From assembly GCF_030028105.1 (NCBI RefSeq), contig NC_092372.1:103110687-103174686 (forward strand): DNA of 64,000 bases, read 5' to 3'. Below, piece after piece: positions 1 through 64,000 of this stretch. A program made the translations under genes and the position numbers. Source of the DNA: Mobula birostris (Eukaryota). Position 1 is the stretch's first letter. Every line of letters begins with the position of its first letter. Under the pieces are notes generated by a model. It was not told the DNA's origin. It worked only from the letters and a program-made list of their open reading frames with translations, and made no database searches.

Positions 1-577
1 TATATCACCATTTCCGAAAGAATTTAAGCAGGAAAGGGGAAGGTAGGAGTGGGAATTGTTGTAAACAATTCTATGGGTCCACCTGTTTTAATTTCAGGGA
101 TGGCAGAGAGCACAGTCCACCACCCATCACTGGCTTCCCTTGCAGACTGAGATCATTTTAACTCTGTAGTCATGGAGATTCATCCACCATCTTAGTTTAA
201 TACCACCATCATCTCCCAACCCGATAGCTAATATTATATTTTAGCAAATGACTACAGACCCATTTACACTTTTCCACAAGGTCACAGGTCCAGAATCTAG
301 TTGAATTACCAGAAATTGCACAAGAACCCTATGATTTTCAGAAAATGTAACACAAACATCAGATGGTGTCCTCAAATGCAAACAGGTCGTGCGTCCAGGT
401 AAAAAAAATGTCCTGTGACAAGAAGGAACAGCAAGATCAATCTCTGAAGACAATGAAGAGGAGACACTGGAATGAACCACTGGATGGTGATATCACAGAG
501 TCAATACCCAGGGCTGAGCTTCCATCATTCCCCATCGGATGATCCAGAGATGGAATTCATTTGCTCATTTTGCAGCT

Positions 578-2294
578 TCAGTTTTTTGGTTTGTGTTGTT
601 TCCCACCTGTAAAATAATTGAATAATTTGTATCATTACCCACAGATTTTCAGCATATAGTATCTCAAGCAACAGAATTAAATGAGTTTTCAAACTGACTT
701 TCCACAAAAAGATGCCTTGGAAACTTGCTCATACCTCATTGATATTGTAAAAGGTATAAACCAAAATGCATTGTACTGTGTTCAAGTTCATTTCTAACTT
801 CTCACAAAGTTACACCATGCAGGCATGTGATGTACCATTGCTGTCTTCCCTGGCATCAACAGTTCATCTGTGTTGATCTGAGTTGAATCACTTTCTGGCA
901 CCCATTTACCATCCTATCATCTCTTTACAAGGATAAATTCTAGAGCAGGCCTTCCCACCTTTTATTGTACTATGGACTTTGTGTTGTGAACCCCTGTTCT
1001 AGAGAGTGAACACCATCATTAAGCAAGGGATCCATAGACCCCCATGCAGGGAACCCCTGTTCTAGAGAGTAAACACTGTCTGTAGCTCCAACACCAAGAT
1101 GCTGGAGACCAACCAGGACAAAGCATTCTGTGCAACTGCCACCCCAATAATTTATTCACCCAACTGCCCCTATTCTATGGCTGCAAACAATGGTGAAAAT
1201 CATTATTTAATATTTTATTCTAAACATCACTGGTTAGACGATAAATCATTCTTCATTCATTAATCTCAGCTGGAATTAAAAGGTGTGATAAACAGTATCA
1301 GACATCAGTTCTGCAATTAGTAGCTTTATGGTGACCCAATCTCTACTTCCTGGTCCCTACCACAGTTCCAAGGAACATTAATAATGTGAGAGGCTCAGCT
1401 CTGACAGCAAACATGGCGAATGAGTTTGCTGTCATTCCAGGTTACGGCTGGAATGACAGTGAGGAGCAGACAGCTCCCTCCACTATGAAGGGCCAGAGTC
1501 ACACAGCAAAAACAATTCTTTACATCTACGTTACTTAGCAGCTTAAGAGTAAAATTTTGACAAGCACCAAACACTGACCTTTCATGGCTGTTATGAGAGC
1601 CTGCAACCACCTGGCATCAGGATCCACACACACTTTCGTCTCATTTTTCAGGGTGACACTGCGAAAAGACAGTATCATTCAAAATTTAATTCACAGAAAC
1701 AGTTTGTCTTCTCTTGAAGTGCACAGTTTATGAAATAAACATCAGAAAAGGAATGAAGTTAAAGTTGATAATCTGGCTGCTTTACTCACATTATCTCTGC
1801 TCTCTCACAGTGGGATCCTTTGGGAATGTACTTCAAGCTCCTGATGGACCTCGGATGAATAACATCAAAGCTGGTCTGAATGCAGTGGCACCGTCCTTGT
1901 GCTCCTGGGATCGGAACACCTGAGGAAAGATTATATTCACTCAGATTTCATTGTTGCATCAAGGAGAACAAAGCCTGTAAAACTTGCTGATAATTTCTCC
2001 AGTGTTTTTGCTTCATCAAAGCATCACCAGACAGGAGCTTGCACATCTCACTCTCAAATGTTGCAGGAAAGCTGCATGAATTAATCTTATATAAATCTGA
2101 TGCTGATGCAATTTACAGTTACAGAGATTTAAATATTCCTCACTTTAATTGCTTTCTACATTGTAAACAATACAAGAACCACAAAATAGGTACATCACTT
2201 GAATAAAACTCCAGTTCAGATATCTCAACGTACCCTGTGCAGCAATGGCACACAGAAGGAGGATGAGGATGGTTACAGTGGCTGTTCTGTCCAT
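578..2294 (-). CDS. CXC chemokine copy 1 (ELR-negative, CXCL9/10/11- or CXCL8-like), 99 aa; coding exons 2294-2234, 1919-1790, 1658-1579, 606-578
   Basis: Manual splicing at GT-AG sites (intron phases 1,2,1, typical of CXC genes) gives MDRTATVTILILLLCAIAAQG|VPIPGAQGRCHCIQTSFDVIHPRSIRSLKYIPKGSHCERAEIIVTLKNETKVCVDPDARWLQALITAMKGGKQHKPKN*: signal peptide, CxC, C-xxx-EII, CVDP..W motifs. Exon 4 is the least certain part. Confidence 0.93.
946..1058. mobile_element. Small hAT-type MITE in chemokine intron 3 (also ~11815-11927, ~22747-22859 and 44320-44398)
   Basis: Copy 4 version is CAGGGGTTCCCAAC...GGGAAGGCCTG flanked by 8-bp CTCTAGAA/CTCTAGAG target duplication. Confidence 0.65.
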
Positions 2295-2382
2295 CTTCCA
2301 CTTTGTACTGCAGACGGATCTTCTGTTCAATGCAGCTTTTCTCTGCTGAATCAAGACATGCTGAAACCATTCAGTGAGCTTC

Positions 2383-2780
2383 TATTTATTGGGGCACTCT
2401 TCTCCAATTTGCATAATCTCATGCAGGGAACTCTGCCAAACACTGACATCCTGAAGCAGGGGATTTCCTGCTCCCAGCTCAGATCTACTTTCACTTCTGT
2501 AGCTTTACATTTCAGCATGTGTGTGCTTCAGAGCTGTAATAGGATTATCTATCAATATAACTGTTGGTTCTGTTGGACTAATTTGAAGATTGATTTGTTT
2601 ATTTTCAGGAAGAAATGAATAATTCACTTTTAGCAAAGTTAATGGTGCAAATGAACCAATTGTTTGCTTTCTAGCTTTAAAATTCCAGTTCTGGGCCTTA
2701 TTCTCACAGGTTTGGAAAGTCTGCATTTCAGGAGAGCATGCTCACTACAAGATGGAGTTTATACCTGCGGTTTCCGGGAA
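2383..2780 (-). promoter_or_regulatory. Proximal promoter of chemokine copy 1
   Basis: TATA-like AATAAATA (2383-2390), octamer ATTTGCAT overlapping a C/EBP-like site (2407-2417), NF-kB GGGGATTTCC (2459-2468), IRF element AGAAGTGAAAGT (2487-2498), GAS TTCCGGGAA (2772-2780); retained in paralogues. Confidence 0.75.
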
Positions 2781-4551
2781 ATTGCTCTCCCATTCAAAAT
2801 CTTCATGTTGCAGCATGTCTCCCAGCTCTTCAATGTTGCAGGTTTGTAAAATACATAGATATTTCCAACATTTGATACAATCCACACTTTGTCTGAAGAA
2901 TCAGCATGTTGCTGCATTGGTCCCAGACCTGGAATCATTCTTAAAACTTATCCATCCTCAGTGTTCACATTCTAAATCCCTGTACACCTCAGCGCTGAGA
3001 TTAAAGTTTTCGGGAATCCCAAATCATACTCAGCGCACAGATAGGCTTATAGCGATGCTGAAGCTGCTGTTTTTCAGCTCCAGGAGTCTTGAGGATGTGT
3101 TTACTTATACCTTCAGGATATGCAGTCTTTGCTGTATAGAATAATGTCTAGTCCTCAAGCCATTCTATACCTGATGACAACTACATTTCAATATTCTCAA
3201 AAGCACACACAAAATACTGGAGGAACTCAGCAAGTCAGGCAGTTTTGCGCAGATGTGAACTTTTAGGACGTATAGAATAGAGCCTGGTCTCTGAAGCATG
3301 CTATATTCTTTGATAACTACCATTGAATAAGCTTACTCAATTAAACGTTTAAACCTCAAGTATTATACTCAATTATTCTCTGGAATTTATTTAACACTTC
3401 CCCAATGTCTCTACCAGTCCCATACACGAGTGATAGGATATATTATGTATAGATAGTGGGTTTATATGTGAGCAAAAATATTTGTGTGGAGAATAGTGTG
3501 GGATAAGTTGGACAATATTGCAAGATCTGACCAGATTATTATGTGCTGTAATAAGGCTTTTGCTGGAATATTTGCTGCAGCAACAACTGTTCATTGTGCT
3601 CGTCATCCAAGAGTGACGAAACATCAGCTTCAGGGCTTTCTGGAGCTGGTTCAAGTTTTAGTTCCCAGATTTGTGAATTGTGGAGCCTGGAGCCGTGTTG
3701 ACTCCTCCCCCTGGGGAAAGTACAAACATCAGTGAAATTCAGAACTGCAGCACAGATTGCAGCCCGTGTTTGTGAGGCCACGTGATCTCCAGGAAGTCAG
3801 CTTGTTCGACACTTCATGATGTTCTATATATTGAAGTCTACACTTGTTCCTGTTTGCTTATCATTTGAAATACATCACAACAAACAAAAAGACTATTCCC
3901 AGATCAGCCATGTTACAAGCACGTTGGAGTAAACAGAAGCAATCTGTTTTAAGTGTGTATAGTATTTTTTACTGTTCTCCATTAACAAAGATAATGAGTT
4001 TCACGGGAGGTACAAGGCCAGGAGCCAACTTCTACTGCACTGGTAAAATGAATTGTTAATATATTAAATTCACCCATATCAGTAGTTCATGAAAATCAAC
4101 AAATTAATCAGCATGTCTAAAATTCATCACACAGGCACGTGTTTTTTTTTCAGAAAACCTGCACTTGACAACACGAGATTCCTGTACAACACTAGCAGTA
4201 TATTCAATGTCAGAATCTGCTTCCCTTTCTTTGGCTGTTGCATCCAATAATTTCCAAAGTTATGTTTTGATGCAGCTCTTTCAATACCACATAGCTACTT
4301 TGCCCAGGTTGCAGAGGTGGACCCAGTGTAATCAGTCTCCAAGTAGATTTAAACTGAACTATGTGAGGAATACAAAAGTGAATTGATTTTCTCAGCATTG
4401 GCGGCCAAAGCAGTTTAAATTCTGATCCTGACTTTGCTTAACCGCACATACTGTTAAAAAGAGACAGTACATATCCATCCTCAGTCTATCAGATTTCACT
4501 GACACACTGACGTCCATTCCAGTGTCAGGTGTGATAGGATTTGCAATGTTA

Positions 4552-7016
4552 GGGGCAAACTCCCATACTCCCATACTGTTAGAGTCTAGATGGTTTAGAG
4601 TTTGTAAAATGTGTTCAGGAAAGTTTTCTAAATCAATATATAGAGGGACCAACTAGAGGGGATGCAATATTGGATCTCCTGTTAGGAAACGAGTTAGGAC
4701 AAGTGACGGAAGTCTGTGTAGGGGAGCACTTTGGTTCCAGTGATCTTAACACCATAAGTTTCAATTTGATCATGGATAAGGATAGATCTGGTCCTAGGGT
4801 TGAAGTTCTGAACTGGAAGAAGGCCAAATTTGAAGAAATGAGAAAGGATCTAAAAAGCGTGGATTGGGACAGGTTGTTCTCTGGCAAAGATGTGATTGGT
4901 AGGTGGGAAGCCTTCAAAGGGGAAATTTTGAGAGTGCAGAGTTTGTATGTTCCTGTCAGGATTAAAGGCAAATTGAATAGGAATAAGGAACCTTGGTTCT
5001 CAAGGGATATTGCAACTCTGATAAAGAAGAAGAGGGAGTTGTATGAAACCTATAGGAAACAGGGAGTAAATTAGGTTCTTGAGGAGTATAAGAAGTGCAA
5101 GAAAATACTTAATTAAGAAAGTAATCAGAAGGGCTAAAAGAAGACATGAAGTTGCCTTGGCAGTCAAAGTGAAGGAAAATCCAAAGAGCTTTTGCAGGTA
5201 TATTAAGAGCAAAAGGATTGTAAGGGATAAAACTGGTCTTCTTGAAGATCAGAGTGGTCGGCTATGTGCGGAACCAAAGGAAATGGGGGAAATCTTAAAT
5301 AGGTTTTTTGCGTCTGTATTTACTAAGGAAACTGGCATGAAGTCTATGGAATTGAGGGAATCAAGTAGTGAGATCATGGAAACTGTACAGATTGAAAAGG
5401 AGGAGGTGCTTGCTGTCTTGAGGAAAATTAAGGTGGATAAATCCCCAGGACCTGACAGAGTGTTCCCTCGGACCTTGAAGGAGACTAGTGTTGAAATTGC
5501 GGGGGCCCTGGCAGAAATATTTAAAATGTCGCTGTCTACGGGTGAGGTGCCGGAGGATTGGAGAGTGGCTCATGTTGTTCCGTTGTTTGAAAAAGGATTG
5601 AAAAGTAATCCGGGAGATTATAGGCCGGTGAGTTTAACGTCGGTAGTAGGTAGGTTATTGGAGGGAGTACTAAGAGACAGAATCTGCAAGCATTTGGATA
5701 GACAGGGACTTATTAGGGAGAGTCAACATGGCTTTGTGCGTGGTAGGTCATGTTTGACGAATCTATTGGAGTTTTTCGAGGAGGTTACCAGGAAAGTGGA
5801 TGAAGGGAAGGCAGTGGATATTGTCTACATGGACTTCAGTAAGGCCTTTGACAAGGTCCCGCATGAGAGGTTAGTTAGGAAAATTCAGTCGCTAGGTATA
5901 CATGGAGAGGTGGTAAATTGGATTAGACATTGGCTCAATGGAAGAAGCCAAAGAGTGGTGGTAGAGAATTGCTTCTCTGAGTGGAGGCCTGTGACTAGTG
6001 GTGTGCCACAGGGATCAGTGCTGGGTCCATTGTTATTTGCCATCTATATCAATGATCTGGATGATAATGTGGTAAATTGGATCAGCAAATTTGCTGATGA
6101 TACAAAGATTGGAGGTGTAGTAGACAGTGAGGAAGGTTCTCAGAGCCTGCAGAGGGACTTGGACCAGCTGGGAAAATGGGCTGAAAAATGGCAGATGGAG
6201 TTTAATACAGACTAGTGTGAGGTATTGCACGTTGGAAGGACAAACCAAGGTAGAACATACAGGGTTAATGGTAAGGCACTGAGGAGTGCAGTAGAATAGA
6301 AGGATCTGGGAATACAGATACAAAATTCCCTAAAAGTGGCGTCACAAGTAGATAGGGTCGTAAAGAGAGCTTTTGGTACATTGGCCTTTATTAATCAAAG
6401 TACTGACTATAAGAGCTGGAATGTTATGATGAGGTTGTATAAGGCATTGGTGAGGCCGAATCTGGACTATTGTGTTCAGTTTTGGTCACCAAATTACAGG
6501 AAGGATATAAATAAGGTTGAAAGAGTGCAGAGAAGCTTTACAAGGATGTTGCCAGGACTTGAGAAACTCAGTTACAGAGAAAGGTTGAATAGGTTAGGAC
6601 TTTATTCCCTGGAGCGTAGAAGAATGAGGGGAGATTTGACAGAGGTATATAAAATTATGATGGGTATAGATAGAGTGAATGCAAGCAGGCTTTTTCCACT
6701 GAGGCAAGGGGAGAAAAAAAACAGAGGACATGGGTTAAGGGTGAGGGTGAAAAGTTTAAAGGGAACATTAGGGGGGGCTTCTTCACACAGAGAGTGGTGG
6801 GAGTATGGAATGAGCTGCCAGACGAGGTGGTAAATGTGGGTTCTTTATTAGCATTTAAGAATAAATTGGACAGATACATGGATGGGAGGTGTATGGAGGG
6901 ATATGGTCCGTGTGCAGGTCAGTGGGACTAGGCAGAAAATGGTTCGGCACAGCCAAGAAGGGCCAAAAGGCCGGTTTCTGTGCTGTAGTTTCTATGGTTT
7001 CTATGGTTTTCTATGG
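4552..7016 (+). mobile_element. CR1-clade LINE, 5'-truncated, ORF2 (RT) disrupted
   Basis: RT motifs [40 protein letters not shown]; in-frame stops and frameshifts; (TTCTATGGT)n 3' tail; empty site visible near 29335 and 32635. Confidence 0.93.
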
Positions 7017-7665
7017 TTAGAGTTTCCAAATGTTCGACTTCATTCAGAAAATTATTCTTTCAGGTTCCCACTCCGGATACCAGGTACACACTCAGTTTGG
7101 GGTTGATGGCTACTGGCAGTATTTTTGGGAGGTAAGGACCTCCCATGTACGGTTGAGCCTGAATAAAGAGACACTTTTGTATCTAGACCACATCAATACA
7201 TCAATATTCCAGACCCTTGTGCCCAGGAACAATTCACGGACCATTCAGAAATCTGATGGTGGAGGGGAAGAAGGTGCTCTAAAACACTGAGAGTTTATCT
7301 TTAGGTTCCTATGCTTCCTCCCTGATTATAGTCAGAAGAAGAGGTCACACCACTAATGTTGGACATCCTGAAAGATAGACTCTGTATCCTGGACAAAACG
7401 TATTTAGAAGGTGTTCTCGATGGTGGGTGGGCAGATGCCCGTGATGGGCCAGGCTGAAACAACGACCTCTGCAGGCTCTTACAATCCTGTCTATTGGTGT
7501 ACACAGTCTAATTCAAGTGAATTAGCAATTGAACATCAGCTAGCACATGGGCTTCACACAGCAAGTTCTTGATATAGTGCGAAGGGGGACAACTACAAAG
7601 TGAGTTCTTCCACACTGGAATTAATGCTCACACGTAAGAGGGAAGATGTTCAAACACAATATGAT

Positions 7666-7843
7666 NNNNNNNNNNNNNNNNNNNNNNNNNNNNNNNNNNN
7701 NNNNNNNNNNNNNNNNNNNNNNNNNNNNNNNNNNNNNNNNNNNNNNNNNNNNNNNNNNNNNNNNNNNNNNNNNNNNNNNNNNNNNNNNNNNNNNNNNNNN
7801 NNNNNNNNNNNNNNNNNNNNNNNNNNNNNNNNNNNNNNNNNNN
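7666..7843. other. N run (gap or masked sequence); others at 18535-18776 and 37958-38105
   Basis: Runs of N; the first two are at the same position in the duplicated unit but differ in length. Confidence 0.95.
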
Positions 7844-7996
7844 GTTATCCACCCTCCTGTTAATGAGCCATTGAGTTTAAGGGACAGTTGGGATTAACAA
7901 TTAGTGATAACCTGTGAATTAGCAGTAAGAAATATGACATTTAATGGTCCATGCTGGACACTTGAGCTATTCTTAATGCCAACTTCAGTTTTCTCA

Positions 7997-9860
7997 CATA
8001 GAACATAGAACACATAACAGTACACCACTATACAAGCCATTTGGCTCATGATGTTGTGTCGACATTTTAACTTCCTCCTAAATCACTCCAGTGCTTTCCA
8101 CAAACATTGACTTCCATTTTTCTTCCATCCACGTGCCTATCATAAATGCCTTTAATATATCTACCTTCAACACCACCCCGACATCTTGTTTCATGCAGCC
8201 ATCAATCCCTGTACAAAAAACGTAGCTCTGACCTGCACCTATACTTTACTCTAATCACCTTAAAATTAAGTCCTCTCATATTTACTTCCCGGGAAAAGGG
8301 CACTGAATGTTCACTCTGTTAATGTCTCTCACCATTGTTTACACTGCTGTAAAATCAGCTCTCGCCCTCCTACTTCCAAAGAGGAAAACCCAAGCCTGCT
8401 CAACCTTTCCTCATAATACATGATGTCTAATCCAGCCCATCTCCTCTGCAACCTCTCTGAAGCTTCCCCGTCCTCACTACAATGAGGCAATCAGAAATGA
8501 GCACAATATTTTAAGTATGGTCTAATCAGAGTTGTCCAGAAATGCAAAATTATCTTGTAACTCTTCAACTCTGTTATTCAACTTCTGAAAGGCAAAACAT
8601 CATGGCGTTCTCAAACACTTTACCAATCTGCACATCATTTTTGAAAGATATACATACATGGACCCCACAATCACTTTGTTCCTCCACACTGCTACGAATT
8701 CTGCCATTAACCCTGTACCTGGCCTTCAAGTTCAAACTCACAAAATGTATCACTTCACACTTTTCCAGATCAAACTCCATCTCCCACTTATGCATCCTTC
8801 AATTTCCGATTATAACCTACGGCAACCTTCCACACTATCCACAACATCGCCAACCCTTGCAACACCCAGAAACTTACTAAGCTGTCCAACTACTTACTCA
8901 TCCAAGTCATTTATAAATATCACAAAGAACAAGGCTCTCATAACAGATCACTGTGAAACACCTCTGGATACCAACCTGCAGGCAGAATATGCTCCATCTA
9001 CTACCACCCTCTGCCTTCTGTGGGCAAGCCAATTCTGTATCCATGAGGGCAGTTCTCCGTGCATCCCATGCCTCCTAACTTTCCGAGTGAGCATACTATT
9101 GGGAGCCTTCTCAACTACCTTACTAAAAGCCATATACACCACATCCACTGCTCTGTCTTAATCAAATTGTATGCTCATTTCCTTGCAGAATTCAATCAGG
9201 CTTGTGAGACATGATCTGTCCTTTGCAAACTCACACTGACTATCCCTGATCAAATCTATGCTTCTCCAAATGTAAATCCTGTCTCAAAGACTTCTCTCCA
9301 ATCATTTTCCCACCAATGGCATAAGATTCACAGATCTATCATTCTGAAGTTTATCCAAATTACCTTACTTGAACAAAGAAATAATATTTGTCCATCTCCA
9401 ATCTTCTGGCACTACTATTGTGAACAGTAAGAATGCAAAGATCATCACTAAAGGTGCAGCAATCTCTTCTCTTGCTCTCTCAGTACCCGGGGTAAACCTT
9501 GTTCAGTCACAGGGAATTACCTATCCGAATGTTTCTCAAGAGTTCTACACATCCTCTTTCTTAATGTTGACATGTCGCAGCCTGTTCAATGATAACCTCT
9601 CATTTGTGAAGCTTCCTCCCGCAGGTGAATGGTGAAACAAAGCATTCATTGAGGACCTCCCCTGATCCTTCAAATAAAAGTATGTTTCCACTCTTATCTC
9701 TGACGGTCATAACTCAAGCTAATCATCCTCTGGTTCTTCACATACAGTACATGTAGAATGAGCTGATGTTTTCCTTAATCTTACTCACCAAGGTCTTCTC
9801 ATGTCCTTTTCTGGCTCTCCAAAATCCAGTCTTAATCTCCTCCTGGCTACCTTACAATTC
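7997..9860 (-). mobile_element. Old degraded CR1 LINE belonging to the duplication unit
   Basis: Minus-strand remnants DVVYMAFSK, WIQNWLAHRRQRVVVDG, WEMEFDLEKCEVIHF; CATAGAA tail at the left end. Confidence 0.8.
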
Positions 9861-10424
9861 TTAAAGCCCAAAATTTCAGTTTCTGGTCTGATGTTAATTG
9901 CACTGCAGATCCGGCTTGCCTGTGTTAAGTTACAATGACAGGTATGTCAATTGCCCTGACAAAGAATCTTCTGTCTCAACGATTCAACAATTCAGTGACA
10001 TTGTACTAATCTGTGCCCTTCATCTGTGCAATTGACTAAATGTCACAACTATCTCAGTGTGTTTTAACCAAGATGAGTTCAGCGATTTCAATTTACCGGC
10101 ATTTCAGGCGTTGTATGCAAATATTTAAAGTGTCATGAGGCAAACTTGAGCTCAACTATATAGCACTATATACATTGTACATTGTGCTTATGATAATTAT
10201 CCCTTGAAAATATCACCCATTATCTTAATTCTCCGAATACAAAACATTAAATTTAAGCTGAAAGTTTTGAAACCCGCTAAAATTCCTCACAGCCATTGTG
10301 CAGATTTGGCTGAGGACGCACTGATCTTCATTCTTTAATTAGTTCATTTATTAAATGAAGAAACTCAGAACCATATACTGAAGATTCAGAACCACTGACA
10401 ACAAATTCTTTTTTAGAAATACAA

Positions 10425-10430
10425 TTTATT
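10425..10430 (-). terminator. Probable polyadenylation signal (AATAAA) of copy 2; equivalents near 21357-21362 (copy 3) and 45858-45863 (+, copy 4)
   Basis: AATAAA about 1.0-1.1 kb past the stop codon, followed by U/GU-rich sequence and present in three paralogues; a second AATAAA about 160 bp nearer the stop is an alternative. Confidence 0.45.
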
Positions 10431-11446
10431 TTAATTTCTTAAATACATTTGAGGAATGTTCAACAAATTCATTCACATATAACAAAAGTCCAGCTTTGAT
10501 CGATAATAAACTGAATCCAGTCAGTAAAAGTTCCCTCAAGACAAAATATTTCCATCCACATATAAAGTTTATTCTTACTTAAAACTTTTATTTCATCCAG
10601 TGATTATCAGACTATTAGCAGCACTATCTTCTAAAATGTAGATATTTTACATAAAAATTACATCAGTGGAGAGTTTACTTCAAATGATTCTAGATAGATT
10701 CTAAAATCTGATGCTTTACAAAAAAACCACCATATTTTCATGAAAATATCAACTGTCAAAAACTTGCAGTAAAAAGGCACAAGGTGATTTCAGACATTTT
10801 TACTGTTATTTCTATAGAAGAATGTTTCATTCAAATTAGAACACTTTTGGTCCAATGTACTGCCATCAGTATATCATCATTTCCGAAAGAATTTAAGCAG
10901 GAAAGGGGAAGGTAGGAGTGGGAATTGTTGTAAACAATCCCATGGGTCCTCCTGCTTTAATTTCAGGGATGGCAGAGAGCACAGTCCACCACCCATCACT
11001 GGCTTCCCTTGCGGACTGAGATCATTTTAACTCTGTAGTCATGGAGATTCATCCACCATCTTAGTTTAATACCACCATCATCTCCCAACCCGATAGCCAA
11101 TATTATATTTTAGCAAATGACTCCAGACTCATTTACACTTTTCCACAAGGTCACAGGTCCAGAATCTAGTTGAATTACCAGAAATTGCACAAGAACCCTA
11201 TGATTTTCAGAAAATGTAACTCAAACATCAGATGGTGTCCTCAAATGCAAACAGGTCGTGTGTCCAGGTAAAAAAAATGTCCCGTGACAAGGAGGAACAG
11301 CAAGATCAATCTCTGAAGACAATGAAGAGGAGACACTGGAATGAACCACTGGATGGTGATATCACAGAGTCAATACCCAGGGCTGAGCTTCCATCATTCC
11401 CCATCGGATGATCCAGAGATGGAATTCATTCGCTCATTTTGCAGCT

Positions 11447-13163
11447 TCAGTTTTTTGGTTTGTGTTGTTTCCCACCTGTAAAATAATTGAATAATTTGTA
11501 TCATTACCCACAGATTTTCAGCATATAGTATCTCAAGCAACAGAATTAAATGAGTTTTCAAACTGACTTTCCACAAAAAGATGCCTTGGAAACTTGCTCA
11601 TACCTCATTGATATTGTAAAAGGTATAAACCAAAATGCATTGTACTGTGTTCAAGTTCATTTCTAACTTCTCACAAAGTTACACCATGCAGGCATGTGAT
11701 GTACCATTGCTGTCTTCCCTGGCATCAACAGTTCATCTGTGTTGATCTGAGTTGAATCACTTTCTGGCACCCATTTACCATCCTATCATCTCTTTACAAG
11801 GATAAATTCTAGAGCAGGCCTTCCCACCTTTTATTGTACTATGGACTTTGTGTTGTGAACCCCTGTTCTAGAGAGTGAACACCATCATTAAGCAAGGGAT
11901 CCATAGACCCCCATGCAGGGAACCCCTGTTCTAGAGAGTAAACACTGTCTGTAGCTCCAACACCAAGATGCTGGAGACCAACCAGGACAAAGCATTCTGT
12001 GCAACTGCCACCCCAATAATTTATTCACCCAACTGCCCCTATTCTATGGCTGCAAACAATGGTGAAAATCATTATTTAATATTTTATTCTAAACATCACT
12101 GGTTAGACGATAAATCATTCTTCATTCATTAATCTCAGCTGGAATTAAAAGGTGTGATAAACAGTATCAGACATCAGTTCTGCAATTAGTAGCTTTATGG
12201 TGACCCAATCTCTACTTCCTGGTCCCTACCACAGTTCCAAGGAACATTAATAATGTGAGAGGCTCAGCTCTGACAGCAAACATGGCGAATGAGTTTGCTG
12301 TCATTCCAGGTTACGGCTGGAATGACAGTGAGGAGCAGACAGCTCCCTCCACTATGAAGGGCCAGAGTCACACAGCAAAAACAATTCTTTACATCTACGT
12401 TACTTAGCAGCTTAAGAGTAAAATTTTGACAAGCACCAAACACTGACCTTTCATGGCTGTTATGAGAGCCTGCAACCACCTGGCATCAGGATCCACACAC
12501 ACTTTCGTCTCATTTTTCAGGGTGACACTGCGAAAAGACAGTATCATTCAAAATTTAATTCACAGAAACAGTTTGTCTTCTCTTGAAGTGCACAGTTTAT
12601 GAAATAAACATCAGAAAAGGAATGAAGTTAAAGTTGATAATCTGGCTGCTTTACTCACATTATCTCTGCTCTCTCACAGTGGGATCCTTTGGGAATGTAC
12701 TTCAAGCTCCTGATGGACCTCGGATGAATAACATCAAAGCTGGTCTGAATGCAGTGGCACCGTCCTTGTGCTCCTGGGATCGGAACACCTGAGGAAAGAT
12801 TATATTCACTCAGATTTCATTGTTGCATCAAGGAGAACAAAGCCTGTAAAACTTGCTGATAATTTCTCCAGTGTTTTTGCTTCATCAAAGCATCACCAGA
12901 CAGGAGCTTGCACATCTCACTCTCAAATGTTGCAGGAAAGCTGCATGAATTAATCTTATATAAATCTGATGCTGATGCAATTTACAGTTACAGAGATTTA
13001 AATATTCCTCACTTTAATTGCTTTCTACATTGTAAACAATACAAGAACCACAAAATAGGTACATCACTTGAATAAAACTCCAGTTCAGATATCTCAACGT
13101 ACCCTGTGCAGCAATGGCACACAGAAGGAGGATGAGGATGGTTACAGTGGCTGTTCTGTCCAT
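11447..13163 (-). CDS. CXC chemokine copy 2, 99 aa; coding exons 13163-13103, 12788-12659, 12527-12448, 11475-11447
   Basis: Copy 1 shifted by 10869 bp; same protein and intact splice sites. Confidence 0.93.
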
Positions 13164-13251
13164 CTTCCACTTTGTACTGCAGACGGATCTTCTGTTCAAT
13201 GCAGCTTTTCTCTGCTGAATCAAGACATGCTGAAACCATTCAGTGAGCTTC

Positions 13252-13649
13252 TATTTATTGGGGCACTCTTCTCCAATTTGCATAATCTCATGCAGGGAAC
13301 TCTGCCAAACACTGACATCCTGAAGCAGGGGATTTCCTGCTCCCAGCTCAGATCTACTTTCACTTCTGTAGCTTTACATTTCAGCATGTGTGTGCTTCAG
13401 AGCTGTAATAGGATTATCTATCAATATAACTGTTGGTTCTGTTGGACTAATTTGAAGATTGATTTGTTTATTTTCAGGAAGAAATGAATAATTCACTTTT
13501 AGCAAAGTTAATGGTGCAAATGAACCAATTGTTTGCTTTCTAGCTTTAAAATTCCAGTTCTGGGCCTTATTCTCACAGGTTTGGAAAGTCTGCATTTCAG
13601 GAGAGCATGCTCACTACAAGATGGAGTTTATACCTGCGGTTTCCGGGAA
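13252..13649 (-). promoter_or_regulatory. Proximal promoter of chemokine copy 2
   Basis: Same motifs as copy 1 at +10869. Confidence 0.75.
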
Positions 13650-15420
13650 ATTGCTCTCCCATTCAAAATCTTCATGTTGCAGCATGTCTCCCAGCTCTTC
13701 AATGTTGCAGGTTTGTAAAATACATAGATATTTCCAACATTTGATACAATCCACACTTTGTCTGAAGAATCAGCATGTTGCTGCATTGGTCCCAGACCTG
13801 GAATCATTCTTAAAACTTATCCATCCTCAGTGTTCACATTCTAAATCCCTGTACACCTCAGCGCTGAGATTAAAGTTTTCGGGAATCCCAAATCATACTC
13901 AGCGCACAGATAGGCTTATAGCGATGCTGAAGCTGCTGTTTTTCAGCTCCAGGAGTCTTGAGGATGTGTTTACTTATACCTTCAGGATATGCAGTCTTTG
14001 CTGTATAGAATAATGTCTAGTCCTCAAGCCATTCTATACCTGATGACAACTACATTTCAATATTCTCAAAAGCACACACAAAATACTGGAGGAACTCAGC
14101 AAGTCAGGCAGTTTTGCGCAGATGTGAACTTTTAGGACGTATAGAATAGAGCCTGGTCTCTGAAGCATGCTATATTCTTTGATAACTACCATTGAATAAG
14201 CTTACTCAATTAAACGTTTAAACCTCAAGTATTATACTCAATTATTCTCTGGAATTTATTTAACACTTCCCCAATGTCTCTACCAGTCCCATACACGAGT
14301 GATAGGATATATTATGTATAGATAGTGGGTTTATATGTGAGCAAAAATATTTGTGTGGAGAATAGTGTGGGATAAGTTGGACAATATTGCAAGATCTGAC
14401 CAGATTATTATGTGCTGTAATAAGGCTTTTGCTGGAATATTTGCTGCAGCAACAACTGTTCATTGTGCTCGTCATCCAAGAGTGACGAAACATCAGCTTC
14501 AGGGCTTTCTGGAGCTGGTTCAAGTTTTAGTTCCCAGATTTGTGAATTGTGGAGCCTGGAGCCGTGTTGACTCCTCCCCCTGGGGAAAGTACAAACATCA
14601 GTGAAATTCAGAACTGCAGCACAGATTGCAGCCCGTGTTTGTGAGGCCACGTGATCTCCAGGAAGTCAGCTTGTTCGACACTTCATGATGTTCTATATAT
14701 TGAAGTCTACACTTGTTCCTGTTTGCTTATCATTTGAAATACATCACAACAAACAAAAAGACTATTCCCAGATCAGCCATGTTACAAGCACGTTGGAGTA
14801 AACAGAAGCAATCTGTTTTAAGTGTGTATAGTATTTTTTACTGTTCTCCATTAACAAAGATAATGAGTTTCACGGGAGGTACAAGGCCAGGAGCCAACTT
14901 CTACTGCACTGGTAAAATGAATTGTTAATATATTAAATTCACCCATATCAGTAGTTCATGAAAATCAACAAATTAATCAGCATGTCTAAAATTCATCACA
15001 CAGGCACGTGTTTTTTTTTCAGAAAACCTGCACTTGACAACACGAGATTCCTGTACAACACTAGCAGTATATTCAATGTCAGAATCTGCTTCCCTTTCTT
15101 TGGCTGTTGCATCCAATAATTTCCAAAGTTATGTTTTGATGCAGCTCTTTCAATACCACATAGCTACTTTGCCCAGGTTGCAGAGGTGGACCCAGTGTAA
15201 TCAGTCTCCAAGTAGATTTAAACTGAACTATGTGAGGAATACAAAAGTGAATTGATTTTCTCAGCATTGGCGGCCAAAGCAGTTTAAATTCTGATCCTGA
15301 CTTTGCTTAACCGCACATACTGTTAAAAAGAGACAGTACATATCCATCCTCAGTCTATCAGATTTCACTGACACACTGACGTCCATTCCAGTGTCAGGTG
15401 TGATAGGATTTGCAATGTTA

Positions 15421-17885
15421 GGGGCAAACTCCCATACTCCCATACTGTTAGAGTCTAGATGGTTTAGAGTTTGTAAAATGTGTTCAGGAAAGTTTTCTAA
15501 ATCAATATATAGAGGGACCAACTAGAGGGGATGCAATATTGGATCTCCTGTTAGGAAACGAGTTAGGACAAGTGACGGAAGTCTGTGTAGGGGAGCACTT
15601 TGGTTCCAGTGATCTTAACACCATAAGTTTCAATTTGATCATGGATAAGGATAGATCTGGTCCTAGGGTTGAAGTTCTGAACTGGAAGAAGGCCAAATTT
15701 GAAGAAATGAGAAAGGATCTAAAAAGCGTGGATTGGGACAGGTTGTTCTCTGGCAAAGATGTGATTGGTAGGTGGGAAGCCTTCAAAGGGGAAATTTTGA
15801 GAGTGCAGAGTTTGTATGTTCCTGTCAGGATTAAAGGCAAATTGAATAGGAATAAGGAACCTTGGTTCTCAAGGGATATTGCAACTCTGATAAAGAAGAA
15901 GAGGGAGTTGTATGAAACCTATAGGAAACAGGGAGTAAATTAGGTTCTTGAGGAGTATAAGAAGTGCAAGAAAATACTTAATTAAGAAAGTAATCAGAAG
16001 GGCTAAAAGAAGACATGAAGTTGCCTTGGCAGTCAAAGTGAAGGAAAATCCAAAGAGCTTTTGCAGGTATATTAAGAGCAAAAGGATTGTAAGGGATAAA
16101 ACTGGTCTTCTTGAAGATCAGAGTGGTCGGCTATGTGCGGAACCAAAGGAAATGGGGGAAATCTTAAATAGGTTTTTTGCGTCTGTATTTACTAAGGAAA
16201 CTGGCATGAAGTCTATGGAATTGAGGGAATCAAGTAGTGAGATCATGGAAACTGTACAGATTGAAAAGGAGGAGGTGCTTGCTGTCTTGAGGAAAATTAA
16301 GGTGGATAAATCCCCAGGACCTGACAGAGTGTTCCCTCGGACCTTGAAGGAGACTAGTGTTGAAATTGCGGGGGCCCTGGCAGAAATATTTAAAATGTCG
16401 CTGTCTACGGGTGAGGTGCCGGAGGATTGGAGAGTGGCTCATGTTGTTCCGTTGTTTGAAAAAGGATTGAAAAGTAATCCGGGAGATTATAGGCCGGTGA
16501 GTTTAACGTCGGTAGTAGGTAGGTTATTGGAGGGAGTACTAAGAGACAGAATCTGCAAGCATTTGGATAGACAGGGACTTATTAGGGAGAGTCAACATGG
16601 CTTTGTGCGTGGTAGGTCATGTTTGACGAATCTATTGGAGTTTTTCGAGGAGGTTACCAGGAAAGTGGATGAAGGGAAGGCAGTGGATATTGTCTACATG
16701 GACTTCAGTAAGGCCTTTGACAAGGTCCCGCATGAGAGGTTAGTTAGGAAAATTCAGTCGCTAGGTATACATGGAGAGGTGGTAAATTGGATTAGACATT
16801 GGCTCAATGGAAGAAGCCAAAGAGTGGTGGTAGAGAATTGCTTCTCTGAGTGGAGGCCTGTGACTAGTGGTGTGCCACAGGGATCAGTGCTGGGTCCATT
16901 GTTATTTGCCATCTATATCAATGATCTGGATGATAATGTGGTAAATTGGATCAGCAAATTTGCTGATGATACAAAGATTGGAGGTGTAGTAGACAGTGAG
17001 GAAGGTTCTCAGAGCCTGCAGAGGGACTTGGACCAGCTGGGAAAATGGGCTGAAAAATGGCAGATGGAGTTTAATACAGACTAGTGTGAGGTATTGCACG
17101 TTGGAAGGACAAACCAAGGTAGAACATACAGGGTTAATGGTAAGGCACTGAGGAGTGCAGTAGAATAGAAGGATCTGGGAATACAGATACAAAATTCCCT
17201 AAAAGTGGCGTCACAAGTAGATAGGGTCGTAAAGAGAGCTTTTGGTACATTGGCCTTTATTAATCAAAGTACTGACTATAAGAGCTGGAATGTTGTGATG
17301 AGGTTGTATAAGGCATTGGTGAGGCCGAATCTGGACTATTGTGTTCAGTTTTGGTCACCAAATTACAGGAAGGATATAAATAAGGTTGAAAGAGTGCAGA
17401 GAAGCTTTACAAGGATGTTGCCAGGACTTGAGAAACTCAGTTACAGAGAAAGGTTGAATAGGTTAGGACTTTATTCCCTGGAGCGTAGAAGAATGAGGGG
17501 AGATTTGACAGAGGTATATAAAATTATGATGGGTATAGATAGAGTGAATGCAAGCAGGCTTTTTCCACTGAGGCAAGGGGAGAAAAAAAACAGAGGACAT
17601 GGGTTAAGGATGAGGGTGAAAAGTTTAAAGGGAACATTAGGGGGGGCTTCTTCACACAGAGAGTGGTGGGAGTATGGAATGAGCTGCCAGACGAGGTGGT
17701 AAATGTGGGTTCTTTATTAGCATTTAAGAATAAATTGGACAGATACATGGATGGGAGGTGTATGGAGGGATATGGTCCGTGTGCAGGTCAGTGGGACTAG
17801 GCAGAAAATGGTTCGGCACAGCCAAGAAGGGCCAAAAGGCCGGTTTCTGTGCTGTAGTTTCTATGGTTTCTATGGTTTTCTATGG
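15421..17885 (+). mobile_element. CR1-clade LINE, duplicate of 4552-7016
   Basis: Same element at +10869 with about 2 substitutions seen. Confidence 0.93.
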
Positions 17886-18929
17886 TTAGAGTTTCCAAAT
17901 GTTCGACTTCATTCAGAAAATTATTCTTTCAGGTTCCCACTCCGGATACCAGGTACACACTCAGTTTGGGGTTGATGGCTACTGGCAGTATTTTTGGGAG
18001 GTAAGGACCTCCCATGTACGGTTGAGCCTGAATAAAGAGACACTTTTGTATCTAGACCACATCAATACATCAATATTCCAGACCCTTGTGCCCAGGAACA
18101 ATTCACGGACCATTCAGAAATCTGATGGTGGAGGGGAAGAAGGTGCTCTAAAACACTGAGAGTTTATCTTTAGGTTCCTATGCTTCCTCCCTGATTATAG
18201 TCAGAAGAAGAGGTCACACCACTAATGTTGGACATCCTGAAAGATAGACTCTGTATCCTGGACAAAACGTATTTAGAAGGTGTTCTCGATGGTGGGTGGG
18301 CAGATGCCCGTGATGGGCCAGGCTGAAACAACGACCTCTGCAGGCTCTTACAATCCTGTCTATTGGTGTACACAGTCTAATTCAAGTGAATTAGCAATTG
18401 AACATCAGCTAGCACATGGGCTTCACACAGCAAGTTCTTGATATAGTGCGAAGGGGGACAACTACAAAGTGAGTTCTTCCACACTGGAATTAATGCTCAC
18501 ACGTAAGAGGGAAGATGTTCAAACACAATATGATNNNNNNNNNNNNNNNNNNNNNNNNNNNNNNNNNNNNNNNNNNNNNNNNNNNNNNNNNNNNNNNNNN
18601 NNNNNNNNNNNNNNNNNNNNNNNNNNNNNNNNNNNNNNNNNNNNNNNNNNNNNNNNNNNNNNNNNNNNNNNNNNNNNNNNNNNNNNNNNNNNNNNNNNNN
18701 NNNNNNNNNNNNNNNNNNNNNNNNNNNNNNNNNNNNNNNNNNNNNNNNNNNNNNNNNNNNNNNNNNNNNNNNNNNNGTTATCCACCCTCCTGTTAATGAG
18801 CCATTGAGTTTAAGGGACAGTTGGGATTAACAATTAGTGATAACCTGTGAATTAGCAGTAAGAAATATGACATTTAATGGTCCATGCTGGACACTTGAGC
18901 TATTCTTAATGCCAACTTCAGTTTTCTCA

Positions 18930-20793
18930 CATAGAACATAGAACACATAACAGTACACCACTATACAAGCCATTTGGCTCATGATGTTGTGTCGACATTT
19001 TAACTTCCTCCTAAATCACTCCAGTGCTTTCCACAAACATTGACTTCCATTTTTCTTCCATCCACGTGCCTATCATAAATGCCTTTAATATATCTACCTT
19101 CAACACCACCCCGACATCTTGTTTCATGCAGCCATCAATCCCTGTACAAAAAACGTAGCTCTGACCTGCACCTATACTTTACTCTAATCACCTTAAAATT
19201 AAGTCCTCTCATATTTACTTCCCGGGAAAAGGGCACTGAATGTTCACTCTGTTAATGTCTCTCACCATTGTTTACACTGCTGTAAAATCAACTCTCGCCC
19301 TCCTACTTCCAAAGAGGAAAACCCAAGCCTGCTCAACCTTTCCTCATAATACATGATGTCTAATCCAGCCCATCTCCTCTGCAACCTCTCTGAAGCTTCC
19401 CCGTCCTCACTACAATGAGGCAATCAGAAATGAGCACAATATTTTAAGTATGGTCTAATCAGAGTTGTCCAGAAATGCAAAATTATCTTGTAACTCTTCA
19501 ACTCTGTTATTCAACTTCTGAAAGGCAAAACATCATGGCGTTCTCAAACACTTTACCAATCTGCACATCATTTTTGAAAGATATACATACATGGACCCCA
19601 CAATCACTTTGTTCCTCCACACTGCTACGAATTCTGCCATTAACCCTGTACCTGGCCTTCAAGTTCAAACTCACAAAATGTATCACTTCACACTTTTCCA
19701 GATCAAACTCCATCTCCCACTTATGCATCCTTCAATTTCCGATTATAACCTACGGCAACCTTCCACACTATCCACAACATCGCCAACCCTTGCAACACCC
19801 AGAAACTTACTAAGCTGTCCAACTACTTACTCATCCAAGTCATTTATAAATATCACAAAGAACAAGGCTCTCATAACAGATCACTGTGAAACACCTCTGG
19901 ATACCAACCTGCAGGCAGAATATGCTCCATCTACTACCACCCTCTGCCTTCTGTGGGCAAGCCAATTCTGTATCCATGAGGGCAGTTCTCCGTGCATCCC
20001 ATGCCTCCTAACTTTCCGAGTGAGCATACTATTGGGAGCCTTCTCAACTACCTTACTAAAAGCCATATACACCACATCCACTGCTCTGTCTTAATCAAAT
20101 TGTATGCTCATTTCCTTGCAGAATTCAATCAGGCTTGTGAGACATGATCTGTCCTTTGCAAACTCACACTGACTATCCCTGATCAAGTCTATGCTTCTCC
20201 AAATGTAAATCCTGTCTCAAAGACTTCTCTCCAATCATTTTCCCACCAATGGCATAAGATTCACAGATCTATCATTCCGAAGTTTATCCAAATTACCTTA
20301 CTTGAACAAAGAAATAATATTTGTCCATCTCCAATCTTCTGGCACTACTATTGTGAACAGTAAGAATGCAAAGATCATCACTAAAGGTGCAGCAATCTCT
20401 TCTCTTGCTCTCTCAGTACCCGGGGTAAACCTTGTTCAGTCACAGGGAATTACCTATCCGAATGTTTCTCAAGAGTTCTACACATCCTCTTTCTTAATGT
20501 TGACATGTCACAGCCTGTTCAATGATAACCTCACATTTGTGAAGCTTCCTCCCGCTGGTGAATGGTGAAACAAAGCATTCATTGAGGACCTCCCCTGATC
20601 CTTCAAATAAAAGTATGTTTCCACTCTTATCTCTGACGGTCATAACTCAAGCTAATCATCCTCTGGTTCTTCACATACAGTACATGTAGAATGAGCTGAT
20701 GTTTTCCTTAATCTTACTCACCAAGGTCTTCTCATATCCTTTTCTGGCTCTCCAAAATCCAGTCTTAATCTCCTCCTGGCTACCTTACAATTC
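18930..20793 (-). mobile_element. Old degraded CR1 LINE, duplicate of 7997-9860
   Basis: Same sequence at +10933. Confidence 0.8.
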
Positions 20794-22378
20794 TTAAAGC
20801 CCAAAATTTCAGTTTCTGGTCTGATGTTAATTGCACTGCAGATCCGGCTTGCCTGTGTTAAGTTACAATGACAGGTATGTCAATTGCCCTGACAAAGAAT
20901 CTTCTGTCTCAACGATTCAACAATTCAGTGACATTGTACTAATCTGTGCCCTTCATCTGTGCAATTGACTAAATGTCACAACTATCTCAGTGTGTTTTAA
21001 CCAAGATGAGTTCAGCGATTTCAATTTACCGGCATTTCAGGCGTTGTATGCAAATATTTAAAGTGTCATGAGGCAAACTTGAGCTCAACTATATAGCACT
21101 ATATACATTGTACATTGTGCTTATGATAATTATCCCTTGAAAATATCACCCATTCTCTTAATTCTCCGAATACAAAACATTAAATTTAAGCTGAAAGTTT
21201 TGAAACCCGCTAAAATTCCCCACAGCCATTGTGCAGATTTGGCTGAGGACGCACTGATCTTCATTCTTTAATTAGTTCATTTATTAAATGAAGAAACTCA
21301 GAACCATATACTGAAGATTCAGAACCACTGACAACAAATTCTTTTTTAGAAATACAATTTATTTTAATTTCTTAAATACATTTGAGGAATGTTCAACAAA
21401 TTCATTCACATATAACAAAAGTCCAGCTTTGATCGATAATAAACTGAATCCAGTCAGTAAAAGTTCCCTCAAGACAAAATATTTCCATCCACATATAAAG
21501 TTTATTCTTACTTAAAACTTTTATTTCATCCAGTGATTATCAGACTATTAGCAGCACTATCTTCTAAAATGTAGATATTTTACATAAAAATTACATCAGT
21601 GGAGAGTTTACTTCAAATGATTCTAGATAGATTCTAAAATCTGACGCTTTACAAAAAAAACACCATATTTTCATGAAAATATCAACTGTCAAAAACTTGC
21701 AGTAAAAAGGCACAAGGTGATTTCAGACATTTTTACTGTTATTTCTATAGAAGAATGTTTCATTCAAATTAGAACACTTTTGGTCCAATGTACTGCCATC
21801 AGTATATCATCATTTCCGAAAGAATTTAAGCAGGAAAGGGGAAGGTAGGAGTGGGAATTGTTGTAAACAATCCCATGGGTCCTCCTGCTTTAATTTCAGG
21901 GATGGCAGAGAGCACAGTCCACCACCCATCACTGGCTTCCCTTGCGGACTGAGATCATTTTAACTCTGTAGTCATGGAGATTCATCCACCATCTTAGTTT
22001 AATACCACCATCACCTCCCAACCTGATAGCCAATATTATATTTTAGCAAATGACTCCAGACTCATTTACACTTTTTCACAAGGTCACAGGTCCAGAATCT
22101 AGTTTAATTACCAGAAATTGCACAAGAACCCTATGATTTTCGCAAAGTGTAACACAAACATCAGATGGTGTCCTCAAATGCAAACAGGTCGTGTGTCCAG
22201 GTAAAAAAATGTCCTGTGACAGTGGGGAACAGCAAGATCACTCTCCGAAGACAATGAAGAGGAGACACTGGAATGAACCATTGGATGGTGATATCACAGA
22301 GTCAACACCCAGGGCTGAGCTTCCATCATTCCCCATCGGATAAACTAGAGATGGAATTCATTCGCTCATTTTGCAGCT

Positions 22379-24095
22379 TCAGTTTTTTGATTTGTGTTGT
22401 TTCCCACCTGTAAAATAATTGAATAATTTGTATCATTACCCACAGATTTTCAGCATATAGTATCTCAAGCAACAGAATTAAATGAGTTTTCAAACTGACT
22501 TTCCACAAAAAGATGCCTTGGAAACTTGCTCATACCTCATTGATATTGTAAAAGGTATAAACCAAAATGCATTGTACTGTGTTCAAGTTCATTTCTAACT
22601 TCTCACAAAGTTACACCATGCAGGCATGTGATGTACCATTGCTGTCTTCCCTGGCATCAACAGTTCATCTGTGTTGATCTGAGTTGAATCACTTTCTGGC
22701 ACCCATTTACCATCCTATCATCTCTTGACAAGGAAAAATTCTAGAGCAGGCCTTCCCACCTTTTATTGTACTATGGACTTTGTGTTGTGAACCCCGGTTC
22801 TAGAGAGTGAACACCATCATTAAGCAAGGGATCCATAGACCCCCATGCAGGGAACCCCTGTTCTAGAGAGTAAACACTGTCTGTAGCTCCAACACCAAGA
22901 TGCTGGAGACCAACCAGGACAAAGCATTCTGTGCAACTGCCACCCCAATAATTTATTCACCCAACTGCCCCTATTCTATGGCTGCAAACAATGGTGAAAA
23001 TCATTATTTAATATTTTATTCTAAACATCACTGGTTAGACGATAAATCATTCTTCATTCATTAATCTCAGCTGGAATTAAAAGGTGTGATAAACAGTATC
23101 AGACATCAGTTCTGCAATTAATAGCTTCATGGTGACCCAATCTCTACTTCCTGGTCCCTACCACAGTTCCAAGGAACATTAATAATGTGAGAGGCTCAGC
23201 TCTGACAGCAAACATGGCGAATGAGTTTGCTGTCATTCCAGGTTACGGCTGGAATGACAGTGAGGAGCAGACAGCTCCCTCCACTATGAAGGGCCAGAGT
23301 CACACAGCAAAAACAATTCTTTACATCTACGTTACTTAGCAGCTTAAGAGTAAAATTTTGACAAGCACCAAACACTGACCTTTCATGGCTGTTATGAGAG
23401 CCTGCAACCACCTGGCATCAGGATCCACACACACTTTCGTCTCATTTTTCAGGGTGACACTGCGAAAAGACAGTATCATTCAAAATTTAATTCACAGAAA
23501 CAGTATGTCTTCTCTTGAAGTGCACAGTTTATGAAATAAACATCAGAAAAGGAATGAAGTTAAAGTTGATAATCTGGCTGCTTTACTCACATTATCTCTG
23601 CTCTCTCACAGTGGGATCCTTTGGGAATGTATTTCAAGCTCCTGATGGACGTCGGATGAATAACATCAAAGCTGGTCTGAATGCAGTGGCACCGTCCTTG
23701 TGCTCCTGGGATCGGAACACCTGAGGAAAGATTATATTCACTTAGATTTCATTGTTGCTTCAAGGAGAACAAAGCCTGTAAAACTTGCTGATAATTTCTC
23801 CAGTGTTTTTGCTTCATCAAAGCATCACCAGACAGGAGCTTGCACATCTCACTCTCAAATGTTGCAGGAAAGCTGCATGAATTAATCTTATATAAATCTG
23901 ATGCTGATGCAATTTACAGTTACAGATATTTAAATATTTCTCACTTTAATTGCTTTCTACATTGTAAACAATACAAGAACCACAAAATAGGTACATCACT
24001 TGAATAAAACTCCAGTTCAGATATCTCAACGTACCCTGTGCAGCAATGGCACACAGAAGGAGGATGAGGATGGTTACAGTGGCTGTTCTGTCCAT
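22379..24095 (-). CDS. CXC chemokine copy 3, 99 aa; coding exons 24095-24035, 23720-23591, 23459-23380, 22407-22379
   Basis: Copy 1 shifted by 21801 bp; differs by HPRS->HPTS in exon 2 and tail KPKN->KSKN; splice sites and 4 Cys intact. Confidence 0.93.
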
Positions 24096-24183
24096 CTTCC
24101 ACTTTGTACTGCAGACGGATCTTCTGTTCAATGCAGCTGTTCTCTGCTGAATCAAGACATGCTGAAACCATTCAGTGAGCTTC

Positions 24184-24581
24184 TATTTATTGGGGCACTC
24201 TTCTCCAATTTGCATAATCTCATGCAGGGAACACTGCCAAACACTGACGTCCTGAAGCAGGGGATTCCCTGCTCCCAGTTCAGATCTACTTTCACTTCTG
24301 TAGCTTTACATTTCAGCATGTGTGTGCTTCAGAGCCTTAATAGGATTATCTATCAATATAACTGTTGATTCTGTTGGATTAATTTAAAGATTGATTTGTC
24401 TATTTTCAGAATGAAATGAATAATTCACTTTTAGCAAAGTTAATGGTGCAAATGAACCAATTGTTTGCTTTCTAGCTTTAAAATTCCAGTTCTGGGCCTT
24501 ATTCTCACAGGTTTGGAAAGTCTGCAGTTCAGGAGAGCATGCTCACTACAAGATGGAGTTTATACCTGCGATTTCTGGGAA
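24184..24581 (-). promoter_or_regulatory. Proximal promoter of chemokine copy 3
   Basis: TATA-like, octamer, kB variant GGGGATTCCC, IRF element, GAS variant TTCTGGGAA (24573-24581), CRE-like TGACGTCC. Confidence 0.72.
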
Positions 24582-25031
24582 ATTGCTCTCCCATTCAAAA
24601 TCTTCATGTTGCAGCATGTCTCCCAGCTCTTCAATGTTGCAGGTTTGGAAAATACATAGATATTTCCAACATTTGATACAATCCACACTTTGTCTGAGGA
24701 ATCAGCATGTTGCTGCATTGGTCCCAGACCTGGAATCATTCTTAAAACTTATCCATCCTCAGTGTTCAAATTCTAACTGTTTGCTCTGCCGGCCTCACTC
24801 AGTTGCCATACAGCAAACGTGCATTGCCTCATCCTCTCCCCGAGTCTGCAAATCCTAAAGCATGCTCCACACTACAGAACTCATTTACCTACAGTATGCC
24901 CTCCTCTTCCAGAATCTCTTTGCCACCAAACTCTGCCTGAAGCCTCTTATACAATGTTTTCATCCAGGTTTCATTTCAGAATCAGCCAGGATAATTCAGA
25001 TTGTGTTCCAAAAAAAAATGCAGATATCAGT

Positions 25032-25837
25032 CAACACACATAGAAGTTGCTGGTGAACGCAGCAGGCCAGGCTGCATCTCCAGGAAGTGGTACAGTCGAC
25101 GTTTCGGGCCGAGACCCGTCGTCAGGACTAACTGAAAGAAGAGCTGGTAAGAGATTTGAAAGTAGGAGGGGGAGGGGAGATCCGAAATGATAGGAGAAAA
25201 CAGGAGGGGGAGGGATGGAGCCAAGAGTTGGACAGTTGATTGGCAAATGGGATATGAGAGGATCATGGGACAGGACGCCTAGGGAGAAAGAAAAGGGGGA
25301 GGGGGGAAAACCCAGAGGATGGGCAAGGGGTATAGTCAGAGGGACAGAGGGAGAAAAAAAAGTTAGAGACAAAGAATGTGTGTATATAAATAACTAAATA
25401 ATGGATGGGGTACGAGGGGGAGGTGGGGCATAAACGGAAGTTTGAGAAGTCAATGTTCATGCCATCAGGTTGGAGGCTACCCAGACGGAATATAAGGTGT
25501 TGTTCCTCCAACCTGAGTGTGGCTTCATCTTTACAGTAGAGGAGGCCGTGGATAGACCTATCAGAATGGGAATGGGACGTGCAATTAAAATGTTTGGCCA
25601 CTGGGAGATCCTGCTTTCTCTGGCGGACAGAGCATAGTGTTCAGCGAAATGGGTCTTGCTAATATATAGAAGACCACATCGGGAGCACCGGATGCAGTAT
25701 ATCACCCCTGCTGACTCACAGGCGAAGTGTCGTCGACTGTCCCTCTTCCTAGAGATGCTGCCTGGCCTGCTGTGTTCACCAGCAACTTTTATGTGCGTTG
25801 CTTGAAATTCCAGCATCTGCAGAATTCCTCATGGTTG
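25032..25837 (-). mobile_element. Penelope-like element fragment (GIY-YIG C-terminus plus pLTR, with an inverted partial pLTR)
   Basis: Minus-strand GVIYCIRCSRCGLLYI..T and AKHFN..SHSHSD..LRLEEQHLIFRLGSLQPDGMNIDF; 25730-25800 is an inverted copy of 25032-25100; 13-bp TSD TGCAGATATCAGT (25019-25031, 25838-25850); empty site near 35885-35897. Confidence 0.9.
25094..25129 (-). ncRNA. Minimal type I hammerhead ribozyme motif in the Penelope pLTR
   Basis: Minus strand reads AGUC-CUGACGA-C-GGGUCUCGGCCC-GAAAC-GUC-GACU: stem I AGUC/GACU, CUGANGA and GAAA cores, stem II GGG/CCC, GUC cleavage triplet, vestigial stem III. Confidence 0.75.
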
Positions 25838-26888
25838 TGCAGATATCAGTGTTCGTATTTTTCTCCCACTCCATCCCTGCATACCTCAGCACTGAGACAA
25901 ACGTTTTCGGGGATCCCAAATCATACTCAGTTCACAGATATGCTTATTGCGATGCTGAAGCTGCTGTTTTTCAGCTCCAGGGGTCTTAAGGATATGCTTA
26001 TGTAAACATTCAGGATACGCAGTCTTTACTGTATAGAATAATGTCTAGTCCTCAAGCCATTCTATACCTGATGAAAACTACGTTACTATATTCTCAAAAG
26101 CACACAGAAAACACTGGAGGAACTCATCAATTCAGGTAGCCTTATGCAGATGTGAACCTTTAGGACTTATAGAATAGTGCATGTTCTCTTAAACACGCTA
26201 TATCCTTTGATAACTACCGTTGATTAGGCTTCTGAGTTCCCTGCAGCATTGCATTTGCTGTGTCACTGGATAATCTGTACTGTACCCTACAATATTTAAT
26301 TTACTGTACTTTGTTTATTTATGCACAATAAATTTGTAGATTTAATTCTTATTTTCTTCATTATTGTGTGTTATGTGTACTACTGTGCTTTACACCCTGG
26401 TCCGGAGAAACGTTGTCTCTTTTGGCAGTATACATGTACATAGTTAAAGGTCAATAAACTTGACTTGGCTTGACTGGACTTGAAAGCCCTAATGTTTATT
26501 CAGCCTATTGAATGTCAGTAAGATCAAAATCCACCTGTCAGTGTTTAACCAGGAATTCAAAATAGAAAATTATAGCTAGAATGTTTTAATATGCTTCTCA
26601 CCATAAAATATCTCATCATTAAGGAAATACAAAAATCAGGTTTTCTGGAAATAACCTTTACTTTTCCAATGTTGCTCTTTATATTGTGACATTTTGCACT
26701 CTGACTTTAGACAAAAAATTTAGTAATCTACTGTAAATCTCGAAGTAAGGAAGGAAGAGATGACTTTATAAGTTCTTATAATGTCATAAAAATTGCTGAA
26801 ATTTTGCACCTCTTGTGTCTTCATGGAATTTTTAAAGCAAAGGCAGAGCTTGACATGTTAGACAGATGGCTACACAGAGTATGTTAAT

Positions 26889-27634
26889 TAGTCATAGTCA
26901 TAGTCATACTTTATTAATCCCGGGGGAAATTGGTTTTCTTTACATTTGCTCCATAAATAATAAATAGTAATAGAACCATAAATAGTTAAATAGTAATATG
27001 TAAATTATGCCAGCAAATTATGAAATAAGTCCAGGACCAGCCTATTGGCTCAGGGTGTCAGACCCTCCAAGGAAGGAGTTGTAAAGTTTGATGGCCACAG
27101 GCAGGAATGACTTCCTATGTCACTCTGTGCTGCATCTCGGTAGAATGAGTCTCTGGCTGAATGTACTCCTGTGCCCACCCAGTACGTTATGTAGTGGATG
27201 GGAGACATTGACCAAGATGGCATGCAACTTAGACAGCATCCTCTTTTTAGACACCACCGTGAGAGAGTCCAGTTCCATCCCCACAACATCACTGGCCTTA
27301 CGAATGAGTTTGTTGATTCTGTTGGTGTCTGCCACCCTCAGCCTGCTGCCCCAGCACACAATAGCAAACATGATAGCACTGGCCACCACAGACTCGTAGA
27401 ACATCCTCAGCATCGTTCGGCAGATGTTAAAGGACCTCAGTCTCCTCAGAAAATAGAGATGACTCTGGCCCTTCTTGTAGACAGCTTCAGTGTTCTTTGA
27501 CCAGTCCAGTTTATTGTCAATTCGTATCCCCAGGTATTCGTAATCCTCCACCATGTCCACACTGACCCCCTGGATGGAAACAGGGGTCACCGGTACCTTA
27601 GCTCTCCTCAGGTCTACCACCAGCTCCTTAGTCT
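26889..27634 (-). mobile_element. Rex1/Babar-type LINE 3' fragment
   Basis: TKELVVDLRR...YLGIRIDNKLDWSKN...LYFLRRLRSF...FYESVVASAI..CWG; (TATGAC)n tail; empty site near 34355. Confidence 0.85.
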
Positions 27635-30104
27635 CCTGAGGAATTCCAGTGCTTATCAATTCTTTTACGCTCTGGAATTGATCTGCATCCATCTGATATT
27701 GTTTGTCCTTCACCAACCTGAATCAGGTCACATTTGTTCAACCAAGGATGATCTTAAAAGGTGAATTCATGTTTACTTTGTTGGTCACACAAGAATAGAC
27801 AGTGTTCTGATCTGGCCACTAGTCTGGATAATTGACCAATTGACCAATCTTTTATTCATCAAAATATTTCCGAAAAAGAGAAAAGGACAACGATAATCTG
27901 ATGAGCAATGAGCCAATGAAAATATATATTGTATCAGAGAGCGACATTCATATGTTATTATTTTGTCATTGATAGAATTGGCATCAGATGTCTGGAATAA
28001 AAGAACATTTATAACTAAGATTATTTTTATAAAGTTGTAAGAATATGCAGAGAAAATTTTATATTACAATTCTCCGACTTTGTAGTCTTCATCTGGATTC
28101 ACCAGCTAAACCAACATCTCAGCATTCAATGCCAAATATACTCAAACTCAATTAAACTTCTAAACCAAAAGTTTTATAGTCAATTATTCCCTGGAATTTA
28201 TTTAACACTTCCCGAATGTCTCCACCAGTCCCATACACAAGTGGTAGGATACAGTATACTGTGCATAGATTGGATTTATATGCGAGCAAAAACATTTGGT
28301 GCACTGTGTGGAAACTGGTGTGCTGTAAAAAGTCACTGGTGATGGTTTAAGGCTTTTCCAGGAATATTTGTTCATTGTGCTCATTGTCCAAGAGTGACAA
28401 AACATCAGCTTCAGGGCTTTCTGGATCTGGTTCAGGTTTCAGCTTCCAGATTTGTGAATTGTGGAGCCTGGAGCCGTGTTGACTCCTCCCCCTGAGGAAA
28501 GTACAAACATGAGGGAAATTCAGAACTGCAGCACAGATTGCAGCCCGTGTTTGTGAGGCCACGTGATTTCTAGGAAATCAGCTTGTTTGACACTTCATGA
28601 GGTTCTATATATCAAAGTCAACACTTGCTCCTGTTTACTTATCATTGAAAATATATCACAACAAATAAAAGACTATTCCGTGATCAGCCATGTTACAAGC
28701 ACGTTGGAGTAAACAGAAGCAATCTGTTCTGAGTGTGTATAATAATTTTTATTGTTCTCCGTCAACAAAGATAATGAGTTCCACGGGAGGTACAAGGCAT
28801 GGAGCCAACTTCTACTGCACTGGTCAAATGAAAATATATTAATGTTGATATATTAAATTCACCCATATCAGTGGTTCATGAAAATCAACAAGTTAATTAG
28901 CACATTTAAAATTCATCACAGAGGCACGTGTTTTTTTTTCAGAAAACCTGCACTTGACAACCACGAGATTCCTGTACAACACTAGCAGTACATTCAATGT
29001 CAGAAACTGCTTCCCTTTCTTTGGCTGTTGCATCCAATAATTTCCAAAGTTATGTTTCGATGCAGCTCTTTCAATACCACATAGCTACTTTGCCCAGGTT
29101 GCAGAGGTGGACCCAGTGTAATCAGTCTCCAAGTAGATTTAAATTGAACTATGTGAGGAATATAAAAGTGAATTGATTTTCTCAGCATTGGTGGACAAAG
29201 CAGATTAAATTCTGATCCTGACATTGCTTAATCGCACATACTGTAAAAAAGAGACAGTACATATCCATCCTCCATCTGTCAGATTTCACTGACACACTGA
29301 CGTCCATTCCAGCATCAGATGTGATAGGATTTGCTATGGTAGGGTTTCCAAATGTTCGACTTCATTCAGAAAATTATTCTTTCAAGTTCCCTCTCCGGAT
29401 ACCAGGTACACACTCAGTTTGGGGTTACCAGCTACTGGCAGTGGTTTAGGTAGGTAAGAACCTCACATATACGATTGAGCCTGAATAAAGAGCCACTTTT
29501 GAATCTAGACCACATCAATACATCAATATTCCAGACCCTTGTGCGCAGAAACAATTCATGGACCATTCAGAAATCTGATGGCAGAGGGGAAGAAGGTGCT
29601 CTAAAACACTGAGTGTGTAACTTTAGGTTCCTGTATCTCCTCCCTGATTACAGTAAGAAGAAGAGGTCACACCTCTAATGTTCCAAAGAGAGAAACCAAG
29701 CTTACTCAACCTTTCCTCATAATACATGCTCTCGAATTCAGCCCATCTCCTCTGCAGCCTTTCTGAAGCTTACCCATCCTCACTAGAATGGGGAAATGAG
29801 AAATGTGTACAATCATTTAAGCATGGCTTAATCAGAGATTTAACTCCATCTTCCACTTATGCATCCTTCAATTTCCCATTATAACCTACGACAACCTTCC
29901 ACACTATCCACAACATCGCCAACCCTTGCAACATCTAGAAACTTACTGACCCTGCCGACGGGTATGACGGATTAAAAGCTCCTTAGTATGAAATGCCCTT
30001 CCCTTGGACAACATCGGTGTCATGGAGAGGGGAGACTTGCAGCATGGGCTACTGCCAGTCTTCCATACAACCTTGCCCAGGCCTGCGCCCTGGAGAGTGA
30101 AGAC

Positions 30105-30645
30105 TTAGGCACAGATGGCAATAAATCAGGGAATAGCTGCTTCAAAAAGCTTACAAAGAACTCTGTGGGGTAGTCACATTCAACTGATTCTTCAAGACCC
30201 AGAATACGTAGATTGTTCCTTCTGTTTCTGCTTTCCAGGTTGGTAATCTTTGTTAATTTTTCATTAGATAATGATAATTTCTTGCAGAGCTTACTCATGT
30301 CTTCTAAGTCCGCTTCCAGTATCGACAAAGCTTCTTTATTCTCGTTAATTTGCTTTTCATGTTTGATTAGCGTTTTTTGAATAGTTTCCAACTTGACGTT
30401 AAGATGTTGAAATTTCTCAGAAAGTTCTGTTCTTTGCTTTTTAAGGAAATCTCCAATTGATTCCAAACTAGATGGAAAATCATCTTTTTCTTTTGCAGAG
30501 ACTTTAGTCTTTCCCATAGACATAATACAGCAATATTAAGATTTATAATAAGGTTTCAAAAAACTGGTAGGAAACAGAAATATAGATAAGGTAGGAGCAA
30601 GTGCAAAAAGATGTTATCCCATTGACTGCCAGCAGGACTCTCTCT
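30105..30645 (-). mobile_element. L1/Tx1-like LINE 5' fragment (ORF1, Transposase_22-like)
   Basis: Coiled-coil followed by NLESRNRRNNLRILGLEE..FF..L..LF, the L1 ORF1p signature; truncated and joined to an unclassified repeat at ~29960-30105. Confidence 0.75.
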
Positions 30646-31049
30646 CCATAAATCTAATGTCTTGTATGAGGAGAATTAAGATAATGGGTAATAATTTTAA
30701 GGGATAATTATCATAAGCACAATGTTCAATGTATACAATTCTATATAGTTCAGCTCAAGTTTGTCTCATGACACTTTAAATATTTGCATACAACACCTGA
30801 AATGCCGGTAAATTGAAATCGCTGAACTCATCTTGGTTAAAACACACTGAGATAGTTGTGACATTTAGTTAACTGCACAGATGAAGGGCACAGATTAGTA
30901 CAATGTTACTGAATTGTTGAATCATTGAGAAAGCCAGGAGATTCTTTGTCAGGACAATTGACATACCTGTCATTGTAACTTAACACAGATGAGCCGAATC
31001 TGCAGTGCAATTAACGTCAGACCAGAAACTGAAATTTTGGACTTTGAGA

Positions 31050-32292
31050 ATTATAAGGTAGCCAGGAGGAGATTAAGACTGGATTTTGGAGAGCTAGAAA
31101 AGGACATAAGAAGACCTTGGTGAGTAAGATTAAGGAAAACATCAGCGCATTCTACAAGTACTGTATGTGAAGAACCAGAGGATGATTAGCTTGAGTTAGG
31201 ACCATCAGGGATAAAAATGGAAACATTCTTTTATTGGAAGGATTAGGGGAGGTCCTCAATGAATGCTTTGTTTCACCATTCACCAGCGGGAGGGAACTTC
31301 ACAAATGTGAGGTTATCATTGAACAGGCTGCGACATGTCAACATTAAGAAAGAGGATGTGTAGAACTCTTGAGAAACATTAGGATAGGTAATTCCCTGGG
31401 ACCGAACGAGGTTTACCCCTGGGTACTGAGAGAGCAAGAGAAGAGATTGCTGCACCTTTAGTGATGATCTTTGCATCCTTACTGGTCACAAGAGTATTGC
31501 CAGAAGATTGGAGGGGGACCAATGTCATTCCTTTGTTCAAGTAAGGTAATTGAGACAATCCTTGGAATGATAGACCAGTGAATCTTATGCCATTGGTGGG
31601 AAATGGATTGGAGAGAAGTCTTTGAGACAGGATTTACATTTGGAGCAGCATAGATTGATTAGGGGTAGTCAGGGTGATTTTCTGAACGACAGAACATGTC
31701 TCACAAGCCTGATTGAATTCTGCAAGGAAATGACCAAACAAATCAATTAAGACAGAGCAGTGGATGTGGTGTATATGGCTTTTAGTGAGATATTTGAGAA
31801 GGCTCCCAATAGCATGCTCATTCGGAAAGTCAGGAGGCATGGGATGCATGGAGACCTGCCTGAATGAATACAGAATTGACTTGCCCACAGAAGGCAGAGG
31901 GTAGTAGTAGATGGAGCATATTCTGCCAGTAGGTTGGTACCCAGTGTTGTTGCACAGTGATCTGTTATGAGAGCCTTTCTCTTTGTGATTGTTAGAAATG
32001 ACGGATGAGTAAGTAGCCGGCAGGGTCAGTAAGTTTCTAGATGTTGCAAGGGTTGGCGATGTTGTGGATAGTGTGGAAGGTTGTCGTAAGTTATAATGGG
32101 AAATTGAAGGATGCATAAGTGGAAGATGGAGTTTAATCTCTGATTAAGCCATGCTTAAATGATTGTACTCATTTCTCATTTCCCCATTCTAGTGAGGATG
32201 GGTAAGCTTCAGAAAGGCTGCAGAGGAGATGGGCTGAATTCGAGAGCATGTATTATGAGGAAAGGTTGAGCAAGCTTGGTTTCTCTCTTTGG
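31050..32292 (+). mobile_element. Old degraded CR1 of the duplication unit (inverted, internally deleted)
   Basis: Reverse complement of ~8375-9860 with a ~250 bp deletion. Confidence 0.8.
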
Positions 32293-34611
32293 AACATTAG
32301 AGGTGTGACCTCTTCTTCTTACTGTAATCAGGGAGGAGATACAGGAACCTAAAGTTACACACTCAGTGTTTTAGAGCACCTTCTTCCCCTCTGCCATCAG
32401 ATTTCTGAATGGTCCATGAATTGTTTCTGCGCACAAGGGTCTGGAATATTGATGTATTGATGTGGTCTAGATTCAAAAGTGGCTCTTTATTCAGGCTCAA
32501 TCGTATATGTGATGTTCTTACCTACCTAAACCACTGCCAGTAGCTGGTAACCCCAAACTGAGTGTGTACCTGGTATCTGGAGAGGGAACTTGAAAGAATA
32601 ATTTTCTGAACGAAATCGAACATTTGGAAACTCTAACATAACAAATCCTATCACATCTGATGCTGGAATGGACGTCAGTGTGTCAGTGAAATCTGACAGA
32701 TGGAGGATGGATATGTACTGTCTCTTTTTTAATGTATGTGCAGTTAAGCAATGTCAGGATTAGAATTTAATCTGCTTCGTCCACCAATGCTGAGAAAATC
32801 AGTTCACTTTTGTATTCCTCACATAGTTCAATTTAAATCTACTTGGAGACTGATTACACTGGGTCCACCTCTGCAACCTGGGCAAAGTAGTTATGTGGTA
32901 TTGAAAGAGCTGTATCAAAACATAACTTTGGAAATTATTGGATGCAACAGCCAAAGAAAGGGAAGCAGTTTCTGACATTGAATGTACTGCTAGTGTTGTA
33001 TAGGAATCTCGTGGTTGTCAAGTGCAGGTTTTCTGAAAAAAAAACACGTGCCTCTGTGATGAATTTTAAATGTGCTAATTAACGTTGATTTTCATGAACC
33101 ACTGATATGGGTGAATTTAATATATTAACATTAATATATTTTCATTTTACCAGTGCAGTAGAAGTTGGCTCCATGCCTTGTACCTCCCGTGGAACTCATT
33201 ATCTTTGTTGACGGAGAACAATAAAAATTTTATACACACTCAGAACAGATTGCTTCTGTTTACTCCAACGTGCTTGTAACATGGCTGATCTGGGAATAGT
33301 CATTTTGTTTGTTGTGATATATTTTCAATGATAAGTAAATAGGAGCAAGTGCTGACTTTGATGCATAGAACCTCATGAAGTGTCAAACAAGCTGATTTTC
33401 TGGAACTCACGTGGTCTCACAAACACGGGCTGCAATCTGTGCTGCAGTTCTGAATTTCACTGATGTTTGTACTTTCCCCAGGGGGAGGAGTCAACACGGC
33501 TCCAGGCTCCACAATTCACAAATCTGGGAACTAAAACTTGAACCAGCTCCAGAAAGCCCTGAAGCTGATGTTTCATCACTCTTGGATGATGAGCACAATG
33601 AACACTTATTGCTGCAGCAAATATTCCAGCAAAAGCCTTATTACAGCACATAATAATCTGGTCAGATCTTGCAGTATTGTCCAATTTGTCCCACACCAGT
33701 TCCACACAGTGCATCAAATGTTTTCACTCACATATAAGTCCAATCTATACACAATATATCCTATCACTCAGGTATGCGACTGGTGGAGACATTGTGGAAG
33801 TGTTAAATAAATTCCAGGGAATACTTGTGGTTTAAAAGTTTAATTGAGTTGAGTATATTTGGTATTGAGTTCTGAGGTGTTGGATTAGCTGGTGAATCCA
33901 GGTGAAGACTTCAAAGATGGAGAATTGTAATGTAAAATTTTCTCTCGCGTATTCTTACGACTTTATAAAAATAAAATTAGTTATCATGTTCTTTTATTCT
34001 AGACATCTGATGTCAATTCTGTCAATGACAAAATAATAAAATATGAATATCTCTCTCTGATACAATATATATTTTCATTGGCTCATTGCTCATCAGATTA
34101 TTGTTGTCCTGTTCTCTTGTTGGGAAACACTTAGATGAAAATCTGATTGTGCGGGAGAAGAGTCAATTATCCAGACTTGTGGCCAGGTTAGAGCGCTGTC
34201 CATTCTTGTGTGACCAACGAAGTAAACACGAATTCACCTTTTAGGGAACATCCATGGTTGACCAAATGTGTCCTGATTCAGGTTGGTGAAGGACAGGCAG
34301 TATCAGATGGATGCAGGTCAATCTCACACCATGAAAGAGTTGATAAGCACTGGAATTATCATACCCTGTGTAGCCATCTAACATGTCAAGCTCTGCCTTA
34401 GCTTTAAAAATTCCATGAAGACACAAGAAGTGCAAAAATTCAGCAATTTTTATGACATTATAAAAACTTATAAAGTCATCTCTTCCTTCCTTACTTCTAG
34501 GCTTATAGTAGGTACTGATTTTTTTTTCTAAAGTTGGAGTGCAGAATGTCACAATATAAAGAGCAACATGTGAAAATTAGAGGGTATTTCAAGAAAACCT
34601 GATTTTAATAT

Positions 34612-35127
34612 CGGAACCATATCGCAGCCACCACCCTGTGACCAGACATTGTCCTAGTGTCTGAGTCTACTAAGCAAGTGGTGCTGCTGGAGCTGACAGT
34701 CCCATGAGAAGATAGCTTGGAAGAGGCCTTTGAAAGGAAGCTCTCCAAGTACGCAGGACTGTTCAGCAACTGTCAGCAGGCTGGATGGAGAGCGAGGTGT
34801 CTCCCAATGGAGGTTGGTTGTAGGGGATTCGCAGCCTGGTCCTTAGTTAGAGCCTTCAGCATTTTGGGCATCGAGGGAGAGAGGAAGAGGAGAGCCATCC
34901 GCAGTACCACCAATGCGGCAGAGAGGGCCTCAAGATGGCTGTGGCTCAAAAGAGGGGAGCCATGGAATTATAAGTAGCTAGCCATCTGGACACAAGCTGG
35001 GGTCTGATCAGCCCCGGTTGGGTCACCTGGAGGAGGTTGTATGATGTTGAAAGACCCGAAACACCCGATGATTCCAAGAACATCACTGAAGATGTGTCCA
35101 GAAGCATCAGTAGATGTATGTACACAG
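34612..35127 (+). mobile_element. 3' fragment of an RLE-type (R2 superfamily, HERO/NeSL-like) non-LTR retrotransposon
   Basis: PDIVLVSESTKQVVLLELTVP*EDSLEEAFERKLSKY...EVGCRGF, a PD-(D/E)xK restriction-like endonuclease motif; absent at the homologous site near 26610-26635. Confidence 0.75.
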
Positions 35128-35960
35128 AAATTTTATGGTGAGAAGTATATTGAAACATTTTAGCTATAACTTTCTGTGTTGAATTCCTGGTTAAACACTG
35201 ACGGGTGGATTTTGATCTTATTGTCCTTAATAGTTTGTATAAACATCAGGGTTATCAAGTCAAATTCATTGACCTTTAGCTATGTACATGTATACTGCCA
35301 AAAGAGACAATGTTTCTCCACACCAGGGTGTAAAGCACAGTAGTACACATAATACACAATAACTAAGAAAATTAAGAATTAAGTCTACAAATTAATTGTA
35401 CATAGCTAAACAAAGTACAGCAAATAAATATTGTAGGGTACAGTACAGATTATGCAGTGACAGCAAATGGAATGCAGCAGGGAGCTCAGAAGCCTAATCA
35501 ACGTTAGTTATCAAAGGATAAAGCATGTTTAAGAGTACATGCACTATTCTATAAATCCTAAAGGTTCACATCTGCACAAGGCTGCCTGACTTGCTAAGTT
35601 CCTTCAGTATTTTGTGTGTGCTTTTGAGAATATAGTAACGTAGTTGTCATCAGATATAGAATAGCTAGTGGACTAGATACTATTCTGTACAGTAAAGACT
35701 GCGTATCCTGGAGGTTTAAGTATACACAGCCTTAAGATTCCTTGAAATGAAAAGCTGCAGCTTCAGCATCGCACTTTGTATATCTGTGAATGGAGTATGA
35801 TTCAGGAACCCTCAAAACTTTAACCCCAGTGCTGAGGTGTGCAAGGATAGGGTTGGAGACTAGAATTTCTTGAAAAATATGAACACTGATATCTGCATAT
35901 TATTTTTGGATCACAACCTGAACAATCCTGGGTGATTCTGAAATGAAACCCGGATGAAAT

Positions 35961-38900
35961 TCATCAGGGAGAGTGAGGAGGTGATAGAGAGGAGCTATAG
36001 GCAGATAGTCACTCCGGGGATTGGGGAGACAGATAAGTGGGTAACAGTCAGGACAGGGAAGGGCAAGAAGCAGGTGCTAGAAAGTATTCCTGTGGCAGTT
36101 ACTCATAACAATAAGTACTCCTGTTTGAGTACTGCTGGGGGAGACGACCTTCCTGGGGGAAGCAACAGTGGTTGCGCCTCTGGCACAGAGTCTGGCCCTG
36201 TGGCTCAGAAGGGTAGGGAAAGGAAGAGGATAGGAGCGGTAATAGGGGACTCTACAGTTAGGGGGTCAGACAGGCAATTCTGTGGACGCAGGAAAGAAAC
36301 GTGGATGGTAGTTTGCCTCTCACGCCAGGGTCCAGGATGTTTCTGATCATGTCCACAATATCTTGAAGTTGGAAGGAGAACAGCCAGAGGTCGTGGTACA
36401 TATTGGTACCAACGACATAGGTAGGAAAAGGGAGAAGGTCCTGAAAGCAGACAACAGGAAGTTAGGAAGGAAATTGAGAAGCAGGACCTCAAAGGTAGTA
36501 ATCTTGGGATTACTACCTGTGCCACGTGACAGTGAGTATAGGAATAGAATGAGGTGGAGGATAAATGCATGGCTGAGGGATTGGAGCAGGGGGCAGGGAT
36601 TCAGATTTCTGGATCATTGGGACCTCTTCTGGGGCAGATGTGACCTGTACATAAAGGACGGGTTGCACTTGAATCTGAGGGGAACCAATATCCTGGCGGG
36701 GAGGTTTGCAAAGGCCGTTAGGGAGAGTTTAAACTAGAATTGCTGGGGGTTGGGAACCAAACTGAAGTGACGGAGGAAAGGGAGGTTGGCTCACAAACAG
36801 AGAAAGCTTGGAGACAGTGCGAGAGGGAGGATAGACAGGTGATAGAGAAGGGATATGCTCAGACTGATGGTTTGAGTTGTGTCTATTTTAATGCGAGGAG
36901 TATCATGAATAAAGTGGATGAGCTTAGAGCATGGATCAACACTTCGAGCAATGATGCTGTGGCCATTACAGAGACTTGGACAGTGCAGGGGCAGGAATGG
37001 TTACTTCAAGTGCCAGGCTTTAGATGTTTCGGAAAGGACAGGGAGGGAGGCAAAAGAGATGGGGGCGTGACACTGTTGATTGGAGATAGTGTTACGGCTG
37101 CAGAACGGGAGGAAATCATGGAGGGGTTGTCTACAGAGTCTCTGTGGGTAGAAGTTAGGAATAGGAAGGGGTCAATAACTCGAGTAGGTGTTTTTTATAG
37201 ACCACCCAATAGTAACAGGGACATTGAGGAGCAAATGGGGAGACAGATTCTGGAAGGAGTAATAATAAAAGGGTTGTTGTGGTTGAGGATTTTAACTTCC
37301 CAAACATCGATTAGCATCTCCCTAGAGTGAGGGGTTTAGATGGGGTAGAGTTTGTTAGGCATGTTCAGGAGGGCTTCTTGACACAATATGTAGATAAAAC
37401 TACAAGAGGAGAGGCTGTACTTGATCTGGTACAGCTGCACATTCCTTCACCTGCAATTCTAAAATCCGAAAAGCTCCGAAAACCGAAGTGTTTTTCGCCA
37501 ACAGCTAGTGTCACTCAGGTGTGACGTAGCAGCGCTTGCAGAGGCCGCCAGACGTCAGTTGTGGCTCAGCGCTCGTACTGGTTACATGTGCATTTGCTGT
37601 TCACTGATATTTTGTGTTCACTATTGACTTTGTGTTTAATTTCACTGTGAAAATGTCAAAAAGAGCTGCAGATACCCCTATGAGTAACAATGAGAAAAAG
37701 AGAAGGAAGCATCTGTTTCATTATCAGTAACACAGAAAGTGGAGTTATTGCAGAAGCTTGATCGTGGTGTGTCTGTGCGGCATCTTACTGAAGAAAATAG
37801 TGTTGGAACTACCACTGTATATGATTTAAATAAACAGAAAGACAAGTTACTGAAGTTTTATAGTGGCAGTGACGTTCTACATTTATTCCAATAAGTCATT
37901 TACCATATGTTTGATTCAGTTCATTTGTATATTTTTATGTTTTATTGAATGTTTTTGNNNNNNNNNNNNNNNNNNNNNNNNNNNNNNNNNNNNNNNNNNN
38001 NNNNNNNNNNNNNNNNNNNNNNNNNNNNNNNNNNNNNNNNNNNNNNNNNNNNNNNNNNNNNNNNNNNNNNNNNNNNNNNNNNNNNNNNNNNNNNNNNNNN
38101 NNNNNGTCCTAAAGTCCACCACACAGAGGCAGGTTAAATAAGGGACTTGAGCATACGTGTTTTTTGGTGTCGGTGGTGGGGGGGTGGTCTGAAATCCGAA
38201 AAATTCTGAATTCCAAAATGCAACTGGCCTCAAGGATTTTGGATAAGGGACTGTGGACCTATATTGGAAATGACCCTGGTCAGGTGTCAGGTCTCTCAGT
38301 GGGACAGCATTTTGGAGATAGTGATCACAATTCTATATCCTTTACCATAGCATTGGAGAAGGGTAGGAACAGACAAGTTAGGGAAACATTTAATTAGAGT
38401 AAGGGGAAATATGAGGCCAACAGACAGGAACTTGGAAGCATACATTGGAAACAGATGTTCTCAGGGAAATGTACAGAAGAAATTGTGGCAAATGTTCAGG
38501 GGATATTTGCATAGTGTTCTTCATAGATACAGGGGACAGGAAAGGATGGTAGGGTACAGAACCGTGGTGTACAAAGACAAGAAGAAAAGAAGAGCTTATG
38601 AAAAGTTCAAAAAACTAGGTAATGATAGAGATGTAGAAGATTATAAGGCTAGCAGGAAGGAGCTTAAGAATGAAATTAGGAGAGCCAGAAGAGGCCATGA
38701 GAAGGCCTTGGTGGATAGGATTAAGGAAAACCCCCGTCATTCCACAAGTTTGTGAAGAGCAAGAGGATAATATGTGGGAGAATAGGACTAATCAAGTGTA
38801 ACAGTGGAAATGTGTGTATGGAACCAGAGGAGATAGCTGAGGTATTTAATGAATACTTTACTTCAGTATTCACTATGGAAAAGGATCTTGGCGATTGTAG

Positions 38901-40527
38901 GGATGACTTGCAGTGGACTGAAAAGCTTGAGCATGCAGATATTAAGAAAAAGGATGTGCTGGAGCTTTTAGAAAGCATCAAGTTGGATAAGTCACCGGGA
39001 CCGGACAGGATGTACCCCAGGCTACAGTGGGAAGCGAGGGAGGAGATTGCTGAGCCTCTGGCGATAATCTTTGCATCATCAATGAGAATGGGAGAGGATC
39101 CGGAGGATTGGAGGGTTGTGGATGTTGTTCCCTTATTCAAGAAAGGGAGTAGAGATGGCCCAGGAAATTATAGGCCAGTGAGTCTTAATTCAGTGGTTAG
39201 TAAGTTGATGGAGAAGATCCTGAGAGGCAGGATTTATGAACATTTGGAGAGGCATATTATGATTAGGAATAGTCAGCATAGCTTTGTCAAAAACAGGTCA
39301 TGACTTTCAAGCCTGATTGAGTTTTTTGAGGATGTGACTAAACACATTGATGAGGGTAGAGCCGCAGATGTAGTGTATATGGATTTCAGCAAGGCATTTG
39401 ATAAGGTACCCCATGCAAGGCTTATTGAGAAAGTAAGGAGGCATGGGATCCAAGGGGACATTGCTTTGTGGATCCAGAAATGGCTTGCCCACAGACCGGT
39501 TGTAGACAAGTCATATTCGGCATGGTGACCAGTGGTGTGCCTTAGGAATCTGATCTGGGACCCCTGCTCTTTGTGATTTTTAAAAATGATCTGGATGAGG
39601 AAGTGGAGGGATGGGTTAGTAAATTTGCTGATGACACAATGATTGGGGGTGTTGTGGATAGTGTGGAGGGCTGTCAGAGGTTACAACGGGACATTGATAG
39701 GATACAAAACCGGGTTGAGAAGTGATAGATGGAGCTCAACCCAGATAAGCGTGAGGTGGTTCATTTTGGTAGGTCAAATATGATGGTAGAATATAGCATT
39801 AATGGCAAGATTCTTGGCAGTGTGGAGGATCAGAGGGATTTTGGGGTCCGAGTCCACAGGACACTCAAAGCAGCTGTGCAGGTTGATTCTGTGGTTAAGA
39901 AGGCATACGGTGTATTGGCCTTCATCAATCGTAGGATTGAGTTTAAGAGCCGAGAGGTAATGTTGCAGCTATATAGGACCCTGGTCAGACCCCACTTGGA
40001 GTACTGTGCTCAGTTCTGGTCGCTTCACTACAGGAAGGACGTGGAAACCATAGAAAGGGTGCAGAGGAGATTTGCAAGTATGTTGCCGGGATTGGGGAGC
40101 ATGCCTTATGAGAATAGGTTGAGTGAACTCAGCCTTTTCTCCTTGGAGCGATGGAGGATGAGAGGTGATGTGTAAAGGTGTACAAGATAATGAGAGGCAT
40201 TGATCTTTTGGATAGTCAGAGCCTTTTTCCCAGAGCTGAAATGGCTAGCACAAGAGGGCATAGTTGTAAGGTGCTTGGAAGTAGGTACAGAGGAGATGTC
40301 AGGGGTAAGTTTTTTACGTAGAGAGTGGTGAGTGCATGGAATGGGCTGCGACAGTAGTGGTGGAGGTGGAAATGATAGGGTCTTTTAAGAGACTCCTGGA
40401 TGGATACATGGAGCTTTGAAAAATAGAGGGCTATAGGTAAGCCCAGGTAGTTCTAAGGTAAGTACATATTTGGCACAGCTTTGTGGGCTGAAGGGCTTGT
40501 ATTGTTCTGTAGGTTTTCTATGTTTCC
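35961..40527 (+). mobile_element. Long CR1 LINE (ORF1 SGNH esterase, ORF2 APE endonuclease and RT), inactivated
   Basis: ORF1 VIGDSTVRG, VVVHIGTNDI, DGLHLN; ORF2 [34 protein letters not shown]; many stops; empty site near 24955-24965. Confidence 0.92.
37432..38261 (+). mobile_element. Tigger/pogo DNA transposon derivative nested in CR1 (contains N gap)
   Basis: TA duplications splitting CR1 ORF2, imperfect TIRs, HTH-psq/CENP-B-N remnant (KVELLQKLDRGVSVRHL...TTVYDL..QKDKL). Confidence 0.75.
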
Positions 40528-40908
40528 CTGAAAATTATTGTAAAAGAGGCTTCAAGCAGAGTTTGGTGGCAAAGAGATTCTGCAAGAGGAGGGCATACTG
40601 TAGGTAAATGAGTTCTGTTGTGTGGAGCATGCTCTGGGATTTGCAGACTGGGGGAGGAGATGAGGCAATGCACGTTTGCTCTGTAGCAACTGTGTGAGGC
40701 CAGCAGAGCAAACATTTAAAATGTGAACACTGAGGATGGATAAGATGCAAGAATGATTCCAGCTCTGGGACCAAAGCAACAACATGCTGATTCTTCAGAG
40801 AAAGTGTAGATTCTATCCAATGTTGGAAATGTCTTCACATTTTCCAAACCTGCAGCATTAAGGAGCTCGGAGATGTTGTAAAATGCAGATTTTGAATGTG
40901 AGAGCAAT

Positions 40909-41297
40909 TTCCTGGAAATCACAGGTATAAACTCCATCTTGTGGCCAGCATGCTCTTTTGAACTGCAGAGTTCCCAATTCTGTGAGAAGCAAAGCCCAGA
41001 ACTGGAATTCTAAAGCGTGAAAGGAAACAATTGGTTCAATTTGCACCAATAACTTTGCTAAAAGTGAATTATACATTTCTTCCTGAAAATAAGCAAATAA
41101 ATCTTCAAATTAGTCTCACAGAATCAATATCTACATCCAGCTGCAGCTCTGAAGCACACACATGCTGAAATGTAAAGCTACAGAAGTGAAAGTAGATCTG
41201 AGCTGGGAGCAGGAAATCCCCTGCTTCAGGACGTCAGTGTTTAGCAGAGTTCCCTGCATGAGATTATGTAAAGTGGAGAGGAGTGTCCCAATAAATA
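40909..41297 (+). promoter_or_regulatory. Proximal promoter of chemokine copy 4
   Basis: GAS TTCCTGGAA (40909-40917), IRF element AGAAGTGAAAGT, kB GGAAATCCCC, CRE-like GGACGTCA, TTATGTAA in place of the octamer, TATA-like AATAAATA (41290-41297). Confidence 0.72.
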
Positions 41298-41385
41298 GAA
41301 GCTCACTGAATGGTTTCAGCATGTCTCGATTCAGCAGAGAACAGCTGCATTGAACAGAAGATCCGTCTGCAGTACAAAGTGGAAG

Positions 41386-44300
41386 ATGGACAGAACAGCC
41401 ACTGTAACCATCCTCATCCTCCTTCTGTGTGCCATTGCTGCACAGGGTACGTTGAGATATCTGAACTGGAGTTTTATTCAAGTGATGTACCTATTTCGTG
41501 GTTCTTGTGTTGTTTACAATGTAGAAAGCAATTAAAGAGGGGAATAGTTAAATACCTGTAACTGTAAACCCCTTCTGTATTAAGTTAAGATTAATTCATG
41601 CAGCTGGACTGCAGAGGTAGAAAGTAAAGTGAACTTTGGTCAAAGAGGATTTGTATTGTGTTTTTGGCTAAAGCTGTTCTTTAGTCTTTTTATTTCATGC
41701 TGCTAATTAAGATTCAGGAGAAAAATCTCATATTAATGCAAGTTTTTGCAACATTTGAGAGTGAGATGTGCAAGCTCCTGTCTGGTGATGCTTTGATGAA
41801 GCAAAAACACTGGAGAAATTATCAGCAAGTTTTACAGGCTTTGTTCTCCTTGAAGCAACAATGAAATCTGAGTGAATATAATCTTTCCTCAGGTGTTCCG
41901 ACCCCAAGAGCACAAGGACAGTGCAAATGCATTCGGACCAGCTTTGATGTTATTCATCCGAAGTTCATCAGGAGTTTGAAATACATTCCGAGAGGATCGC
42001 GCTGTGGGAGAGCGGAGATAATGTGAGTAAAGTAGCCAGATTATCACCTTGAACTTTATTCCTTTACTGATGTTTGTTTCATAAACTATGCACTTTAAGA
42101 AAAGATATTATTTCTGTGACTAAATTTTGAACAACACTTTCTTTTCATAGTGTCACACTGAAAAATGAGAAGAAACTGTGTGTGGATCCTGATGCCAGGT
42201 GGTTGCAGGCTCTCATAACAGCCATGAAAGGTCAGTGTTTGGTGTTTGTCAAAATTTACACTTAAGCTGTTAGGTAATGTAGATGTAAAGAATTGATTTT
42301 GCTGTGTGACTCTGGTCCTTCATAGTGGAGGGTGCAGTCTGCTCCTCACTGTTGTTCCAGCTGTAACCTGGATTATAGGAAGGATATCAGTAAGATTGAA
42401 GGAGTGCAGAGATTTACTAGGATGTTGCTGGATCTTCAGGAGTTGAATTATAGGGAAAGATTGAACAGGTTAGGACTTTAATCCTTGGAGCGTAGAAGAA
42501 TGAGGGGGGGTTTGATAGAGGTTTACAAAATTATGTGTCATGGTCCAATCCGTGAAATCCGCGTTCTGGTTCATGGTCTGGTCCATGGACTCCGGACTCC
42601 GGGTCTTCCGGCTGTCCCTTGTTTCAGTTGGGCTTAACCATAGGCACCTGATGCTCATCTTGGGGCTGGGAATATAAGTGGCCCTGGGTTTGTCTTGTCA
42701 GTATCCTGCCCTTGCCTCTGTGGGTTAAGTCAGGCTGCCTTTGCCATTACCCTAGACTCTTCCCTTCTCTTCCCCTCCTTCTGAAGCCTTTTGAAGCCTT
42801 CCCTGTTTTGCTGTCAAGTTCTACTGCTGGAGCAAGACCAGAACCTTGCTGTGTCAAGATTAGAAACTGTCTATCATTGTTTGGAATTGTTTTTGTGTCC
42901 TTGCCTTCACTAGGTAAGTCTGGCTGTTTGCCGTTACCTTGTGTTGGGAACCGTCTCTGTGTCCATGCCTTTGCTAGGTATGTCTGGCTGTTTGCCACTA
43001 CCTTGTGCTAGGAGCCATCTCATCCTGTTCAGCATTCTGTGTATGAGTCCTGGCCCTACATCCTGTTCCCAAGGAAGGGTCCCAGCTCTATGTTCTGTGT
43101 ATGAGTCCCAGTCCTATGTCCTGTTCCCAAGGAGGGGTTCTGGCTCTGTGTTCCATGTTCCTGTCTCTAAGTCCATGGCTCTGTGTTCCCATGCTCTAGA
43201 CCAAGGCTCCAGGTGTCCAATCCTCGTCCAAGGCTGCAGGCATCCAGTCCTTGTCCAAGGCTCTGAGGTTCCTGTCTCTCAAGACCACATTATGTCTTTG
43301 CCTAGTTCTGGAGTCCCAGCCTGAGTCTAGACCCAGGTTCTGGGTCCTTGCCCAGTCTTTGGCTTAGAGTCCATACCCGAGCCTCGAAGAGCCCGAGCCT
43401 CGTCAGGTACTCGCCTAGTTCTGGGGTCTGAGCCTGAGTCAAGACCCAAGTTCTGGGTCCTTGTCCAGTCTCTGGCTCAGAGTCCATACCCAGGCTCCTA
43501 GTTCCCAGTTCCTTGCCCTTTTCCTGCTTTCCTAGCCAAAGTCCTAGTCTGTGTCTTGCGTTTGGGTCTGCCACCAACGTCCCCAGCTTATGACATTATG
43601 AGGAGTACAGAGAGAGTAAATTCAAGTAGGCTTTTTCCACATAGATTTGGAGAGATAAATATGAGAGGGCATAGCTTTAGGGTGAAAGGGGAAAGGTTAA
43701 GGGGGAACATTAGGGAGAACTTCACTCAGAGGTGGGAGTGTGGAATGAGCTGCCATCTGATGTGGTAAATGCAGGCTCACTCTTAAGTTTTAAGAATAAA
43801 TTGGATAGATACATGGATGGGAGAGGTCTGGAGGGTTATGAACTCGGTGCAGGTCAATGGGACAAGTGGAATAAAGTTTTGGCACAGACTGGAAGGGCCT
43901 AATGGCCTGTTTTCTGTGCTGTAGTGTTCTGTGGTCCTATGGGCAGCAAACTCATTTGCCATGTTTGCTGTCAGAGCTGAGCCTCTCACTTTATTAACGT
44001 TCCTTGGAACATTACTGTGGTAGGGACCAGGAAGTAGAGGTTGAGTCACTATAAAGCTATTAATTGAAGAAGTGATGGCTGTTACAATTATTACACCTTT
44101 TAATCCTAGCTGAGGCCAACAAATGAAGGATGGTTTCATTCTAATCAGAGGTGTTAGATATAAAATATTAAATAGTGATTTTTCACCATAGGTTGCAACC
44201 ATTGAAAAGGGGTGGGGGAGGGTATAAATTATTGGGGTGGCAGTTGCACAGAATGATTTGTCCTGGATGGTCTCCAGCATCTTGGTGTTGGAGCTACAGG

Positions 44301-44760
44301 TAGTGCTTACTCTCTAGAACAGGGGTTCCCAACATGGGGTCCTTGGATCCCTTGCTTAATGGTATTGGTCCACAGTATAAAAAAGGTGGGAAGGCCTGCT
44401 CTAGAGTTTTTCCTTGTAAGGAGATGATAGGATGATAAATGGGTGCCAGGAAGTGATTCAACTCAGATCAATACAGTAGATAGTGAACTGTTGCTGCCAG
44501 GGAAGACAGCAATGGTACATCACATGCCTGCATGGTGTAACTTTGTGAGAAGTTAGAAATGAACTTGAACACAGTACAATGCATTTTGGTTTATACTGTT
44601 TACAATATCAATGAGGTATGAGCAAGTTTCCAAGGCATCTTTTTGTGGAAAGTCAGTTTGAAAACTCTTTTAACGCTGTTGCTTGAGACACTATATGCTG
44701 AAAATCTGTGGGTAATGATACAAATTATTCAATTATTTTACAGGTGGGAAACAACACTAA
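41386..44760 (+). CDS. CXC chemokine copy 4 (diverged, inverted), 95 aa; coding exons 41386-41446, 41893-42022, 42151-42230, 44744-44760
   Basis: Spliced product MDRTATVTILILLLCAIAAQG|VPTPRAQGQCKCIRTSFDVIHPKFIRSLKYIPRGSRCGRAEIIVTLKNEKKLCVDPDARWLQALITAMKGGKQH*; canonical GT-AG sites; intron 3 expanded by CR1/LTR insertions. Confidence 0.93.
42372..43940 (+). mobile_element. CR1 3' fragment in intron 3 of copy 4, split by a solo LTR
   Basis: 42372-42535 and 43596-43940 match the 3' end of CR1 4552-7016; absent from intron 3 of copies 1-3. Confidence 0.85.
42536..43595. mobile_element. Solo LTR
   Basis: TGTCAT...ATGACA termini with exact 5-bp TSD TTATG (42531-42535, 43596-43600); internal sub-repeats; no coding capacity. 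Confidence 0.8.
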
Positions 44761-46214
44761 TCAAAAAACTGAAGCTGCAAAATGAGGGAATCAATTCCAT
44801 CTCTGGATCATCCGATGGGGAATGATGGAAGCTCAGCCCTGGGTGTTGACTCTGTGATATCACCATCCAGTAGTTCATTCCAGTGTCTCCTCTTCATTGT
44901 CTTCTGAGAGTGATCTTGGAGTTCCTCCCTGACACAGGACATGTTTATACCCTGCCATGCTGTCTGTTTACATTTGATGATTCCATCTGCTGTTTTGTTA
45001 AACATTGTGCAAATTCAATGTTTCTTATGCCATTTGTGGTAACTAAAATAAATTCTGTGATCTGTAAACCTGTGGAAAAGTGTAAATGAGCCTGGAGTCA
45101 TTTGCCAAAACTTAATATTAGCTATTGGGTTGGGAGAAAATGGTGGTAATAAACTAAGATGGTGGATGAATCTCCATGACTAAAGAGTTAAAATGATCTC
45201 AGGCCACAAGGGAAGCCAACGATGGGGTTGTGGACTGTGCTCTCTCCCATCCCTGAAATTAAACCATGGGATTGTTTACAACAATTCAAACTCCAACCTT
45301 CCCCTTTCCAGTTTAAATTCTGTTTGGAATCAGTGAAATACTATTGAGAAAATGTGTTTGTTCTAATTTGAATGCTTCACTGCTAAATACTGTTCAGAAT
45401 CAATGATATACTAATGGAAATACTTTTGACCAAATATATTTGTTCGAGTTTCACTGAAACCGTCTTGTACAGAAATACCAGAACAAACGCTTGAATTTCA
45501 CTTTGTGCCTTTTTACTCCAATGTTTTTGACAGTTGTTACTTTAACTGCAAATATGGTGTTCTTTTTCTGTAAAGTGTCAGTATTTAGAATCTATCCAAA
45601 ATCTGCTGAAGTAAATACTCCACTGATGTAATTTTTATGTTAAATATGTACATTTTAGAAGATAGTGTTGCTAATAGTCTGATAATCACTGGATGAAATA
45701 AAAGTTTTAATTAAGAATGAAGTCTATATGGTGATAGAAATATTTTGTCCCTTGGGAACTTTTACTGTCTGGATTTAGTTTATCATCCATCAAAGCTGGA
45801 CCTTTGATATATGTGAATGAATTTGTTGAGCATTCTTCAAAGTATCTAAGAAGTTAAAATAAATCGTATTTCTAAAAAAGAATTTGTTGTCAGTGCTTCT
45901 GAATTTTCAGTAAACAATCCTGTGTTTCTTCATTTAATAAATTAACTAATTAAAGAATGAAGAGCAACGTGTTCTCAGTTGAATCTGCACTTTGGTGGGA
46001 TTTTTAGGGGTTTAAATCCAATGTCTTGTGTGAGGAGAATTAAAAAATGGGCAATAATTTTAAGGGATAATTATCATAAGCACAATGTACAATATTCATA
46101 ATTCTATATGGTTGAGCTCAAGTTTGCCTCATGACACTTCTGGGGCACCTGGGTGCGACTCGCCTAGCAGCAGAGCTCTCAATAGTTAAATATTCACATT
46201 TCAGCCTGAAACAG

Positions 46215-49200
46215 ATAAAAAACACAATTGCTTCCAAGGTCAGTACAGTCACTAACGATGTCTTAATGCAGTTAAATTAACTATTGCTGCTTAAAACTGA
46301 TGGAAACAACACCAATTGTGGTCGGAAGTGCCCACTGAAGACACCTTGGAGGAAGCACAGGTGTAGAGCGGGGTTATAAGTGTGTTTAAGGAAACTGGGT
46401 TTTAAATTCCCTATACCGACTATCTTGCTGGCAAACGTGCAGTCTCTGGTGAATAAAATCAATGATCTCAGAGCTAGGGTGCTGAATCAGAGGGACTTTA
46501 GGACCGCATGTGTCCTTTGTTTCACAGAATCCTGGTTAACCTCTTCTGTACCAGATGCAGCGATTCAGATCGACGGGTTTACTATACAGCATCAGGATAG
46601 ATCTATAGAGTCTCTCAAAAGCAGAGGTGGAGTATGCCACATGATCAACTCTTCTTGGTGCACAAATATATCTCTGCTGTCCCAATTCTGCTCACCAGAC
46701 CTGAAATATCTAGCAATAAAGTGCCATCCTTTTTACCTACCACGGGGAGTTCTCTGAGGTCATTTTGGTAGTAGTTTACGTTCCACCTCAGGCCAATGTC
46801 AAGCAGGCTTTAGATAATCTGAGTACTGCAATGGGATCAACGTACACGAAACAGCGCATCCTAATGCCTTCACTGTCGTTTTGGGAGATCTTAATCAGGC
46901 CAGTCTGAAAAAATCACTAAGCAACTACCATCAATAGATCACTTGCAATACCAGAGGAAACAACACACTGGACCATTGCTACACCACAATCGAGAATGCC
47001 TACTGGGCTATTCCACACCCTCACTTTGGGAAGTCTGATCACCTGGCTGTACTTCTACTCCCTGAGTATAGGCAGAGACTGAAGACTGCAGCACCAGTAG
47101 TGAGGACCAAGAAGGTTTGGAGAAGGGAAGCACAGGAGCACTTATAGGACTGCTTTGAATCGGTGGACTGGACTGTATTCAGGGATTCAGCTTCGGGTCT
47201 GAATGAGCATGTTGCAGTTGCTAATGACTTCATTAAAACCTGTGTGGATGAGTGTGTGCCCACAAAGACTTACTGTACATTCCCAAACCAAAAGCCATGG
47301 ATGAACCAGGAGGTACGTCATCTGCCAGGAGGTAGATCTGTGGCATTCAAGTCTGGCAAACCAGGCCCGTACCAGAAAACCAGGTATGACTTGCAGAGGG
47401 CTACTTCAAGGGCAAAGAGACAAGTTTGAATAAGTTTGGAGGTGACATCAGAAGCACGGTAAATCTGGTAGGATTTCTCATAGTCATAGTCATACTTTAT
47501 AGAGCCCAGGGGAAATTGGTTTTCGTTATAGTTGCACCATAAATAATTAAATAGTAATAAAATCATAAATAGTTAAATAATAATATGTAAATTATGCCAG
47601 GAAATAAGTCCAGGACCAGTCTATTGGCTCAGGGTGTCTGACCCTCCAAGGGAGGAGTTGTAAAGTTTGATGGCCACAGGCAGGAATGACTTCCTATGAC
47701 ACTCAATGCTGCATCTCGGTGGAATGAGTCTCTGGCTGAATGTACTCCTGTGCCCAACCAGTACATTATGTAGTGGATGGGAGACATTGTCCAAGATGGC
47801 ATGCAACTTGGACAGCATCCTCTTTTCAGACACCACCGTGAGAGAGTCCAGTTCCATCCCCACAACATCACTGGCCTTAAGAATGAGTTTGTTGATTCTG
47901 TTGGTGTCTGCTACCCTCAGCCTGCTGCCCCAGCACACAACAGCAAGCATGATCGCACTGGCCACCACAGACTCTTAGAACATCCTCAGCATCGTCCGAC
48001 AGATGTTAAAGGACCTCATTCTCCTCAAGAAATAGAGACCGCTCTGACCCTTCTTGTAGAGAGCCTCAGTGTTCTTTGACCAGTCCGGTTTATTGTCAAT
48101 TCGTATCCCCAGGTATTTGTAATCCTCCACCATGTCCACACTGACCCCCTGGAAGGAAACAGGAATCACCAGTACCTTGGCTCTCCTCAGGTCTACCACC
48201 AGCTCCTTAGTCTTTTTCACATTAAGCTGCAGATAATTCTGCTCACACCATGTGACAAAGTTTCCTACCGTAGCCCTGTACTCAGCCTCATCTCCCTTGC
48301 TGATGCATCCAACTATTGCAGAGTCATCGGAAAACTTCTGAAGATGACAAGACTCTGTGCAGTAGTTGAAGTCCGAGGTGTAAATGGTGAAGAGAAAGGG
48401 AGACAAGACAGTCCCCTGTGGAGCCCCAGTGCTGCTGATCATTCTGTCAGACACACAGTGTTGCAAGCACACGTACTGTGGTCTGCCAGTCAGGTAATCA
48501 AGAATCAGGTAATCAGCAATGTAAGACCTTGCTTCCTACAAAACCAAACCCAACAGCATGAATGGCAGTGATGCTTCACTACCAGATGAACTCAACACCT
48601 CCTATGCAAGCTTTGAAGGGGAGAACATAACTACAGCTGTGAAGATCCCTGTTGCACCTGATGACCCTCTGATCTCCGTCTCAGAGGCTGATGTTAGGCT
48701 GTCTTTAAAGAGAGTGAACCCTTGCAAGATCGAAGGTCCTGATGGAGTACCTGGTAAGGCTCTGAAAACCAGTGCCAGCCAACTAGCGGGAGTATTCAAG
48801 GAAATTTTCATCCTCTCACTGCTGGGGGCGGAATTCCCACTTGCTTCAAAAAGGCAACAATTATACCAGTGCCTAAGAAGAATAATGTGGGCTGCCTTAA
48901 TGACTATCACCCGGTAGCACTGACATCGACAGTGATGAAATGCTTCGAGAGGATGGTCATGACTAGACTGAACTCCTGCCTCAGCAAGGACCTGGACCCA
49001 TTGCAATTTGCCTATCACCATAACAGGTCAGTCTCAATGGCTCTCCACATGGTTTTAGAGCACCTGAACAACACAAACACCTATGTCAGGATGCTGCTCA
49101 TCGACTATAGCTCAGCATTTAATACCATCATTCCCACAATCCTGATTGAGAAGTTGCAGAACCTGGGCCTCTGTATTTCCCTCTGCAATTGGATCCTCGA

Positions 49201-50385
49201 CTTCATAACCGGAAGACCACAATCTGTGTGGATTGGTGATAACATATCCTCCTCGCTGACGATCAACCTGGGCCTCTGTATTTCCCTCTGCAATTGGATC
49301 CTCGACTTCATAACCGGAAGACCACAATCTGTGTGGATTGTGGTCTTCCGGACATATCCTCCTCGCTGACGATCAACACTGACTCACCTCAGGGGTGTGT
49401 GCTCAGCCCACTGCTCTACTCTCTGTATACACATGACTATGTGGCTAGGCATAGCTCAAGTACCATCTATAAATTTGCTGATGATACAACCATTGTTGGT
49501 AGAATCTCAGATGGTGACGAAAGGGCGTACAGGAGTGAGATATGCCAACTAGTGGAGTGGTGCCACAGCAACAAACTGGTACTCAGCGTCAGTAAGACGA
49601 AAGAGCTGATTGTGGACTTCAGGAAGGGTAAGACGAAGGAACACATACCAATTCTCATAGAGGGATCAGAAGTGGAGAGAGTGAGCAGTTTCAATTTCCT
49701 GGGTGTCAAGATCTCTGAGGATCTAACCTGGTCCCAACACATCGATGTAGTTATAAAGAAGGCAAGACAGCGGCTATACCTTATTAGGAGTTTGAAGAGA
49801 TTTGGCATGTCAACAAATACACTCAAAAACTTCTATAGTTGTACTGTGGAGAGCATTCTGACAGGCTGCATCACTGTCTGGTATGGAGGGACTACTGCAC
49901 AGGACTGAAAAAAGCTGCAGAAGGTTGTAAATCTATTCAGCTCCATCTTGGGTACTAGCCTACAAAGTACCCTGGACATCTTTAAGGAGCAGTGTCTCAG
50001 TAAGGTAGCATCCATTATTAAGGACCTCCAGCACCCAGGGCATGCCCTTTTCTCACTGTTACCATCAGGTAGGAGGTACAGAAGCCTGAAGGCGCACACT
50101 CAGTGATTAGGGAACAGCTTCTCCCCCTCTGCCATCCGATTCCTAAATGGACATTTAATCTTGGACATGACCTCAATTTTTAAAAAATATATAGCATTTA
50201 TGTTTTTTGCATGATTTTTAATCTATTCAATATATGTATACTATATAAAGTATACTGAATAAGATTTATTTATTATTACTATTATTATTTTTTTCTTCTA
50301 TATTATGTATTGCATTGAACTGCTGTTGCTAAGTTAACAAATTTCACATTACATGCCGCTGATAATAAACCTAATTCTTTTTCTG
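46215..50385 (+). mobile_element. Rex1/Babar-type LINE (APE + RT), near full-length ORF, inactivated
   Basis: ILLANVQSL..VLCFTESWL (APE), [51 protein letters not shown]; 5' boundary approximate. Confidence 0.88.
47477..48500 (-). mobile_element. Rex1/Babar-type LINE 3' part nested in the previous element; same family as 26889-27634
   Basis: GAPQGTVLSPFLF, KFSDD, TKELVVDLRR; (TATGAC)n tail. Confidence 0.88.
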
Positions 50386-51688
50386 ATTTTGAGCATATTT
50401 AGTATAAATTAGGCTTCAAGGTCAGAACAGCATTGTGTGCTCAATAGTCTGTTCAGTGCTATACTGTTCTATGTCCTAAGTTGTGTGTTTTAAAACACTT
50501 GCTACAGGTGCTGAGTTTTGTATTGCTGATGCCTTGAAACTGAGGTCGGTTTAATCTCCAGCACACTGTCTGACACTATGATGTACGATATATCACCTTT
50601 TAGTATGGATTAGATTAAAATGTACAACACTCAACAGACATGCTGCCCATGACACAGATAAACATATAAGTTTCCACCACAGAGAATTCAACAAGCCTCT
50701 GGAATCTGAAGTTTTGTTGAGGATGCTTCATGTTGATGGGAGAAATCCTGAAATACAAACATTTGAACATACTTTCTGAATAAGGCCATTCAGCCTATTG
50801 TTTTTGTGACTGCTTTCAGATCTGTACTATAATTTCTCCCAGTTATTATCATGTAACCCACTCTGCCACATGCCCATCAGCTCGTGACTGATTCTACTGT
50901 CCTCTCCGATTTGAGGAGTAATTTTCAGTACCAATTAACCTACCAGCACACCTTTGGATGTGTGTGGAAAGTGGAGCATGCAGGAATATCCCATGTGGTC
51001 ACAGAGGAACTTGTAAACTCCACATACAGAGCAATCAACGTCAGCATTGAAACCAGGTCACTGGAATTGTACAACAGCAGCACTTCTAAGAGAGAATTCT
51101 CTGCTTGGAATTGATGACTGGAAGCTTTCCTGAGGTCGCAGAATTTTTGGGAATGGGAAAAAGCAGGCATAGGTTGGTTATGGTTTTTCATTTCAGGAAT
51201 TTAGATGTCAGACTTAGGAAAGGTGACACGCTAAACGTAGTTTTTTAATACAAGAAACTAGGCTGAGGTATTTGCAAGCACATTGTCTAAGTAACTGACC
51301 TTATTTGGTCTCATCCAGATATACTGTTATCTCATTAGAGATGTTGATGCATCTGTGATATTGAGTAAGTAAGCACGGTAAAGAGAAGGATGAGATAGCT
51401 AATAAGCTATTGCTGGGTGAGCCATCTGAGTGGAAACTTAAAAAAATCTTTGACCTGTCTGTTTTAATTTTTTTCTGTCTAAAAACAGTAACTAATGTTC
51501 CAATAGTATGTCTTTATGTGTAGATTGTTTGGGGATATTCAAGGATTGCAAATGATAACATTTAACTGCAGATTCTTTCTTTAAACTCACATGCCATACA
51601 GACACTGAAAGGAAAATCCAAGTGTCACCAAAGGTATGTTTTGTGCACTGTCACACATTGTGAGAGGCTAATGTGGGACAGTGTAGAC

Positions 51689-54600
51689 TAGTGGTCACCA
51701 ACCATTTTAAGCCCAAGATCCCCTACCTCGACCTTAGTGAAAGGGAAGATCGACCTACTAAATCGTTTAGAGAAAAAGCAGCTCAGGTTCTACTTCCAAT
51801 TTGAGGCCTTTTATTTGGGCAATACTTTTGTCAAACTCTCAAATTAATTCAAACAAGAAAACACTGTAACTAGCATATCAAACAGGCCATAGCTGTCTTT
51901 CTTTAAGAAACAGAAACAGGTGAATTGATTATGGGGAGCAAGGACATGGCAGACCAATTGAATAATTACTTTGGTTCTGTCTTCACTAAGGAGGACATAA
52001 ATAATCTTCCAGAAATAGTAGGGGACAGAGGGTCCAGTGAGATGGAGGAACTGAGCGAAATACATGTTAGAAGGGAAGTGGTGTTAGGTAAATTGAAGGG
52101 ATTGAAGGCAGATAAATCCCCAGGGCCAGATGGTCTGCATCCTAGAGTGCTTAAGGAAGTAGCCCAACAAATAGTGGATGCATTGGTGATAATTTTTCAA
52201 AACTCGTTAGATTCTGGACTAGTTCCTGAGGATTGGAGGGTGGCTAATGTAACCCCACTTTTTAAAAGAGGAGGGAGAGAGAAACCAGGGAATTATAGAC
52301 CATTAGCCTAACGTCGGTGGTGGGGAAACTGCTGGAGTCAGTTATCAAAGATGAGATAACAGCACATTTGGAAAGCGGTGAAATGATCGGACAAAGTCAG
52401 CATGGATTTGTGAAAGGAAAATCATGTCTGACGAATCTCATAGAATTTTTTGAGGATGTAACTAGTAGAGTGGATAGGGGAGAACCAGTGGATGTGGTAT
52501 ATTTGGATTTTCAGAAGGCTTTTGACAAGGTCCCACACAGGAGATTACTGTGCAAACTTAAAGCACACGGTATTGGGGGTAAGGTATTGGTGTGGGTGGA
52601 GAATTGGTTAGCAGACAGGAAGCAAAGAGTGGGAATAAACGGGACCTTTTCAGAATGGCAGGCGGTGACTAGTGGGGTACCGCAAGGCGCAGTGCTGGGA
52701 CCCCAGTTGTTTACAATATATATTAATGACTTGGATGAGGGAATTAAATGCAGCATCTCCAAGTTTGCGGATGACACGAAGCTGGGTGGCAGTGTTAGCT
52801 GTGAGGAGGATGCTAAGAGGATGCAGGGTGACTTGGATAGGTTGGGTGAGTGGGCAAATTCATGGTAGATGCAATTTAATGTGGATAAATGTGAAGTTAT
52901 CCACTTTAGTGGCAAAAATAGGAAAACAGATTATTATCTGAATGGTGGCTGATTAGGAAAAGGGGAGGTGCAGCGAGACCTGGGTGTCATTATACACCAG
53001 TCATTGAAAGTGGGCATGCAGGTACAGCAGGCGGTGAAAAAGGCGAATGGTATGCTGGCATTTATAGCGAGAGGATTCGAGTACAGGAGCAGGGAGGTAC
53101 TACTGCAGTTGTACAAGGCCTTTGTGAGACCACACCTGGAGTATTGTGTGCAGTTTTGGTCCCCTAATCTGAGGAAAGACATCCTTGCCATAGAGGGAGT
53201 ACAAAGAAGGTTCACCAGATTGATTCCTGGGATGGCAGGTCTTTCATATGAAGAAAGACTGGATGAACTGGGCTTGTACTCGTTGGAATTTAGAAGATTG
53301 AGGGGGGATCTGATTGAAACGTATAAGATCCTAAAGAAATTGGACAGGCTAGATGCAGGAAGATTGTTCCCGGTGTTGGGGAAGTCCAGAACAAGGGGCC
53401 ACAGTTTGAGGATAGAGGGGAAGCCTTTTAGGACCGAGATTAGGAAAATCTTCTTCACACAGAGAGTGGTGAATCTGTAGAATTCTTTGCCACAAGAAAC
53501 AGTTGAGGCCAGTTCATTGGCTATATTTAAGAGGGAGTTAGATATGGCCCTTGTGGCTACGGGGATCAGGGGGTATGGAGGGAAGGCTGGGGCGGGGTTC
53601 TGAGTTGGATGATCAGTCATGATCATAATAAATGGCGGTGCAGGCTCAAAGGGCCGAATGGCCTACTCCTGCACCTATTTTCTATGTTTCTATGTTTCTA
53701 TGTTTCAATATTATAATACTTCACACCTTTAATTCTAAGTTTCATTATTTAATTTTATTTCAACATGAAAAATAAATGAATAAAAATTGACTGTTGTACT
53801 CAGTGTGATGACTTGGGCTAAATACTTTCTGTTAGTTTGGCTCATAACTACAGACAGCCAGTCTGAGACAGTCTGTGAGGTGTCTGTCAGTAAGACAGCT
53901 CCTGTACTTAGATTTAATAATTTTCATCTGTGAAAATGTAATTTCACATAGATAAGTTGACCCAAAGTAGGCACTGACTTTTAGTGCTATAAAACCAATG
54001 CACACACTGTGCATTGCTGGGGCCTCATCAGTTGTAATTGCCACCAGTTTATGAATGGGGGTGTCATTTTCACGGACATATTTTTAAAACTCATTGTAAA
54101 TATTCTCACCTCTCGTTCTATCCTTTAATTGCAAAAGAATGAAGAAGTCCTCCTTTGTTGTAAAATCCTGAAAAGCCATTCTGACAAACACAACAAGCTG
54201 AGCTGTTTGCATTACATCCAGGGATTCATCAAACTGTAGTGAAAAATATTCACAGAGTGACAAGTCGATCCACGTCCTCTGACAGTGACTCTACCCTCCT
54301 TGTCACTGTTGCAGGTATATTATGTATTGTAGTTGTGATGTCGGTTTTGTTTTTGAAGTCATTAAAACAGTCTCTGCAGTAATGGTCATTGGTTCCTTGA
54401 ATAAATCGCCATCTATAAAAGGTTTCTTGTGTTTAGCCAAAAGGTGACTTACACGAAATGATGCTTCAGTAGCAGCCTAATTTTGAGCAGCATGTTTTGT
54501 GAAAAACGATTGCTGGGCCTTCAACCCCGATATCAGCTCCTCAACTTTCCTGGCATGAATTGCGCTCTTTGGGGGGTTAAAGTTAAAGTCTGTCCCGAGC

Positions 54601-55174
54601 CTTATAGCCCATCAGGCCTGTGCTTATGCTGGTTTCTGTGGCGTTTGCCAATTGTGTCGCCTCTGACCTGGGCCGACATTTACGTGCTGGGCGACACCTA
54701 ATTAATTAGCTTGTTTATTTCAGCTTTTTTCTTAAAGATGTGCTGGGTGGGTTCCGGATACCGCTGCACCCCTGCATTCTTCGCGGCAATATATTGGTCC
54801 ACAGCCCGAAGGTTGGGGACACTGCTGTATATTGATGTTTGCGACAGTCTGTACTCTTATCTAATTTAGTTGGTCACTTTGATGCTGCACAAGCTACGCT
54901 GAAAATGCGGTGCATGGTGTTTGAGCTACACACATGAGCACTGGGCAGAAAGAATGGAACTAAAACCCCGCAACCCGGAAACAATCGCTCTTTATAAACA
55001 GTGTTCAATAGCAAATGTATTACTAAATTACCATTATCCTAATTAGTATTGCTTATTTTTATGATGCTCACATTACAACAGTATTTGTGCATTTATTTTT
55101 GATTTTTTCAGGATCTACTGGGAAAGTCTCGAAGATCGACTGGTCGATCGTGATCGATGGGTTGGCGACCCCTA
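51689..55174 (-). mobile_element. hAT (Charlie/GTF2IRD2-like) DNA transposon, internally deleted, with nested insertions
   Basis: TIRs TAGTGGTCACCAACC / TAGGGGTCGCCAACC; exact 8-bp TSD GTGTAGAC (51681-51688, 55175-55182); transposase remnants AITTDEAPAM and FGSTYLCE..FSQMKIIKSKYRS.LTD.HL..CLRLA. Confidence 0.88.
51906..53706 (+). mobile_element. CR1 LINE, 5'-truncated, nested in the hAT element
   Basis: KSPGPDGLHP, YLDFQKAFDKV, GVPQGAVLGP, KFADD; (TTTCTATG)n tail. Confidence 0.92.
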
Positions 55175-55442
55175 GTGTAGACCATCTATACAATGGCATA
55201 CTGCAGAAGGAAGGAGTGACAAAAAGTGAAACTCTTGTATCGGATGGTATAGAATATGCAACGGATGGAGGAGCGTGACAAATAGCAGTAGTTACAGAGG
55301 TGTGAAATTTATAGTCTGCAATACATTCAGTACCCAGCCGGACATTTGTCAGATTTAGCTCAGTGTTAGGTTCCTGCTCTGCATTAGAAGGTTAACCACA
55401 CTTGAGATCATCTTAGCTGATGAATCAGTGCACTTGTGTGTT

Positions 55443-57205
55443 GAAGGCACACACTCAGCGATTCAGGAACAGCTTCTTCCCGTCCTCCATCCAATTCCTA
55501 AATGGATATTGAATCTTTGAACACTACCTCACCTTTTTTTAATGTACAATATTTCTGTTTTTGCAAGTTTTTAAAAAAATCTCTTCAATATATGTACAGG
55601 TGTCCCCCACTTTTCAGACGTTCGCTTTATGAAACCTCACTGTTACGAAAGACCTACATTAGTACCCTGTTTTCGCTATAGAAGGTGTTTTCACTGTTAT
55701 CAAAAAAGCAGCGCTCGAAAAAAGCAGCGCACGAAAAAAAGCAGCGCGCTGCACGCCCCGAGCAGCTTCCCTCCCCTGGATTCGGAACGGCATTCTCGCC
55801 AGCATTGCTTTAACACGTGCCTGTGAGCACCCGTTAGCAAGATGAATTCTAAGGTATCCGAAAAGCCTGAAAGAGCTTGTAAGGGTGTTACACTTAACGT
55901 AAAACTAGACATAATTAAGCATTTCGATCGTGGTGAATGAAGTGAGGACTAAGTGAGTTTGGCTTGTGGAAGGTGGCAAAGATGATGTTGAAGAGGTTTT
56001 GGCTCCCATGACCAAGAACTGATAGATGAAGTGCTGATGCAATTGGAAGAGGAAAGGATAACAATCGAAACCGAATGAATAATGATAAAGTACGACTTTA
56101 ATTTTGAAAGGGTACGTTGGTTTAGGGAATATTTTCAGGATGGTTTGAGCGCTTACAAACAACTGTATGATAGAAAAATGCGCGAGGCTCAGCAGTCAAG
56201 CAAGCCTTCCACATCAGCCACAGCAGACGACGAACCTCGACCTTCGACATCGAGGCGGGCAGTCGTAGGAGAAGATGAGCTGCCTGTTCTAATGGAAACA
56301 GAAGACGAGATGGCACCCCAGTGTCCCACCACCCCAACACTCAGGCTGCGGACAGATACCGATTTGCGGAGAATGCAGCAGTGGCCAGGAGGCACACAGC
56401 ACATCTTCAAGAAAAAAGCGAAAATAAATATGCTAATTAGTTAGGTGCCACCTGACACGTAAATGTCGGCTCAGATCAGAGGCGATGCAATCGGCAATCG
56501 GCAAGCTGCATGCTTCGCGGATCGGTATCGGTTCGCTGCCTGGAAGGCGGGGGCCACTGCATCACCCAAACTCTGACAACTCAGTCTAACACACCATCAT
56601 CAGTGTGCTCCGCGACTTCCCAATTCCGGTAAGTGATACTACACTGTACATACATTATTCCTACTTTATATCGGCTGTGTATTCTTACGTGTTATTTGGT
56701 CTGATTTGGCAGCTTCATAGCTTAAAGGTTACTGGAGAGTGCTTGCGCAGTGTTTTTGCCGACGATGCTTGCATGAGATTTTCACTACGGAGAACAGTTC
56801 AGGCAATGATTATGGAAAAGTATTTCTACTTTATATAGGCTGTGCATCTATCATATCATTCCTGCTGTTACTATATGTTACTGTTATTTTAGGTTTTATG
56901 TGTTATTTGGCATGACTTGGTAGGTTATTTTTGGGTCTGCGAACGCTCACAAAATTTTCCCATATAAATAAATGGTAATTGCTTCTTCACTTCACAACAT
57001 GCCGGCTTACGAACTGTTTCATAGGAACGCTTTACCTTTGGATGGTGGGGGAAACCTGTAATTGATTTACTTGTTTATTTATTATTATTATTTCTATTTT
57101 ACTTATTATTTTTTTTTCTCTGCTAGATTATGTATTGCATTGAACTGTTGCTGCTAAGTTAACAAATTTCACATCACATGCTGGTGATAATAAACCTGAT
57201 TCTGA
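55443..57205 (+). mobile_element. Rex1-type 3' end fragment (55443-55596 and 57059-57205) interrupted by a Tigger element
   Basis: Both flanks match the 3' end of 46215-50385 (compare 50087-50385). Confidence 0.7.
55597..57058 (+). mobile_element. Tigger/pogo non-autonomous DNA transposon
   Basis: TA|CAGGTGTCCCCCAC...GTGGGGGAAACCTG|TA termini; HTH-psq remnant KGVTLNVKLDIIKHFDRGE and an acidic C-terminal remnant. Confidence 0.82.
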
Positions 57206-57449
57206 ATATTAGCATAGAATGCCTTAAATGCTGGTAAATTTAAATTGCTGAACCCATCCTTGGTTAAAACACACTGAGATAGTTGTGACATTTAATCAAC
57301 GGCACAGATGAAAGGCACAGATTAGAAAGAATGTTATTGAATTCTGGAATAGTTGAGAAAAGTGTCAAAACCATTTATCATTATGACTTGACACAGATAA
57401 GTTGGATGCACCATGCAATTAACATCAGACCAGAAACTGAAATTTTGGG

Positions 57450-60050
57450 CTTTGAGAATTATAAGGCAGCCAGGAGGAGATTAAGAATGGACTTTGGAGA
57501 GCCAGAAAAGGACATGAGTAAGATTAAGGAAAACATCAGCGCATTCTACATGTGCTGTATGTGAAGAACCAAAGGATGACTAGCCTGAGGTAGGACTGTG
57601 AGGGATAAAAGTGGAAACATTCTTTTATCTCAAGGAGGTACAGGAGATCCTTAATGAATGCTTTGTTTCACCATTCACCAACGGGAGGAAGCTTCACAAA
57701 TGTAAGGTTATCATTGAACAAGCTGCGACATGTCGACATTAAGAAAGACGATGTGTGGAACTCTTGAGAAGCATTAGGATAAATGAGTCCCTGGGACTGA
57801 ACGAGGTTTACCCCTGGGCACTAAGAGAGCAAGGGAAGGGATTTCTGCACCTTTAGTGATGATCTTTGCATCCTCACTGGTCACAAGAGTAGTACCAGAC
57901 GATTGGAGGTGGACAAATGTTATTTCTTTGTTCAAGTAAGGTAATAGGGTTAACCCTCGGAATTATAGACCAGTGAATCTTACGCCTTGGTGGGAAAATG
58001 ATTGGAGAGGAGTCTTTGAGACAGGATTTACATTTGCAGCAGCAGAAACTTGATTACGGATAGTCAGCATTGATTTGTGAAGGACAGATCATGTCTCAGA
58101 AGCCTGATTGAATTCTGTAAAGAAATGACTAAATAAATTGATGAAGACAGAGCTGTGGAGGTGGTATACATGGATTTGAGCAAGGAGTCTGAGAAGGCTA
58201 CACATTGTAGGCTAATTCAGAAAGTCAGGAGGCATGGGAGGCAGGGAGACCTGCATGGATACAGAATTGGCTTGCCTACGGAAGGTAGAGGGTAGTAGCA
58301 GATGGAGCATATTCTGTCTGGAGATCAGTGACCAGTGGTGTTCCACAGGGATGTGTTCTGAGATTCCTGCACTTTGCGATTTTTATAAATGGCTTGGATG
58401 AGAAAGTGGAAGGGTGGGTGTTCCACAAAACTGATACCCAATAAGAATAATTGTGATGGGTGGATGTTGTAACTATTTGGTTTCGCTTGAACAAATGGAC
58501 CCAGACTTGGTATTTCCTCCGAGACTCATTTTATTGTTAATACAGAGAAGAAAACAGAGAGTTGCAAGAAATGCTTTATATCATACACTACCTACACCAC
58601 TAATAGACAGGGCTAACTTAAGCAACCCCTGGTAGTCTACACCTCTGAGTATACTTAGCAACATCTACGTGGTCCCTGAAGCAGGTGATCGACCGTGGAC
58701 TGGCTAGGGTGGAGGTCCCTGGCGCCAGTTCAGGGGCTCGGCCCGAAGCTGGCACCCAGGCGAGTGGTCTACCCAAGAAAGAACTTTCACACCTTTATAT
58801 CACTATCACCACCTCCCAGTCCAGCTGGATGGGGCTAGGCATCCAATCCGACGCTTACATGACCCTAACTTGGGCCAATCCAAGTCCTGGCCATGTATTA
58901 AGCCAACATACATCCTCCATACCTGCAAGTACCAAGGTCGGGTGACCTTTAACAACTAGCCTTTGCTCCCTCAGGGACAATGCATTCTATTAATCTTACA
59001 ACCAAACAATGTAAGAAAAACATCCTTTAGGGACAAGGTGATTAATTACTTTTACACAAATCAGCACTTTTCGCATGCTCTCTGGCATGTTATCCGGTAG
59101 ACCAGAGTCACATGTTGTTCTCCCCTTATCTAGTATCAAGGGTCAATCTGCCCAACAACATAACAGGCCTACAAATTCCAATTCCCTGCTGTGCCAATTT
59201 TCATACCCACACACCTACCCATACACCATACACTTACCTATACAGTGGGTTAGTAAGTTTGCTGATGATGCAAGAGTTGGTGATGCCGTGGATAGTGTAG
59301 AATGTTGTCTAGGTTACAATGGGACATTGAAGGATGTAGAAATGGATTGAGAAGTGGGAGATGGACTTTAATCTGGAAAAGTGTAAAGTGATACATTTTG
59401 TAAGGTTGAACTTGCAGGCCAGGTACAGGGTTAATGGCAGAATTCTTAGTAGTGTGGAGGAACAAAGAGATTGTGTTGTCCATGTATATATATCTTTCAA
59501 AGCTGCTGTGCAGTTTGATAAGGTGTTTACAAAGGCATATGATGTGTTGTCCTTCAGTCATAGGAAGACTGAGTTCAACTGTTGCAAGATAATTTTATAT
59601 CTCTGGAAATATCTGGTTGACTGTATTGAACTTTTTTCTGGTCGCATCATTATAGTGAGGATGGGGAAGCTTTAGAGAGGCTGCAGAGGAGATGATGACT
59701 GGATTAGAAAGTAAAAGTGGAGTGAGCTAGGGTTTTTCTCTTTGGAGCGAGGTGGAAGAGAGGTGACTGTTTAAGATGATGAGAGGCACTGATGGAGTGA
59801 CATCCAGTGCCTTTTTCCCAGGAAGGAAATGACAAATATGAGAGGACTTAATTTTAAGGTGATTAGAGTAAAGTGTAGGGTGGAGATCAGAGGTAGTTAT
59901 GGTGGTTGCATAAAATGAGATGCCGGGGTAATGTTAAAGGCGGATATATTAAGGACATTTTAGATAGTCACATGGATGAAAGAAAAATGTGTGAGGAAAG
60001 CACTTGTGTGATTTTGGAGTAGGCTGAAATGTCACTACATCATATGGCTG
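57450..60050 (+). mobile_element. Old degraded CR1 of the duplication unit, split by a solo LTR
   Basis: Homologous (reverse complement) to 7997-9860; RT-region remnants such as MDFNLEKCKVIHF. Confidence 0.8.
58419..59244 (-). mobile_element. Solo LTR
   Basis: TG...CA termini with exact 5-bp TSD GTGGG (58414-58418, 59245-59249); TATAAA (~58795) and AATAAA (~58530) in LTR order on the minus strand. Confidence 0.78.
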
Positions 60051-60589
60051 TGATTTGCAGTTAAGTGTCTCTTCAATTCTGCTGGAGTCACTACTGTATT
60101 TGTAAATTGTTTGTCACAGACTAGTCACAATGGAATAGGACATCCTGGATCACCAGTCCATGTAAAACCCATGGATAAGTCGCTTTCATTGTAAAGATGG
60201 ACTGTTTGTGTCCATTGTTGCATTACTGGTTGTAATTCAAAAATCGCCACATTGGACCTTCAGGCATGTCTGTAAAATACAGCGGTTAATAAAATATAAA
60301 AATGGGTGAGTTCCAAATGCTTGGAAAATGCACTTCACTCTCCTCATCAGCCCACTGTTCTCTCATCCATGCAATATGGTGCTCACCAATTATCAACAGA
60401 CTCCACTATCTCAGAATTTATATACAGTATGGACATACAATCAATATATGTTTATAAGCTATCTTATGTATTTATATTCATTGTGTTTTTTATGCTGCAT
60501 TAGATCCAGAGTAACAATTATTTCATTCTCCCTTCTACTTGCATACTGGAAATTACATTAAAAAGCCTTATCTTTATTTATAATTTCAT

Positions 60590-61065
60590 GGGCAGTGGGC
60601 TAAGCACACATCCCTGAGCTACTCCAGTGTTGATTGTCAGCAAGATGAAGATGTTATTACCAATCCACACTGATTGTGGTCTTCTGGTTAAAAAGTCATG
60701 GATCCTTCGCAGAGGGAGGTACAGAGGCCCAGGTTCTGTAGCTTTTCAATCAGGAGTGTAAGAATGATGGTGTTAAATGCTGAGCTCTAGTCAATAAACA
60801 GCATCTTGACATAGGTTTTGTATTGGCCAGGTGACCCTAGGCTATGCAGAGAGCCATTGAGATTGGGTCTGCTGTAGACCTATTGTAGCAACAAGCAAAT
60901 TGCAGTGGGTCTAGGTCCTTGCTGAGGTAGGAATTGATTCTGGCCATGACCAACCTCTCATAGCACGTCATCACTGTAGATGTGAGTACTACTGGACAAT
61001 AGTCATTAAGGCAGCTCACCCCACTGTTCTTGGGCACTGGTATAATTGTTGCCCTTCTGACATTT
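60590..61065 (-). mobile_element. Rex1-type RT fragment
   Basis: [36 protein letters not shown]; homologous to ~48850-49410. Confidence 0.8.
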
Positions 61066-61588
61066 AACAGAATCACCAGAACACAGGCCAGGCTGGATGG
61101 ATAAAGGAGACAGATTTCCTTTCCTCTAGAGCACCAGTGAATGATCTGTGTCTTTAAGTTTACGTGATGGTCTCACAGACATTAGTGACACAAACTTTTG
61201 AATTCTGAATTTATTTAGTTATGTGGAGCCTCGGTGGTGATTTGATTAAATCTCAGGGTCCCTACGGAGTCAAGCCCTCTGAATATTAGACTGGTAATTT
61301 AACTTCTCTGTTCACCAACCACATCATTTTCCCATTCCAGGAATATATTTTTTCAGGAGAATGTATTTATTTTCCCAAATAATTCCTTCTGGGCAAAGGA
61401 ACCTGGAATATTGATACACAACCAGATGGACTGAGACTAAAATTCCTCTTCCATCAGGCTCAAATGTCCCTGGAAGGTTGCCACTCACTGAAACAACTGT
61501 GAGGATCAATTGATCCAACACTATGGGTGTACCAGGTCACCAGAATGAAAAGCTAAGAGAGTAACTTCCTGATTAAAGCGGAGCATTG

Positions 61589-61837
61589 TGTTATGTTTTG
61601 TAACTCCAAATCATAAAAACCTAATTGAAATGAAAACAAGAGAGCTGGGGGATACCAGTCTAACTTCACTTTTATATAAAGTGAGGCGAGCACATATGAT
61701 GTGGTGGTGTAACGACATAGGCCATTTACATACTTTTACATATTACACACAATACATGATGTAAACAACGAAGAATGTTTAATCAAACAATATATTTACA
61801 ATATTACTCAACTATTTCTGAAATATTAAATACACCA
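61589..61837. mobile_element. Possible short solo LTR
   Basis: TG...CA ends with imperfect CATTG/GATTG flanks; right boundary ambiguous (alternative end 61858). Confidence 0.3.
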
Positions 61838-61869
61838 GATTGGGTAACTAACATAACAGGCCTCAATGC

Positions 61870-64000
61870 ATTTAATTCTGGAGTGGACATCAGTGTGTCA
61901 GTGAAATTTAATGGATGGTGCATGGACATTTGATATCATTTTTTACGTATAATTAATCAAATTTGAGATTGGAATCCAATCTGCAGTGGTCACCAGTAAC
62001 GATAAAATCAATTCATTTCTGGGCACCCCACTGAGATCAACCTAACTCTCCTTGGAGAGTGATTATACTGGGCTCACCTCTGCATCCAGGACAAAGTACG
62101 TTTGTAGTTCTGTTGTGGTGACAGAACCTGGAACAACAGCCAAAAGAAACGAAAACAGTTTCCGCCATTGAAGGTACATTTGATGTTGCGGGGGTAGAAA
62201 TTTCTTGGCTATCAAGTGCTGGTTGTGTAAGATGTGTTGGTATGACAAATTTTAGATATGCAGCTTAATTTTATGATTTTCATAAACTAATATTGTCAGA
62301 GGAATTTCATTTATTAAGCGGGCATTGTGTGGTACCTCCCACAGGACTCATCATCTCTGCTGGCGGAGAATTAAAAAAATGACTATAAAGGTGAGACACA
62401 CTTAGAACAGATTATTTCAGTTCATTCTTCTATGCTGTAACATGTTCTACCTGGGAATAGTGTTAATATTTATTGTAATACATTTCCAATGATTAGTAGA
62501 TGGAAGCAAGACACACTTTAAGATACAGAAGCACATGGAATATAAAACAAGCAGGTTTCCTGGAAATCACGTGCTCTCTCACACACTGGTTGCACTCTGA
62601 CAGTGAACTTCCTTCACCCGTGTACATCCCCAAGGGGAGGAGCCACCATGAACCCAGTGACCGCATTTCATTCATCTGGGAACTAAACCTTGAACCAGCT
62701 CCAGAAAGCCCTGAAGCTGATATTTCATCATACTGGGAAAATGTGCACAATGGACACTTGTTGCTGCAGCAAATATTCCAGAAAAAGCTTTAATCCATCA
62801 ACAATAATATTTTACAACATATATTAGGCCGGTCAGTTCACCATGAGAATTCCTTGCAACATCTCCCCAGCCTGTCTCACTCGCCACTGCTCCACAGCGT
62901 TCAGCAAATGTTATTTTGCTCACGGTGGCTGTAAATATCCTGTCAGGTGTGCATGGGGCAGGTGGACACCTTGGAAGCTATATTAAATAAATTCCTGGGA
63001 ATAAAATCAGGAGCAAACCCTAATCCAGACTTATGACCAGATCAGAGCACTGTCCCTTCTTCTGTGACCAAAGTAAACATGAATTCACCTTTTAAGGATC
63101 ATCCATGGTTGACCAAAGGGGTCCTGATTCAAGTTGGTGAAGGACAAGCAATATCAGATGGATGCAGGTCAATCTCACACCATCAAAGAACTGATGAACA
63201 CTGGAATTATCATACCCTGTGTAGCCATCTGACTATCAGGTCGAGCTCTGCCTTTGTTTTTCAAATTCCATGAAGACACAAGAGGTGGCAGTGGGAGAAA
63301 TGCATACGGTCCTTCATACCTGCTCTGTTCATCAATGAGATCAATGCTGATCTGATATTTATTTGCATGGTGGATAGCTCCGCAAAACACTACATTATTT
63401 TAAATAACGACACTGGAGTCCATGAATACAAGTCTACTTCGAATTTACCTTAGGTATATATATTGGGACTATTGGGGGTAAACCCCTTCTCAGCATCTGC
63501 TCTATCAAGTCCACTCAGAATCTGATAGTAGACACACATAGACTGACATACAGATACAAACATGCACATACACACACATACACAGACATAGACAGACAGA
63601 CAGACAGACACATAATATTTATTTAAATAAAATCGGTAATTGATGCAAAAAGAAAGCAATTATTATGATATTAAAACAACTTAGAAAGCCAACAATGAAT
63701 TCCTTCTAGATTTACAGCAGATTATTGTAATCCTTTGTAAAGTTCTTGCACAACAAGCCACAACATAGAGAGTAACATGTGAAAAGTAAAGGCTATTTCC
63801 AGAAAAATTACTCTTCGTATTTTCATAATAATGGCACATTTCACAGTGAAAAATGTATTGAAACCTTCTTGCTATGATTTTCTGTGTTGAATTTCTGGTT
63901 AAATTAGGTTAGTTGGATGATTATACTGACAATTAATAGTTTGATATAAACATCAGAGCTATCTGTATTTACCTCTGTAACCTTTCCCCATTTTTTTGAC
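61870..64000 (+). repeat. Diverged copy of the chemokine upstream block (probable fifth paralogue beyond the window edge)
   Basis: Colinear similarity to ~32660-35240 (e.g. 62680-62790 vs 33525-33635; 63050-63290 vs 34190-34430; 63880-63960 vs 35165-35250). Confidence 0.8.
63531..63612. repeat. Compound CA/GACA microsatellite
   Basis: Imperfect (CA)n and (GACA)n runs. Confidence 0.8.

Follow-up and report, generated by a model that had tools for sequence, protein, structure and literature searches.

The 64,000-nucleotide stretch of Mobula birostris DNA analysed here (the window) contains four CXC chemokine genes, g1 to g4, each intact and built of four exons. Their products have 99, 99, 99 and 95 residues, and the genes together span positions 578 to 44760, the same ends as in the initial annotation. 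The minus strand carries g1 (578..2294; coding exons 2294-2234, 1919-1790, 1658-1579 and 606-578), g2 (11447..13163; exons 13163-13103, 12788-12659, 12527-12448 and 11475-11447) and g3 (22379..24095; exons 24095-24035, 23720-23591, 23459-23380 and 22407-22379), and the plus strand carries g4 as an inverted copy (41386..44760; exons 41386-41446, 41893-42022, 42151-42230 and 44744-44760). Exon lengths are 61/130/80/29 nt in g1, with intron phases 1-2-1, and 61/130/80/17 nt in g4. The earlier claim of four intact spliced genes was confirmed: every intron begins with GT and ends with AG, the reading frames contain no in-frame stop, and each of the four models agrees in every residue with a RefSeq protein of this species (g1 and g2, P0049, XP_072108019.1 and XP_072108021.1; g3, P0054, XP_072108022.1; g4, P0004, XP_072108023.1), which bear the names ‘interleukin-8-like’ and ‘alveolar macrophage chemotactic factor-like’.

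Each product has four cysteines and a 21-residue leader whose last residues are AQG. The Pfam IL8 domain (PF00048) scored above cut-off in all three exon pieces tested, and the AlphaFold model (pLDDT 80.6) has three strands and a C-terminal helix; its Foldseek matches are CXC chemokines, in a fold search that has no power to separate CXC subfamilies. The C-x-C motif with four cysteines, the IL8 domain and the fold identify g1-g4 as CXC chemokines. Cleavage of the signal peptide after AQG, the predicted site, would release a basic protein of 74-78 residues (pI 9.5-10.1), and with Pro at position 2 DPP4 could trim this product, as for CXCL9-11. The triplet in place of ELR is QGR in g1-g3 and QGQ, directly before CXC, in g4, just as first read. 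Two other motifs ascribed to the whole cluster hold in part: GR-C-x-C stands in g1-g3 and not in g4, and IHPKFI stands in g4 only, g1 and g2 having IHPRSI and g3 IHPTSI. g2 equals g1 across exons, introns and 600 nt upstream, g3 differs from both at two residues, and g4 differs from g1-g3 at 12 residues, every one in the mature part, where comparison of g2 with g4 gave no sign of positive selection (pN 0.075, pS 0.123).

Architecture of the array

Beyond these four, a tblastn search with 11 CXC proteins detected neither a further gene nor a pseudogene or stray exon in the window. Since no flanking gene of the array was found within these 64 kb either, its synteny position was borrowed from relatives. 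Across positions 1..24776 a unit of about 10.9 kb is repeated in tandem, and every repeat carries a single gene together with the same set of LINE fragments; 1-7665 and 10870-18534 differ by 16 mismatches, and 7844-13844 matches 18777-24776 at 98.95%. An inverted copy of the unit containing g4 (30649..46139, plus strand) matches the tandem units at 82-91% and stands head to head with g3. These comparisons show a very recent tandem duplication and an older inversion. The array presumably grew through unequal crossing-over, which would have added dose more than new function.

The absence of any difference between g1 and g2 over the gene, with 2 differences in 563-7665, and N runs at the same place in each unit could also mean that one gene was assembled twice and that part of the recent expansion is spurious. 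We consider this unlikely: 1-562 holds 14 differences between the units, and the far downstream 250 nt of g2 are nearer to g3 (2 differences) than to g1 (7), the kind of mosaic that unequal crossing-over would leave. The two N runs have identical flanks but different lengths and seem to resemble masked simple repeats more than gaps, and other rays also have near-identical copies. Such an artefact would in any case leave g3, g4 and the family assignment untouched.

Transcripts and promoters

Transcript support comes from the contigs of three runs, all belonging to a single study and presumed to be RNA. The contigs cover exons and not intron 1, and in two of the three runs they skip intron 2 exactly (42022>42151, GT..AG); junctions 1 and 3 were not among the joints listed (15 of 54). 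The spliced contigs are of the g1/g2 type, all 8 of the exon-2 differences listed having g1/g2 letters, and no exon-2 contig is of the g4 type. A 278-nt exact match to the g4 3' UTR, which differs from g1-g3 at 52-54 positions, occurs in two of the three runs and is a weak sign that g4 itself is transcribed. None of six gene ids (5 of cluster B, 1 of cluster A) appeared among the rows listed from a bamboo-shark single-cell marker table, no tie to these genes was found for the ‘cxcl10-like’ and ‘Cxcl10’ of two shark papers, and no mention of sharks was found in PMC10792014.

All four promoters contain predicted IRF, kappaB and GAS sites, recognized as sequence motifs. On the minus strand the proximal promoters lie at 2459..2498 for g1 (IRF 2487-2498, kappaB 2459-2468, GAS further upstream at 2772-2780), 13328..13367 for g2 (IRF 13356-13367, kappaB 13328-13337, GAS 13641-13649) and 24260..24299 for g3 (IRF 24288-24299, kappaB 24260-24269, GAS 24573-24581), and on the plus strand at 41182..41221 for g4 (IRF 41182-41193, kappaB 41212-41221, GAS 40909-40917). 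The IRF site, 12 nt long, matches PRDI, an element to which IRF-3/7 bind. With patterns and a 220-nt cut that were chosen after the motifs had been seen, and with four copies that are not independent, the combination of all three sites turned up in 1 and 0 of 2000 shuffles, never in 562 background windows, and g2 and g4 differed at 8/220 positions in the proximal 220 nt against 59/427 further up (p 3e-5). The IRF and kappaB sites are inside this conserved block and the GAS site is outside it; the block could also reflect gene conversion. AP-1 and C/EBP consensus sequences were not found in the 600 nt upstream of the genes. In the promoter literature, CXCL10 is driven by an ISRE plus kappaB and CXCL8 by NF-kappaB, AP-1 and C/EBP. 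The sites of the present promoters were not found described in the literature searched, PMC10518110 yielded no usable promoter map, and the text of PMC10801876 contains no promoter, receptor or induction data on the chondrichthyan genes discussed below. Infection or interferon would switch the genes on through the IRF, NF-kappaB and STAT1 sites, and on these predicted sites we consider inducibility probable.

Placement among CXC chemokines

Chondrichthyan ‘cluster B’ cxcl genes were tabulated by Kawasaki, Ohta, Castro and Flajnik in 2024 (PMC10801876, Datasets S1-S2), in a table from which Mobula is absent; by their account all chondrichthyan 1-2-1 genes belong to cluster B. The exons of 61/130/80/17-29 nt, phases 1-2-1 and QGR of the present genes are those of the cluster-B rows of Dataset S1; the phases and the first three exon lengths are found in all four genes, QGR in three of the four (QGQ in g4), and all fall on one branch (95/93). 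Five matches stand in the published cluster-B rows, namely sawfish XP_051893270.1, ..334.1, ..247.1 and ..322.1 and whale shark XP_048458695.1, the first of these being the closest tabulated relative (79% identical to g4). The M. birostris family comprises 14 accessions and 12 distinct, very homogeneous proteins. Cluster B numbers 5-10 genes in each of the eight elasmobranchs and 3 in the elephant shark, as counted by hand from PMC10801876, and because Dataset S1 tabulates it across these species the group must be ancient and multi-copy. On this ground the labels ‘categorically new’ and ‘lineage-specific family’ were rejected, and the proposed recent expansion applies to the youngest duplications only, of which g1 and g2 are the identical products.

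According to PMC10801876, chondrichthyan cluster B sits between cnot6l/cxcl13-like and tnip3, the distance to the cxcl13-like genes being only some 130-170 kb by the published shark coordinates, and true shark CXCL8-like genes adjoin jchain elsewhere, where cluster-A rows mostly have exons 64/136/84, phases 1-2-2 and S/N/D/K-LR. In place of the ELR of CXCL8 and cluster A (S/D/N-LR in fish; Dataset S1 note 4) g1-g4 have QGR or QGQ, and they have neither the phases 1-2-2 with exons of about 64/136/84 of that group nor the exons 61/133/84, phases 1-2-2 and branch position of CXCL13. The human members of cluster B are CXCL9 (KGR), CXCL10 and CXCL11 (RGR). Anatomy and close relatives thus place the genes in chondrichthyan cluster B, in line with the first suggestion that they are not plain CXCL8 orthologues. 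On balance we slightly favour the reading that g1-g4 represent a shark-and-ray cluster B chemokine that is likely the counterpart of CXCL9/10/11 rather than CXCL8, is predicted to be induced by infection or interferon and would attract CXCR3-bearing leukocytes.

A tree built on the mature domain from 65 rows separates three groups, B (76/50), A (58/80) and CXCL13 (95/85). In the full-length tree, rooted on lamprey, the g1-g4 group stands on a separate, supported branch that lies between bony B and the A + CXCL13 side and joins cluster A + CXCL13 (93/81), not bony B. Both best trees place it outside cluster A. AU tests gave p 0.168 (likelihood cost 4.2) for grouping with bony B and p 0.198 at a smaller cost (2.3) for grouping with cluster A. 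The trees lean towards CXCL9-11 kinship (76/50), and the AU tests reject neither that nor CXCL8 kinship. Raw identity has no preference for CXCL9-11: it is 39.6% to shark cluster A, 40.0% to bony cluster A, about 38% to the CXCL13 groups and lowest, 33.5%, to bony cluster B, whose own identity to shark cluster A is equally low (33.6%); shark and bony cluster A share 47.1%, against the 40.0% of our group. The near-equal identities to shark A, bony A and CXCL13 lead us to read the ‘mixed’ CXCL8/CXCL9-11 look, which does not stand as originally worded, as best explained by a slowly changing ancestral core.

The RefSeq name implies a second CXCL8-like lineage, an ELR-negative attractant of neutrophils or phagocytes likely acting through CXCR1/2. 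CXCL8 indeed ranks top in sequence and fold searches alike and is the best match among solved structures (profile bits: CXCL8 66, CXCL7 62, CXCL13 60, CXCL10 58, CXCL9 50, CXCL11 46), grouping with cluster A is not rejected by the AU test, and the kappaB site would also suit CXCL8 regulation. The literature on fish CXCL8-like proteins describes forms without ELR that attract phagocytes, so that loss of ELR does not exclude CXCL8-like action. We nevertheless find this lineage improbable. In sharks and rays a separate locus already supplies CXCL8-like genes with xLR and phases 1-2-2, and the promoters have IRF and GAS sites while the AP-1 and C/EBP consensus is absent. xG before the Arg position is found in 0/24 cluster-A rows against 15/16 elasmobranch-B rows, a count in which unnamed rows were sorted into groups partly by such motifs. 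The name ‘interleukin-8-like’ carries little weight because shark CXCL13-like genes bear the same label, and the RefSeq names of g1-g4 likely point to the wrong subfamily.

A chondrichthyan-only branch of the cluster-B/CXCL13 neighbourhood, inducible, without one-to-one CXCL9-11 descent and likely using other or several receptors, is less improbable, though still rather unlikely. It would fit the separate branch in the full-length tree, the identities and the closeness of the shark cxcl13-like genes. Against it, CXCL13 of sharks and bony vertebrates groups without g1-g4 (98/91 full-length, 95/85 mature-domain), bichir cluster B likewise adjoins cnot6l, and cluster B of caecilian and coelacanth also shows a 61-nt exon 1 together with xGR (PMC10801876). 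The same source reports that coelacanth and bichir cluster B contain no CXCL8-like genes and that the coelacanth cluster has one 1-2-1 gene with KGR. Against the favoured CXCL9-11 reading, it puts the lungfish 1-2-1 genes beside CNOT6, on a chromosome that carries neither cluster A nor JCHAIN. A lamprey protein also has xGR (GGR), so this triplet may be ancestral; only 6/13 bony-B rows have it.

Returning to the CXCL9/10/11 counterpart, common descent with CXCL9-11 is probable, and CXCR3 use has about an even chance. PMC5536003 defines CXCL9/10/11, the CXCR3 ligands, by lack of ELR and Pro at mature position 2, and g1-g4 share both features if the mature protein starts as predicted. A review reports a CXCR3 homologue in little skate; the tables of an older survey list neither a CXCL9/10/11 group gene nor CXCR3 for elephant shark (PMC3568907). 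We tentatively speculate, at somewhat less than even odds, that the QGR genes are cartilaginous-fish CXCR3 ligands of an IRF/NF-kappaB/STAT1-driven CXCL9-11-type axis already present in the jawed-vertebrate ancestor, that sharks keep a near-ancestral, slowly changing ligand, that myliobatiform rays multiply copies by unequal crossing-over, and that g4, which has lost the Arg of the triplet, acts as a tuned variant or as an antagonist. Should cluster B prove to be a CXCR3 ligand inducible by interferon, the recruitment of Th1, CD8 and NK cells by chemokines would date back as far as adaptive immunity itself, and shark expression data labelled ‘IL-8-like’ would have to be read afresh. Surprise is limited because PMC10801876 already describes the family, its anatomy and its cluster assignment; the promoter sites make the interferon/CXCR3 reading directly testable.

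Comparison with known chemokine groups

With chondrichthyan cluster B the genes share exons of 61/130/80/17-38 nt, phases 1-2-1, QGR, Glu and W-L/V positions, a basic pI and a multi-copy tandem array, with up to 79% identity to the listed sawfish genes; they differ in the larger, very homogeneous Mobula family and in the QGQ of g4. With CXCL8 and the chondrichthyan cluster-A (xLR) genes they share core features, HPKFI (in g4), EII, C-x-DP and W, whereas E/D/S/N-LR is missing, exon sizes and third-intron phase are different, the locus in relatives is another one, and the upstream 600 nt lack AP-1 or C/EBP consensus. With CXCL9/10/11 and their caecilian, coelacanth and teleost (CXCb/CXCL11-like) relatives they share the published cluster label and the absence of ELR, and with the CXCL9/10/11 proteins themselves xGR (CXCL9, CXCL11), Pro at mature position 2 and high pI; the predicted promoter logic of IRF plus kappaB is that of CXCL10. 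In contrast, the mature domain is just 32-35% identical to this group, one extra residue precedes CXC (position 30 vs 27 nt, Dataset S2), and the third-intron phase differs from human CXCL9/10/11, whose phases are 1-2-0, 1-2-2 and 1-2-0 (PMC10801876).

Four spliced chemokine genes and their annotation

A six-frame motif scan of the window found four sets of chemokine exons, and a tblastn search with 11 CXC proteins added none. All four gave open GT..AG models, in agreement with the initial annotation of four intact spliced genes: g1 (2294..578), g2 (13163..11447) and g3 (24095..22379) lie on the minus strand and encode 99 aa each, and g4 (41386..44760) lies on the plus strand and encodes 95 aa. 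Their coding exons measure 61, 130, 80 and 29 or 17 nt with intron phases 1-2-1. The coding sequences of g1 and g2 are identical, g3 departs at 3/297 nt, and g4 carries 12 residue changes, every one within the mature part. Just ahead of the CXC motif, where ELR had been reported replaced by QGR or QGQ, the triplet is indeed QGR in g1-g3 and QGQ in g4; the IHPKFI motif ascribed to the whole cluster is present in g4 only. The signal-peptide exon 1 (2234-2294, 13103-13163, 24035-24095, 41386-41446) shows 0/61 differences among the four genes, unlike exon 2, where g2 and g4 differ at 16/130 positions, and this leader recurs in most myliobatiform copies. An N-glycosylation sequon (NET) at residue 69 of g1-g3 is absent from g4.

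RefSeq Mobula birostris proteins are identical to all four models: XP_072108019.1/021.1 for g1 and g2, XP_072108022.1 for g3 and XP_072108023.1 for g4, the last also retrieved with g4 exon 2 as query. The genes are real and already annotated, and their RefSeq naming is likely wrong. A protein-cluster look-up returned 14 M. birostris accessions of the family (12 distinct proteins, possibly including isoforms); the window carries just part of the array. All 31 matches in a full-length protein search came from rays, skates and sharks. Scanning 18 of the 41 listed long open frames in the window found no flanking cellular gene; eight gave matches of the kind expected from LINE fragments (reverse transcriptase, endonuclease, esterase or ALKBH8_N), whereas the remaining 10 had no match.

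Expression was assessed on contigs from three runs of one study, whose run type (RNA) is a guess. Contigs cover exon 1 in two of the three runs, as well as exons 2-3 and the 3' end, and none covers intron 1 in these runs. Intron 2 is skipped exactly by a contig in two of three runs; junctions 1 and 3 do not occur among the contig joints listed. The exon-2 differences listed all carry the g1/g2 letters (8/8), and one X1 contig has only some of these letters and therefore derives from another copy. A 278-nt exact contig match in the g4 3' UTR gives a weak hint that g4 itself is transcribed.

Young copies of an old family

The tandem units are about 10.9 kb each. The g1 and g2 genes and promoters are identical, their units differing at 2 positions over 563-7665 and at 14 over 1-562, and the pair may be a false duplication in the assembly; against this, the far-downstream sequence of g2 is closer to that of g3, a mosaic expected of unequal crossing-over. 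The g4 gene lies in an older inverted copy, its introns 6-15% off those of g2. A tree built from 58 elasmobranch proteins gathers 34 copies from Mobula, Hypanus and Hemitrygon into a single shallow group (93/95), within which copies cluster by species; two deeper types are common to several species. The family is therefore old and its turnover ongoing. The expansion had been called lineage-specific, which is true of the youngest copies only, as the family is tabulated in sharks, skates, sawfish and elephant shark. No excess amino-acid change was seen between the mature parts of g2 and g4.

Each tandem unit also carries a CR1-like LINE in pieces (4583-6833, 15452-17702), whose reverse-transcriptase frame is 381 aa long. 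Further LINE fragments lie at 36312-40175, where esterase and endonuclease frames are present, and at 47975-53480. N runs occur at 7666-7843, 18535-18776 and 37958-38105; the first two, likely masked variable repeats, have identical flanks and lengths 64 nt apart, hence the unit spacings of 10869 and 10933. Between g3 and g4, inverted arms of 1066 nt (28892-29957 and 32018-33083) are 98% alike, and further out (27642-28500) the same alignment is only about 87-90% alike, a pattern that suggests recent conversion across the palindrome. Intron 3 of g4 contains a 1060-nt insert (42536-43595) that interrupts a LINE fragment and resembles a solo LTR: it starts with TG and ends with CA, its termini are short inverted repeats, and 5 nt of target sequence are duplicated.

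Assignment to cluster B

Kawasaki et al. 2024 (PMC10801876) recognise three sets of CXCL genes in gnathostomes, namely cluster A, which includes the CXCL8-like genes, cluster B (CXCL9, 10 and 11 in human) and the CXCL13 region, and place all chondrichthyan genes with 1-2-1 introns in cluster B. Most of these are 61/130/80/17 with QGR, and lie with cnot6l and cxcl13-like genes on one side and tnip3 on the other; cluster A genes adjoin jchain and anxa5 and are mostly 64/136/84, 1-2-2, xLR. Counted by hand, the 1-2-1 rows of their Dataset S1 number 7 in whale shark, 7 in zebra shark, 5 in bamboo shark, 6 in white shark, 6 in catshark, 9 in sawfish, 10 in thorny skate and 5 in little skate; elephant shark has 3. 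The cluster-B rows include four sawfish matches and one whale-shark match from our protein searches. The family is a member of this tabulated cluster and already known, and we are highly confident that g1-g4 belong to shark cluster B. That shark cluster B is the human cluster B lineage rests on the synteny argument of that paper, with the caveats that the third-intron phases of human CXCL9-11 differ and that the lungfish rows are next to CNOT6, on a different chromosome from cluster A and JCHAIN (Dataset S2).

Our trees used 66 proteins out of several hundred, hand-picked for balance, comprising named matches and unnamed representatives; motif counts per group are partly circular because the latter were grouped by look and motif. 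In the full-length tree (LG+C20, lamprey root) the QGR group, the shark and ray proteins akin to g1-g4, forms a single branch (95/93). It belongs neither to cluster A (94/73) nor to CXCL13 (98/91) and lies between them and bony cluster B, falling under this root on the A plus CXCL13 side (93/81). The mature-domain tree (LG+G4, without lamprey) recovered B at 76/50, A at 58/80 and CXCL13 at 95/85, and an exploratory FastTree of 163 rows left the base unresolved. Similarity searches ranked CXCL8 top; mean identity of the QGR group is 40.0 to bony A, 39.6 to shark A, about 38 to the CXCL13 groups and 33.5 to bony B, and that of shark A is 47.1 to bony A and 33.6 to bony B. We read this as fast evolution of bony B, so that the CXCL8-like core is likely ancestral rather than chimaeric. 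The proposed kinship with CXCL9-11 is a reasonable lean and not proven; AU tests reject grouping with neither B (p 0.168) nor A (p 0.198), and similarity favours CXCL8.

A long-branched AGR subfamily in sharks (P0076, P0312, P0313, P0316, P0319) is allied to the QGR group (82/86), and cluster B terminates in AGR genes in the whale-shark and catshark tables. Shark 'interleukin-8-like' proteins P0212, P0258, P0279 and P0302 group with CXCL13-like sequences. Dataset S1 places LOC122553041 next to cnot6l, and the available part of a bamboo-shark single-cell table gives this gene as a marker of B cells (PMC11372145).

Promoters and a possible signalling route

Three sites precede every gene, with positions counted from the ATG: a 12-nt IRF site (-204), a kappaB site (-174) and a GAS (-486 in g1-g3, -477 in g4). 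The IRF sequence occurs four times in the window, only upstream of g1-g4, and the same 12-mer is contained in the IRF-3/IRF-7-bound PRDI element of the interferon-beta enhancer (PMC3167601, available text). The IRF core (32-35% of shuffles) and the GAS (25-29%) are each common by chance, and strict kappaB arises in 0.2-0.4% of 2000 shuffles; all three jointly occurred in 1 and 0 out of 2000 shuffles, and in 0/562 background windows. The patterns were picked after sequence inspection, and the four copies count as one observation. Three different middles occur in the GAS of the four genes, each still fitting the consensus, and the proximal 220 nt, a cut likewise chosen after inspection, are conserved between g2 and g4 (8/220 differences against 59/427 further upstream).

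We propose that infection or interferon would activate IRF, NF-kappaB and STAT1, and that several near-identical genes would then be transcribed together. The predicted mature chemokine (74-78 residues, pI 9.5-10.1) is basic; once secreted it would likely bind glycosaminoglycans and likely signal via CXCR3. The Arg before CXC is important for CXCR3 activation, and g4 lacks it. Pro at mature position 2 would permit inactivation by DPP4, as described for human CXCL9-11 in the accessible part of PMC5536003.

Our search, which most subscription papers lay outside, found no promoter, receptor or induction work on shark or ray cluster-B genes; its coverage included passages of 10.1101/693333, PMC10518110 and PMC10792014, and of PMC3568907, whose tables give for elephant shark neither a CXCL9/10/11 group gene nor CXCR3. 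As far as the accessible text of the following sources goes, a CXCR3 homologue is reported from little skate (PMC9252580), and two shark single-cell papers (PMC11372145, PMC10529500) name a T-cell cxcl10-like gene, which may or may not be of the QGR family, one of them with cxcr3-like and ifng-like alongside. Fish CXCL8 without ELR still attract phagocytes, which counts against the CXCR3 mechanism (PMC4690017, PMC2928728). CXCL8 is controlled by NF-kappaB, AP-1 and C/EBP (PMC9890491), and neither an AP-1 nor a C/EBP consensus was found in the 600 nt upstream of g1-g4; ISRE plus kappaB is the control described for CXCL10 (PMC9696077).
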